Assembly: GCA_032718475.1 (NCBI GenBank)
Contig: JAUCBJ010009095.1
Span: 25,511-89,510, forward strand
Direction: 5' to 3'
From: Nemertoderma westbladi
Lineage: Eukaryota > Animalia > Xenacoelomorpha
Length of the DNA: 64,000 bases
Shown here in pieces: positions 1 through 64,000 of this stretch (positions within the stretch are counted from its first letter, which is position 1; every line of letters begins with the position of its first letter). The position numbers were made by a program, and so were the translations under genes. The notes beneath the pieces are model-generated. The model saw nothing but the letters and a program-made list of their open reading frames with translations, searched no databases and was not told the DNA's origin.

Positions 1-3000
1 TAACAACTCCAGTAATAATAACAAATTCTTACCCCTCAATGTAACAACTCCAGTAATAATAACAAATTCTTACCCCTCAATGTAACAACTCCAGTAATAA
101 TAACAAATTCTTACCCCTCAATGTAACAACTCCAGTAATAATAACAAATTCTTACCCCTCAATGTAACAACTCCAGTAATAATAACAAATTCTTACCCCT
201 CAATGTAACAACTCCAGTAATAATAACAAATTCTTACCCCTCAATGTAACAACTCCAGTAATAATAACAAATTCTTACCCCTCAATGTAACAACTCCAGT
301 AATAATAACAAATTCTTACCCATCAATGTAACAACTCCAGTAATAATAACAAATTCTTACCCCTCAATGTAACAACTCCAGTAATAATAACAAATTCTTA
401 CCCCTCAATATAACAACTCCAGTAATAATAACAAATTCTTACCCCTCAATGTAACAACTCCAGTAATAATAACAAATTCTTACCCCACAATGTAACAACT
501 CCAGTAATAATAACAAATTCTTACCCCTCAATGTAACAACTCCAGTAATAATAACAAATTCTTACCCCACAATGTAACAACTCCAGTAATAATAACAAAT
601 TCTTACCCCTCAATGTAACAACTCCAGTAATAATAACAAATTCTTACCCCTCAATGTAACAACTCCAGTAATAATAACAAATTCTTACCCCTCAATGTAA
701 CTAACAACTCCAGTAATAATAACAAATTCTTACCCCTCAATGTAACAACTCCAGTAATAATAACAAATTCTTACCCCTCCATGTAACAACTCCAGTAATA
801 ATAACAAATTCTTACCCCTCAATGTAACAACTCCAGTAATAATAACAAATTCTTACCCCTCAATATAACAACTCCAGTAATAATAACAAATTCTTACCCC
901 TCAATGTAACAACTCCAGTAATAATAACAAATTCTTACCCCTCAATATAACAACTCCAGTAATAATAACAAATTCTTACCCCTCAATGTAACAACTCCAG
1001 TAATAATAACAAATTCTTACCCCTCAATGTAACAACTCCAGTAATAATAACAAATTCTTACCCCTCCATGTAACAACTCCAGTAATAATAACAAATTCTT
1101 ACCCATCAATGTAACAACTCCAATAATAATAACAAATTCTTACCCCTCAATATAACAACTCCAGTAATAATAACAAATTCTTACCCCTCAATGTAACAAC
1201 TCCAGTAATAATAACAAATTCTTACCCCTCCATGTAACAACTCCAGTAATAATAACAAATTCTTACCCATCAATGTAACAACTCCAATAATAATAACAAA
1301 TTCTTACCCCTCAATGTAACAACTCCAGTAATAATAACAAATTCTTACCCCTCCATGTAACAACTCCAGTAATAATAACAAATTCTTACCCCTCAATGTA
1401 ACAACTCCAGTAATAATAACAAATTCTTACCCTCAATATAACAACTCCAATAATAATAACAAATTCTTACCCCTCAATATAACAACTCCAGTAATAATAA
1501 CAAATTCTTACCCCTCCATGTAACAACTCCAGTAATAATAACAAATTCTTACCCTCAATATAACAACTCCAATAATAATAACAAATTCTTACCCCTCAAT
1601 ATAACAACTCCAGTAATAATAACAAATTCTTACCCCTCAATGTAACAACTCCAGTAATAATAACAAATTCTTACCCCTCAATGTAACAACTCCAGTAATA
1701 ATAACAAATTCTTACCCTCAATATAACAACTCCAGTAATAATAACAAATTCTTACCCCTCAATATAACAACTCCAGTAATAATAACAAATTCTTACCCCT
1801 CAATGTAACAACTCCAGTAATAATAACAAATTCTTACCCCTCAATATAACAACTCCAGTAATAATAACAAATTCTTACCCCTCAATGTAACAACTCCAGT
1901 AATAATAACAAATTCTTACCCCTCAATGTAACAACTCCAGTAATAATAACAAATTCTTACCCCTCAATATAACAACTCCAGTAATAATAACAAATTCTTA
2001 CCCCTCAATGTAACAACTCCAGTAATAATAACAAATTCTTACCCCTCAATGTAACAACTCCAGTAATAATAACAAATTCTTACCCCTCAATGTAACAACT
2101 CCAGTAATAATAACAAATTCTTACCCCTCAATGTAACAACTCCAGTAATAATAACAAATTCTTACCCCTCAATGTAACAACTCCAGTAATAATAACAAAT
2201 TCTTACCCCTCAATGTAACAACTCCAGTAATAATAACAAATTCTTACCCCTCAATGTAACAACTCCAGTAATAATAACAAATTCTTACCCCTCAATGTAA
2301 CAACTCCAGTAATAATAACAAATTCTTACCCCTCAATGTAACAACTCCAGTAATAATAACAAATTCTTACCCCTCAATGTAACAACTCCAGTAATAATAA
2401 CAAATTCTTACCCCTCAATGTAACAACTCCAGTAATAATAACAAATTCTTACCCATCAATGTAACAACTCCAGTAATAATAACAAATTCTTACCCCTCAA
2501 TATAACAACTCCAGTAATAATAACAAATTCTTACCCATCAATATAACAACTCCAGTAATAATAACAAATTCTTACCCCTCAATGTAACAACTCCAGTAAT
2601 AATAACAAATTCTTACCCCTCAATGTAACAACTCCAGTAATAATAACAAATTCTTACCCCTCAATGTAACAACTCCAGTAATAATAACAAATTCTTACCC
2701 CTCAATGTAACAACTCCAGTAATAATAACAAATTCTTACCCCTCAATGTAACAACTCCAGTAATAATAACAAATTCTTACCCCTCAATGTAACAACTCCA
2801 GTAATAATAACAAATTCTTACCCCTCAATGTAACAACTCCAGTAATAATAACAAATTCTTACCCCTCAATATAACAACTCCAGTAATAATAACAAATTTT
2901 TACCCCTCAATATAACAACTCCAGTAATAATAACAAATTCTTACCCATCAATATAACAACTCCAGTAATAATAACAAATTCTTACCCCTCAATGTAACAA

Positions 3001-6000
3001 CTCCAGTAATAATAACAAATTCTTACCCCTCAATGTAACAACTCCAGTAATAATAACAAATTCTTACCCCTCAATGTAACAACTCCAGTAATAATAACAA
3101 ATTCTTACCCCTCAATGTAACAACTCCAGTAATAATAACAAATTCTTACCCCTCAATGTAACAACTCCAGTAATAATAACAAATTCTTACCCCTCAATGT
3201 AACAACTCCAGTAATAATAACAAATTCTTACCCCTCAATGTAACAACTCCAGTAATAATAACAAATTCTTACCCCTCAATGTAACAACTCCAGTAATAAT
3301 AACAAATTCTTACCCCTCCATGTAACAACTCCAGTAATAATAACAAATTCTTACCCATCAATGTAACAACTCCAGTAATAATAACAAATTCTTACCCCTC
3401 AATGTAACAACTCCAGTAATAATAACAAATTCTTACCCCTCAATGTAACAACTCCAGTAATAATAACAAATTCTTACCCCTCAATGTAACAACTCCAGTA
3501 ATAATAACAAATTCTTACCCCTCAATGTAACAACTCCAGTAATAATAACAAATTCTTACCCCTCAATGTAACAACTCCAGTAATAATAACAAATTCTTAC
3601 CCCTCCATGTAACAACTCCAGTAATAATAACAAATTCTTACCCCTCAATGTAACAACTCCAGTAATAATAACAAATTCTTACCCCTCAATGTAACAACTC
3701 CAGTAATAATAACAAATTCTTACCCCTCAATGTAACAACTCCAGTAATAATAACAAATTCTTACCCATCAATGTAACAACTCCAATAATAATAACAAATT
3801 CTTACCCCTCAATGTAACAACTCCAGTAATAATAACAAATTCTTACCCCTCAATGTAACAACTCCAGTAATAATAACAAATTCTTACCCCTCCATGTAAC
3901 AACTCCAGTAATAATAACAAATTCTTACCCCTCAATGTAACAACTCCAGTAATAATAACAAATTCTTACCCCTCAATGTAACAACTCCAGTAATAATAAC
4001 AAATTCTTACCCCTCAATGTAACAACTCCAGTAATAATAACAAATTCTTACCCCTCAATGTAACAACTCCAGTAATAATAACAAATTCTTACCCCTCAAT
4101 GTAACAACTCCAGTAATAATAACAAATTCTTACCCATCAATGTAACAACTCCAGTAATAATAACAAATTCTTACCCATCAATGTAACAACTCCAGTAATA
4201 ATAACAAATTCTTACCCATCAATGTAACAACTCCAGTAATAATAACAAATTCTTACCCATCAATGTAACAACTCCAATAATAATAACAAATTCTTACCCC
4301 TCAATGTAACAACTCCAGTAATAATAACAAATTCTTACCCATCAATGTAACAACTCCAGTAATAATAACAAATTCTTACCCATCAATGTAACAACTCCAG
4401 TAATAATAACAAATTCTTACCCATCAATGTAACAACTCCAGTAATAATAACAAATTCTTACCCCTCAATGTAACAACTCCAGTAATAATAACAAATTCTT
4501 ACCCCTCAATGTAACAACTCCAGTAATAATAACAAATTCTTACCCATCAATGTAACAACTCCAATAATAATAACAAATTCTTACCCCTCAATGTAACAAC
4601 TCCAGTAATAATAACAAATTCTTACCCCTCAATGTAACAACTCCAGTAATAATAACAAATTCTTACCCATCAATGTAACAACTCCAATAATAATAACAAA
4701 TTCTTACCCCTCAATGTAACAACTCCAGTAATAATAACAAATTCTTACCCCTCAATGTAACAACTCCAGTAATAATAACAAATTCTTACCCCTCAATGTA
4801 ACAACTCCAGTAATAATAACAAATTCTTACCCCTCAATGTAACAACTCCAGTAATAATAACAAATTCTTACCCATCAATGTAACAACTCCAGTAATAATA
4901 ACAAATTCTTACCCCTCAATATAACAACTCCAGTAATAATAACAAATTCTTACCCCTCAATATAACAACTCCAGTAATAATAACAAATTCTTACCCCTCA
5001 ATATAACAACTCCAGTAATAATAACAAATTCTTACCCATCAATGTAACAACTCCAATAATAATAACAAATTCTTACCCCTCAATATAACAACTCCAGTAA
5101 TAATAACAAATTCTTACCCCTCAATGTAACAACTCCAGTAATAATAACAAATTCTTACCCCTCCATGTAACAACTCCAGTAATAATAACAAATTCTTACC
5201 CATCAATGTAACAACTCCAATAATAATAACAAATTCTTACCCCTCAATGTAACAACTCCAGTAATAATAACAAATTCTTACCCCTCAATGTAACTAACAA
5301 CTCCAGTAATAATAACAAATTCTTACCCCTCAATGTAACAACTCCAGTAATAATAACAAATTCTTACCCATCAATGTAACAACTCCAGTAATAATAACAA
5401 ATTCTTACCCCTCAATGTAACAACTCCAGTAATAATAACAAATTCTTACCCCACAATGTAACAACTCCAGTAATAATAACAAATTCTTACCCATCAATGT
5501 AACAACTCCAATAATAATAACAAATTCTTACCCCTCAATATAACAACTCCAGTAATAATAACAAATTCTTACCCCTCAATGTAACAACTCCAGTAATAAT
5601 AACAAATTCTTACCCATCAATGTAACAACTCCAATAATAATAACAAATTCTTACCCCTCAATGTAACAACTCCAGTAATAATAACAAATTCTTACCCCTC
5701 AATGTAACAACTCCAGTAATAATAACAAATTCTTACCCCTCAATGTAACAACTCCAGTAATAATAACAAATTCTTACCCCTCAATGTAACAACTCCAGTA
5801 ATAATAACAAATTCTTACCCCTCAATGTAACAACTCCAGTAATAATAACAAATTCTTACCCCTCAATGTAACAACTCCAGTAATAATAACAAATTCTTAC
5901 CCCTCAATGTAACTAACAACTCCAGTAATAATAACAAATTCTTACCCCTCAATGTAACAACTCCAGTAATAATAACAAATTCTTACCCATCAATGTAACA

Positions 6001-9000
6001 ACTCCAGTAATAATAACAAATTCTTACCCCTCAATGTAACAACTCCAGTAATAATAACAAATTCTTACCCCTCAATGTAACAACTCCAGTAATAATAACA
6101 AATTCTTACCCCTCAATGTAACAACTCCAGTAATAATAACAAATTCTTACCCCTCAATGTAACAACTCCAGTAATAATAACAAATTCTTACCCCTCAATG
6201 TAACAACTCCAGTAATAATAACAAATTCTTACCCCTCAATGTAACAACTCCAGTAATAATAACAAATTCTTACCCCTCAATGTAACAACTCCAGTAATAA
6301 TAACAAATTCTTACCCCTCAATGTAACAACTCCAGTAATAATAACAAATTCTTACCCCTCAATGTAACAACTCCAGTAATAATAACAAATTCTTACCCCT
6401 CAATGTAACAACTCCAGTAATAATAACAAATTCTTACCCCTCAATGTAACAACTCCAGTAATAATAACAAATTCTTACCCCTCAATGTAACAACTCCAGT
6501 AATAATAACAAATTCTTACCCCTCAATGTAACAACTCCAGTAATAATAACAAATTCTTACCCCTCAATGTAACAACTCCAGTAATAATAACAAATTCTTA
6601 CCCCTCAATGTAACAACTCCAGTAATAATAACAAATTCTTACCCCTCAATGTAACAACTCCAGTAATAATAACAAATTCTTACCCCTCAATGTAACAACT
6701 CCAGTAATAATAACAAATTCTTACCCCTCAATGTAACAACTCCAGTAATAATAACAAATTCTTACCCCTCAATGTAACAACTCCAGTAATAATAACAAAT
6801 TCTTACCCCTCAATGTAACAACTCCAGTAATAATAACAAATTCTTACCCCTCAATGTAACAACTCCAGTAATAATAACAAATTCTTACCCCTCAATGTAA
6901 CAACTCCAGTAATAATAACAAATTCTTACCCCTCAATGTAACAACTCCAGTAATAATAACAAATTCTTACCCCTCAATGTAACAACTCCAGTAATAATAA
7001 CAAATTCTTACCCCTCAATGTAACAACTCCAGTAATAATAACAAATTCTTACCCCTCAATGTAACAACTCCAGTAATAATAACAAATTCTTACCCCTCAA
7101 TGTAACAACTCCAGTAATAATAACAAATTCTTACCCCTCAATGTAACAACTCCAGTAATAATAACAAATTCTTACCCCTCAATGTAACAACTCCAGTAAT
7201 AATAACAAATTCTTACCCCTCAATGTAACAACTCCAGTAATAATAACAAATTCTTACCCCTCAATGTAACAACTCCAGTAATAATAACAAATTCTTACCC
7301 CTCAATGTAACAACTCCAGTAATAATAACAAATTCTTACCCCTCAATGTAACAACTCCAGTAATAATAACAAATTCTTACCCCTCAATGTAACAACTCCA
7401 GTAATAATAACAAATTCTTACCCCTCAATGTAACAACTCCAGTAATAATAACAAATTCTTACCCCTCAATGTAACAACTCCAGTAATAATAACAAATTCT
7501 TACCCCTCAATGTAACAACTCCAGTAATAATAACAAATTCTTACCCCTCAATGTAACAACTCCAGTAATAATAACAAATTCTTACCCCTCAATGTAACAA
7601 CTCCAGTAATAATAACAAATTCTTACCCCTCAATGTAACAACTCCAGTAATAATAACAAATTCTTACCCCTCAATGTAACAACTCCAGTAATAATAACAA
7701 ATTCTTACCCCTCAATGTAACAACTCCAGTAATAATAACAAATTCTTACCCCTCAATGTAACAACTCCAGTAATAATAACAAATTCTTACCCCTCAATGT
7801 AACAACTCCAGTAATAATAACAAATTCTTACCCCTCAATGTAACAACTCCAGTAATAATAACAAATTCTTACCCCTCAATGTAACAACTCCAGTAATAAT
7901 AACAAATTCTTACCCCTCAATGTAACAACTCCAGTAATAATAACAAATTCTTACCCCTCAATGTAACAACTCCAGTAATAATAACAAATTCTTACCCCTC
8001 AATGTAACAACTCCAGTAATAATAACAAATTCTTACCCCTCAATGTAACAACTCCAGTAATAATAACAAATTCTTACCCCTCAATGTAACAACTCCAGTA
8101 ATAATAACAAATTCTTACCCCTCAATGTAACAACTCCAGTAATAATAACAAATTCTTACCCCTCAATGTAACAACTCCAGTAATAATAACAAATTCTTAC
8201 CCCTCAATGTAACAACTCCAGTAATAATAACAAATTCTTACCCCTCAATGTAACAACTCCAGTAATAATAACAAATTCTTACCCCTCAATGTAACAACTC
8301 CAGTAATAATAACAAATTCTTACCCCTCAATGTAACAACTCCAGTAATAATAACAAATTCTTACCCCTCAATGTAACAACTCCAGTAATAATAACAAATT
8401 CTTACCCCTCAATGTAACAACTCCAGTAATAATAACAAATTCTTACCCCTCAATGTAACAACTCCAGTAATAATAACAAATTCTTACCCCTCAATGTAAC
8501 AACTCCAGTAATAATAACAAATTCTTACCCCTCAATGTAACAACTCCAGTAATAATAACAAATTCTTACCCCTCAATGTAACAACTCCAGTAATAATAAC
8601 AAATTCTTACCCCTCAATGTAACAACTCCAGTAATAATAACAAATTCTTACCCCTCAATGTAACAACTCCAGTAATAATAACAAATTCTTACCCCTCAAT
8701 GTAACAACTCCAGTAATAATAACAAATTCTTACCCCTCAATGTAACAACTCCAGTAATAATAACAAATTCTTACCCCTCAATGTAACAACTCCAGTAATA
8801 ATAACAAATTCTTACCCCTCAATGTAACAACTCCAGTAATAATAACAAATTCTTACCCCTCAATGTAACAACTCCAGTAATAATAACAAATTCTTACCCC
8901 TCAATGTAACAACTCCAGTAATAATAACAAATTCTTACCCCTCAATGTAACAACTCCAGTAATAATAACAAATTCTTACCCCTCAATGTAACAACTCCAG

Positions 9001-12000
9001 TAATAATAACAAATTCTTACCCCTCAATGTAACAACTCCAGTAATAATAACAAATTCTTACCCCTCAATGTAACAACTCCAGTAATAATAACAAATTCTT
9101 ACCCCTCAATGTAACAACTCCAGTAATAATAACAAATTCTTACCCCTCAATGTAACAACTCCAGTAATAATAACAAATTCTTACCCCTCAATGTAACAAC
9201 TCCAGTAATAATAACAAATTCTTACCCCTCAATGTAACAACTCCAGTAATAATAACAAATTCTTACCCCTCAATGTAACAACTCCAGTAATAATAACAAA
9301 TTCTTACCCCTCAATGTAACAACTCCAGTAATAATAACAAATTCTTACCCATCAATGTAACAACTCCAGTAATAATAACAAATTCTTACCCCTCAATGTA
9401 ACAACTCCAGTAATAATAACAAATTCTTACCCCTCAATGTAACAACTCCAGTAATAATAACAAATTCTTACCCCTCAATGTAACAACTCCAGTAATAATA
9501 ACAAATTCTTACCCCTCAATGTAACAACTCCAGTAATAATAACAAATTCTTACCCCTCAATGTAACAACTCCAGTAATAATAACAAATTCTTACCCCTCA
9601 ATGTAACAACTCCAGTAATAATAACAAATTCTTACCCCTCAATGTAACAACTCCAGTAATAATAACAAATTCTTACCCCTCAATGTAACAACTCCAGTAA
9701 TAATAACAAATTCTTACCCCTCAATGTAACAACTCCAGTAATAATAACAAATTCTTACCCCTCAATGTAACAACTCCAGTAATAATAACAAATTCTTACC
9801 CCTCAATGTAACAACTCCAGTAATAATAACAAATTCTTACCCCTCAATGTAACAACTCCAGTAATAATAACAAATTCTTACCCCTCAATGTAACAACTCC
9901 AGTAATAATAACAAATTCTTACCCCTCAATGTAACAACTCCAGTAATAATAACAAATTCTTACCCCTCAATGTAACAACTCCAGTAATAATAACAAATTC
10001 TTACCCCTCAATGTAACAACTCCAGTAATAATAACAAATTCTTACCCCTCAATGTAACAACTCCAGTAATAATAACAAATTCTTACCCCTCAATGTAACA
10101 ACTCCAGTAATAATAACAAATTCTTACCCCTCAATGTAACAACTCCAGTAATAATAACAAATTCTTACCCCTCAATGTAACAACTCCAGTAATAATAACA
10201 AATTCTTACCCCTCAATGTAACAACTCCAGTAATAATAACAAATTCTTACCCCTCAATGTAACAACTCCAGTAATAATAACAAATTCTTACCCCTCAATG
10301 TAACAACTCCAGTAATAATAACAAATTCTTACCCCTCAATGTAACAACTCCAGTAATAATAACAAATTCTTACCCCTCAATGTAACAACTCCAGTAATAA
10401 TAACAAATTCTTACCCCTCAATGTAACAACTCCAGTAATAATAACAAATTCTTACCCCTCAATGTAACAACTCCAGTAATAATAACAAATTCTTACCCCT
10501 CAATGTAACAACTCCAGTAATAATAACAAATTCTTACCCCTCAATGTAACAACTCCAGTAATAATAACAAATTCTTACCCATCAATGTAACAACTCCAGT
10601 AATAATAACAAATTCTTACCCCTCAATGTAACAACTCCAGTAATAATAACAAATTCTTACCCCTCAATGTAACAACTCCAGTAATAATAACAAATTCTTA
10701 CCCCTCAATGTAACAACTCCAGTAATAATAACAAATTCTTACCCCTCAATGTAACAACTCCAGTAATAATAACAAATTCTTACCCCTCAATGTAACAACT
10801 CCAGTAATAATAACAAATTCTTACCCATCAATGTAACAACTCCAGTAATAATAACAAATTCTTACCCCTCAATGTAACAACTCCAGTAATAATAACAAAT
10901 TCTTACCCCTCAATGTAACAACTCCAGTAATAATAACAAATTCTTACCCATCAATGTAACAACTCCAGTAATAATAACAAATTCTTACCCCTCAATGTAA
11001 CAACTCCAGTAATAATAACAAATTCTTACCCCTCAATGTAACAACTCCAGTAATAATAACAAATTCTTACCCATCAATGTAACAACTCCAGTAATAATAA
11101 CAAATTCTTACCCCTCAATGTAACAACTCCAGTAATAATAACAAATTCTTACCCCTCAATGTAACAACTCCAGTAATAATAACAAATTCTTACCCCTCAA
11201 TGTAACAACTCCAGTAATAATAACAAATTCTTACCCCTCAATGTAACAACTCCAGTAATAATAACAAATTCTTACCCCTCAATGTAACAACTCCAGTAAT
11301 AATAACAAATTCTTACCCCTCAATGTAACAACTCCAGTAATAATAACAAATTCTTACCCCTCAATGTAACAACTCCAGTAATAATAACAAATTCTTACCC
11401 CTCAATGTAACAACTCCAGTAATAATAACAAATTCTTACCCCTCAATGTAACAACTCCAGTAATAATAACAAATTCTTACCCCTCAATGTAACAACTCCA
11501 GTAATAATAACAAATTCTTACCCCTCAATGTAACAACTCCAGTAATAATAACAAATTCTTACCCCTCAATGTAACAACTCCAGTAATAATAACAAATTCT
11601 TACCCCTCAATGTAACAACTCCAGTAATAATAACAAATTCTTACCCCTCAATGTAACAACTCCAGTAATAATAACAAATTCTTACCCCTCAATGTAACAA
11701 CTCCAGTAATAATAACAAATTCTTACCCCTCAATGTAACAACTCCAGTAATAATAACAAATTCTTACCCCTCAATGTAACAACTCCAGTAATAATAACAA
11801 ATTCTTACCCATCAATGTAACAACTCCAGTAATAATAACAAATTCTTACCCCTCAATGTAACAACTCCAGTAATAATAACAAATTCTTACCCCTCAATGT
11901 AACAACTCCAGTAATAATAACAAATTCTTACCCCTCAATGTAACAACTCCAGTAATAATAACAAATTCTTACCCCTCAATGTAACAACTCCAGTAATAAT

Positions 12001-15000
12001 AACAAATTCTTACCCCTCAATGTAACAACTCCAGTAATAATAACAAATTCTTACCCCTCAATGTAACAACTCCAGTAATAATAACAAATTCTTACCCCTC
12101 AATGTAACAACTCCAGTAATAATAACAAATTCTTACCCCTCAATGTAACAACTCCAGTAATAATAACAAATTCTTACCCATCAATGTAACAACTCCAGTA
12201 ATAATAACAAATTCTTACCCCTCAATGTAACAACTCCAGTAATAATAACAAATTCTTACCCCTCAATGTAACAACTCCAGTAATAATAACAAATTCTTAC
12301 CCCTCAATGTAACAACTCCAGTAATAATAACAAATTCTTACCCCTCAATGTAACAACTCCAGTAATAATAACAAATTCTTACCCCTCAATGTAACAACTC
12401 CAGTAATAATAACAAATTCTTACCCCTCAATGTAACAACTCCAGTAATAATAACAAATTCTTACCCATCAATGTAACAACTCCAGTAATAATAACAAATT
12501 CTTACCCCTCAATGTAACAACTCCAGTAATAATAACAAATTCTTACCCCTCAATGTAACAACTCCAGTAATAATAACAAATTCTTACCCCTCAATGTAAC
12601 AACTCCAGTAATAATAACAAATTCTTACCCCTCAATGTAACAACTCCAGTAATAATAACAAATTCTTACCCCTCAATGTAACAACTCCAGTAATAATAAC
12701 AAATTCTTACCCCTCAATGTAACAACTCCAGTAATAATAACAAATTCTTACCCCTCAATGTAACAACTCCAGTAATAATAACAAATTCTTACCCCTCAAT
12801 GTAACAACTCCAGTAATAATAACAAATTCTTACCCCTCAATGTAACAACTCCAGTAATAATAACAAATTCTTACCCCTCAATGTAACAACTCCAGTAATA
12901 ATAACAAATTCTTACCCCTCAATGTAACAACTCCAGTAATAATAACAAATTCTTACCCCTCAATGTAACAACTCCAGTAATAATAACAAATTCTTACCCC
13001 TCAATGTAACAACTCCAGTAATAATAACAAATTCTTACCCCTCAATGTAACAACTCCAGTAATAATAACAAATTCTTACCCCTCAATGTAACAACTCCAG
13101 TAATAATAACAAATTCTTACCCCTCAATGTAACAACTCCAGTAATAATAACAAATTCTTACCCCTCAATGTAACAACTCCAGTAATAATAACAAATTCTT
13201 ACCCCTCAATGTAACAACTCCAGTAATAATAACAAATTCTTACCCCTCAATGTAACAACTCCAGTAATAATAACAAATTCTTACCCCTCAATGTAACAAC
13301 TCCAGTAATAATAACAAATTCTTACCCCTCAATGTAACAACTCCAGTAATAATAACAAATTCTTACCCCTCAATGTAACAACTCCAGTAATAATAACAAA
13401 TTCTTACCCCTCAATGTAACAACTCCAGTAATAATAACAAATTCTTACCCCTCAATGTAACAACTCCAGTAATAATAACAAATTCTTACCCCTCAATGTA
13501 ACAACTCCAGTAATAATAACAAATTCTTACCCCTCAATGTAACAACTCCAGTAATAATAACAAATTCTTACCCCTCAATGTAACAACTCCAGTAATAATA
13601 ACAAATTCTTACCCATCAATGTAACAACTCCAGTAATAATAACAAATTCTTACCCCTCAATGTAACAACTCCAGTAATAATAACAAATTCTTACCCCTCA
13701 ATGTAACAACTCCAGTAATAATAACAAATTCTTACCCCTCAATGTAACAACTCCAGTAATAATAACAAATTCTTACCCATCAATGTAACAACTCCAGTAA
13801 TAATAACAAATTCTTACCCATCAATGTAACAACTCCAGTAATAATAACAAATTCTTACCCCTCAATGTAACAACTCCAGTAATAATAACAAATTCTTACC
13901 CCTCAATGTAACAACTCCAGTAATAATAACAAATTCTTACCCNNNNNNNNNNNNNNNNNNNNNNNNNNNNNNNNNNNNNNNNNNNNNNNNNNNNNNNNNN
14001 NNNNNNNNNNNNNNNNNNNNNNNNNNNNNNNNNNNNNNNNNNATTCTTACCCATCAATGTAACAACTCCAGTAATAATAACAAATTCTTACCCCTCAATG
14101 TAACAACTCCAGTAATAATAACAAATTCTTACCCCTCAATGTAACAACTCCAGTAATAATAACAAATTCTTACCCATCAATGTAACAACTCCAGTAATAA
14201 TAACAAATTCTTACCCCTCAATGTAACAACTCCAGTAATAATAACAAATTCTTACCCATCAATGTAACAACTCCAGTAATAATAACAAATTCTTACCCCT
14301 CAATGTAACAACTCCAGTAATAATAACAAATTCTTACCCCTCAATGTAACAACTCCAGTAATAATAACAAATTCTTACCCCTCAATGTAACAACTCCAGT
14401 AATAATAACAAATTCTTACCCCTCAATGTAACAACTCCAGTAATAATAACAAATTCTTACCCCTCAATGTAACAACTCCAGTAATAATAACAAATTCTTA
14501 CCCCTCAATGTAACAACTCCAGTAATAATAACAAATTCTTACCCCTCAATGTAACAACTCCAGTAATAATAACAAATTCTTACCCCTCAATGTAACAACT
14601 CCAGTAATAATAACAAATTCTTACCCCTCAATGTAACAACTCCAGTAATAATAACAAATTCTTACCCCTCAATGTAACAACTCCAGTAATAATAACAAAT
14701 TCTTACCCCTCAATGTAACAACTCCAGTAATAATAACAAATTCTTACCCCTCAATGTAACAACTCCAGTAATAATAACAAATTCTTACCCCTCAATGTAA
14801 CAACTCCAGTAATAATAACAAATTCTTACCCCTCAATGTAACAACTCCAGTAATAATAACAAATTCTTACCCCTCAATGTAACAACTCCAGTAATAATAA
14901 CAAATTCTTACCCCTCAATGTAACAACTCCAGTAATAATAACAAATTCTTACCCCTCAATGTAACAACTCCAGTAATAATAACAAATTCTTACCCCTCAA

Positions 15001-18000
15001 TGTAACAACTCCAGTAATAATAACAAATTCTTACCCCTCAATGTAACAACTCCAGTAATAATAACAAATTCTTACCCCTCAATGTAACAACTCCAGTAAT
15101 AATAACAAATTCTTACCCCTCAATGTAACAACTCCAGTAATAATAACAAATTCTTACCCCTCAATGTAACAACTCCAGTAATAATAACAAATTCTTACCC
15201 CTCAATGTAACAACTCCAGTAATAATAACAAATTCTTACCCCTCAATGTAACAACTCCAGTAATAATAACAAATTCTTACCCCTCAATGTAACAACTCCA
15301 GTAATAATAACAAATTCTTACCCCTCAATGTAACAACTCCAGTAATAATAACAAATTCTTACCCCTCAATGTAACAACTCCAGTAATAATAACAAATTCT
15401 TACCCCTCAATGTAACAACTCCAGTAATAATAACAAATTCTTACCCCTCAATGTAACAACTCCAGTAATAATAACAAATTCTTACCCCTCAATGTAACAA
15501 CTCCAGTAATAATAACAAATTCTTACCCCTCAATGTAACAACTCCAGTAATAATAACAAATTCTTACCCCTCAATGTAACAACTCCAGTAATAATAACAA
15601 ATTCTTACCCCTCAATGTAACAACTCCAGTAATAATAACAAATTCTTACCCCTCAATGTAACAACTCCAGTAATAATAACAAATTCTTACCCATCAATGT
15701 AACAACTCCAGTAATAATAACAAATTCTTACCCCTCAATGTAACAACTCCAGTAATAATAACAAATTCTTACCCCTCAATGTAACAACTCCAGTAATAAT
15801 AACAAATTCTTACCCCTCAATGTAACAACTCCAGTAATAATAACAAATTCTTACCCCTCAATGTAACAACTCCAGTAATAATAACAAATTCTTACCCCTC
15901 AATGTAACAACTCCAGTAATAATAACAAATTCTTACCCCTCAATGTAACAACTCCAGTAATAATAACAAATTCTTACCCCTCAATGTAACAACTCCAGTA
16001 ATAATAACAAATTCTTACCCCTCAATGTAACAACTCCAGTAATAATAACAAATTCTTACCCCTCAATGTAACAACTCCAGTAATAATAACAAATTCTTAC
16101 CCCTCAATGTAACAACTCCAGTAATAATAACAAATTCTTACCCCTCAATGTAACAACTCCAGTAATAATAACAAATTCTTACCCCTCAATGTAACAACTC
16201 CAGTAATAATAACAAATTCTTACCCCTCAATGATAACAACTCCAGTAATAATAACAAATTCTTACCCCTCAATGTAACAACTCCAGTAATAATAACAAAT
16301 TCTTACCCCTCAATGTAACAACTCCAGTAATAATAACAAATTCTTACCCATCAATGTAACAACTCCAGTAATAATAACAAATTCTTACCCCTCAATGAAC
16401 TAACAACTCCAGTAATAATAACAAATTCTTACCCCTCAATGTAACAACTCCAGTAATAATAACAAATTCTTACCCCTCAATGTAACAACTCCAGTAATAA
16501 TAACAAATTCTTACCCCTCAATGTAACAACTCCAGTAATAATAACAAATTCTTACCCCTCAATGTAACAACTCCAGTAATAATAACAAATTCTTACCCCT
16601 CAATGTAACAACTCCAGTAATAATAACAAATTCTTACCCCTCAATGTAACAACTCCAGTAATAATAACAAATTCTTACCCCTCAATGTAACAACTCCAGT
16701 AATAATAACAAATTCTTACCCCTCAATGTAACAACTCCAGTAATAATAACAAATTCTTACCCCTCAATGTAACAACTCCAGTAATAATAACAAATTCTTA
16801 CCCCTCAATGTAACAACTCCAGTAATAATAACAAATTCTTACCCCTCAATGTAACAACTCCAGTAATAATAACAAATTCTTACCCCTCAATGTAACAACT
16901 CCAGTAATAATAACAAATTCTTACCCCTCAATGTAACAACTCCAGTAATAATAACAAATTCTTACCCCTCAATGTAACAACTCCAGTAATAATAACAAAT
17001 TCTTACCCCTCAATGTAACAACTCCAGTAATAATAACAAATTCTTACCCCTCAATGTAACAACTCCAGTAATAATAACAAATTCTTACCCCTCAATGTAA
17101 CAACTCCAGTAATAATAACAAATTCTTACCCCTCAATGTAACAACTCCAGTAATAATAACAAATTCTTACCCATCAATGTAACAACTCCAGTAATAATAA
17201 CAAATTCTTACCCCTCAATGTAACAACTCCAGTAATAATAACAAATTCTTACCCCTCAATGTAACAACTCCAGTAATAATAACAAATTCTTACCCCTCAA
17301 TGTAACAACTCCAGTAATAATAACAAATTCTTACCCATCAATGTAACAACTCCAGTAATAATAACAAATTCTTACCCCTCAATGTAACAACTCCAGTAAT
17401 AATAACAAATTCTTACCCCTCAATGTAACAACTCCAGTAATAATAACAAATTCTTACCCATCAATGTAACAACTCCAGTAATAATAACAAATTCTTACCC
17501 CACAATGTAACAACTCCAGTAATAATAACAAATTCTTACCCCTCAATGTAACAACTCCAGTAATAATAACAAATTCTTACCCCTCAATGTAACAACTCCA
17601 GTAATAATAACAAATTCTTACCCCTCAATGTAACAACTCCAGTAATAATAACAAATTCTTACCCCTCAATGTAACAACTCCAGTAATAATAACAAATTCT
17701 TACCCCTCAATGTAACAACTCCAGTAATAATAACAAATTCTTACCCCTCAATGTAACAACTCCAGTAATAATAACAAATTCTTACCCCTCAATGATAACA
17801 ACTCCAGTAATAATAACAAATTCTTACCCATCAATGTAACAACTCCAGTAATAATAACAAATTCTTACCCCTCAATGTAACAACTCCAGTAATAATAACA
17901 AATTCTTACCCCTCAATGTAACAACTCCAGTAATAATAACAAATTCTTACCCCTCAATGTAACAACTCCAGTAATAATAACAAATTCTTACCCCTCAATG

Positions 18001-21000
18001 TAACAACTCCAGTAATAATAACAAATTCTTACCCATCAATGTAACAACTCCAGTAATAATAACAAATTCTTACCCCTCAATGTAACAACTCCAGTAATAA
18101 TAACAAATTCTTACCCATCAATGTAACAACTCCAGTAATAATAACAAATTCTTACCCCTCAATGTAACAACTCCAGTAATAATAACAAATTCTTACCCCT
18201 CAATGTAACAACTCCAGTAATAATAACAAATTCTTACCCCTCAATGTAACAACTCCAGTAATAATAACAAATTCTTACCCCTCAATGTAACAACTCCAGT
18301 AATAATAACAAATTCTTACCCCTCAATGTAACAACTCCAGTAATAATAACAAATTCTTACCCCTCAATGTAACAACTCCAGTAATAATAACAAATTCTTA
18401 CCCCTCAATGTAACAACTCCAGTAATAATAACAAATTCTTACCCCTCAATATAACAACTCCAGTAATAATAACAAATTCTTACCCCTCAATGTAACAACT
18501 CCAGTAATAATAACAAATTCTTACCCCTCAATGTAACAACTCCAGTAATAATAACAAATTCTTACCCCTCAATGTAACAACTCCAGTAATAATAACAAAT
18601 TCTTACCCCTCAATGTAACAACTCCAGTAATAATAACAAATTCTTACCCCTCAATGTAACAACTCCAGTAATAATAACAAATTCTTACCCCTCAATGTAA
18701 CAACTCCAGTAATAATAACAAATTCTTACCCCTCAATGTAACAACTCCAGTAATAATAACAAATTCTTACCCCTCAATGTAACAACTCCAGTAATAATAA
18801 CAAATTCTTACCCCTCAATGTAACAACTCCAGTAATAATAACAAATTCTTACCCCTCAATGTAACAACTCCAGTAATAATAACAAATTCTTACCCCTCAA
18901 TGTAACAACTCCAGTAATAATAACAAATTCTTACCCCTCAATGTAACAACTCCAGTAATAATAACAAATTCTTACCCCTCAATGTAACAACTCCAGTAAT
19001 AATAACAAATTCTTACCCCTCAATGTAACAACTCCAGTAATAATAACAAATTCTTACCCCTCAATGTAACAACTCCAGTAATAATAACAAATTCTTACCC
19101 CTCAATGTAACAACTCCAGTAATAATAACAAATTCTTACCCCTCAATGTAACAACTCCAGTAATAATAACAAATTCTTACCCCTCAATGTAACAACTCCA
19201 GTAATAATAACAAATTCTTACCCCTCAATGTAACAACTCCAGTAATAATAACAAATTCTTACCCCTCAATGTAACAACTCCAGTAATAATAACAAATTCT
19301 TACCCCTCAATGTAACAACTCCAGTAATAATAACAAATTCTTACCCCTCAATGTAACAACTCCAGTAATAATAACAAATTCTTACCCCTCAATGTAACAA
19401 CTCCAGTAATAATAACAAATTCTTACCCCTCAATGTAACAACTCCAGTAATAATAACAAATTCTTACCCCTCAATGTAACAACTCCAGTAATAATAACAA
19501 ATTCTTACCCATCAATGTAACTAACAACTCCAGTAATAATAACAAATTCTTACCCCTCAATGTAACAACTCCAGTAATAATAACAAATTCTTACCCATCA
19601 ATGTAACTAACAACTCCAGTAATAATAACAAATTCTTACCCCTCAATGTAACAACTCCAGTAATAATAACAAATTCTTACCCCACAATGTAACAACTCCA
19701 GTAATAATAACAAATTCTTACCCTCAATATAACAACTCCAGTAATAATAACAAATTCTTACCCCTCAATGTAACAACTCCAGTAATAATAACAAATTCTT
19801 ACCCCACAATGTAACAACTCCAGTAATAATAACAAATTCTTACCCTCAATATAACAACTCCAGTAATAATAACAAATTCTTACCCCACAATGTAACAACT
19901 CCAATAATAATAACAAATTCTTACCCCTCCATGTAACAACTCCAGTAATAATAACAAATTCTTACCCATCAATGTAACAACTCCAATAATAATAACAAAT
20001 TCTTACCCCTCAATGTAACAACTCCAATAATAATAACAAATACTTACCCCTCAATGTAACAACTCCAGTAATAATAACAAATTCTTACCCCACAATGTAA
20101 CAACTCCAGTAATAATAACAAATTCTTACCCATCAATGTAACAACTCCAGTAATAATAACAAATTCTTACCCATCAATGTAACAACTCCAATAATAATAA
20201 CAAATTCTTACCCCTCAATGTAACAACTCCAATAATAATAACAAATACTTACCCCTCAATGTAACAACTCCAGTAATAATAACAAATTCTTACCCCTCAA
20301 TGTAACAACTCCAATAATAATAACAAATTCTTACCCCTCAATGTAACAACTCCAGTAATAATAACAAATTCTTACCCCTCAATGTAACAACTCCAGTAAT
20401 AATAACAAATTCTTACCCCTCAATGTAACAACTCCAGTAATAATAACAAATTCTTACCCCTCAATGTAACAACTCCAGTAATAATAACAAATTCTTACCC
20501 CTCAATGTAACAACTCCAGTAATAATAACAAATTCTTACCCATCAATGTAACAACTCCAGTAATAATAACAAATTCTTACCCCTCAATGTAACAACTCCA
20601 GTAATAATAACAAATTCTTACCCCTCAATGTAACAACTCCAGTAATAATAACAAATTCTTACCCCTCAATGTAACAACTCCAGTAATAATAACAAATTCT
20701 TACCCCTCAATGTAACAACTCCAGTAATAATAACAAATTCTTACCCCTCAATGTAACAACTCCAGTAATAATAACAAATTCTTACCCCACAATGTAACAA
20801 CTCCAGTAATAATAACAAATTCTTACCCCTCAATGTAACAACTCCAGTAATAATAACAAATTCTTACCCCTCAATGTAACAACTCCAGTAATAATAACAA
20901 ATTCTTACCCCTCAATGTAACAACTCCAGTAATAATAACAAATTCTTACCCCTCAATGTAACAACTCCAGTAATAATAACAAATTCTTACCCCTCAATGT

Positions 21001-24000
21001 AACTAACAACTCCAGTAATAATAACAAATTCTTACCCCACAATGTAACAACTCCAGTAATAATAACAAATTCTTACCCCTCAATGTAACAACTCCAGTAA
21101 TAATAACAAATTCTTACCCCTCAATGTAACAACTCCAGTAAAGATAACAAATTCTTACCCCTCAATGTAACAACTCCAGTAATAATAACAAATTCTTACC
21201 CCTCAATGTAACAACTCCAGTAATAATAACAAATTCTTACCCCTCAATGTAACAACTCCAGTAATAATAACAAATTCTTACCCCTCAATGTAACAACTCC
21301 AGTAATAATAACAAATTCTTACCCCTCAATGTAACAACTCCAGTAATAATAACAAATTCTTACCCCTCAATGTAACAACTCCAGTAATAATAACAAATTC
21401 TTACCCCTCAATGTAACAACTCCAGTAATAATAACAAATTCTTACCCCTCAATGTAACAACTCCAGTAATAATAACAAATTCTTACCCCTCAATGTAACA
21501 ACTCCAGTAATAATAACAAATTCTTACCCCACAATGTAACAACTCCAGTAATAATAACAAATTCTTACCCCTCAATGTAACAACTCCAGTAATAATAACA
21601 AATTCTTACCCCTCAATGTAACAACTCCAGTAATAATAACAAATTCTTACCCCTCAATGTAACAACTCCAGTAATAATAACAAATTCTTACCCCTCAATG
21701 TAACAACTCCAGTAATAATAACAAATTCTTACCCCTCAATGTAACAACTCCAGTAATAATAACAAATTCTTACCCCTCAATGTAACAACTCCAGTAATAA
21801 TAACAAATTCTTACCCCTCAATGTAACAACTCCAATAATAATAACAAATTCTTACCCCTCAATGTAACAACTCCAGTAATAATAACAAATTCTTACCCCT
21901 CAATGTAACTAACAACTCCAGTAATAATAACAAATTCTTACCCCACAATGTAACAACTCCAGTAATAATAACAAATTCTTACCCCTCAATGTAACAACTC
22001 CAGTAATAATAACAAATTCTTACCCCTCAATGTAACAACTCCAGTAATAATAACAAATTCTTACCCCTCAATGTAACAACTCCAGTAATAATAACAAATT
22101 CTTACCCCTCAATATAACAACTCCAGTAATAATAACAAATTCTTACCCCTCAATGTAACAACTCCAATAATAATAACAAATTCTTACCCCTCAATGTAAC
22201 AACTCCAGTAATAATAACAAATTCTTACCCCTCAATGTAACAACTCCAGTAATAATAACAAATTCTTACCCCTCAATGTAACAACTCCAGTAATAATAAC
22301 AAATTCTTACCCCTCAATGTAACAACTCCAGTAATAATAACAAATTCTTACCCCTCAATATAACAACTCCAGTAATAATAACAAATTCTTACCCCTCAAT
22401 ATAACAACTCCAGTAATAATAACAAATTCTTACCCCTCAATGTAACAACTCCAATAATAATAACAAATTCTTACCCCTCAATGTAACAACTCCAGTAATA
22501 ATAACAAATTCTTACCCCTCAATGTAACTAACAACTCCAGTAATAATAACAAATTCTTACCCCACAATGTAACAACTCCAGTAATAATAACAAATTCTTA
22601 CCCCTCAATGTAACAACTCCAGTAATAATAACAAATTCTTACCCCTCAATGTAACAACTCCAGTAATAATAACAAATTCTTACCCCTCAATGTAACAACT
22701 CCAGTAATAATAACAAATTCTTACCCCACAATGTAACAACTCCAGTAATAATAACAAATTCTTACCCCTCAATGTAACAACTCCAGTAATAATAACAAAT
22801 TCTTACCCCTCAATGTAACAACTCCAGTAATAATAACAAATTCTTACCCCTCAATGTAACAACTCCAGTAATAATAACAAATTCTTACCCCTCAATGTAA
22901 CAACTCCAGTAATAATAACAAATTCTTACCCCTCAATGTAACAACTCCAGTAATAATAACAAATTCTTACCCCTCAATGTAACAACTCCAATAATAATAA
23001 CAAATTCTTACCCCTCAATGTAACAACTCCAGTAATAATAACAAATTCTTACCCATCAATGTAACAACTCCAATAATAATAACAAATTCTTACCCATCAA
23101 TGTAACTAACAACTCCAGTAATAATAACAAATTCTTACCCATCAATGTAACAACTCCAATAATAATAACAAATTCTTACCCCTCAATGTAACAACTCCAA
23201 TAATAATAACAAATTCTTACCCCTCCATGTAACAACTCCAGTAATAATAACAAATTCTTACCCATCAATGTAACAACTCCAATAATAATAACAAATTCTT
23301 ACCCCTCCATGTAACAACTCCAGTAATAATAACAAATTCTTACCCCTCAATGTAACAACTCCAGTAATAATAACAAATTCTTACCCATCAATGTAACAAC
23401 TCCAATAATAATAACAAATTCTTACCCATCAATGTAACTAACAACTCCAGTAATAATAACAAATTCTTACCCCTCAATGTAACAACTCCAGTAATAATAA
23501 CAAATTCTTACCCCACAATGTAACAACTCCAGTAATAATAACAAATTCTTACCCCTCAATATAACAACTCCAGTAATAATAACAAATTCTTACCCCTCAA
23601 TGTAACAACTCCAGTAATAATAACAAATTCTTACCCCTCAATGTAACAACTCCAGTAATAATAACAAATTCTTACCCATCAATGTAACAACTCCAGTAAT
23701 AATAACAAATTCTTACCCATCAATGTAACAACTCCAATAATAATAACAAATTCTTACCCCTCAATGTAACAACTCCAATAATAATAACAAATTCTTACCC
23801 ATCAATGTAACTAACAACTCCAGTAATAATAACAAATTCTTACCCCTCAATGTAACAACTCCAGTAATAATAACAAATTCTTACCCCTCAATGTAACAAC
23901 TCCAGTAATAATAACAAATTCTTACCCATCAATGTAACAACTCCAATAATAATAACAAATTCTTACCCATCAATGTAACTAACAACTCCAGTAATAATAA

Positions 24001-27000
24001 CAAATTCTTACCCCTCAATGTAACAACTCCAGTAATAATAACAAATTCTTACCCCTCAATATAACAACTCCAGTAATAATAACAAATTCTTACCCATCAA
24101 TGTAACAACTCCAATAATAATAACAAATTCTTACCCCTCAATGTAACAACTCCAATAATAATAACAAATTCTTACCCATCAATGTAACAACTCCAATAAT
24201 AATAACAAATTCTTACCCATCAATGTAACTAACAACTCCAATAATAATAACAAATTCTTACCCCTCCATGTAACAACTCCAGTAATAATAACAAATTCTT
24301 ACCCGACAATGTAACAACTCCAATAATAATAACAAATTCTTACCCATCAATGTAACTAACAACTCCAGTAATAATAACAAATTCTTACCCCTCAATGTAA
24401 CAACTCCAGTAATAATAACAAATTCTTACCCCTCAATATAACAACTCCAGTAATAATAACAAATTCTTACCCATCAATGTAACAACTCCAATAATAATAA
24501 CAAATTCTTACCCCTCAATGTAACAACTCCAGTAATAATAACAAATTCTTACCCCTCAATATAACAACTCCAGTAATAATAACAAATTCTTACCCATCAA
24601 TGTAACAACTCCATAATAATAACAAATTCTTACCCATCAATGTAACAACTCCAGTAATAATAACAAATTCTTACCCCTCAATGTAACAACTCCAGTAATA
24701 ATAACAAATTCTTACCCCACAATGTAACAACTCCAGTAATAATAACAAATTCTTACCCCTCAATGTAACAACTCCAGTAATAATAACAAATTCTTACCCC
24801 ACAATGTAACAACTCCAGTAATAATAACAAATTCTTACCCCTCAATGTAACAACTCCAGTAATAATAACAAATTCTTACCCCACAATGTAACAACTCCAG
24901 TAATAATAACAAATTCTTACCCCTCAATATAACAACTCCAGTAATAATAACAAATTCTTACCCCTCAATGTAACAACTCCAGTAATAATAACAAATTCTT
25001 ACCCCACAATGTAACAACTCCAGTAATAATAACAAATTCTTACCCATCAATGTAACAACTCCAATAATAATAACAAATTCTTACCCCTCAATGTAACAAC
25101 TCCAATAATAATAACAAATTCTTACCCCTCCATGTAACAACTCCAGTAATAATAACAAATTCTTACCCATCAATGTAACAACTCCAATAATAATAACAAA
25201 TTCTTACCCCTCCATGTAACAACTCCAGTAATAATAACAAATTCTTACCCATCAATGTAACAACTCCAATAATAATAACAAATTCTTACCCCTCAATGTA
25301 ACAACTCCAGTAATAATAACAAATTCTTACCCCTCAATGTAACAACTCCAGTAATAATAACAAATTCTTACCCCACAATGTAACAACTCCAGTAATAATA
25401 ACAAATTCTTACCCCTCAATGTAACAACTCCAGTAATAATAACAAATTCTTACCCCTCAATGTAACAACTCCAGTAATAATAACAAATTCTTACCCCTCA
25501 ATGTAACAACTCCAGTAATAATAACAAATTCTTACCCCTCAATGTAACAACTCCAGTAATAATAACAAATTCTTACCCCTCAATGTAACAACTCCAGTAA
25601 TAATAACAAATTCTTACCCCTCAATGTAACAACTCCAGTAATAATAACAAATTCTTACCCCTCAATGTAACAACTCCAGTAATAATAACAAATTCTTACC
25701 CCTCAATGTAACAACACCAGTAATAATAACAAATTCTTACCCATCAATGTAACAACTCCAGTAATAATAACAAATTCTTACCCCTCAATGTAACAACACC
25801 AGTAATAATAACAAATTCTTACCCATCAATGTAACAACTCCAGTAATAATAACAAATTCTTACCCATCAATGTAACAACTCCAGTAATAATAACAAATTC
25901 TTACCCCTCAATGTAACAACTCCAGTAATAATAACAAATTCTTACCCCTCAATGTAACAACTCCAGTAATAATAACAAATTCTTACCCCTCAATGTAACA
26001 ACTCCAGTAATAATAACAAATTCTTACCCATCAATGTAACAACTCCAGTAATAATAACAAATTCTTACCCCTCAATGTAACAACTCCAGTAATAATAACA
26101 AATTCTTACCCATCAATGTAACAACTCCAGTAATAATAACAAATTCTTACCCCTCAATGTAACAACTCCAGTAATAATAACAAATTCTTACCCATCAATG
26201 TAACAACTCCAGTAATAATAACAAATTCTTACCCCTCAATGTAACAACTCCAGTAATAATAACAAATTCTTACCCCTCAATGTAACAACTCCAGTAATAA
26301 TAACAAATTCTTACCCCTCAATGTAACAACTCCAGTAATAATAACAAATTCTTACCCCTCAATGTAACAACTCCAGTAATAATAACAAATTCTTACCCCT
26401 CAATGTAACAACTCCAGTAATAATAACAAATTCTTACCCCTCAATGTAACAACTCCAGTAATAATAACAAATTCTTACCCCTCAATGTAACAACTCCAGT
26501 AATAATAACAAATTCTTACCCCTCAATGTAACAACTCCAGTAATAATAACAAATTCTTACCCCTCAATGTAACAACTCCAGTAATAATAACAAATTCTTA
26601 CCCCTCAATGTAACAACTCCAGTAATAATAACAAATTCTTACCCCTCAATGTAACAACTCCAGTAATAATAACAAATTCTTACCCATCAATGTAACAACT
26701 CCAGTAATAATAACAAATTCTTACCCCTCAATGTAACAACTCCAGTAATAATAACAAATTCTTACCCCTCAATGTAACAACTCCAGTAATAATAACAAAT
26801 TCTTACCCCTCAATGTAACAACTCCAGTAATAATAACAAATTCTTACCCCTCAATGTAACAACTCCAGTAATAATAACAAATTCTTACCCCTCAATGTAA
26901 CAACTCCAGTAATAATAACAAATTCTTACCCCTCAATGTAACAACTCCAGTAATAATAACAAATTCTTACCCCTCAATGTAACAACTCCAGTAATAATAA

Positions 27001-30000
27001 CAAATTCTTACCCCTCAATGTAACAACTCCAGTAATAATAACAAATTCTTACCCCTCAATGTAACAACTCCAGTAATAATAACAAATTCTTACCCATCAA
27101 TGTAACAACTCCAGTAATAATAACAAATTCTTACCCCTCAATGTAACAACTCCAGTAATAATAACAAATTCTTACCCCTCAATGTAACAACTCCAGTAAT
27201 AATAACAAATTCTTACCCCTCAATGTAACAACTCCAGTAATAATAACAAATTCTTACCCATCAATGTAACAACTCCAGTAATAATAACAAATTCTTACCC
27301 CTCAATGTAACAACTCCAGTAATAATAACAAATTCTTACCCCTCAATGTAACAACTCCAGTAATAATAACAAATTCTTACCCCTCAATGTAACAACTCCA
27401 GTAATAATAACAAATTCTTACCCCTCAATGTAACAACTCCAGTAATAATAACAAATTCTTACCCCTCAATGTAACAACTCCAGTAATAATAACAAATTCT
27501 TACCCCTCAATGTAACAACTCCAGTAATAATAACAAATTCTTACCCCTCAATGTAACAACTCCAGTAATAATAACAAATTCTTACCCCTCAATGTAACAA
27601 CTCCAGTAATAATAACAAATTCTTACCCCTCAATGTAACAACTCCAGTAATAATAACAAATTCTTACCCCTCAATGTAACAACTCCAGTAATAATAACAA
27701 ATTCTTACCCCTCAATGTAACAACTCCAGTAATAATAACAAATTCTTACCCATCAATGTAACAACTCCAGTAATAATAACAAATTCTTACCCCTCAATGT
27801 AACAACTCCAGTAATAATAACAAATTCTTACCCCTCAATATAACAACTCCAGTAATAATAACAAATTCTTACCCCTCAATGATAACAACTCCAGTAATAA
27901 TAACAAATTCTTACCCCTCAATGACTAACAACTCCAGTAATAATAACAAATTCTTACCCCTCAATGTAACAACTCCAGTAATAATAACAAATTCTTACCC
28001 CTCAATGTAACAACTCCAGTAATAATAACAAATTCTTACCCCTCAATGTAACAACTCCAGTAATAATAACAAATTCTTACCCATCAATGTAACAACTCCA
28101 GTAATAATAACAAATTCTTACCCCTCAATGTAACAACTCCAGTAATAATAACAAATTCTTACCCCTCAATGTAACAACTCCAGTAATAATAACAAATTCT
28201 TACCCCTCAATGTAACAACTCCAGTAATAATAACAAATTCTTACCCCTCAATGTAACAACTCCAGTAATAATAACAAATTCTTACCCCTCAATGTAACAA
28301 CTCCAGTAATAATAACAAATTCTTACCCCTCAATGTAACAACTCCAGTAATAATAACAAATTCTTACCCCTCAATGTAACAACTCCAGTAATAATAACAA
28401 ATTCTTACCCCTCAATGTAACAACTCCAGTAATAATAACAAATTCTTACCCCTCAATGTAACAACTCCAGTAATAATAACAAATTCTTACCCCTCAATGT
28501 AACAACTCCAGTAATAATAACAAATTCTTACCCATCAATGTAACAACTCCAGTAATAATAACAAATTCTTACCCCTCAATGTAACAACTCCAGTAATAAT
28601 AACAAATTCTTACCCCTCAATGTAACAACTCCAGTAATAATAACAAATTCTTACCCCTCAATGTAACAACTCCAGTAATAATAACAAATTCTTACCCCTC
28701 AATGTAACAACTCCAGTAATAATAACAAATTCTTACCCCTCAATGTAACAACTCCAGTAATAATAACAAATTCTTACCCCTCAATGTAACAACTCCAGTA
28801 ATAATAACAAATTCTTACCCCTCAATGTAACAACTCCAGTAATAATAACAAATTCTTACCCCTCAATGTAACAACTCCAGTAATAATAACAAATTCTTAC
28901 CCCTCAATGTAACAACTCCAGTAATAATAACAAATTCTTACCCCTCAATGTAACAACTCCAGTAATAATAACAAATTCTTACCCCTCAATGTAACAACTC
29001 CAGTAATAATAACAAATTCTTACCCCTCAATGTAACACAACTCCAGTAATAATAACAAATTCTTACCCATCAATGTAACAACTCCAGTAATAATAACAAA
29101 TTCTTACCCATCAATGTAACAACTCCAGTAATAATAACAAATTCTTACCCCTCAATGTAACAACTCCAGTAATAATAACAAATTCTTACCCCTCAATGTA
29201 ACAACTCCAGTAATAATAACAAATTCTTACCCCTCAATGTAACAACTCCAGTAATAATAACAAATTCTTACCCCTCAATGTAACAACTCCAGTAATAATA
29301 ACAAATTCTTACCCCACAATGTAACAACTCCAGTAATAATAACAAATTCTTACCCCTCAATGTAACAACTCCAGTAATAATAACAAATTCTTACCCCTCA
29401 ATGTAACAACTCCAGTAATAATAACAAATTCTTACCCCTCAATGTAACAACTCCAGTAATAATAACAAATTCTTACCCATCAATGTAACAACTCCAGTAA
29501 TAATAACAAATTCTTACCCCTCAATGTAACAACTCCAGTAATAATAACAAATTCTTACCCCTCAATGTAACAACTCCAGTAATAATAACAAATTCTTACC
29601 CCTCAATGTAACAACTCCAGTAATAATAACAAATTCTTACCCCTCAATGTAACAACTCCAGTAATAATAACAAATTCTTACCCCTCAATGTAACAACTCC
29701 AGTAATAATAACAAATTCTTACCCCTCAATGTAACAACTCCAGTAATAATAACAAATTCTTACCCCTCAATGTAACAACTCCAGTAATAATAACAAATTC
29801 TTACCCCTCAATGTAACAACTCCAGTAATAATAACAAATTCTTACCCCTCAATGTAACAACTCCAGTAATAATAACAAATTCTTACCCCTCAATGTAACA
29901 ACTCCAGTAATAATAACAAATTCTTACCCCTCAATGTAACAACTCCAGTAATAATAACAAATTCTTACCCATCAATGTAACAACTCCAGTAATAATAACA

Positions 30001-33000
30001 AATTCTTACCCCTCAATGTAACAACTCCAGTAATAATAACAAATTCTTACCCCTCAATGTAACAACTCCAGTAATAATAACAAATTCTTACCCCTCAATG
30101 TAACAACTCCAGTAATAATAACAAATTCTTACCCCTCAATGTAACAACTCCAGTAATAATAACAAATTCTTACCCCTCAATGTAACAACTCCAGTAATAA
30201 TAACAAATTCTTACCCCTCAATGTAACAACTCCAGTAATAATAACAAATTCTTACCCCTCAATGTAACAACTCCAGTAATAATAACAAATTCTTACCCCT
30301 CAATGTAACAACTCCAGTAATAATAACAAATTCTTACCCCTCAATGTAACAACTCCAGTAATAATAACAAATTCTTACCCCTCAATGTAACTAACAACTC
30401 CAGTAATAATAACAAATTCTTACCCCTCAATGTAACAACTCCAGTAATAATAACAAATTCTTACCCCTCAATGTAACAACTCCAGTAATAATAACAAATT
30501 CTTACCCATCAATGTAACAACTCCAGTAATAATAACAAATTCTTACCCCTCAATGTAACAACTCCAGTAATAATAACAAATTCTTACCCCTCAATGTAAC
30601 AACTCCAGTAATAATAACAAATTCTTACCCCTCAATGTAACAACTCCAGTAATAATAACAAATTCTTACCCCTCAATGTAACAACTCCAGTAATAATAAC
30701 AAATTCTTACCCCTCAATGTAACAACTCCAGTAATAATAACAAATTCTTACCCATCAATGATAACAACTCCAGTAATAATAACAAATTCTTACCCCTCAA
30801 TGTAACAACTCCAGTAATAATAACAAATTCTTACCCCTCAATGTAACAACTCCAGTAATAATAACAAATTCTTACCCCTCAATGTAACAACTCCAGTAAT
30901 AATAACAAATTCTTACCCCTCAATGTAACAACTCCAGTAATAATAACAAATTCTTACCCCTCAATGTAACAACTCCAGTAATAATAACAAATTCTTACCC
31001 CTCAATGTAACAACTCCAGTAATAATAACAAATTCTTACCCATCAATGTAACAACTCCAGTAATAATAACAAATTCTTACCCCTCAATGTAACAACTCCA
31101 GTAATAATAACAAATTCTTACCCATCAATGTAACAACTCCAGTAATAATAACAAATTCTTACCCCTCAATGTAACAACTCCAGTAATAATAACAAATTCT
31201 TACCCATCAATGATAACAACTCCAGTAATAATAACAAATTCTTACCCCTCAATGTAACAACTCCAGTAATAATAACAAATTCTTACCCATCAATGATAAC
31301 AACTCCAGTAATAATAACAAATTCTTACCCATCAATGTAACAACTCCAGTAATAATAACAAATTCTTACCCCTCAATGTAACAACTCCAGTAATAATAAC
31401 AAATTCTTACCCCTCAATGTAACAACTCCAGTAATAATAACAAATTCTTACCCCTCAATGTAACAACTCCAGTAATAATAACAAATTCTTACCCCTCAAT
31501 GTAACAACTCCAGTAATAATAACAAATTCTTACCCATCAATGATAACAACTCCAGTAATAATAACAAATTCTTACCCCTCAATGTAACAACTCCAGTAAT
31601 AATAACAAATTCTTACCCCTCAATGTAACAACTCCAGTAATAATAACAAATTCTTACCCCTCAATGTAACAACTCCAGTAATAATAACAAATTCTTACCC
31701 CTCAATGTAACAACTCCAGTAATAATAACAAATTCTTACCCCTCAATGTAACAACTCCAGTAATAATAACAAATTCTTACCCCTCAATGTAACAACTCCA
31801 GTAATAATAACAAATTCTTACCCATCAATATAACAACTCCAGTAATAATAACAAATTCTTACCCCTCAATGTAACAACTCCAGTAATAATAACAAATTCT
31901 TACCCATCAATATAACAACTCCAGTAATAATAACAAATTCTTACCCCTCAATGTAACAACTCCAGTAATAATAACAAATTCTTACCCATCAATATAACAA
32001 CTCCAGTAATAATAACAAATTCTTACCCCTCAATGTAACAACTCCAGTAATAATAACAAATTCTTACCCCTCAATGTAACAACTCCAGTAATAATAACAA
32101 ATTCTTACCCCTCAATGTAACAACTCCAGTAATAATAACAAATTCTTACCCATCAATGTAACTAACAACTCCAGTAATAATAACAAATTCTTACCCATCA
32201 ATGTAACTAACAACTCCAGTAATAATAACAAATTCTTACCCCTCAATGTAACAACTCCAGTAATAATAACAAATTCTTACCCATCAATGTAACTAACAAC
32301 TCCAGTAATAATAACAAATTCTTACCCCTCAATGTAACAACTCCAGTAATAATAACAAATTCTTACCCATCAATATAACAACTCCAGTAATAATAACAAA
32401 TTCTTACCCCTCAATGTAACAACTCCAGTAATAATAACAAATTCTTACCCATCAATATAACAACTCCAGTAATAATAACAAATTCTTACCCATCAATATA
32501 ACAACTCCAGTAATAATAACAAATTCTTACCCCTCAATGTAACAACTCCAGTAATAATAACAAATTCTTACCCATCAATGTAACTAACAACTCCAGTAAT
32601 AATAACAAATTCTTACCCATCAATGTAACTAACAACTCCAGTAATAATAACAAATTCTTACCCATCAATATAACAACTCCAGTAATAATAACAAATTCTT
32701 ACCCCTCAATGTAACAACTCCAGTAATAATAACAAATTCTTACCCATCAATGTAACTAACAACTCCAGTAATAATAACAAATTCTTACCCATCAATGTAA
32801 CTAACAACTCCAGTAATAATAACAAATTCTTACCCCTCAATGTAACAACTCCAGTAATAATAACAAATTCTTACCCCTCAATGTAACAACTCCAGTAATA
32901 ATAACAAATTCTTACCCCTCAATGTAACAACTCCAGTAATAATAACAAATTCTTACCCCTCAATGTAACAACTCCAGTAATAATAACAAATTCTTACCCC

Positions 33001-35459
33001 TCAATGTAACAACTCCAGTAATAATAACAAATTCTTACCCCACAATGTAACAACTCCAGTAATAATAACAAATTCTTACCCGTCAATGTAACAACTCCAG
33101 TAATAATAACAAATTCTTACCCATCAATATAACAACTCCAGTAATAATAACAAATTCTTACCCCTCAATGTAACAACTCCAGTAATAATAACAAATTCTT
33201 ACCCATCAATATAACAACTCCAGTAATAATAACAAATTCTTACCCCTCAATGTAACAACTCCAGTAATAATAACAAATTCTTACCCATCAATATAACAAC
33301 TCCAGTAATAATAACAAATTCTTACCCATCAATATAACAACTCCAGTAATAATAACAAATTCTTACCCATCAATATAACAACTCCAGTAATAATAACAAA
33401 TTCTTACCCATCAATGTAACTAACAACTCCAGTAATAATAACAAATTCTTACCCCTCAATATAACAACTCCAGTAATAATAACAAATTCTTACCCATCAA
33501 TGTAACTAACAACTCCAGTAATAATAACAAATTCTTACCCATCAATGTAACTAACAACTCCAGTAATAATAACAAATTCTTACCCCTCAATGTAACAACT
33601 CCAGTAATAATAACAAATTCTTACCCCTCAATGTAACAACTCCAGTAATAATAACAAATTCTTACCCCTCAATGTAACAACTCCAGTAATAATAACAAAT
33701 TCTTACCCCTCAATGTAACAACTCCAGTAATAATAACAAATTCTTACCCCTCAATGTAACAACTCCAGTAATAATAACAAATTCTTACCCCTCAATGTAA
33801 CAACTCCAGTAATAATAACAAATTCTTACCCATCAATATAACAACTCCAGTAATAATAACAAATTCTTACCCCTCAATGTAACAACTCCAGTAATAATAA
33901 CAAATTCTTACCCATCAATATAACAACTCCAGTAATAATAACAAATTCTTACCCCTCAATGTAACAACTCCAGTAATAATAACAAATTCTTACCCATCAA
34001 TATAACAACTCCAGTAATAATAACAAATTCTTACCCCTCAATGTAACAACTCCAGTAATAATAACAAATTCTTACCCCTCAATGTAACAACTCCAGTAAT
34101 AATAACAAATTCTTACCCCTCAATGTAACAACTCCAGTAATAATAACAAATTCTTACCCCTCAATGTAACAACTCCAGTAATAATAACAAATTCTTACCC
34201 ATCAATGTAACTAACAACTCCAGTAATAATAACAAATTCTTACCCCTCAATGTAACAACACCAGTAATAATAACAAATTCTTACCCATCAATGTAACTAA
34301 CAACTCCAGTAATAATAACAAATTCTTACCCCTCAATGTAACAACTCCAGTAATAATAACAAATTCTTACCCCTCAATGTAACAACTCCAGTAATAATAA
34401 CAAATTCTTACCCCTCAATGTAACAACTCCAGTAATAATAACAAATTCTTACCCATCAATGTAACAACTCCAGAAATAATAACAAATTCTTACCCATCAA
34501 TGTAACAACTCCAGTAATAATAACAAATTCTTACCCCTCAATGTAACAACTCCAGTAATAACAACAAATTCTTACCCCACAATGTAACAACTCCAGTAAT
34601 AATAACAAATTCTTACCCCTCAATGTAACAACTCCAGTAATAATAACAAATTCTTACCCCTCAATGTAACAACTCCAGTAATAATAACAAATTCTTACCC
34701 CTCAATGTAACAACTCCAGTAATAATAACAAATTCTTACCCCTCAATGTAACAACTCCAGTAATAATAACAAATTCTTACCCCTCCATGTAACAACTCCA
34801 GTAATAATAACAAATTCTTACCCCTCAATGTAACAACTCCAGTAATAATAACAAATTCTTACCCCTCCATGTAACAACTCCAGTAATAATAACAAATTCT
34901 TACCCCTCAATGTAACAACTCCAGTAATAATAACAAATTCTTACCCCTCAATGTAACAACTCCAGTAATAATAACAAATTCTTACCCCTCAATGTAACAA
35001 CTCCAGTAATAATAACAAATTCTTACCCCTCAATATAACAACTCCAGTAATAATAACAAATTCTTACCCCTCCATGTAACAACTCCAGTAATAATAACAA
35101 ATTCTTACCCCTCAATGTAACAACTCCAGTAATAATAACAAATTCTTACCCCTCAATGTAACAACTCCAGTAATAATAACAAATTCTTACCCCTCAATGT
35201 AACAACTCCAGTAATAATAACAAATTCTTACCCATCAATGTAACAACTCCAATAATAATAACAAATTCTTACCCCTCAATGTAACAACTCCAATAATAAT
35301 AACAAATTCTTACCCCTCAATGTAACAACTCCAGTAATAATAACAAATTCTTACCCCTCAATATAACAACTCCAGTAATAATAACAAATTCTTACCCCTC
35401 AATGTAACAACTCCAATAATAATAACAAATTCTTACCCCTCAATGTAACAACTCCAATA
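1..35459. repeat. 41-bp tandem satellite, consensus TAACAACTCCAGTAATAATAACAAATTCTTACCCCTCAATG, about 860 copies visible, continuing past the left edge of the window
   Basis: Directly visible head-to-tail 41-bp period with a few recurrent variants (CCCA/CCCC, TCAATA/TCAATG, CCAATA/CCAGTA, CCACAA, CTCCAT, +CTAA). Copy number is length divided by 41. Confidence 0.99.
13943..14042. other. Assembly gap (100 N) inside the 41-bp array; true array length unknown
   Basis: Run of exactly 100 N with the same repeat in the same orientation on both sides. Confidence 0.99.
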
Positions 35460-35524
35460 CAACAAGATATATCAGTCCCAATTTGCACTGATTCATTTAG
35501 TGGTTTATCTACAGACCAAATTAC
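35437..35524 (-). CDS. Host-gene internal exon E (88 nt, phase 0 to 1): VIWSVDKPLNESVQIGTDISCCIGVVTLR(G), VWA7-like C-terminal SCC motif
   Basis: Minus strand: acceptor ttttttatttcag|GTAATT at 35525/35524, donor AGGG|gtaaga at 35437/35436. Frame is open and continues exon D in phase. Confidence 0.85.
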
Positions 35525-35709
35525 CTGAAATAAAAAAGTAGATTGATTATATTAGAAATTCACAATATTGTGGGTTGATAATGATTATAAATAATAATCA
35601 CAAGTAAAGAAGTAAGGTCTACGCGGTAGGTTTTGTGAAGCAAATACAACCAGTTAGTTACGATGCGACGCGATTAAACTCGATAAGTTTTATTAAATAA
35701 CAATATAAC

Positions 35710-35886
35710 CTGGGTTTGTACCCCGTTTATTTCCTTTGAGATAGCCTTCAAACCTCCGCTGTCTGCGAAGGTTGCGTTCACGGTCCATCTCGCACCCAAA
35801 CATATTTCAGTTTGGTTGTAATCCTTACAATCGGTTGCGTATGTTGAAGTCAATAATTCACATTTAGGACCAAAGCGATCAGGATT
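35710..35886 (-). CDS. Host-gene internal exon D (177 nt, phase 0 to 0): NPDRFGPKCELLTSTYATDCKDYNQTEICLGARWTVNATFADSGGLKAISKEINGVQTQ
   Basis: Acceptor gtattatag|AAT, donor CAG|gttata, 59 open codons. The D-x3-P-x-C ... C ... W-x-V-x-A-x3-D-x-GG pattern recalls the Cys-containing C-terminal domain of VWA7 proteins (recognised from memory, no search run). Confidence 0.85.
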
Positions 35887-36322
35887 CTATAATACGCCAG
35901 AATAAGCCAAATAAAGTATTGCACTGTTTCGTAATCTGTTTTTAACTTTTTTTCCAACATTTATAAACTCTTTCGCCCGACTTTGTAAACTCAGAGGTAA
36001 CTAACTTGGTAGTTTAATTGCACTGGTTTGCACAACGATTTACATCTATATTGGTTATTGTGAATTTGCGTTCGCCATGTAATTGCAAGGGGCAAGGCCC
36101 TTCAGCTAACCGTATATGACACTATAGGTCTATTGAACTGGCAGAATGTTTGTATGACTAATATAATGTATGTTCGTTGTTATAAAAACTAGTCCAACCA
36201 ATTGAATTTGTTCTCTTAGTTTTTAAAAGTCGGTCGAACAATAAAAGTTGCCGTTCAGAATAACTACAGATGAATTTATTATCAACATAATTTATGAAAG
36301 ATGATTAATATGGTATACCAAC

Positions 36323-36491
36323 CGGATCCACAATTAGTATATTTCGTGTATGATATGCCGTAATCTCGGAACCGGAATCGTCAAACTGCATAGCTCGGAA
36401 TGTAACGGATGATATCACACCGTGTTCTGTTTCTGTGGTTGTTACCATAGAAACAAGGACTTTTTGAGTTTGATTTGGCGACATAGTAAAC
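36323..36491 (-). CDS. Host-gene internal exon C (169 nt, phase 2 to 0): (Q)FTMSPNQTQKVLVSMVTTTETEHGVISSVTFRAMQFDDSGSEITAYHTRNILIVDP
   Basis: Lies inside track ORF 36305..36550(-). Acceptor atatttttatag|G, donor CCG|gttggt. Beta-strand-like alternating pattern; phase matches exons B and D. Confidence 0.85.
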
Positions 36492-38514
36492 CTATAAAAA
36501 TATGCAAACTGACTGTCTGGGTCCAAATGATTCAATAATCTCTGATACAACTACTACTCTATAATCGGCCTGCTGCATTGAAGCTGCACATTGAGATGCT
36601 ATGCTGCTGGCTTAACATAAATATTTTTGCCACCACCATCCAATCCTCACGGTGAAAACAATGACCTTAAAAGCGGAGGCGATTTTGTTCTAGTGTCAAG
36701 CTTGGAGGAACCAATAAGACACCTCCAATGTTATATAGTGTCTGGTTGGAGATGTGTGCATTGTACTTGACACAGTGAACCCGGCGTAGCATTCTTGTGA
36801 ATGTGCCATCCAGAGATTTGGTGCCCTCAGCAGTTAGAACCCAGCATGGACTCCCATAGAGGCGTACTCGAACTACTGCTGTTCTAAATAATCTGACCTC
36901 AAGATTCCGACGTATTCTGTGGGAGTTTCAAATCCTGAACAGTACATTTAATGATATCCGGTGATTTCAGATATCTGTCTGTATTTTTGGATAACTCTTC
37001 AATTATCCTTCTAAGTGCCAATTTGGGCACCATGGTCCCACGACCTTTACGGAACCCATTCTGATATCCACGGAGCAGTCTCTCAATGGTATCCCTGATG
37101 CGATTTAATAGAATTCTATTGTATAGCTTTGCAGCAATCGAGATCAATGAGATTCCCCGAAAAGAACCATCGAGTGTTAGGTTTCCCTTCTTGGGAACTG
37201 GCACCAACTAATTTGTTTTCATTTCTTGTGGGACTCTCGTCATTCTGTAGGCATACATGTTTATTAAGATTAGTGTAAATTAGCTCAAAACACCCAGGTA
37301 ATATAAAGACCTCAGGGGGAACACCATCTACTCCACTGGCACGATTGGTCTTAATGCTCTTTGCAGCAGCCTTCACTTCAGCGAAGGAGATATCGCCGAT
37401 GGGAATATCTTAATCTATCTTAATAGACTCTCCATGAAGGCAGTACAGCCCTCGCAGTTATCGTTTACCCCAGATGCAAGAGCATACGTGTTGCTTAGCT
37501 CTAGTGTGAAGCTGGATCTCACACTGGGCTGTTGCAATGGAGAGGACCAATCCAATCATGCCGTGGCAAGGTCGATTTCTTATTTTTGCTAGCGCGGAGA
37601 CTAAGTCTTACCTTAACCACAATAAAACAATGATCACTAGTGAAGGTTCAAAGAGTAAATCATGTACAGAGCTCCTGTATTTCTTACGAAACAAAATATG
37701 ATCTATCTGGAACTTGTAACTACTGAATCCAGTTGTATCTACAACTTTCCAGTTCGCTTCTTGAACTGGGTCCAGTCGAACTATCCATTTCCAGAGATGA
37801 AATCTTGAAGATGCACTGAATTTCGGTTGACACTTTTGCTGTAGACCCATTGCGAAGTTTAGGAGCGCTGGAGACTGGCATTAAATTCAACCATGAAAGA
37901 TAAGAATGCATGCTGATCCACTCCATCAGTAGCTTCTTTAGATTGTGGTAGAAATTTTCCACCTCCTCTACTGGGTCAACTCTAGTTGTAGAGTAGCACA
38001 CAATCAGGACACTTCTTAACCAGTCTTCCAGAATATGAGAAGTGGCAACGGATGATACGTTTGGAGATTTGTTCTATTTTGTGCTGCATATGCAGTTGGA
38101 TTCACCAATATACCAATTCCACCATTGCCACTATCATCTGCTGATGCGAGGACAAGTGCGCCAACCGCCCCCAATGCCCTTAATCAGCACCGCATCAGTC
38201 TGTATTCGGTACTCTTGAATACCCACTCCGTTAAGAGAAAGCTTATCTGGCAAGGCAGTCAGGTCACCTTGTCGCATTGGGGACCCGAGTGTTAGGGTGT
38301 TTACTGAGGCTAGTCTAGTGACTTTTTGCCTCAGATTCACCAATGGCTTTGTTGGTCGGGGTGGAACATGAGAGTAGCCTCCTACTCCAGAATCCCTCTC
38401 CCCCTCACAATCTGGCCTCCCTGGTGACCCTGGGTTTGGGCCAGAAATGTCACCAGGAAAGGGAATTTTTCGCTGCTCGCTCTCCAGTGGGAGGTAGGAC
38501 AGGCATCCGGTAAG

Positions 38515-38890
38515 TAGGAAGCAGGATAATTCGGTTCCATTTATTTAGTGATCTGGGACCGAATTGTGCGGGACCGAATTGTGCGGGACCGAATTGTGCG
38601 GGACCGAATTGTCCGGACCTTATTGTTCGGGACCGAATTGTGCGGGACCGAATTGTCCGGACCTTATTGTTCGGGACCGAATTGTGCGGGACCGAATTGT
38701 CCGGACCTTATTGTTCGGGACCGAATTGTTCGGGACCGAAATGTTCGGGACCGAATTGTGCGGGACCGAATTGTGCGGGACCGAATTGTCCGGGACCGAA
38801 TTGTTCGGGACCGAATTGTTCGGGACCGAAATGTTCGGGACCGAATTGTTCGGGACCGAATTGTTTGGGACCGAATTGTCCTAAATCCCG
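38515..38890. mobile_element. MITE-like non-autonomous DNA element made mostly of a 15-bp minisatellite, nested in the 5' part of the LINE
   Basis: Imperfect terminal inverted repeats (TAGGAAGCAGGATAATTCGGTTCC vs reverse complement CGGGATTTAGGACAATTCGGTCCC, 17/24). Flanking 8-bp near-duplication CCGGTAAG (38507-38514) / GCGGTAAG (38891-38898). Confidence 0.6.
38555..38881. repeat. 15-bp minisatellite (GGGACCGAATTGT[G/T/C]C), about 22 copies
   Basis: Directly visible; explains the repetitive ORFs in the track at 38548-38947. Confidence 0.97.
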
Positions 38891-39498
38891 GCGGTAAGGA
38901 GATAACTGGCGACTGTTAGGCCAATTTATTATGTCCGGTAATTCCACTGGCCTCTAGTGGCCGGACCTCTGCATTACTAATGTAATCAATTAATAGTGGG
39001 GTGTTTGGGGTACTTTTTTGCCGACTCAGCTCTCAGGGCAAAGACCGCACCCCGGTTTGCCATTCCATGGGGGTGTCGCAGTGGAGTCAGATATGAGGCC
39101 CATCACCCATACCTACTCTGACGCACATGACCCACCATTGGTTGTGTAGTTCATCTGCTGGGCCATGCCCTGTACCCCTGCTACCAGGTGCAGGTCGCAG
39201 TGGAGTGCACTCAGATTGGACATGAGAACACTCTACTCCTGACCAGCCATTGGCAGATCACCATCTGCCTTGCCAGGCCATATACCCCTGCAGCCAAGTA
39301 TATGGATTCTTAATCCAGGACCAAGGGCGTCCTTATCCCAGAACGAAGGGGGTCCTAGTTACAGGACCAGGTTATGCCCTTCCCTTAGTAACCACAGCTG
39401 GCACCTCCTTTATGCCGCAAGGAGGTGGCAAGATTTCTGAAACAATGACCCAGAATACCTAACCTGACTGAGTCTCTGAACCCAACTGATATACTAAC

Positions 39499-39650
39499 TG
39501 TTTTGGTTCTATTGATTCAATATGTCCCTGAGTATCTATAACTTCCACCTCCGTCAGCCTATCTGAATCCGCCGAGTTGGTGACAAAATAAACCAAAGAT
39601 AAAGTGTCACCGGGATATAAAGTTCTTAGCATTGGTTCTTCATTAGTAAC
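39499..39650 (-). CDS. Host-gene internal exon B (152 nt, phase 0 to 2): VTNEEPMLRTLYPGDTLSLVYFVTNSADSDRLTEVEVIDTQGHIESIEPK(Q)
   Basis: Acceptor ttcattactag|GTT, donor CA|gttagt. CA plus the first G of exon C makes CAG. L-x-PG...F-V-T-N is typical of the start of an Ig-like domain. Confidence 0.85.
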
Positions 39651-39879
39651 CTAGTAATGAATATTTATGTACTCTTTAATCCAGGCTACTACAGTTTATG
39701 GCCCATAAACCAATAAAATATACAACATAAAATCACGAAGAGCACAATGAAATTAAGTCAATAAGAAAAAAAACAAAGGAAGGAAAGCTATACAGCAAAT
39801 TAAAAAAAAAATGTAAAAAAAAGGGAAGAAGAACTAAACAAACATGGAATGATAAAGATAAACATGGAGAATAACAAAC

Positions 39880-39984
39880 CTTTAAACTAGATGGATAAAT
39901 AATATTGGGATTAAATCGCTGTAAACTAAACTGGGTTGTGTCCAGGGAGACTTTCAATCGGTACAGTTTGGCCTCCAATACAAC
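39880..39984 (-). CDS. Host-gene internal exon A (105 nt, phase 0 to 0): VVLEAKLYRLKVSLDTTQFSLQRFNPNIIYPSSLK
   Basis: Overlaps track ORF 39733..39978(-). Acceptor tattttgttcacttag|GTT, donor AAG|gtttgt. The LQR motif precedes the Ig-like domain, like the FQR motif of VWA7/hemicentin-type proteins. Confidence 0.8.
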
Positions 39985-40191
39985 CTAAGTGAACAAAATA
40001 TATATTAATAACAATAACAACAATATACACATATACACATATACAATAACAACTTAATTGTATCATTATTATTATCGGTATTGAAAATTAAATGAAAATA
40101 TTACTTTAATAAGTTTAAGTTATTTATAATGTTCATAAACAAGGGTATAAGTTAAGTATTTAAAACGGAACTTAAACTTAATCATAAAGAG

Positions 40192-41710
40192 ACACCCCCT
40201 TAATTAATCCACACCCCCTTAATTAATCCACACCCCCTTAATTAATCCACACCCCCTTAATTAATCCACACCCCCTTAATTAATTCACACCCCCTTAATT
40301 AATTCACACCCCCTTAATTAATCCACACCCCCTTAATTAATCCACACCCCCTTAATTAATCCACACCCCCTTAATTAATTCACACCCCCTTAATTAATCT
40401 ACACCCCCTTAATTAATCCACACCCCCTTAATTAATTCACACCCCCTTAATTAATCCACACCCCCTTAATTAATCCACACCCCCTTAATTAATCCACACC
40501 CCCTTAATTAATTCACACCCCCTTAATTAATCCACACCCCCTTAATTAATCCACACCCCCTTAATTAATCCACACCCCCTTAATTAATTCACACCCCCTT
40601 AATTAATCTACACCCCCTTAATTAATCCACACCCCCTTAATTAATCCACACCCCCTTAATTAATCCACACCCCCTTAATTAATTCACACCCCCTTAATTA
40701 ATTCACACCCCCTTAATTAATTCACACCCCCTTAATTAATCCACACCCCCTTAATTAATCCACACCCCCTTAATTAATCCACACCCCCTTAATTAATTCA
40801 CACCCCCTTAATTAATCCACACCCCCTTAATTAATCCACACCCCCTTAATTAATCCACACCCCCTTAATTAATTCACACCCCCTTAATTAATCCACACCC
40901 CCTTAATTAATCCACACCCCCTTAATTAATCCACACCCCCTTAATTAATTCACACCCCCTTAATTAATCTACACCCCCTTAATTAATCCACACCCCCTTA
41001 ATTAATCCACACCCCCTTAATTAATCCACACCCCCTTAATTAATTCACACCCCCTTAATTAATTCACACCCCCTTAATTAATTCACACCCCCTTAATTAA
41101 TCCACACCCCCTTAATTAATCCACACCCCCTTAATTAATCCACACCCCCTTAATTAATTCACACCCCCTTAATTAATCCACACCCCCTTAATTAATCCAC
41201 ACCCCCTTAATTAATCCACACCCCCTTAATTAATTCACACCCCCTTAATTAATCTACACCCCCTTAATTAATCCACACCCCCTTAATTAATCCACACCCC
41301 CTTAATTAATCCACACCCCCTTAATTAATTCACACCCCCTTAATTAATCCACACCCCCTTAATTAATTCACACCCCCTTAATTAATCTACACCCCCTTAA
41401 TTAATCCACACCCCCTTAATTAATTCACACCCCCTTAATTAATCCACACCCCCTTAATTAATCCACACCCCCTTAATTAATTCACACCCCCTTAATTAAT
41501 CCCCACCCCCTTAATTAATCCACACCCCCTTAATTAATCCACACCCCCTTAATTAATCCACACCCCCTTAATTAATTCACACCCCCTTAATTAATCCACA
41601 CCCCCTTAATTAATCCACACCCCCTTAATTAATCCCCACCCCCTTAATTAATTCACACCCCCTTAATTAATCCACACCCCCTTAATTAATCCACACCCCC
41701 TTAATTAATC
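40192..41710. repeat. 19-bp tandem satellite TTAATTAATCCACACCCCC, left arm (about 80 copies)
   Basis: Directly visible 19-bp period; ends at the TSD of the BEL/Pao element. Confidence 0.98.
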
Positions 41711-42849
41711 TGTAAAGGCTTTTGCGTAATTAGCCGGTTATTTTACCCGTAAAGTACTCTGTAGTTGATTTAACAGGCATAAAGGCCGTGTCCTTACTGT
41801 ACTGTTGTTTTAGAGGACATAAAAGTCATTTCTTCTGTATGTGTACTTTAGCGGACATAATCCGACATTTTATGACGCAATATGCCGGATCCTCTTGAAA
41901 CAGTGTCGCTACCATGACGACGGCTAACAGCTGATATTGCCACGTAGAACATCTCTTTGTTCTTTGTTCTCTCTTTGTTCGGTCAACCAATCAGAGCGTT
42001 TTTTGCCTCTGTGTTGGATGGTAGATAGAAACTCGTGGAGTTGAATCAGTATGTGATTTCGTCCACAGCCTACAACACCGGCGTGGAACCTCCGTGTTTC
42101 AATCTTTAGTTCAACATTAGTAGGCTTAATTATAGAACGTATATCCGTTATCTTACATACCAAACCTTAACATATCATACATATCTTACTTAACATTACT
42201 GCTGTTGCTGTCTGTTATTCATTATATTTGTTGATGAAATATTATATTGGAATACTGATCAATAGTCAGACACCCCAATCTTCTTGATATACTAAAGGTT
42301 AGAGAGACCGGTTACATATAAACGATTGCGACTTATGTTAAGTGGTTTGAAGTGAATCTAATGCTATTTTATAGGCCCTACATGTATTGTCTGTTATTCT
42401 CTTTGTATGTGACTAAAATTAGTAAAGGTCGGCAGATTGGTGTGCAGCATTGTGTATGATTGTGATTGATAACGAAGCATTTCCTAAAGAATGCGCCATA
42501 TACGTGAATCTATAGCCATCCCATTGCGTCTGGTTTAAGTCATAACTCTGTTTATATATTTAGAGCGCCACGTCCTAAAGGAACTGTTAATATTTCCCGA
42601 AAGTGAATAGTATTTGTCAGAGATTATATATATTACGATCAGTCGAATAATACAGTAGACCTACCCCGCAATATGATTAGGCTTCCGAATCCAGTCTCCC
42701 GGGTATATCCAGCGGGTGAATGATCGCGCATAGACTGGTTTCGGCTAATGTAGTGTATCAAATATTTGTCGTAGGCTAAAGACTATCTATTATCTAGAAG
42801 ACATCCTAATTTGGCAGGTTAAACTGCTAAAGGTCTGAAAGCGCGAACA
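41711..42849 (+). repeat. 5' LTR (1139 bp)
   Basis: TGTAAAGGC...GCGCGAACA. Direct repeat of 56563-58109 with about 9 substitutions seen by eye. Confidence 0.97.
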
Positions 42850-42861
42850 ATAACGGATATA
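42850..42861 (+). promoter_or_regulatory. Putative primer-binding site of the self-priming type (ATAACGGATATA), complementary to LTR positions 42140-42151
   Basis: Directly abuts the LTR terminal CA; no TGG (anti-CCA) nearby; exact 12-nt reverse complement TATATCCGTTAT inside the LTR. Confidence 0.65.
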
Positions 42862-43130
42862 GCTTCTGTATTGCAGTAGGCAATAAAGCTGAAGTACCGG
42901 CCAACCGGTACCCAGTAGGCCTGACAACCTAACAACCTGGACCGGTACCTACAGCAGTACAGGTACAGCAGTATTATTCGAATTGATAATTATATACCGG
43001 TAGGCCTTAATATTGAATCAGGGAGGGCCCGCCCTGGTTTTTTATTGAGATTTTACTTGTTTCTGTCAAGTTTTATTTATTTGTAGGCCAATATTGAGCA
43101 GAAGGCGTGTAAGCCTGCTCAGATTGTACA

Positions 43131-43712
43131 GACAATTTGTAGGCTAGACTGTTGTCTGACTGTTGTTCAGTCAGAACGGATTGCAGTGTGTGTAGAGCAT
43201 CTGTCCGATAAAGTGCTAGTTAGGAACGTAGGGGCTTCAAGTGCTGTGAGGTAAACCCCCTGTGAAAGAATAAGTCGTACTACTAGGTTAGAACGCATAC
43301 TAACTAATCATTTCGGAGTCTGCATATACTGTAGTTTATTTAGGCTTGATAGTAGTCTGCCATCGTTTGGTCTGTACTTTGTTTGTGTAGTCTGTACAGG
43401 TAGCGTATAATTCTTATTTAGATAATTTGTAGGCTGGATAGTTGTCTGGCTGTTGTTGGGTCTGAAGAAATTTCGGTGTGTGTAGAGTGTATGTCCGATA
43501 AAGTGCCAGTTGGGAACGTAGGGGCTTCCAGTGCTGTGAGGTAAACCCCCTCTGAAAGAATAAGTTGTACTACTAGGTTAGAACGCATACTAACTAACCA
43601 TTTCGGAGTCTGCATATACCGTAGTTTGTTTAGGCTTGATAGTAGTCTGTCAGTATTTGGTCTGCATTTTGTTTGAGTAGTTTGTACGCGTAGCGTAATA
43701 TTTATTATTCAG
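43131..43712 (+). repeat. Two diverged ~290-bp tandem copies in the element's 5' leader
   Basis: GA(C/T)AATTTGTAGGCT at 43131 and 43421, followed by colinear sequence (GGAACGTAGGGGCTTC, GAAAGAATAAG, CATTTCGGAGTCTGCATATAC). Confidence 0.9.
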
Positions 43713-44654
43713 AGTTTATGCTATTATTCGCAACATTCATATCCCCAAGTTTATTCCTACAGTAATTGTGCTTGTTATACATACCGTTATAGTTAAACTA
43801 ACCCCGGTACTACATCAGGGCTGCTCGGCGTAGGTAAAGACTGGAGATTTTATGCTTTGGTCACTCCGGCAGATACCGTGGTTCTTTTAGCTGATCAAGT
43901 ATTTTTAACTACTGATTATTTGTTGTACAAGTACTTGTACCTAATTTAGGGTTTAGTGTACAGTGCTTTCCGAAGGTAATTAGCGTGTAGGCAGTATATT
44001 TGTGTTGTAAAGTGGTTAATAGGCACGTTGGTTCTGGTAGACCGCGGTAATTAACTTCTGGGTAGGAACACTCCGTGATACATAACGTAGTACCTATAGC
44101 GATACGGCTATAGGTCGTCAGACGGTGGTATTTTTCCTATCTGGACAGCGCAATATATTTACTACTACTTATTATTTTCAAATACCGTAGTAACCTGTCC
44201 GTTGTAATAACCAGATATTCTAACCCTTTGTTAGGCTGGTTAGTAGACTTCTTGTAAAATTACCCTAAAAATTCGTACTAGTAAATTTTTGTGTTTATTT
44301 AGAGATTGTAATCTCACCCCGAATTGTACGTAAATTTGTAGTATTAAGTAACTTAGGTAAATTAGAATTATTTGTTTTAGTGTCCAACAAGTAGCACTTC
44401 ACTGAGAGCGCACAGCTTCTGTGTAGTGACTCCCCCAGAAATAATAACATTTATTTCAAATATTGACAAAAACCCATTAAACGGGTATATATATATTATA
44501 AATCAACTCAAACGATTTATAAATAGTAGGCCTGCCATACAACAACTAGGTCTCAATATCAGTTGGACTACTGCTTAACTAACGGTAATAAAGTAAGTTA
44601 AAGTAACCAAGTAACCCTTAAAATTCAGAAATTCAATTATTTAAAATAATTGAC

Positions 44655-45030
44655 ATACCGGTATTCACGATAGGCTTATTATATTTATTTCTATAAATTT
44701 AGGCTGAAATCATACCGGTATTCTGTAATTAATTCTAGTCTGTAATTATACTTATATATATACATTATAAGTGTAAGCTGTATACCGGTATTTACGATAG
44801 GCCTATTATATATTTATAAATTTAGGCTGTAATTATACCGGTATTCTGTAATTAATTCTAGTTGATAATTATACTTATATATACTATAAGTGTAAACTGC
44901 ATACCGGTATTCACGATAGGCCTATTATATATTTATATATATTTGTGCTGAGATTACCTACCGGTATTCTGTGACAAACCTAGTCTGTAATAATACTTAT
45001 ATATACTATAAGCATACCGGTATTCTAATA
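44655..45030 (+). repeat. About three copies of a ~120-bp unit (two subunits each starting ATACCGGTATT) just upstream of the gag start
   Basis: ATACCGGTATT(C/T)ACGATAGGC at about 44655, 44782 and 44901, alternating with TACCGGTATTCTGT subunits. Confidence 0.85.
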
Positions 45031-45159
45031 TATTATATATATATCACGCTACACTGAGTAGCAGTATCGGTAATTAATTACTAGGCTAACGGTGATACTG
45101 AATTACTAGACTTGCTTAAACTGTAATATAGCAGTAGGCATTCAACTGTACAAACCAAT

Positions 45160-48100
45160 ATGTCTGACACAAAGCAAAACCTGTCAGACAGTCTCCTAGA
45201 TACAACCATATGTGACCCAGACAGGAGTGTGGAATGTGTAGGACCGAAGTTCAACTCACCTCCTACTGTAAGAAAGATCATCCCTCCCGTAGTAATATCA
45301 GACCCTAGGCTAGTCCAACATCGTAGGTCTATCATAGGCACTCAGGCTCAGGTCAAGCGGGACCAAGAAGCAGCGGAACAGCAACAACCCACGAGCCAAG
45401 AACTTATTTCTCAACGGCCCGACAGCTCCAGTAGTGAGGATACTGTAGAGCTGACACCCGAGCGCGGAGCAAAGATGACGGATGCGGTTTATTCAGATCC
45501 CCTTCTCATCCTTCCTGCAGCCGTACTCACTAGGTTATTGATTGCGGTGGAAGAACACCAGATCGATTGGGTGAGAAGTAAGCGATCGACTAAAGATAGT
45601 TATGCGGGATACACAAGGGAAGAACTGAAGTCTATTGTTGAGTCGCAATGGAACTTCCCCGGACCCGGACTACCGTTTGACTTATCAGAAGCTGCCTGGG
45701 AAGATATATACAGGATGGGAGTAACCAAGGAAACCATCGATCCAGCTGTGTGGAAGAGGTCCGCAGCCGGATACGTACAGGGATTCTTCAGCTCCATGGA
45801 TCGATTAGAAAAACAACTGTTTCAACAACCCCAAGGACCTCAAGAGCAGGGACAGCTGCTTTATCAAGTTAGAGAAAGAATTCTGCGAATCAGGCTAATC
45901 TTATCGGCCTTTGAGGAGGCTTCTAAAAGAAGACAAGACACGGCGTTGCAAGTTGCCGTAAAGACTTGGTTTCAACGGGTGAGTCTCCAGGTTCAAGGAA
46001 CGGCTCAGTGGAAAGCTCAGCTGGAGGAGCGCTCAACCCATGGAGAATCAACAGACGCTACTTTTTCCCAAGTGGAAAGTGAAGCGACGGCAGAGAAACC
46101 GCATAAGAGGGATGCCATTGACATCTATCTGTCAGACTATCAACGTTTTTTAGGTGATGAAGAGTTGAGGAGAAGGCTGGATGGACTTAGCCCTAATAGT
46201 GAAGGAACCCAGCGTGTGTTGGACGCCATCGATGTGGATATGAGAGCTGCGAACCAAGCTAAATTTGATGAACAACTCCGCATCGCTAGAGTCCAAGAAG
46301 AACAAGTAAAGAAAAAAGGTATAGAAGACAGAAAGATAGCAGCAGCGGCAGCAGCAGAAGCAGAAGCAGAAAGAAAGGCGGCAGAAGCAGCGGCAGAGGC
46401 AAAGGCGGCAGCGGCAGAGGCAAAAGCGGCAGAGGCAAAGGCGGCAGCGGCAGAGGCAAAAGCGGCAGCAGCGGCAGAAGCGGAAAGAAAGATAGCGGTG
46501 GCAGAAGCAGAACGGAGAGCGGCTGAAGAGATCGCCCAACTAGAGTTGGAAAATCTTCAAGAGAGGCAAGATAATTTTAATAAACAGTTAACAGCTAGTA
46601 ATATGCAGATGATGAGTCGATCTACTCCCAAAAGACAGGGTTATACATCATCTGAGGAAGGCGATACCACCGATCATGAAAGCGGAGGAAATAGATCTCG
46701 TCTAAGCAGACGTAGAAGAATATCCCACCGCCAGAAACTGCCTGATTTGCCCCCAGCTGTTAGAAAACAACTAAATAACCCAAACTTAGGTAGTACAGAA
46801 CCCACAGACCAAATAATTGAAATAGAAAGACTCCCTACTATAGTAGATGAGCCTGAAATAATTAGGCCTGTTCTTGAAATCACCCCTTCGGTGATAGAGA
46901 CACCTGTGCTCCCAGAACCCACCTTTAAATTCCCTTTACATAGCACCAAATTATCTGTGCCTAGAGGAACAGCCCCTGAAACAGTGTCGGTCCTTGACTC
47001 CGAGCGAAATATAAAGGATATATCGCCCGTAGTCCCTCGTCTGCCCGCTACGACGTTGGCGGATCCCGCTTCGGCGGTTGATTGGGTAGACGAGAGACGG
47101 CGGGGGATGGATATTCTCCTCGGAAAGATGGAGGAGAATCGAGTGCGCTCCTCCCAACAGGTCTGAGAGTTAGAAGGGACTATTCAACAGTTAAAGGGAA
47201 CCGTAAAGGAAAGTAGGTTAGAGTTGCAAGAAGTGCAGCAAAGTATCGCGCTAGAACGTGATAAATTAGTAAATCTACAAAAGGGTATATCACCACCCTC
47301 TGTAACAATATGTCAACCCGTTAGGTCTGAAGTATCTCATGCGCAAGGTGTGGAGCCTACACGCATCTATACTGCTAGCGAAGTAGAAACTCCTATAGTA
47401 AACCCTATTAAGGGTAATTATAGACCTGTTGATAGTGATATTCCCTATAGACCTAACCTATAGACCGAGAAATTTATATACCGATAACTCGATATTAAAT
47501 AACACGATGGCCCAAGAAAGTTTTACGCGTCAAATGGCTAGAACCGAAGCCCGGCAAGCGGTAAAGGTGGGAGAGATCGTCAAGTTCAATGGAGATGAGA
47601 TGAAATGGTTACCTTTTAATGAATATTATAAAGATAACATTCAGAACTCTGTACTATCTAATGGAGAGAAACTTAGATTCCTCATCGAGTGCTTGGAAGG
47701 ATCTCCCAAGTTAATGGCGTTAAAGTTTATTGGACATCCAGACGGATTAAGACAAGTTTGGGATATACTAAACATCAGGTATGGTAATAGGAATAACATA
47801 GCTAAATATTTGTATGCAAAATTAGTAGCGCCCCGAAAGTTCATTAGCAGCGGGATAATAGAGTTTTCCGATGAGATTCAAGAGATCTGTAGACAATTAG
47901 ATTGGTTAGGTAAGTCTCATGAATATCAGAGTTCTATGGTTATTGGAGCCGTGGCTTCTACTTTACCGAAGGGTGGAGTAGGTACACGCTGGGATAAGAA
48001 AATGTTATATATGATGGAACAACAACGACGAGACCCTACCATGGCTGATCTCATGTCATTCCTAGATGGAGAAGTGAAATTACAGCTCCTAAAACTGTCC

Positions 48101-51100
48101 AGAGAGAAGACACCGGAAAACAAGGTAAGTGAGAAACCCGTCTCTAGGAGAAAGGTAACACCAGTGTGTTATACAGACGACGGCGAAAGCCAGACTTCTC
48201 AAGGAGAGGATAGCGGGAAAGACACTGAAAGATCTTATTATGTCAATAAAATGCCTAAAGATCAGGTAAGTAAATGCAAGTCTCGAACCAATGACAGGAG
48301 AGAACAGGTAAGAAAAACTCCTCCTACGTCTCCCAAGAGAATTCAGGTGAGAAAGCCCGAAGAAAGAACGAGTGTGCACAATGTTATTCAAAATAAGGTA
48401 AGTAACATCAAACCGAAATGTGCGCTATGTGACGGGACCCACCGCTTGAATATGTGTGATGAATTCCTGAAGAAATCATTAACGGAGAGACGGGAAGTCA
48501 TGTGGGATAAGCGGTTGTGTTATAATTGCCTCAGACAAGGACACCAACGGCGAACCTGTTACTCCGACACAAGGTGTGCAAAGTGCGGTGCGAAACATCA
48601 TATCTTGTTGCACACTGAATTCGAGCGAAATAGTCCGAGTCAGGTAAGTGATTCCGAACTACATGTCCAATTCAGTGATGTGAACGACACTGATCAATCT
48701 GAGATGGAAGGATTCTATACGGACGAGTTCTCCGATGAAAACGAATCCTGTTACATGATAAATACCGCAGTGTATCGAGCACTCACGTATGAAAAAGATA
48801 CAGACAGCGACCTCACTCTAACTACTTCTGATCGACAACCATCTTGGAAAGCGCCAACTTCCAATGTAGGAATCCGAGAATTTCCTGTAGTACAGGTAAG
48901 GGTCCATGGACCTAAAAGGAGTTATGTAGTGAACGCCCTCCTTGACTCCGGTAGTACAGGAACACTCATCGACAAAGAACTAGCCGAAGACATCTTTGTT
49001 GGACAACCAAAGTTCCGAACTAAGCTAAACATGTCAGGAATTATGCAGGTTTGGAAATCTACAGTAATAGCGGATTATTATGTAGGTGCGTTGTCCACCC
49101 CCCAGGATGAACTAGGAGAACATAGTATAAGGTCAGTAAAAATGGTGGCAATAAAGAACTTCGCTACCACCCAAGTGGAACCTTATAACTGGGATGAGGA
49201 CGATTTCACCCAGCAACTGGAAATACCTAGATTCAACACCGATTACCCTGGAGTGCAAATACTCATCGGTCAAAACGCGCATGAAGCGCTCGAGACATTG
49301 GAGAAACGGCCCGCTCAACCGCAACCATTACAACCTTATGCGGGAAGAACTAAAGTGGGTTGGTACTTTACTGGCCCTTCCCGTAGAACTCTCATGGAAA
49401 GATTACCGAAAGATCAGGTATATCAAGTGCGAGAATGGGAAGTTGAGAACAGTGAGTTAGACGATCCAACTGAGGGAACTCCATACTCCTCAGACAACGA
49501 CGATATACACCAACTCTTCGATGAGGAGAATACAATCGATCTCCTTCAGGAAAACGAGACTTGGCAAAACCAAGTGAACTTATGTCAACTCCTTCTTCCA
49601 TCAGAACGAGACGACTATAACGACGAGCTTAACGACGTCATTGAACGTTATAATACCAAGACTCGGGATGAACATGCCGTACGATTCTTTACTCAAGAGG
49701 CTGTAGAGCCCAACTCCTACGATAAGGCCCTATCGGTAGAGGAAGAAAGAGCCAAGCAGATCCAAGCGACAACTACCCGTTTTCTTAAAGATCAAGGTAG
49801 ATATGAGATCGGTCTACCTTTCCGAAAGCGAGAACCAAAGTTCGTAAACAACAGACCCTTGGCGGAGAAAAGAATTGCTCAACTACATCGACGCCTTACG
49901 GCAAATTCTTCAGCTAAAGAAATGTATCAAACGCAGTTGAAGAAGTTTATTAGCAAGGGATATGCGGAGCTAGTACCGGAAGAAACACCTATAACTGAGA
50001 GAACGTATTATTTAACTCACCATTACGTTCCCAAACCCGGTAAACCCCATGAAGTACGAGTGGTGTTTGACGGCTCCGCCCTCTATATGGGCCAATCCCT
50101 TAATTCCGAATTGTTACCCGGACCCAACTTACTCAAATCATTGTTGGGAATAAATACTTTTAAGATTAAGACAATATTCCATTGCTTTCGCCTCAGATAT
50201 AGAAGGCATGTTCTTACAAGTCAAAGCGCTGGATAGGGATCGAGATAGCCTACGATTTCTGTGGTGGCCTGAAGGAGACCTCAACCAGAAACCGGTGGAG
50301 TACTGGATGACCATCCAAGCTTTTGGGATAATCTCGAGCCCTTCAAACGCCTGTTCCGTGGTGCGCACCACTGCGGATGACAACCGAGACGCCTTCTCTA
50401 AAGAGGTGATTGACAACATTAAGCGGGATATATACATGGACGACAATCTAAAGTCCCTTCCATCAGTCGAAGAAGCCATTGACGTCGCTAAAGGAACGGT
50501 AGAGTGCTTAAAAAGAGGTGGATTTCGATTAACTAAATTCATCAGCAACTCCCGTGAGTTTCTGGAGTCGATCCCGGTAGAAGATCGAGGAGCAAAAGAC
50601 CTAGATCTAATAAAGGATGATCTCCCAGAAACTAAGACTCTTGGTTTGAAATGGGACACCGAAAGAGATATCCTGTTTTTCCAACTAAAACAGCGAGATA
50701 ATCCAGTTCGGACTAAACGGATTTGTTTAAGTATCCTGAGCACTTATTTCGATCCATTGGGATTTATTAGCCCAGTTATATTGATTGCTCGGAGTTTAGT
50801 ACAACAAATGTGGCTTGAAAACCACTCATGGGACGATCCACTTAAGGGAGAATTGTTAAAGAAGTGGATGAAATGGGAAGATTCTCTACCAGCCATCGAG
50901 AACTTTATAATTTCCCGTTCATATTTTGGTCATGTTCTCCCTACGTATTCCTATCAACTCCATGTGTTTGGAGACGCCAGCGATATGGGAATAGGTATAG
51001 TAGCCTACCTAAGGGTGGAAACTCCGGACGGAATCAAAGTCGCCTTGGTTACCTCTAAGGCATTGATAAACAACAAGTTGAAAGTTCCTCGAGCGGAGTT

Positions 51101-53318
51101 AAAAGCGGCTCTATACGCTACAGCCATCGGCCGGAATGTAACAGAACAGATCGACTATCCACTGGAGAAAACTGTCTATTGGACCGACGCTTTACTCGTG
51201 TTGGAGTATATAACCAATGAAGTCTGTCAGTTCAGCGTCTTCGTTACCAATAGAGTAGCCATTATACTCAGTCGTACAACAATGGATCAATGGAGACATT
51301 GCCCCGGAACGATTAACCCAGCAGACATCGCCTCCAGGGGAGCAACTCCACAAGAACTGGTAGATACTCCAGACTGGCTAGGTGGACCCGACTTCCTCTA
51401 CAAAGAAGAAGAAGAATGGCCTCCTCATCTTACTACCACAGAGATTAGACAGGCCAAGGGAGCGGAGAAAGTCAAACCTAAAACTCGAGCGAGTAAATCG
51501 AAGTTATTCAAACCTATGGTAGATCTGTCTGTACTACATACTTCCGGAGACGACGCTTTGGATCAGAAACCCACAGCCACAAATAAACTTGTTGTGGAAA
51601 TCCGTGAGAAGGATTGGAAATCTGGAATACCAGACGTCTCGCAAGGACTCTCACCTCTTCTGCAGAGAGCGATACATCACTACAGTTCCTGGAATCGGCT
51701 CTGTAAGGCCGTTACATATTTAAAGAGATGTTTTCACCATCACTACTCCGGGATGAAGGCCAAAGGTGATACCGCTCCAATAACATCAGTGCAGGTCCAT
51801 GTTATTAAAGATCTTCCCAAATATAAGATACCCGACAGGTTTCTGAAGGAGAAGATCAGTTATCAGGAGCATGAAGAAACCAACAAGCAGATGCTGAGAC
51901 TCCTGCAATGCTATGAAGATTCCGATAAGTATTTCCTGTTGTTAAGAAATCCACAGATGCGCTTAAGGGATCGTTTCTCTAGCACAATGATAGATGGGTT
52001 GATACGTGTTGGAGGAAGATTAACGAATGCCCCATTATCCTTTGATACTAAGTTCCCCATACTCATTAGAAATCTTGAAATACAAGTCAAGATGATTGTA
52101 GATGTTCACAGCAAACTTTATCATGCTGGTAGGGAACGAGTTCTTAGCGAAATTCGAACTCGCTATTATTTTTATAAACCCCGTAGAGCTCTGAACCAAG
52201 TTCTTAGGAACTGTATACCCTGTAGGAAAGCATTCAGTAGGCCTTTAACACAGCGAGAGGCAGAATTACCTAGGGAACGAGTAAGCTTCTATGAACCACC
52301 CTTTACTAATACCGGTGTGGATTTATTTGGCCCTATTGAAGTATATCGTGCTAGGACTATAGTCAAGAGATGGTGTGTAATCTTTGTTTGTATGACTTGT
52401 AGAGCTATCCATCTCGATATGGTGAACGATTTATCGACCAACAGCTTCCTATTAAGCTTACGATGACAGATCGCTCGCTTTGGCACTAGTAACACGATGA
52501 GATCTGATAAGGGAACTAACTTCATTGGTGCCAACAATGAAATCAAAGCTTACGTCAAAGATTGGAACCAAAGACAGGTGGACGATCAGCTACGAGTAAC
52601 AGCGTCTAGCTGGACCTTCAACGCCGCCGACGCCCCTTGGTGGGGAGGAAGTTGGGAGAGATTAATAAGAAGTGTGAAGACAGCATTTCACTTTATAGTG
52701 CCTTGCCGCGCGTATCTCACCGACGAACTTTTGCGGACGTTAATGGAGGAAATCGCCGCCTATCTCAACGAGAGACCGCTTATGCCAGTCTCATCGAGTC
52801 CCGATTCCCTGGAAGCGCTAACACCCGCGCATTTCCTACTGAAGAAACCTGTAGCCATGCTCCCACAATCGGAAATCACAGACGGAGACGAATACTGCCG
52901 GCAAACTTGGCAACTCATGCAGTTGTTATCCCGTCGTTTCGCTGATCATTTCGAAAAACATTATCTGCCCACGCTACAACTTCGAACTAAGTGGTTTGCG
53001 CAGCAAGAAAACGTCAGCGCTGGAGACATGGTTCTTATTGTGTATGTAGATCTTCCACGTAAGCGGTGGCAGACAGGTCGTATCATCGAGACTCACATCT
53101 CTGATGATGGTTTGGTGCGATCGGTAGAACTCGTCGTCATGCGACGTAACTTCAAGAAACCGGGAATTGTCTTCGAGACGCAGCAGCTCAATCGCCCAGT
53201 TGGTCGCTTATGTTTACTGGAAAGAGACAGAGCACTCTCCGGAAACTATGGGAGGCAAGATACTCTTCCCACGACCACCTCCCTAATCCAACAAACATCT
53301 AGGGACTCCCCAACTTAA
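45160..53318 (+). pseudogene. BEL/Pao gag-pol polyprotein, apparently one original ORF of about 2700 codons, now broken by TGA stops (47164-47166, 52464-52466) and two small duplication frameshifts (~47450, ~50150)
   Basis: Gag core (FNGDEMKWLPF...EKLRFLIECLEG...LNIRYGN, DUF1759-like); three zinc knuckles (CALCDGTHRLNMC, CYNCLRQGHQRRTC, CAKCGAKHHILLH); protease ALLDSGS; RT RVVFDGS / SDIEGMFLQV / IYMDDNL; RNase H LHVFGDAS, PRAEL, YWTDA, NPADIASRG; integrase HSKLYH...CIPC, GVDLFGP, SDKGTNF, PWWGGSWERLIRSVK; DUF5641-like C-terminus. Confidence 0.96.
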
Positions 53319-53834
53319 CAACGGCTGGAGTGGGTGTGTGACTATATTTTATATTTGTCTTATTATTTTATATTTATGTATGTATTATTATGTAATTTTA
53401 TTATAATCGTTTTATTTAATTTTATTTAGTAGAATGTTATTTTAGCGATTATTTAGTAGATTAGTGCAATATATATTCGTGTTTATTGCGTAATTACTTA
53501 TATTATATATTTAGTGCGACGGCGAGAAATAATTATTTTCCTCTTTCCTTACTGCCCGTATTACATAATGAATACGTAACTACAGTAAGATGAAATGTCC
53601 GTACTTATTAAAGTACAATAAAGCCACTACTATATTCAAGTATTATTGGTAGGCAGAGTATTAGGAATGCAAAGTTCAGATCCTCGTGTCTCGGCTAAAC
53701 CAAGCTCTGGGTAGACCTTGGAAACGACTTGCCTCTTCACACTGACATTGCTTCGTGCGATATTGCTCTCATACCGTATATTAAATAATACATATAGTAG
53801 CGTGATGTCCCTTTAACAGTAGCGTAAAACGCAA

Positions 53835-54165
53835 AATAAATCTGTTAAACCCTTTGACCATCTGCAATTCTAGTCGATTAAGATATCGCGGCACCCACCG
53901 ATATACTTGAAAGACAAAATTCTAGAATCAGTGGTTAACGTCCCCAGACAAGTTCTGGAATAAACTGGTGCCCATCCTAAATATTAATTATTAATATTTA
54001 CAAAATCTGTCAAATATCAGATCCTTTAAAAATCTAGTCGATTAAGATATCGTAGCACTTACCGATATTCTTAAAAAGACAAATTCCTAGAATCTAGGAT
54101 CCCAGTCCCCAGACACATTCTGGAATAAAATTACGTCTATTTAACATTAAATAATAAAATTTACG
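53835..54165 (+). repeat. Two diverged ~164-bp tandem copies downstream of integrase
   Basis: TCTAGTCGATTAAGATATCG at 53869 and 54033, each followed by GACAAA..TAGAATC and GTCCCCAGACA..TTCTGGAATAAA. Confidence 0.85.
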
Positions 54166-54962
54166 GGAATAAATTTAAATTCATATATTTCAATGAATTT
54201 AATAAATTGTCATTTTATACAATTTATAACATTCCCAAAATTCCATTAATTAATAGATCATGGGAGCGGAGATTCACTTTATTAAGTGTATTTGTGTGCG
54301 AGAATCTCCAATATATAGTCAATAGCCGATAAAATTCATAAAATCATATATAGAGAGGATAGTGACAATTAAAGAATTACTATTAAATGGCATCCCAGAT
54401 CTGTATGCATGAGAAGTACCCTAATTCTACCGCTAGCTTTCCATAATGTCACCATGGCAACAACCACGCTAGAATTAGAAGTGAGTTAAAAGAACAATAG
54501 AAGGCTTGCCCCATTGAATAGCATACGGAATAAATAGCACACCGCTAGTATCCAAGGATACACAATAACACCGTGACATTCTGGAAAGCACTTGACTAAC
54601 AGACAAATGACCCGAATGTGTGATAGAATGTGTACAATTTGTGACAGTTACGTGGAATTTGTGCGTTTGTAGGTGAATGTTACTACTAAGGTGTGTTTAC
54701 AGTAGCGAGTCGCAATTGTGAAAGTAACCCTAACTCTCCAGTAATAACCTGAAGTATATCTAAGCCTTTGGGACGGACGGTGGAGTGGCTCGTGCTAGTT
54801 GTTGTAGTCGTTGTGCAGCTACGACGTTGGCGATAGGCACATCGGCGAAAGTACACCAGCGCTGAGGATCTCGCACTGTCCGGGGGCAGAGAGGGGTAGG
54901 CAGCGACGCCCGCTCGCCTAAATATAAACTCATTATAATATGGATAAACTTATATAGCAGAT

Positions 54963-55784
54963 ATGATTGAGTTGATAGAAGATGATCTTGGTATCAGGGA
55001 GCGATATACTCTACCTTTACAAGCGTTTGTTGATAGCTTGATACGCGGCGACGCTGGTCCAACTGCTGCGGAGGACGATGGTCGTTATATCGAACCGCCA
55101 ATGTCCCAGGAGCAGCTCACGCGTGAGTTGGACTATAGGAAATTCACCGCTCGCTATACGCATCGTAATGGTACGTATGTGGACTTCTTAACTACTGGTC
55201 ATCCTATCGACCTACATGATACGGACGATATAGACACCGAAAGGGAAATGGTTTTATTTAAATATCATACCCAGTGGAAGCGGAACGATAAACTGAGACT
55301 CGAACACGAAAATTCTATTCGAAACCGACTCGAAAGTGAAGATGTTGAAGAGCCGGATAAACGCAGCAACTTCACCAAATACCTGTAATTTTTAAGAGAA
55401 ACCTATCTCGATATTACCAGTCAACAGAATCTAGAAACTCGGTATCCTCAAGGTATACATCATGACCGCATGGTAGAACTCAAACGGCTCTATTCCACTA
55501 TGATGTATCTTACCGCCGATCAACCGCTACCTGTTGTACCGGATAGCTTCGAACAGATGAAGGAATATTGTAAGCTGGAGAAAGATTGCTCGCGTTTCCC
55601 TTACCAGACGTGCGTTTTTGGTATTATTGCGATGAATGCCCAAGACCCACCCAACAAACGGAAAGACACAAACATCCGCGGAGACGTTGCTTTAAACACG
55701 GTTTTACTCGCTATATTTATGGGAGTTTCGAGCAAAACTTGTTCGATGTATCACCTACGCTCGTTCGACTCAGATGATCCTTAA
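54963..55784 (+). pseudogene. Additional decayed ORF of unknown function between pol and the 3' LTR
   Basis: Track ORFs 54963..55388 and 55470..55784 share a frame and are separated by a single TAA (55386-55388), with open codons in between. Coding-like sequence continues in a shifted frame past 55781 (LNKPMIRVSEYSIRPP...). Confidence 0.6.
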
Positions 55785-56552
55785 ATAAACCAATGATCAG
55801 AGTTTCGGAATACTCGATCAGACCTCCTCATTCCCTAGTGAGACCTCAGACTCTTGATCCTATTAGTATGACGGATCCTCCCGAGCTGTACTCACTGCTC
55901 AAAGATCTAGTGTTACCTGAACAATTAGTCGGTGGCACCCGGTTGTGGGCTTCCTAGATATTAGACCATCCTACCTAGCCGGATTGGGACGCAGACATTT
56001 AATATCGCCGTTTAACCCTTACCATCGTCCCGGCTTAACACGATATAACCTGTCACCAAAGTGGCGGAGAGCGTTGTACCAAATGAGTTAGACGCTATTA
56101 TACAAAGATCAGAAAAGGAACTTACGCTTGTTCAGATAAACGTAAATTGCACTAGCAAGTCCAAGCGGTAAACAAAGTAACTATATCTCAGTTCGATCGG
56201 GAAATCCAGAATCTCTAAGAAGTTATCGAACTTGGACGACCCTATTCTCTGCGAGAGTTTTTGGATGAACGTATCCAGCTACGAGCGGAGGAAAATCAGC
56301 TCGAGGAGAAGCATATCGAAACGGCGGATACCCCGACCATAATCCTACACCTTCTGATGCAATCATATTGCACCCTTCACCCAGGATTTATAGTCCTCCT
56401 AGTAAAGTGGCTCACCCCAAAGAGCAAAGGACTCTTGCTAGCCTCAAAAAACTACGTAAACGCCGTCCGCGTAAGAAAGGCTAACTGTTTAGAGTATTTT
56501 TATATTTTAGAAACTGTGATTTGTTATATTTTATAGACTTAAATCCCATTTT

Positions 56553-56562
56553 CTGGGAGCGG
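56553..56562 (+). promoter_or_regulatory. Short polypurine tract (CTGGGAGCGG) before the 3' LTR
   Basis: G-rich tract immediately 5' of TGTAAAGG, preceded by a T run. Confidence 0.7.
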
Positions 56563-58109
56563 TGTAAAGGCTTTTGCGTAATTAGATGGTTATTTTCCCC
56601 GTAAAGTACTCTGTAGTTGATTTAACAGGCATAAAGGCCGTGTCCTTACTGTACTGTTGTTTTAGAGGACATAAAAGTCATTTCTTCTGTATGTGTACTT
56701 TAGCGGACATAATCCGACATTTTATGACGCAATATGCCGGATCCTCTTGAAACAGTGTCGCTACCATGACGACGGCTAACAGCTGATATTGCCACGTAGA
56801 ACATCTCTTTGTTCTTTGTTCTCTCTTTGTTCGGTCAACCAATCAGAGCGTTTTTTGCCTCTGTGTTGGATGGTAGATAGAAACTCGTGGAGTTGAATCA
56901 GTATGTGATTTCGTCCACAGCCTACAACACCGGCGTGGAACCTCCGTGTTTCAATCTTTAGTTCAACATTAGTAGGCTTAATTATAGAACGTATATCCGT
57001 TATCTTACATACCAAACCTTAACATATCATACATATCTTACTCAATTCAATTCAATTCAATTCAATTATATTAACCTTAAAACTTTAGCCAGCATGCTGG
57101 ACTAAAGGCAGTGAAATGGCACCGAAGTTACACATTAAACTGATAGTTTAAAAGGTCAAAGTCAGCGGGCTGGATGGACTTGGTCCATCTTCTATGTACG
57201 TGTTGACACAATATAATTTGTAAATAATACGACACTAAACAATAGAATAAGATATTTACTGTACACATTACAACCGTACTTAGTTAACTAAAGGTGTATG
57301 GTTAAATAAAACTACGTGCATGGGCCAGGCTCAGCCATACATAAACTATTAACGTACTATCGCATTATCAACCCGTATTATCATGCCCATCCCATGCATA
57401 AACATGCACTTTCGCACACCCCACACATACCATGCTTACTTAACATTACTGCTGTTGCTGTCTGTTATTCATTATATTTGTTGATGAAATATTATATTGG
57501 AATACTGATCAATAGTCAGACACCCCAATCTTCTTGATATACTAAAGGTTAGAGAGACCGGTTACATATAAACGATTGCGACTTATGTTAAGTGGTTTGA
57601 AGTGAATCTAATGCTATTTTATAGGCCCTACATGTATTGTCTGTTATTCTCTTTGTATGTGACTAAAATTAGTAAAGGTCGGCAGATTGGTGTGCAGCAT
57701 TGTGCAGCATTGTGTATGATTGTGATTGATAACGAAGCATTTCCTAAAGAATGCGCCATATACGTGAATCTATAGCCATCCCGTTGCGTCTGGTTTAAGT
57801 CATAACTCTGTTTATATATTTAGAGAGCCACGTCCTAAAGGAACTGTTAATATTTCCCGAAAGTGAATAATATTTGTCAGAGATTATATATATTACGATC
57901 AGTCGAATAATACAGTAGACCTACCCCGCAATACGATTAGGCTTCCAAATCCAGTCTCCCAGGTATATCCAGCGGGTGAATGATCGCGCATAGACTGGTT
58001 TCGGCTAATGTAGTGTATCAAATATTTGTCGTAGGCTAAAGACTATCTATTATCTAGAAGACATCCTAATTTGGCAGGTTAAACTGCTAAAGGTCTGAAA
58101 GCGCGAACA
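56563..58109 (+). repeat. 3' LTR (1547 bp = 1139 bp + 398-bp insertion including its TSD + 10-bp TGTGCAGCAT duplication)
   Basis: Colinear with the 5' LTR at offset 14852 up to 57042 and resumes at 57441. Confidence 0.97.
57043..57434 (-). mobile_element. Short, probably 5'-truncated non-LTR retroelement (LINE 3' end or SINE) inserted in the 3' LTR
   Basis: Absent from the 5' LTR. 6-bp TSD CTTACT (57037-57042, 57435-57440). Minus-strand 3' end has a stem-loop (CTTTAGTCCAGCATGCTGGCTAAAG) followed by an (AATTG)n tail. Confidence 0.85.
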
Positions 58110-61100
58110 TAATCCCCACCCCCTTAATTAATTCACACCCCCTTAATTAATACATACCCCCTTAATTAATCCACACCCCCTTAATTAATCCACACCCCCT
58201 TAATTAATTCACACCCCCTTAATTAATCCACACCCCCTTAATTAATCCACACCCCCTTAATTAATTCACACCCCCTTAATTAATTCACAACCCCTTAATT
58301 AATCCACACCCCCTTAATTAATTCACCCCCCCTTAATTAATCCACACCCCCTTAATTAATCCACACCCCCCTTAATTATTCCACACCCCCTTAATTAATC
58401 CACAACCCCTTAATTAATCCACAACCCCTTAATTAATCCACACCCCCTTAATTAATCCACACCCCCTTAATTAATCCACACCCCCTTAATTAATTCACAC
58501 CCCCTTAATTAATCCACACCCCCTTAATTAATCCACAACCCCTTAATTAATCCACACCCCCTTAATTAATTCACACCCCCTTAATTAATCCACACCCCCT
58601 TAATTAATCCACAACCCCTTAATTAATCCACACCCCTTAATTAATCCACACCCCCTTAATTAATTCCACAACCCCTTAATTATTCCACAACCCCTTAATT
58701 AATCCACACCCCCTTAATTAATCCACAACCCCTTAATTAATCCACAACCCCTTAATTAATCCACACCCCCTTAATTAATCCACACCCCCTTAATTAATCC
58801 ACACCCCCTTAATTAATCCACACCCCCTTAATTAATCCACACCCCCTTAATTAATCCACACCCCCTTAATTAATCCACACCCCCTTAATTAATCCCCACC
58901 CCCTTAATTATTCCACAACCCCTTAATTAATTCACACCCCCTTAATTAATCCACACCCCCTTAATTAATCCACACCCCCTTAATTAATTCACACCCCCTT
59001 AATTAATTCACACCCCCTTAATTAATCCACACCCCCTTAATTAATCCACACCCCCTTAATTAATCCACAACCCCTTAATTAATCCACACCCCCTTAATTA
59101 ATCCACAACCCCTTAATTAATCCACACCCCCTTAATTAATCCCCACCCCCTTAATTAATCCACAACCCCTTAATTAATCCACACCCCCTTAATTAATCCA
59201 CACCCCCTTAATTAATCCACACCCCCTTAATTAATCCACACCCCCTTAATTAATCCACACCCCCTTAATTAATCCACACCCCCTTAATTAATCCACACCC
59301 CCTTAATTAATTCACACCCCCTTAATTAATTCACACCCCCTTAATTAATCCACACCCCCTTAATTAATCCACACCCCCTTAATTAATCCACACCCCCTTA
59401 ATTAATCCCCACCCCCTTAATTAATCCACACCCCCTTAATTAATCCACACCCCCTTAATTAATCCACACCCCCTTAATTAATCCACACCCCCTTAATTAA
59501 TCCACACCCCCTTAATTAATCCACACCCCTTAATTAATCCACACCCCCTTAATTAATTCACACCCCCTTAATTAATCCACACCCCCTTAATTAATCCACA
59601 CCCCCTTAATTAATCCACACCCCCTTAATTAATCCACAACCCCTTAATTAATCCACAACCCCTTAATTAATCCACACCCCCTTAATTAATCCACACCCCC
59701 TTAATTAATCCACACCCCCTTAATTAATCCACAACCCCTTAATTAATTCACAACCCCTTAATTAATCCACACCCCCTTAATTAATCCACAACCCCTTAAT
59801 TAATCCACACCCCCTTAATTAATCCACAACCCCTTAATTAATCCACAACCCCTTAATTAATCCACACCCCCTTAATTAATCCACAACCCCTTAATTAATC
59901 CACACCCCCTTAATTAATCCACACCCCCTTAATTAATCCACACCCCCTTAATTAATCCACACCCCCTTAATTAATCCACACCCCCTTAATTAATCCACAC
60001 CCCCTTAATTAATCCACACCCCCTTAATTAATCCACACCCCCTTAATTAATCCCCACCCCCTTAATTAATCCACACCCCCTTAATTAATCCACACCCCCT
60101 TAATTAATCCACACCCCCTTAATTAATCCACAACCCCTTAATTAATTCACACCCCCTTAATTAATCCACACCCCCTTAATTAATCCACACCCCCTTAATT
60201 AATCCACACCCCCTTAATTAATCCACACCCCCTTAATTAATCCACACCCCCTTAATTAATCCACACCCCCTTAATTAATCCACAACCCCTTAATTAATCC
60301 ACACCCCCTTAATTAATCCACACCCCCTTAATTAATCCACACCCCCTTAATTAATCCCCACCCCCTTAATTAATCCACACCCCCTTAATTAATCCACACC
60401 CCCTTAATTAATTCACACCCCCTTAATTAATCCACACCCCCTTAATTAATCCACACCCCCTTAATTAATCCACACCCCCTTAATTAATCCACACCCCCTT
60501 AATTAATCCACACCCCCTTAATTAATTCACACCCCCTTAATTAATCCACACCCCCTTAATTAATTCACACCCCCTTAATTAATCCACACCCCCTTAATTA
60601 ATCCACAACCCCTTAATTAATCCACACCCCCTTAATTAATCCACACCCCCTTAATTAATCCACACCCCCTTAATTAATCCACACCCCCTTAATTAATCCA
60701 CACCCCCTTAATTAATCCACACCCCCTTAATTAATCACACCCCTTAATTAATTCACACCCCCTTAATTAATTCACACCCCCTTAATTAATCCACACCCCC
60801 TTAATTAATCCACAACCCCTTAATTAATCCACACCCCCTTAATTATTCCACAACCCCTTAATTATTCCACAACCCCTTAATTAATCCACACCCCCTTAAT
60901 TAATCCACACCCCCTTAATTAATCCACAACCCCTTAATTAATCCACAACCCCTTAATTAATTCACAACCCCTTAATTAATCCCACCCCCTTAATTAATCC
61001 ACAACCCCTTAATTAATCCACAACCCCTTAATTAATCCACAACCCCTTAATTAATTCACAACCCCTTAATTAATCCACACCCCCTTAATTAATTCACACC

Positions 61101-63442
61101 CCCTTAATTAATCCACAACCCCTTAATTAATCCACAACCCCTTAATTAATTCACACCCCCTTAATTAATCCCCACCCCCTTAATTAATCCACAACCCCTT
61201 AATTAATCCACAACCCCTTAATTAATCCACAACCCCTTAATTAATTCACAACCCCTTAATTAATCCACACCCCCTTAATTAATCCACACCCCCTTAATTA
61301 ATCCACAACCCCTTAATTAATCCACAACCCCTTAATTAATTCACACCCCCTTAATTAATCCCCACCCCCTTAATTAATCCACAACCCCTTAATTAATTCA
61401 CAACCCCTTAATTAATCCCCACCCCCTTAATTAATCCACAACCCCTTAATTAATCCACAACCCCTTAATTAATCCACAACCCCTTAATTAATTCCACAAC
61501 CCCTTAATTAATCCACACCCCCTTAATTAATCCACACCCCCTTAATTAATCCACAACCCCTTAATTAATCCACACCCCCTTAATTAATCCACACCCCCTT
61601 AATTATTCCACAAACCCTTAATTAATCCACAACCCCTTAATTAATCCACAACCCCTTAATTAATCCACACCCCCTTAATTAATCCACAACCCCTTAATTA
61701 ATCCACAACCCCTTAATTAATCCACACCCCCTTAATTAATCCACAACCCCTTAATTAATCCACAACCCCTTAATTAATCCACAACCCCTTAATTAATCCA
61801 CACCCCCTTAATTAATCCACAACCCCTTAATTAATCCACAACCCCTTAATTAATCCACAACCCCTTAATTAATTCACACCCCCTTAATTAATCCACACCC
61901 CCTTAATTAATTCACACCCCCTTAATTAATCCACACCCCCTTAATTAATCCACAACCCCTTAATTAATTCACAACCCCTTAATTAATCCCCACCCCCTTA
62001 ATTAATCCACAACCCCTTAATTAATCCACAACCCCTTAATTAATCCCCACCCCCTTAATTAATCCACAACCCCTTAATTAATCCACAACCCCTTAATTAA
62101 TCCACAACCCCTTAATTAATTCACACCCCCTTAATTAATCCACACCCCCTTAATTAATTCACACCCCCTTAATTAATTCACAACCCCTTAATTAATCCCC
62201 ACCCCCTTAATTAATCCACAACCCCTTAATTAATCCACAACCCCTTAATTAATCCACAACCCCTTAATTAATTCACACCCCCTTAATTAATCCACACCCC
62301 CTTAATTAATTCACACCCCCTTAATTAATCCACAACCCCTTAATTAATTCACACCCCCTTAATTAATCCACAACCCCTTAATTAATTCACACCCCCTTAA
62401 TTATTCCACAAACCCTTAATTATTCCACAACCCCTTAATTAATCCACACCCCCTTAATTAATCCACACCCCCTTAATTAATCCACACCCCCTTAATTAAT
62501 TCCACAACCCCTTAATTAATCCACACCCCCTTAATTAATCCACACCCCCTTAATTAATCCACAACCCCTTAATTAATCCACACCCCCTTAATTAATCCAC
62601 ACCCCCTTAATTAATCCACAACCCCTTAATTAATCCACACCCCCTTAATTAATTCACACCCACTTAATTAATCCACACCCCCTTAATTAATCCACACCCC
62701 CTTAATTAATCCACACCCCCTTAATTAATTCACACCCACTTAATTATTCCACAAACCCTTAATTAATCCACAACCCCTTAATTAATTCACACCCACTTAA
62801 TTATTCCACAAACCCTTAATTAATCCACAACCCCTTAATTAATTCACACCCCCTTAATTAATCCACACCCCCTTAATTAATCCACACCCCCTTAATTAAT
62901 CCACACCCCCTTAATTAATCCCCACCCCCTTAATTAATCCACACCCCCTTAATTAATCCACACCCCCTTAATTAATCCACACCCCCTTAATTAATCCACA
63001 CCCCCTTAATTAATCCACACCCCCTTAATTAATCCCCACCCCCTTAATTAATCCACACCCCCTTAATTAATCCACACCCCCTTAATTAATCCACACCCCC
63101 TTAATTAATCCACACCCCCTTAATTAATCCACACCCCCTTAATTAATCCACACCCCCTTAATTAATTCACACCCCCTTAATTAATCCACACCCCCTTAAT
63201 TAAACCACACCCCCTTAATTAATCCACACCCCCTTAATTAATCCCCACCCCCCTAATTAATCCACACCCCCTTAATTAATTCACACCCCCTTAATTAAAC
63301 CACACCCCCTTAATTAATCCACACCCCCTTAATTAATCCCCACCCCCCTAATTAATCCACACCCCCTTAATTAATCCCCACCCCCCTAATTAATCCACAC
63401 CCCCTTAATTAATCCCCACCCCCCTAATTAATCCCCACCCCC
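58110..63442. repeat. 19-bp tandem satellite TTAATTAATCCACACCCCC, right arm (about 280 copies)
   Basis: Directly visible; resumes in register after the TAATC TSD. Confidence 0.98.
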
Positions 63443-64000
63443 TGTGACGGGATCAGAGATCCCGACCGGGTAGGTTGTTTATACGCGTCACCGCAGGCTT
63501 TAAGATGGTATTGATTGCTTGGCCGAGGCCGTTGGAGAAAAGCGTTCAGAGTTTTGATGTTATTCCTTGCGTTGTAATATATATATAATAATAGCAGCAC
63601 AATAAAGATTGTATATGTCTGATACCGGTAATGGTGATGTATGATGACAGCCGATATACGATGACGGTGAACAATGTTACCGGTATGCACTGAAACTGGG
63701 TAACTAACTAACTGAATCACAAACCGGTAACGGAAGGTAATATATGATTGATATACCAATATTGCTTTACCTCCTACGCTACTTTGGCCTGTTACCTAAT
63801 GGATGCTCTTCTGTGCCCTATCACGTGCTTTTCTCCGCCTTATTGGCAAATATCCTACTTGTCACCCTGGCACTCTCTGGGAGTGTTTCCCCTCTGCTGC
63901 TAGCCTCTACTAGCTGTGTCCCCTCCGAGGTGGTTTGACCTCTAACCTTCCTTTGTGCGTGGCTTCGGGGTGTGACGGGATCCAGGAGGGATCCCGATTT
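63443..64000. mobile_element. Probable terminus of another LTR-type element at the end of, or inserted in, the 19-bp satellite (cut by the window edge)
   Basis: Abrupt switch from satellite to TGTGACGGGATC..., a TG-starting LTR-like end. The other end and a TSD are not visible. Confidence 0.45.

What the first reader, a model, noticed from the sequence alone, without database searches (positions are those of the whole stretch)
1..35524. A >35-kb satellite made from a gene's exon-intron junction: about 860 tandem copies of the 5' splice site
Seen: on the minus strand the exon ends ...TGTATTGGAGTTGTTACATTGAGGG|gtaagaatttgttattatta. The 41-bp unit is the last ~21-24 exonic nt plus the first ~17-20 intronic nt, joined through a TAT(T) microhomology. 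The array runs straight into the exon, so its first unit is coding (IGVVTLRG) and every unit carries GG|GTAAGA. Using any later donor would read ...RGKNLLLLLELLH-TGA, with the stop at 35401-35399 in the second unit. Inference: a splice junction amplified into satellite DNA, making a giant intron in which the spliceosome must choose the first of hundreds of identical donors. Decoy use would give a truncated or NMD-targeted isoform, and the nascent RNA could sequester U1 snRNP or loop out as in satellite-filled giant introns.
Basis: partly seen in the sequence, partly recalled or inferred. Interest (0 to 1): 0.82.

Follow-up and report, generated by a model that had tools for sequence, protein, structure and literature searches.

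The report
Giant splice-donor "mirage" in animal intron
The end of a predicted exon of an animal gene and the splice signal behind it are repeated head-to-tail about 860 times (over 35 kb) into what is likely the next intron; the cell likely still uses the first signal, so this is a very large but likely harmless example of a repeat type already known from lancelets and human genes.

Summary
Positions 1-35459 are a 41-bp array of about 860 units. Each unit is the last 23 nt of a predicted minus-strand exon (35524-35437) plus the first 18 intron nt, and 857 of 860 donors read GG|GTAAGA. Four more exons upstream join with it into a stop-free 226-codon frame; VWA7 identity is unproven. Contigs of two studies cover the exon/array edge. 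Read depth (about 330 copies in X1, about 40 in X3) shows no large pool of the 41-mer elsewhere and hints at length variation or an inflated assembly. No RNA run was listed, so donor choice is untested. The build is known: amphioxus 'mirages' and human F7, 6-16, CBS, LMNB2 and PDGF minisatellites (up to 25 pseudo-sites), where the first donor wins or dominates. The transcribed strand has no AG|GT site and the consensus unit has no YAG acceptor, so only the first few donors can compete. The scan has found this before: 17 unchecked notes on other pieces of this genome and 7 on other genomes. Verdict: new, very large member of a known kind, most likely neutral. The open question is genome-wide.

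The parts
1..35459 (-). 41-bp tandem array (about 860 units in the window, continues left of it); unit = last 23 nt of exon B + first 18 nt of the intron; 29 unit types, the commonest 622 of 858 parsed units
13943..14042 (.). 100-N assembly gap inside the array; about 522 units lie right of it, about 340 left of it
35437..35524 (-). Predicted exon B, 88 nt, phase 0 to 1; its last 23 nt are the exon part of the repeat unit
   Evidence: no RNA evidence
35431..35436 (-). Predicted authentic 5' splice site GTAAGA, the best-scoring of the six candidate donors of this gene that I scored (4.8 bits against -1.6 to 2.3)
   Evidence: generic matrix, not trained on this species
35399..35401 (-). In-frame TGA reached if any later donor is used or the intron is retained
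35710..35886 (-). Predicted exon A2 (Cys-rich, phase 0 to 0); its 3' end is either 35710 or 35722, both in phase
   Evidence: three alleles at 35726-35728 in X2/X3 keep the frame open (read off by hand)
36323..36491 (-). Predicted exon A (phase 2 to 0), likely second half of an Ig-like domain
   Evidence: Atlas lead 'VWA7 Ig-like' at 0.76, below the tool's reliability range
39499..39650 (-). Predicted exon C (phase 0 to 2), likely first half of the Ig-like domain; donor chosen by eye for phase
   Evidence: Atlas recognition 2647, Ig-like DUF7507/DUF11 leads at 0.76-0.80; not picked by the chain search
39880..39984 (-). Predicted exon D (phase 0 to 0)
   Evidence: not picked by the chain search
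20047..20252 (-). Two variant units whose donor reads GTAAGT (better U1 match; first bases at 20252 and 20047), without an acceptor upstream

Best explanation
This is a 35-kb array of a 41-bp unit spanning a predicted exon end and its splice donor; it likely arose by a local tandem duplication of that junction, was likely amplified by ordinary tandem-repeat turnover, and is likely spliced out from the first donor, so it is likely a tolerated giant 'mirage' without a function of its own. Shown: the unit's make-up (23 + 18 nt), about 860 donors, the stop behind later donors, no AG|GT and no AATAAA/ATTAAA on the transcribed strand, clustering of variants in blocks, and read depth no higher than the window accounts for. 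Inferred step 1: a 41-nt duplication (slippage or break repair) copied the exon end and donor into the intron; it left the coding exon intact, so selection barely saw it. Inferred step 2: unequal exchange or slippage expanded and homogenised the array; the exon-type base survives mostly at the edge and in blocks. Inferred step 3: the exon's own acceptor defines an 88-nt exon with the first donor; later donors have no acceptor of their own and lose, as shown for human F7. Leakage to donors 2-3 would give a short truncated protein.
For: Array and unit make-up. Five GT-AG exons join into 226 codons with no stop; a generic chain search finds three of them, including B, with 1 of 300 shuffles as high; exon GC 0.35-0.44 against 0.28-0.33 in the three short introns. 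Unique contigs of X2 and X3 run from the exon into the first unit (to 35430 and 35427). Depth: 17,250 for the main array contig against 52.1 single-copy in X1, about 331 copies, while the window alone holds about 641 of those 31-mers; no 14-mer of the unit occurs elsewhere in the window. No sign of selection on the donors: 13 distinct substitutions, none at GT, which is expected with probability 0.52 by chance. Exon-type base in 3 of the first 5 units against 43 of 858 overall, as described for mirage edges (PMC3087553, section 16 passages). Precedent for first-donor use: PMC1557585 abstract, Introduction and Discussion; PMC3087553 and PMC3902484 passages.
Against: No RNA was available, so neither the exon nor the donor choice is shown. 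The gene has no homologue in my searches, so it is not shown that the exon sequence is older than the array; the edge-unit signal does not give the direction. Two of my five exons (C, D) were not picked by the chain search, and the region for that search was chosen after I had seen the exons. Published cases have at most 25 pseudo-sites, and in 6-16 and CBS two pseudo-sites are also used; extrapolating to 860 copies is untested. The far end of the array and the next exon are outside the window.
Confidence: 0.75

Rival explanations
1. The array is a regulatory device: decoy donors divert a regulated share of transcripts into truncated or NMD-targeted isoforms, or the nascent RNA binds U1 snRNP in bulk or delays transcription, and the host keeps it for that.
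For: All 860 donors keep GT and 857 keep the full GTAAGA. Any later donor gives a stop. Human 6-16 and CBS use two pseudo-sites. One unchecked note on another locus of this genome reports splicing from a variant copy inside its array (e1-10614089).
Against: Intact GT is what chance predicts in so young an array (p 0.52). Donors 2 and 3 would escape the 50-55-nt NMD rule unless more introns follow. Copy number seems to differ about eightfold between runs (331 against 41), if that is not library bias. At least 17 notes describe the same build in unrelated genes of this genome, and most of those with RNA report normal splicing (unchecked).
Confidence: 0.07
2. The satellite came first, or exon B is the last coding exon: the gene reads into the array and ends at 35399, or a pre-existing repeat supplied the exon's last codons and its donor.
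For: The frame stays open for 12 more codons into the array and stops at 35401-35399. No downstream exon is visible and no homologue confirms the exon's 3' end.
Against: The donor at 35436 is the strongest of the six scored in this gene. The array has no AATAAA or ATTAAA on the transcribed strand in 35 kb. The 41-mer shows no large pool elsewhere in the genome. By recall only, VWA7-type proteins continue for some residues beyond this Cys-Cys segment.
Confidence: 0.08
3. The array is real but its size is inflated by assembly: the two sides of the N gap overlap or come from two haplotypes, so one allele carries about 500 units rather than over 860.
For: 100-N gap at 13943-14042. Depth in X1 gives about 331 copies of the main 31-mers per single-copy equivalent; the window has 370 right of the gap and 270 left of it, mean 320.
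Against: The variant order left of the gap is not a copy of the order right of it: only two 5-unit variant motifs recur, each within one side. One long plus one short allele (about 640 + 40, halved) fits the same depth. At least 522 units are contiguous with the exon in any case. This rival changes the size, not the kind.
Confidence: 0.1

Closest known systems
Amphioxus 'mirage' minisatellites (Adh3, globins BflGb6 and BflGb9, troponin C, PGBD5). PMC3087553: 6 passages seen; PMC3902484: 1 passage seen; the original Adh3 paper was not read
   Same: Tandem copies of the host gene's own exon-intron boundary that keep splice signals; unit within the reported 10-160 bp; edge units less homogenised; length differs between haplotypes there and perhaps here.
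   Different: About 860 units and over 35 kb here against 3-6 units in BflGb6. Normal splicing was seen there by RT-PCR; it is untested here.
Human junction-spanning VNTRs: F7 intron 7 (37 bp, 5-9 copies), 6-16 (25 pseudo-sites), CBS intron 13 (15-20), LMNB2 (10-15), PDGF intron 4 (16-18). PMC1557585: abstract, Introduction and Discussion read
   Same: First monomer spans the exon end, so the donor is repeated exactly in the intron; similar unit length; donor-side geometry is the same.
   Different: More than 30 times the largest copy number listed there (25). The unit here holds 23 exon nt against 4 in F7. Donor use was measured there (first only in F7, LMNB2, PDGF; two more in 6-16 and CBS) and not here.
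Recursive splicing (ratchet points) in long introns; recalled, no call
   Same: A very long intron with many internal donor sequences.
   Different: Needs an acceptor abutting a donor (YAG|GT). The array has 0 AGGT and 0 YAGGT on the transcribed strand.
Satellite-filled giant introns of Drosophila Y-loop genes; recalled, no call (a search for it with five terms gave 0 papers)
   Same: An intron made almost wholly of tandem repeats.
   Different: Those are megabase-sized simple satellites in germline genes with dedicated RNA-binding proteins; here the unit comes from the gene's own junction, the visible size is tens of kb, and nothing is known of expression.

Membership tests
Mirage / junction-spanning minisatellite | Tandem unit spans an exon-intron boundary of the host gene | tested here: met
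   23 exon nt + 18 intron nt; the exon is predicted, not shown by RNA
Mirage / junction-spanning minisatellite | Copies keep the splice signal | tested here: met
   857 GTAAGA + 2 GTAAGT + 1 GTAAAA of 860
Mirage / junction-spanning minisatellite | Minisatellite-sized unit (10-160 bp reported) | tested here: met
   41 bp; range from PMC3087553
Mirage / junction-spanning minisatellite | Locus-specific, not a dispersed satellite family | tested here: met
Mirage / junction-spanning minisatellite | Length instability between alleles | tested here: inconclusive
   About 331 (X1), 244-7500 (X2, bounds from summed depth), about 41 (X3); X2 and X3 share a sample label, so library bias is possible
Mirage / junction-spanning minisatellite | mRNA is spliced at the authentic site | not testable with these tools
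   No run on record as RNA holds the stretch
Recursive-splicing ladder | Acceptor abutting donor (YAG|GT) in the units | tested here: not met
   0 AGGT, 0 YAGGT, 0 CAG, 29 TAG (insertion variants only) on the transcribed strand
VWA7-like protein (host gene) | Match to the Pfam VWA7 Ig-like model or to VWA7 proteins | tested here: inconclusive
   0 of 5 single exons hit a VWA7 model at E up to 10; homologue searches blank or chance; Atlas lead 0.76. The joined protein was not searched
   Both would lie outside the window; no genome is held

The most novel reading that the evidence does not exclude
This genome has a mutational process that targets exon edges and blows them up into 10-60-kb satellites within a few generations, with alleles of this one locus ranging from about 40 to over 600 donors. 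The process would be tied to splicing or to exon chromatin, would be a main driver of intron size, and would give natural allelic series for testing first-come donor choice against hundreds of identical decoys.
Probability: 0.2. Interest if true: 0.62.

Novelty: new member of a known kind. Interest (0 to 1): 0.22.

Why it matters
As a single locus it adds little: the build is named and its splicing was dissected in human F7. Its value is scale. If the first donor still wins against about 859 identical copies, first-come or exon-definition choice holds at a size more than 30 times beyond the cases listed in PMC1557585, and a long/short heterozygote would test the cost of such an intron directly. 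The larger question is why one genome carries so many giant arrays at exon edges; PMC3087553 calls the mechanism unclear. That needs a genome-wide enrichment test, which one window cannot give.

Tried and rejected
No whole genome is held, so uniqueness of the 41-mer and enrichment at splice sites could not be tested directly. No RNA holder was listed; this is no evidence on expression. X5 gave no cover of the array or the exons and X4 only one 71-nt array contig; neither is used as evidence. Looking for other flanks of the 41-mer through loose contig ends had no power: even the array's own far flank did not appear. Homologue searches: exon A 0 of 10 candidates, exon C 0 of 24, exon A2 0 of 8. 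The phmmer search with exon A gave 2 hits, both bacterial-type repeat proteins (Flg_new_2; SHIRT/MucBP) whose scores add up over repeats; rejected as chance. Pfam on 5 single exons: one irrelevant weak hit, DUF3696 at E 0.24. Atlas hits all scored under 0.9. RNA folding of 35480-35150: no structure beyond shuffles (z 0.24), so masking of decoys by structure is unsupported. Matching the rarer X1 contigs to variant units gave inconsistent depth per copy (about 27, 33 and 62 under my tentative assignments), so I do not claim that the array is on one haplotype only. Longer higher-order repeats were not found. My first guess that exon A splices straight to exon B was dropped when exon A2 appeared between them. 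Paper searches for a published giant or genome-wide case: 4 listed, none relevant by title and abstract start; 2, both used; 2, both used; 0 each; 8 listed, none opened. These narrow searches of an open-access library do not show absence from print. Supplements of PMC3087553 were not opened.
Full report
Observation. TRF reports one array at 1-35456 with period 41, 861.3 copies and 97% matches. It runs off the left edge of the window and holds a 100-N gap at 13943-14042. On the minus strand the array begins inside a predicted 88-nt exon, B (35524-35437), which has a T-rich CAG acceptor and the donor GG|GTAAGA. Exon B and the first intronic unit share exactly 23 terminal nt, so the unit is 23 exon nt plus 18 intron nt. 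There are 860 donors including the authentic one: 857 GTAAGA, all after GG, 2 GTAAGT and 1 GTAAAA. Every later donor brings in the TGA at 35401-35399. The microhomology cannot be checked, because the far end of the array is outside the window.

Is the exon real? I found four more minus-strand exon candidates: D 39984-39880, C 39650-39499, A 36491-36323 and A2 35886-35722 (or 35710). With B they join, all GT-AG, into 226 codons without a stop. The donors of C and A2 were chosen by eye. As a check, a chain search with a generic splice matrix over the two unique segments picked A, A2 and B in matching phase (score 19.9; 1 of 300 local shuffles as high; opposite strand 0), but not C and D. Exon GC is 0.35-0.44 against 0.28-0.33 in the three short introns. 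Three alleles at 35726-35728 in runs X2 and X3 change codons without a stop, and no indel is listed in exons B, A2 or A. The gene's identity is open. Pfam gave no relevant hit for 5 of 5 single exons, three homologue searches were blank, and the two phmmer hits are repeat proteins and count as chance. The Atlas gave weak Ig-like leads, among them a VWA7 Ig-like cluster at 0.76. The layout, an Ig-like domain followed by a Cys-rich segment, resembles the C-terminal part of VWA7 by recall only.

Is the array real and local? No genome is held. Six runs were listed, three hold the stretch, from two studies, none on record as RNA; X1 and X2 may be the source of this DNA. I laid 5 of the 6 runs. Unique contigs of X2 and X3 run from the exons into the first unit, to 35430 and 35427. 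In X1 the main array contig has depth 17,250 against 52.1 for the unique part, about 331 copies. The window holds about 641 of those 31-mers, 370 right of the gap and 270 left (I assumed which base the contig's single difference is). So the genome holds no large pool of this 41-mer beyond this locus. The factor of two fits one long and one short allele, or two haplotypes joined at the gap, or under-sequencing; I cannot tell these apart. In X3 the array collapses to one 71-nt contig at depth 657.3 against 16.2, about 41 copies. X2 lies between about 244 and 7500, from a summed depth of 339,775 over up to 850 contigs. X2 and X3 share a sample label, so the difference may be library bias, though X3 carries the allele that is minor in X2 at 35726-35728.

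Evolution of the array. There are 29 unit types; the commonest makes up 622 of 858 parsed units, and variants cluster in blocks. The mean difference from the consensus is 0.30 nt per 41-nt unit (814 units), so the array is young or well homogenised. The exon's own base at unit position 21 is found in 3 of the first 5 units but only 43 of 858 overall. This is the edge effect described for amphioxus mirages; it does not show which came first. None of 13 distinct substitutions hits the GT, which chance gives with probability 0.52, so there is no sign of selection for or against the decoys.

How it likely works. On the transcribed strand the array has no AGGT, no CAG, no AATAAA or ATTAAA, and TAG only in 29 places from insertion variants. 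A recursive-splicing ladder is thus not met, and the later donors have no acceptor of their own. By exon definition (established knowledge) only donors within about 300 nt of exon B's acceptor compete, giving exons of 88, 129, 170, 211, 252 or 293 nt. For human F7 intron 7, a 37-bp VNTR of the same build, 50 constructs showed that the most upstream functional donor is used and identical downstream ones are not (PMC1557585; abstract, Introduction and Discussion read). The same Introduction lists 6-16 and CBS, where two pseudo-sites are also used, and LMNB2 and PDGF, where only the authentic site is. I infer first-donor use here with possible leakage to donors 2-3. The stop lies 3 nt and 44 nt before those junctions, so these isoforms would escape the 50-55-nt NMD rule unless more introns follow. 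The first units fold no better than shuffles (z 0.24). None of this is shown by RNA for this locus.

Comparison. PMC3087553 (6 passages) names tandem duplications of exon-intron boundaries 'mirages', gives units of 10-160 bp, haplotype length differences, normal splicing and an unclear mechanism. PMC3902484 (1 passage) adds troponin C and PGBD5. This array meets the four sequence features that I could test; allele instability is inconclusive and normal splicing untestable. It differs in size: about 860 donors against at most 25 in the cases I read. Seven paper searches showed no published case of this size, but they were narrow. The scan's own notes show the same build in 17 other findings of this genome (of 79 windows with notes; each look-up shows 8) and in 7 findings of other genomes, with arrays up to 63 kb and 2,100 copies. 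These notes are unchecked and selected by the same eye, so they are not evidence of enrichment. They gave me the term 'mirage' in the same turn as my own search found the two papers. They do mean that this locus is neither unique nor the largest.

Verdict. Best reading: a giant, likely neutral mirage (0.75). Rivals: regulatory decoy array (0.07), satellite-first or terminal exon (0.08), size inflated by assembly (0.10). Novelty: new member of a known kind; interest 0.22. The boldest reading left open is a process that targets exon edges across this genome and makes very different allele lengths (0.2; interest 0.62 if true).

Noticed in passing
window 41711-58109: BEL/Pao-type LTR retrotransposon (DUF1759, Peptidase_A17, Integrase_H2C2, DUF5641) on the + strand, LTRs 41711-42849 and 56563-58109 at 97.6-99.2% identity, 5-bp target duplication TAATC. 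The pol frame is in pieces (breaks near 50150-50240 and at 52466), and the right LTR has an insertion of about 390 bp near 57045-57433.
   Followed up: partly
window 54948-55784 and 56219-56536: Extra + strand open stretches between the integrase and the right LTR of that element, with no good Pfam match; possibly a decayed additional gene.
   Followed up: no
window 40192-41710 and 58110-63443: A 19-bp satellite (about 80 + 281 copies) split by the LTR element, with all G on one strand in runs of five (GC skew down to -1.0). It begins about 200 nt from predicted exon D and is not a junction repeat at that end; its other end abuts a further repeat at 63444. The gene's intron upstream of exon D would exceed 20 kb.
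   Followed up: partly
window 36558-38100: Decayed non-LTR retrotransposon on the minus strand inside the predicted C-A intron (RVT_1, E 1.7e-7); very high copy in reads (summed depth over 300,000 at 36676-36700 in X1-X3).
   Followed up: partly
window 35726-35728: Three alleles at three neighbouring bases inside predicted exon A2 in run X2 (depths 21.2, 12.9, 8.5) and one of them in X3: X2 holds more than two haplotypes, and one codon has three states.
   Followed up: partly
window 38555-38881: 15-bp minisatellite of about 22 copies in the predicted C-A intron, not at an exon edge.
   Followed up: no

Follow-up and report, generated by a model that had tools for sequence, protein, structure and literature searches.

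A BEL/Pao retrotransposon of Nemertoderma westbladi with a putative Tf1-like self-primer in its LTR

The element and its setting

At 41711-58109 of the window (the whole stretch of 64,000 nucleotides of Nemertoderma westbladi DNA analysed here) lies a BEL/Pao LTR retrotransposon of about 16.4 kb, whose features are collected in Table 1. Its LTR ends were defined without reference to the primer site, from the TG..CA limits outside which the two copies cease to match and from the TAATC duplication that brackets the element. Over 1139 aligned columns the LTRs show 9 substitutions, the 3' copy also carrying a 10-nt duplication and a 398-nt insertion; neither AATAAA nor ATTAAA occurs in the LTR (41711-42849). 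The insertion (57037-57434), found in the 3' LTR only, shows a CTTACT duplication and, on the left, a (TCAAT)n run; it is likely to be a small retroposon in reverse orientation that arrived after the element had landed. Most of the window is satellite DNA, in a 41-bp array (1-35456), a 15-bp array (38555-38881) and 19-bp arrays (40192-41710 and 58110-63443), the last being a single array split by insertion of the element. To the eye, 36600-38400 resembles the decayed remains of a minus-strand non-LTR element.

The domain content agrees with the BEL/Pao membership proposed in a first-pass annotation of the sequence: Pfam finds, in order, DUF1759 (E = 3e-11), Peptidase_A17 (2e-36), Integrase_H2C2 (3e-7) and DUF5641 (7e-20), the pol order PR-RT-RH-IN is of BEL/Pao type, and the structural traits of the group—an LTR within 0.2-1.2 kb, TG..CA ends, a 5-bp target-site duplication and a purine tract, GGGAGCGG—are present. 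All of the 120 homologue matches listed are BEL/Pao polyproteins with PF05380; those named among them come from cnidarians, echinoderms, tunicates, molluscs and fish, and the closest among the matches listed are 44-45% identical in RT-RNase H. The RT DD pair and the four acidic residues of the Peptidase_A17 region, which we take to be RNase H, are present here and do not vary among the aligned proteins (23 of 23).

This copy is defective. Stops occur at 47164-66 and 52464-66, and the frame changes ahead of 47402 and around 50154-50236: the RT/RNase H piece (50154-52466) lies in a different frame from the gag-protease piece and ends in a stop. With gag-pol thus broken, the copy would have relied on its family. 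Upstream of the usual gag, the N-terminal frame (45127-47166) has no Pfam match at cut-off. The short frames between integrase and purine tract (53319-56554) had no match of weight in Pfam, among homologues or in the Atlas, and this region is possibly a decayed extra gene. It also holds a 100-nt repeat in two copies (53866-53964 and 54030-54129).

Table 1. Features of the element, with positions in the window.
Feature	Position	Strand	Evidence or remark
5' target-site duplication, TAATC	41706..41710	+	within 19-bp satellite array
5' LTR, 1139 nt, TG..CA, TGTAAAGG..GCGAACA	41711..42849	+	LTR pair alignment; X4 contig match ends at 42849
CCAAT box, candidate promoter element	41987..41991	+	motif scan
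Inr-like TTAGTT, candidate transcription start	42106..42111	+	motif scan
TATAGAA, TATA-like	42131..42137	+	7 extra pairs with 42864-42870 after a 2x2 mismatch
Candidate self-primer, TATATCCGTTAT, LTR position 430	42140..42151	+	exact reverse complement of 42850-42861
Primer-binding position, ATAACGGATATA, without TGG	42850..42861	+	offset 0 from LTR end
Non-coding leader, 2.3 kb	42862..45126	+	tandem repeats of 290 nt and 123 nt
679-codon frame, ATG at 45160	45127..47166	+	N-terminal gag extension; Ala/Glu/Lys-rich stretch; stop at end
gag (DUF1759, three Cys/His knuckles), protease (DSG), RT start	47402..50236	+
RT (YMDD), RNase H (Pfam Peptidase_A17; D, E, D, D present), integrase H2C2	50154..52466	+
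Integrase core and DUF5641	52467..53318	+	alignment A2 match to PFV integrase, E 8e-6
Extra 3' region, 3.2 kb	53319..56554	+	short frames of 146, 131 and 105 codons
Purine tract GGGAGCGG before 3' LTR	56555..56562	+	like GGGGCCGG of many relatives
3' LTR	56563..58109	+	second 12-mer copy 56992-57003; 398-nt insertion ~57037-57434
3' target-site duplication, TAATC	58110..58114	+

The primer position and its complement in the LTR

The 3' end of an LTR is fixed by the primer of the minus strand, and the primer of this element therefore binds just after 42849. According to the first-pass annotation, the 12 nt that follow the 5' LTR lack TGG, are the exact reverse complement of 42140-42151, and pair with it so that the primer would end at the U5 boundary. 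All of this is borne out by the sequence: the complement is exactly 12 nt long and stands at offset 0 from the terminal CA, and the first TGG 3' of the LTR is at 42938, with none within 88 nt of the LTR end. The further statement that the arrangement is identical in the 3' LTR is right for the 12-mer, found again at 56992, but not for the LTR, which has its insertion and 10-nt duplication further 3'.

The sole complement found for the site after 42849 is the element's own LTR. Rfam returned three matches, all far below the gathering score, and ARAGORN no genes; the 18-nt site for tRNA-Arg or tRNA-Gly of the ICTV description is absent, a criterion on which the classification of the element is not based. 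A splice-junction primer using strong donors was also sought in the window element, and the direct 12-mer stayed the best match. The earlier estimate of a chance match, about 1e-4, was of the right order: dinucleotide shuffles of the LTR gave at least 12 nt at offset 0 in 10 of 20000 and at offsets 0-5 in 26 of 20000, or about 5e-4 to 1e-3, the analytic expectation is 2.4e-4, and none of 13661 internal positions of the element, taken as mock LTR ends, reached 12 nt.

The family is abundant in the host. It was found in four DNA runs of three studies, as contigs only, and variants present at 8% or more were surveyed over 42100-42890 in the contigs of two runs (two studies). None of the 40 variant rows listed, of 52 in this interval, falls in 42100-42166 or 42829-42890, a result that is weak alone for the 24 nt concerned, since about one row would be expected there and differences near contig ends go unlisted. 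Most of the family carries the letters of both 12-mers, and the rows listed lend no support to the sister copies with a TGG site that the annotation had named as evidence against its reading. Summed contig depth falls about 50-fold in the bin from 42154 (261481 to 4932 in X1, 125895 to 2492 in X3), a drop to which assembly breaks may add, the stretch after 42154 being AT-rich and simple; depth is back up by 42208, and two X4 contigs part from the window sequence at 42153. The block shared by the family ends 2 nt past the predicted 3' end of the primer. A private loss of a TGG site by deletion is unlikely, because depth carries on beyond the LTR end and one diverged contig bridges 42832-42973.

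Self-complements in BEL/Pao relatives

A profile from 23 proteins led to 98 loci, namely the best 80 of at least 511 confirmed metagenome loci, from 22 of 64 parts of the data, and 18 genome-bin loci. A usable LTR end was available in 14 of the 98; the remaining 84 were left out for lack of an LTR pair, as permuted contigs, for a short 3' copy, or as members of a family already counted. The end of L098 was taken, by analogy, from that of its sibling L071, and the end of L055 was placed at the last shared CA. In the test, the sequence that follows each LTR (offsets 0-10) was compared with the LTR for its longest complement, either direct or across GT..AG with a strong donor, with 500 shuffles as the null; a first set of loci had been inspected by eye before the test, a second was held out.

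The first set gave complements across a junction of 11 nt (L007), 13 nt (L010), 10 nt (L045) and 12 nt (L071), and direct ones of 12 nt (L055) and 10 nt (L064), matched by 0-9 of 500 shuffles; its two TGG loci, L047 and L058, gave 4 nt each. Four of the five held-out non-TGG loci were positive (L081, 11 nt direct; L082, 11 nt, L085, 11 nt, and L098, 12 nt, across a junction; 0-1 of 500), the miss being L084, with 8 nt (57 of 500 shuffles), and the insect-type element L092, which has TGG, gave 4 nt. Thus 10 of 11 non-TGG loci hold a self-complement of 10-13 nt, 3 of them direct and 7 only across a predicted intron (9 of 10 when L071 and L098 are counted once), as against 0 of 3 TGG loci. The complement lies at offset 0-4 from the LTR end in 9 of the 10 positive relatives and at 9 in L055. 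Its length of 10-13 nt in all positive families would fit a primer at the RNA 5' end.

The letters of the primer site vary between families, each matching its own LTR. Conserved complementarity in relatives, a check that the first-pass annotation had put forward, came out in its favour: the complement is kept with different letters across distant BEL/Pao families. As to compensatory changes, which it had also proposed to look for, changes are matched on both sides at two positions between L082 and L085 and at one between L055 and L064, all of these in distant relatives of the window element; with the nearest having the 44-45% RT-RNase H identity given above, none was seen for the window element's own family.

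The LTR introns are predictions from consensus sites, with donors GTAAGT, GTGAGT or GTAAGG; those of L007 (7651-7821), L010, L045, L071, L082 and L085 measure 67-451 nt. Eight loci with an LTR start only were left uncounted; plausible sites were seen in L004, L005, L023, L036, L038 and L056, and no clear site in L008 and L087. L056 has an acceptor-like site just upstream of its direct match, and internal primers are therefore possible. A looser search, which considered any CA 5' of gag and accepted loose splice sites, produced many chance matches of 11-16 nt; it served as a lead only, and the test on defined LTR ends took its place. The primers end in AC or AT in 8 of 10 rows, though not in L082 and L085, and this common 3' dinucleotide was set aside. 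Two queries of viral contigs found no relative. Complete BEL/Pao elements (L081, L082, L084, L085, L092, L098) stand on contigs in bacterial genome bins and in a Wolbachia chromosome record; the genome-bin loci are probably host DNA in such records, and for L092 an insertion in its recorded genome is possible.

These results bear on two explanations in which the LTR match means nothing for priming. One is that a host tRNA half, snRNA or other small RNA primes and the match is incidental. Half-tRNA primers do exist, in some Ty1/copia lineages according to the available text of PMC6317226, but a match of probability 5e-4 would be left unexplained, and the idea fails for the relatives, whose family-specific primer positions each match their own LTR; we regard it as very improbable. 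The other is chance, or a private rearrangement that deleted a TGG site from a defective copy: gag-pol is indeed broken here, and with many windows scanned 1-in-1000 matches occur. Against this, family contigs run through the LTR end into the site, no variant being listed for 42829-42890; the diverged contig bridges 42832-42973; and 10 of 11 non-TGG relatives show the pattern too. This explanation is largely refuted, and we give it hardly any weight.

Where the window element stands among these relatives depends on the tree. In a 24-row IQ-TREE phylogeny it forms one group with the non-TGG rows (95/93), branching first on a long branch (1.94), and the direct-primer families are nested twice among the junction-primer families; in a 95-row FastTree phylogeny it falls loosely with TGG elements, a placement that the AU test does not reject (p 0.37). 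Both trees were built without the named BEL/Pao reference elements Suzu, Sinbad, Tas and Sailor. Given these conflicting placements, the relatives would show, from their sequences, that BEL/Pao elements have the trait and that selection acts on it, and not that the window element inherited it from them. A fuller history, which taken as a whole we hold to be evenly poised between right and wrong, is that a widespread BEL/Pao lineage of marine animals swapped tRNA priming for self-priming independently of Tf1/sushi; that in most of its families host splicing removes an LTR intron and so assembles the primer; that intron-free, direct primers were derived from spliced ones more than once; and that the 16-kb element is an early, deep branch with a direct primer acting over a 700-nt loop.

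A model of priming and its known counterparts

On the evidence of the sequence we consider it probable, at about 0.7, that the element's own RNA, rather than a host tRNA, primes its minus-strand DNA synthesis, by Tf1-like self-priming. The 12-nt match, the host family and the complements of the relatives all support the self-priming BEL/Pao element that the first reading had proposed. RNA would start at or upstream of 42140, and 42140-51 would fold back over some 700 nt onto 42850-61; following the example of Tf1, the RNase H of the element would cut between 42151 and 42152, and RT would extend the freed 3' end through U5 and R. The retained primer would be copied in plus-strand synthesis, and the two 12-mers would so stay matched at each round. 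In the relatives the primer would be either a direct stretch of LTR or one predicted to form only after an LTR intron has been spliced out.

How readily the helix would form depends in the models on the RNA start. With three 3' ends tried for each start, the probability of the 12-bp helix is near 1.0 in folds from 42140, 0.45-0.98 from 42131, 0.3-0.93 from 42119 and 0.02-0.42 from the Inr-like 42108, and the helix is absent from the minimum-energy fold of 42108-42900. Folding thus favours a start at 42131-42140, the first-pass annotation having predicted one at or near 42140-42141, and the motifs allow others: the Inr-like and TATA-like sequences may permit starts near 42108 or near 42160, the latter, 3' of the 12-mer, being the candidate that follows from TATAGAA at 42131. 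The 7-bp extension of the helix (Table 1) is not significant, being equalled in 72 of 1000 shuffles; corresponding extensions in nine relatives were equalled in 26 and 50 of 1000 and otherwise in more than 230. Random leader 25-mers paired with the LTR as strongly in energy in 9 of 150 cases. From primer start to LTR end the loop measures 710 nt, as compared with 96-110 nt in direct-primer relatives. Within the LTR, 3' of the primer, are a donor-like site at 42298, acceptor-like sites near 42374, 42563 and 42817 and a recurring TAAAGG motif; a further donor-like site (42834) lies just inside the LTR's 3' end, and an acceptor-like site precedes the first ATG (45105-45131). Splicing at such sites could shorten the loop, or strip the primer-binding site and leader from the translated RNA.

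Two other explanations accept the pairing as meaningful. It may be real and selected as a structure of the 5' end and leader, serving packaging, dimer formation, translation control or shielding of the site, with an unknown host RNA or a protein as the primer. Retroelement leaders contain many helices, and transcription may begin 30 nt further upstream, a start from which this helix competes poorly; against such a role stand the length of the complement and its position at the LTR end (10-13 nt, at offset 0-4 in all positive relatives except L055) and its absence from 3 of 3 TGG loci. A complement that is found at the LTR end in non-TGG loci and is missing from TGG loci therefore replaces the tRNA site instead of being added to it, and we think the structural explanation unlikely. 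Alternatively, the element's sequence may prime in trans or after another kind of cut, the RNA coming from another copy or a second packaged genome, and the 3' end at 42151 being supplied by a short capped or processed RNA or by a host nuclease. The loop of about 700 nt, the weak cis folding from upstream starts and the very many LTR copies as possible sources of short RNAs all speak for this; the precedent of Tf1, which acts in cis and with RNase H, and the folds from 42140, which favour the cis helix, speak against it, and we rate it as distinctly unlikely. Self-priming in cis is the reading we prefer.

The ICTV profile describes BEL/Pao elements, as the first-pass annotation had it, as tRNA-primed, with an 18-nt site for tRNA-Arg or tRNA-Gly, and calls their replication poorly understood (PMC8742986). 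If the preferred reading is true, a self-primed BEL/Pao branch would be the third LTR superfamily with the trait, and would account for the failure of PBS-based annotation on many marine elements; such elements would presumably escape control by tRNA fragments that target the PBS, and in the junction-primer relatives reverse transcription would be tied to host splicing. Our literature search found no self-priming BEL/Pao element; an earlier mention in descriptions of Suzu or of Tf1/sushi, in Repbase or in GyDB is possible. The available portions of the BEL/Pao and LTR surveys PMC3118150, PMC554778, PMC6238403 and PMC2774666, and of PMC12440569, yielded no passage on the PBS or priming; PMC3601003 holds one passage on self-priming.

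The element resembles the Belpaoviridae (Semotivirus) of the ICTV in being an animal LTR element with gag-PR-RT-RH-IN, an LTR of 1.1 kb and a purine tract, and departs from them (4.2-10 kb, tRNA PBS) in its 16.4 kb, the absence of a tRNA site, its 2.3-kb leader and its 3.2-kb extra 3' region (PMC8742986). Self-priming has been described for Tf1/sushi elements and Tcn1 and proposed for the TAR copia lineage, in the accessible passages of PMC6317226, PMC4600332, PMC7175516 and PMC6934838. In TAR (Houba and Osr-1, plant Ty1/copia) it was likewise predicted from PBS-LTR complementarity, and TAR differs from the window element in its copia domain order and plant hosts, with prediction only in both cases; since TAR lies outside Ty3/gypsy, the trait would have arisen more than once, as far as the available text of PMC6317226 goes. 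The closest likeness is to Tf1. The available part of PMC7175516 has the first 11 bases of its RNA pair with the PBS and RNase H cut between bases 11 and 12. Like Tf1 and Tf2 of Schizosaccharomyces pombe, Tj1 of S. japonicus, Tf1/sushi elements and Tcn1, the window element is without a tRNA site, and as in the Tf1-type Ty3/gypsy chromoviruses, in such descriptions as were at hand, its PBS directly follows the LTR and has its complement in an LTR segment of about 11-12 nt. It shares RNase H with Tf1, and also the first five letters of the PBS, ATAAC, a likeness noted in the first-pass annotation and in agreement with the accessible text of PMC11042837. It differs from Tf1 in its loop of about 700 nt and in that the primer is only predicted to be the RNA 5' end, and from Tf1/sushi in belonging to another superfamily, with BEL/Pao domains and no chromodomain match; the splice-junction primers predicted in its relatives have no counterpart in the Tf1-type descriptions at hand. 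By analogy, then, the window element appears to work like Tf1 in its self-priming while standing outside Tf1/sushi.
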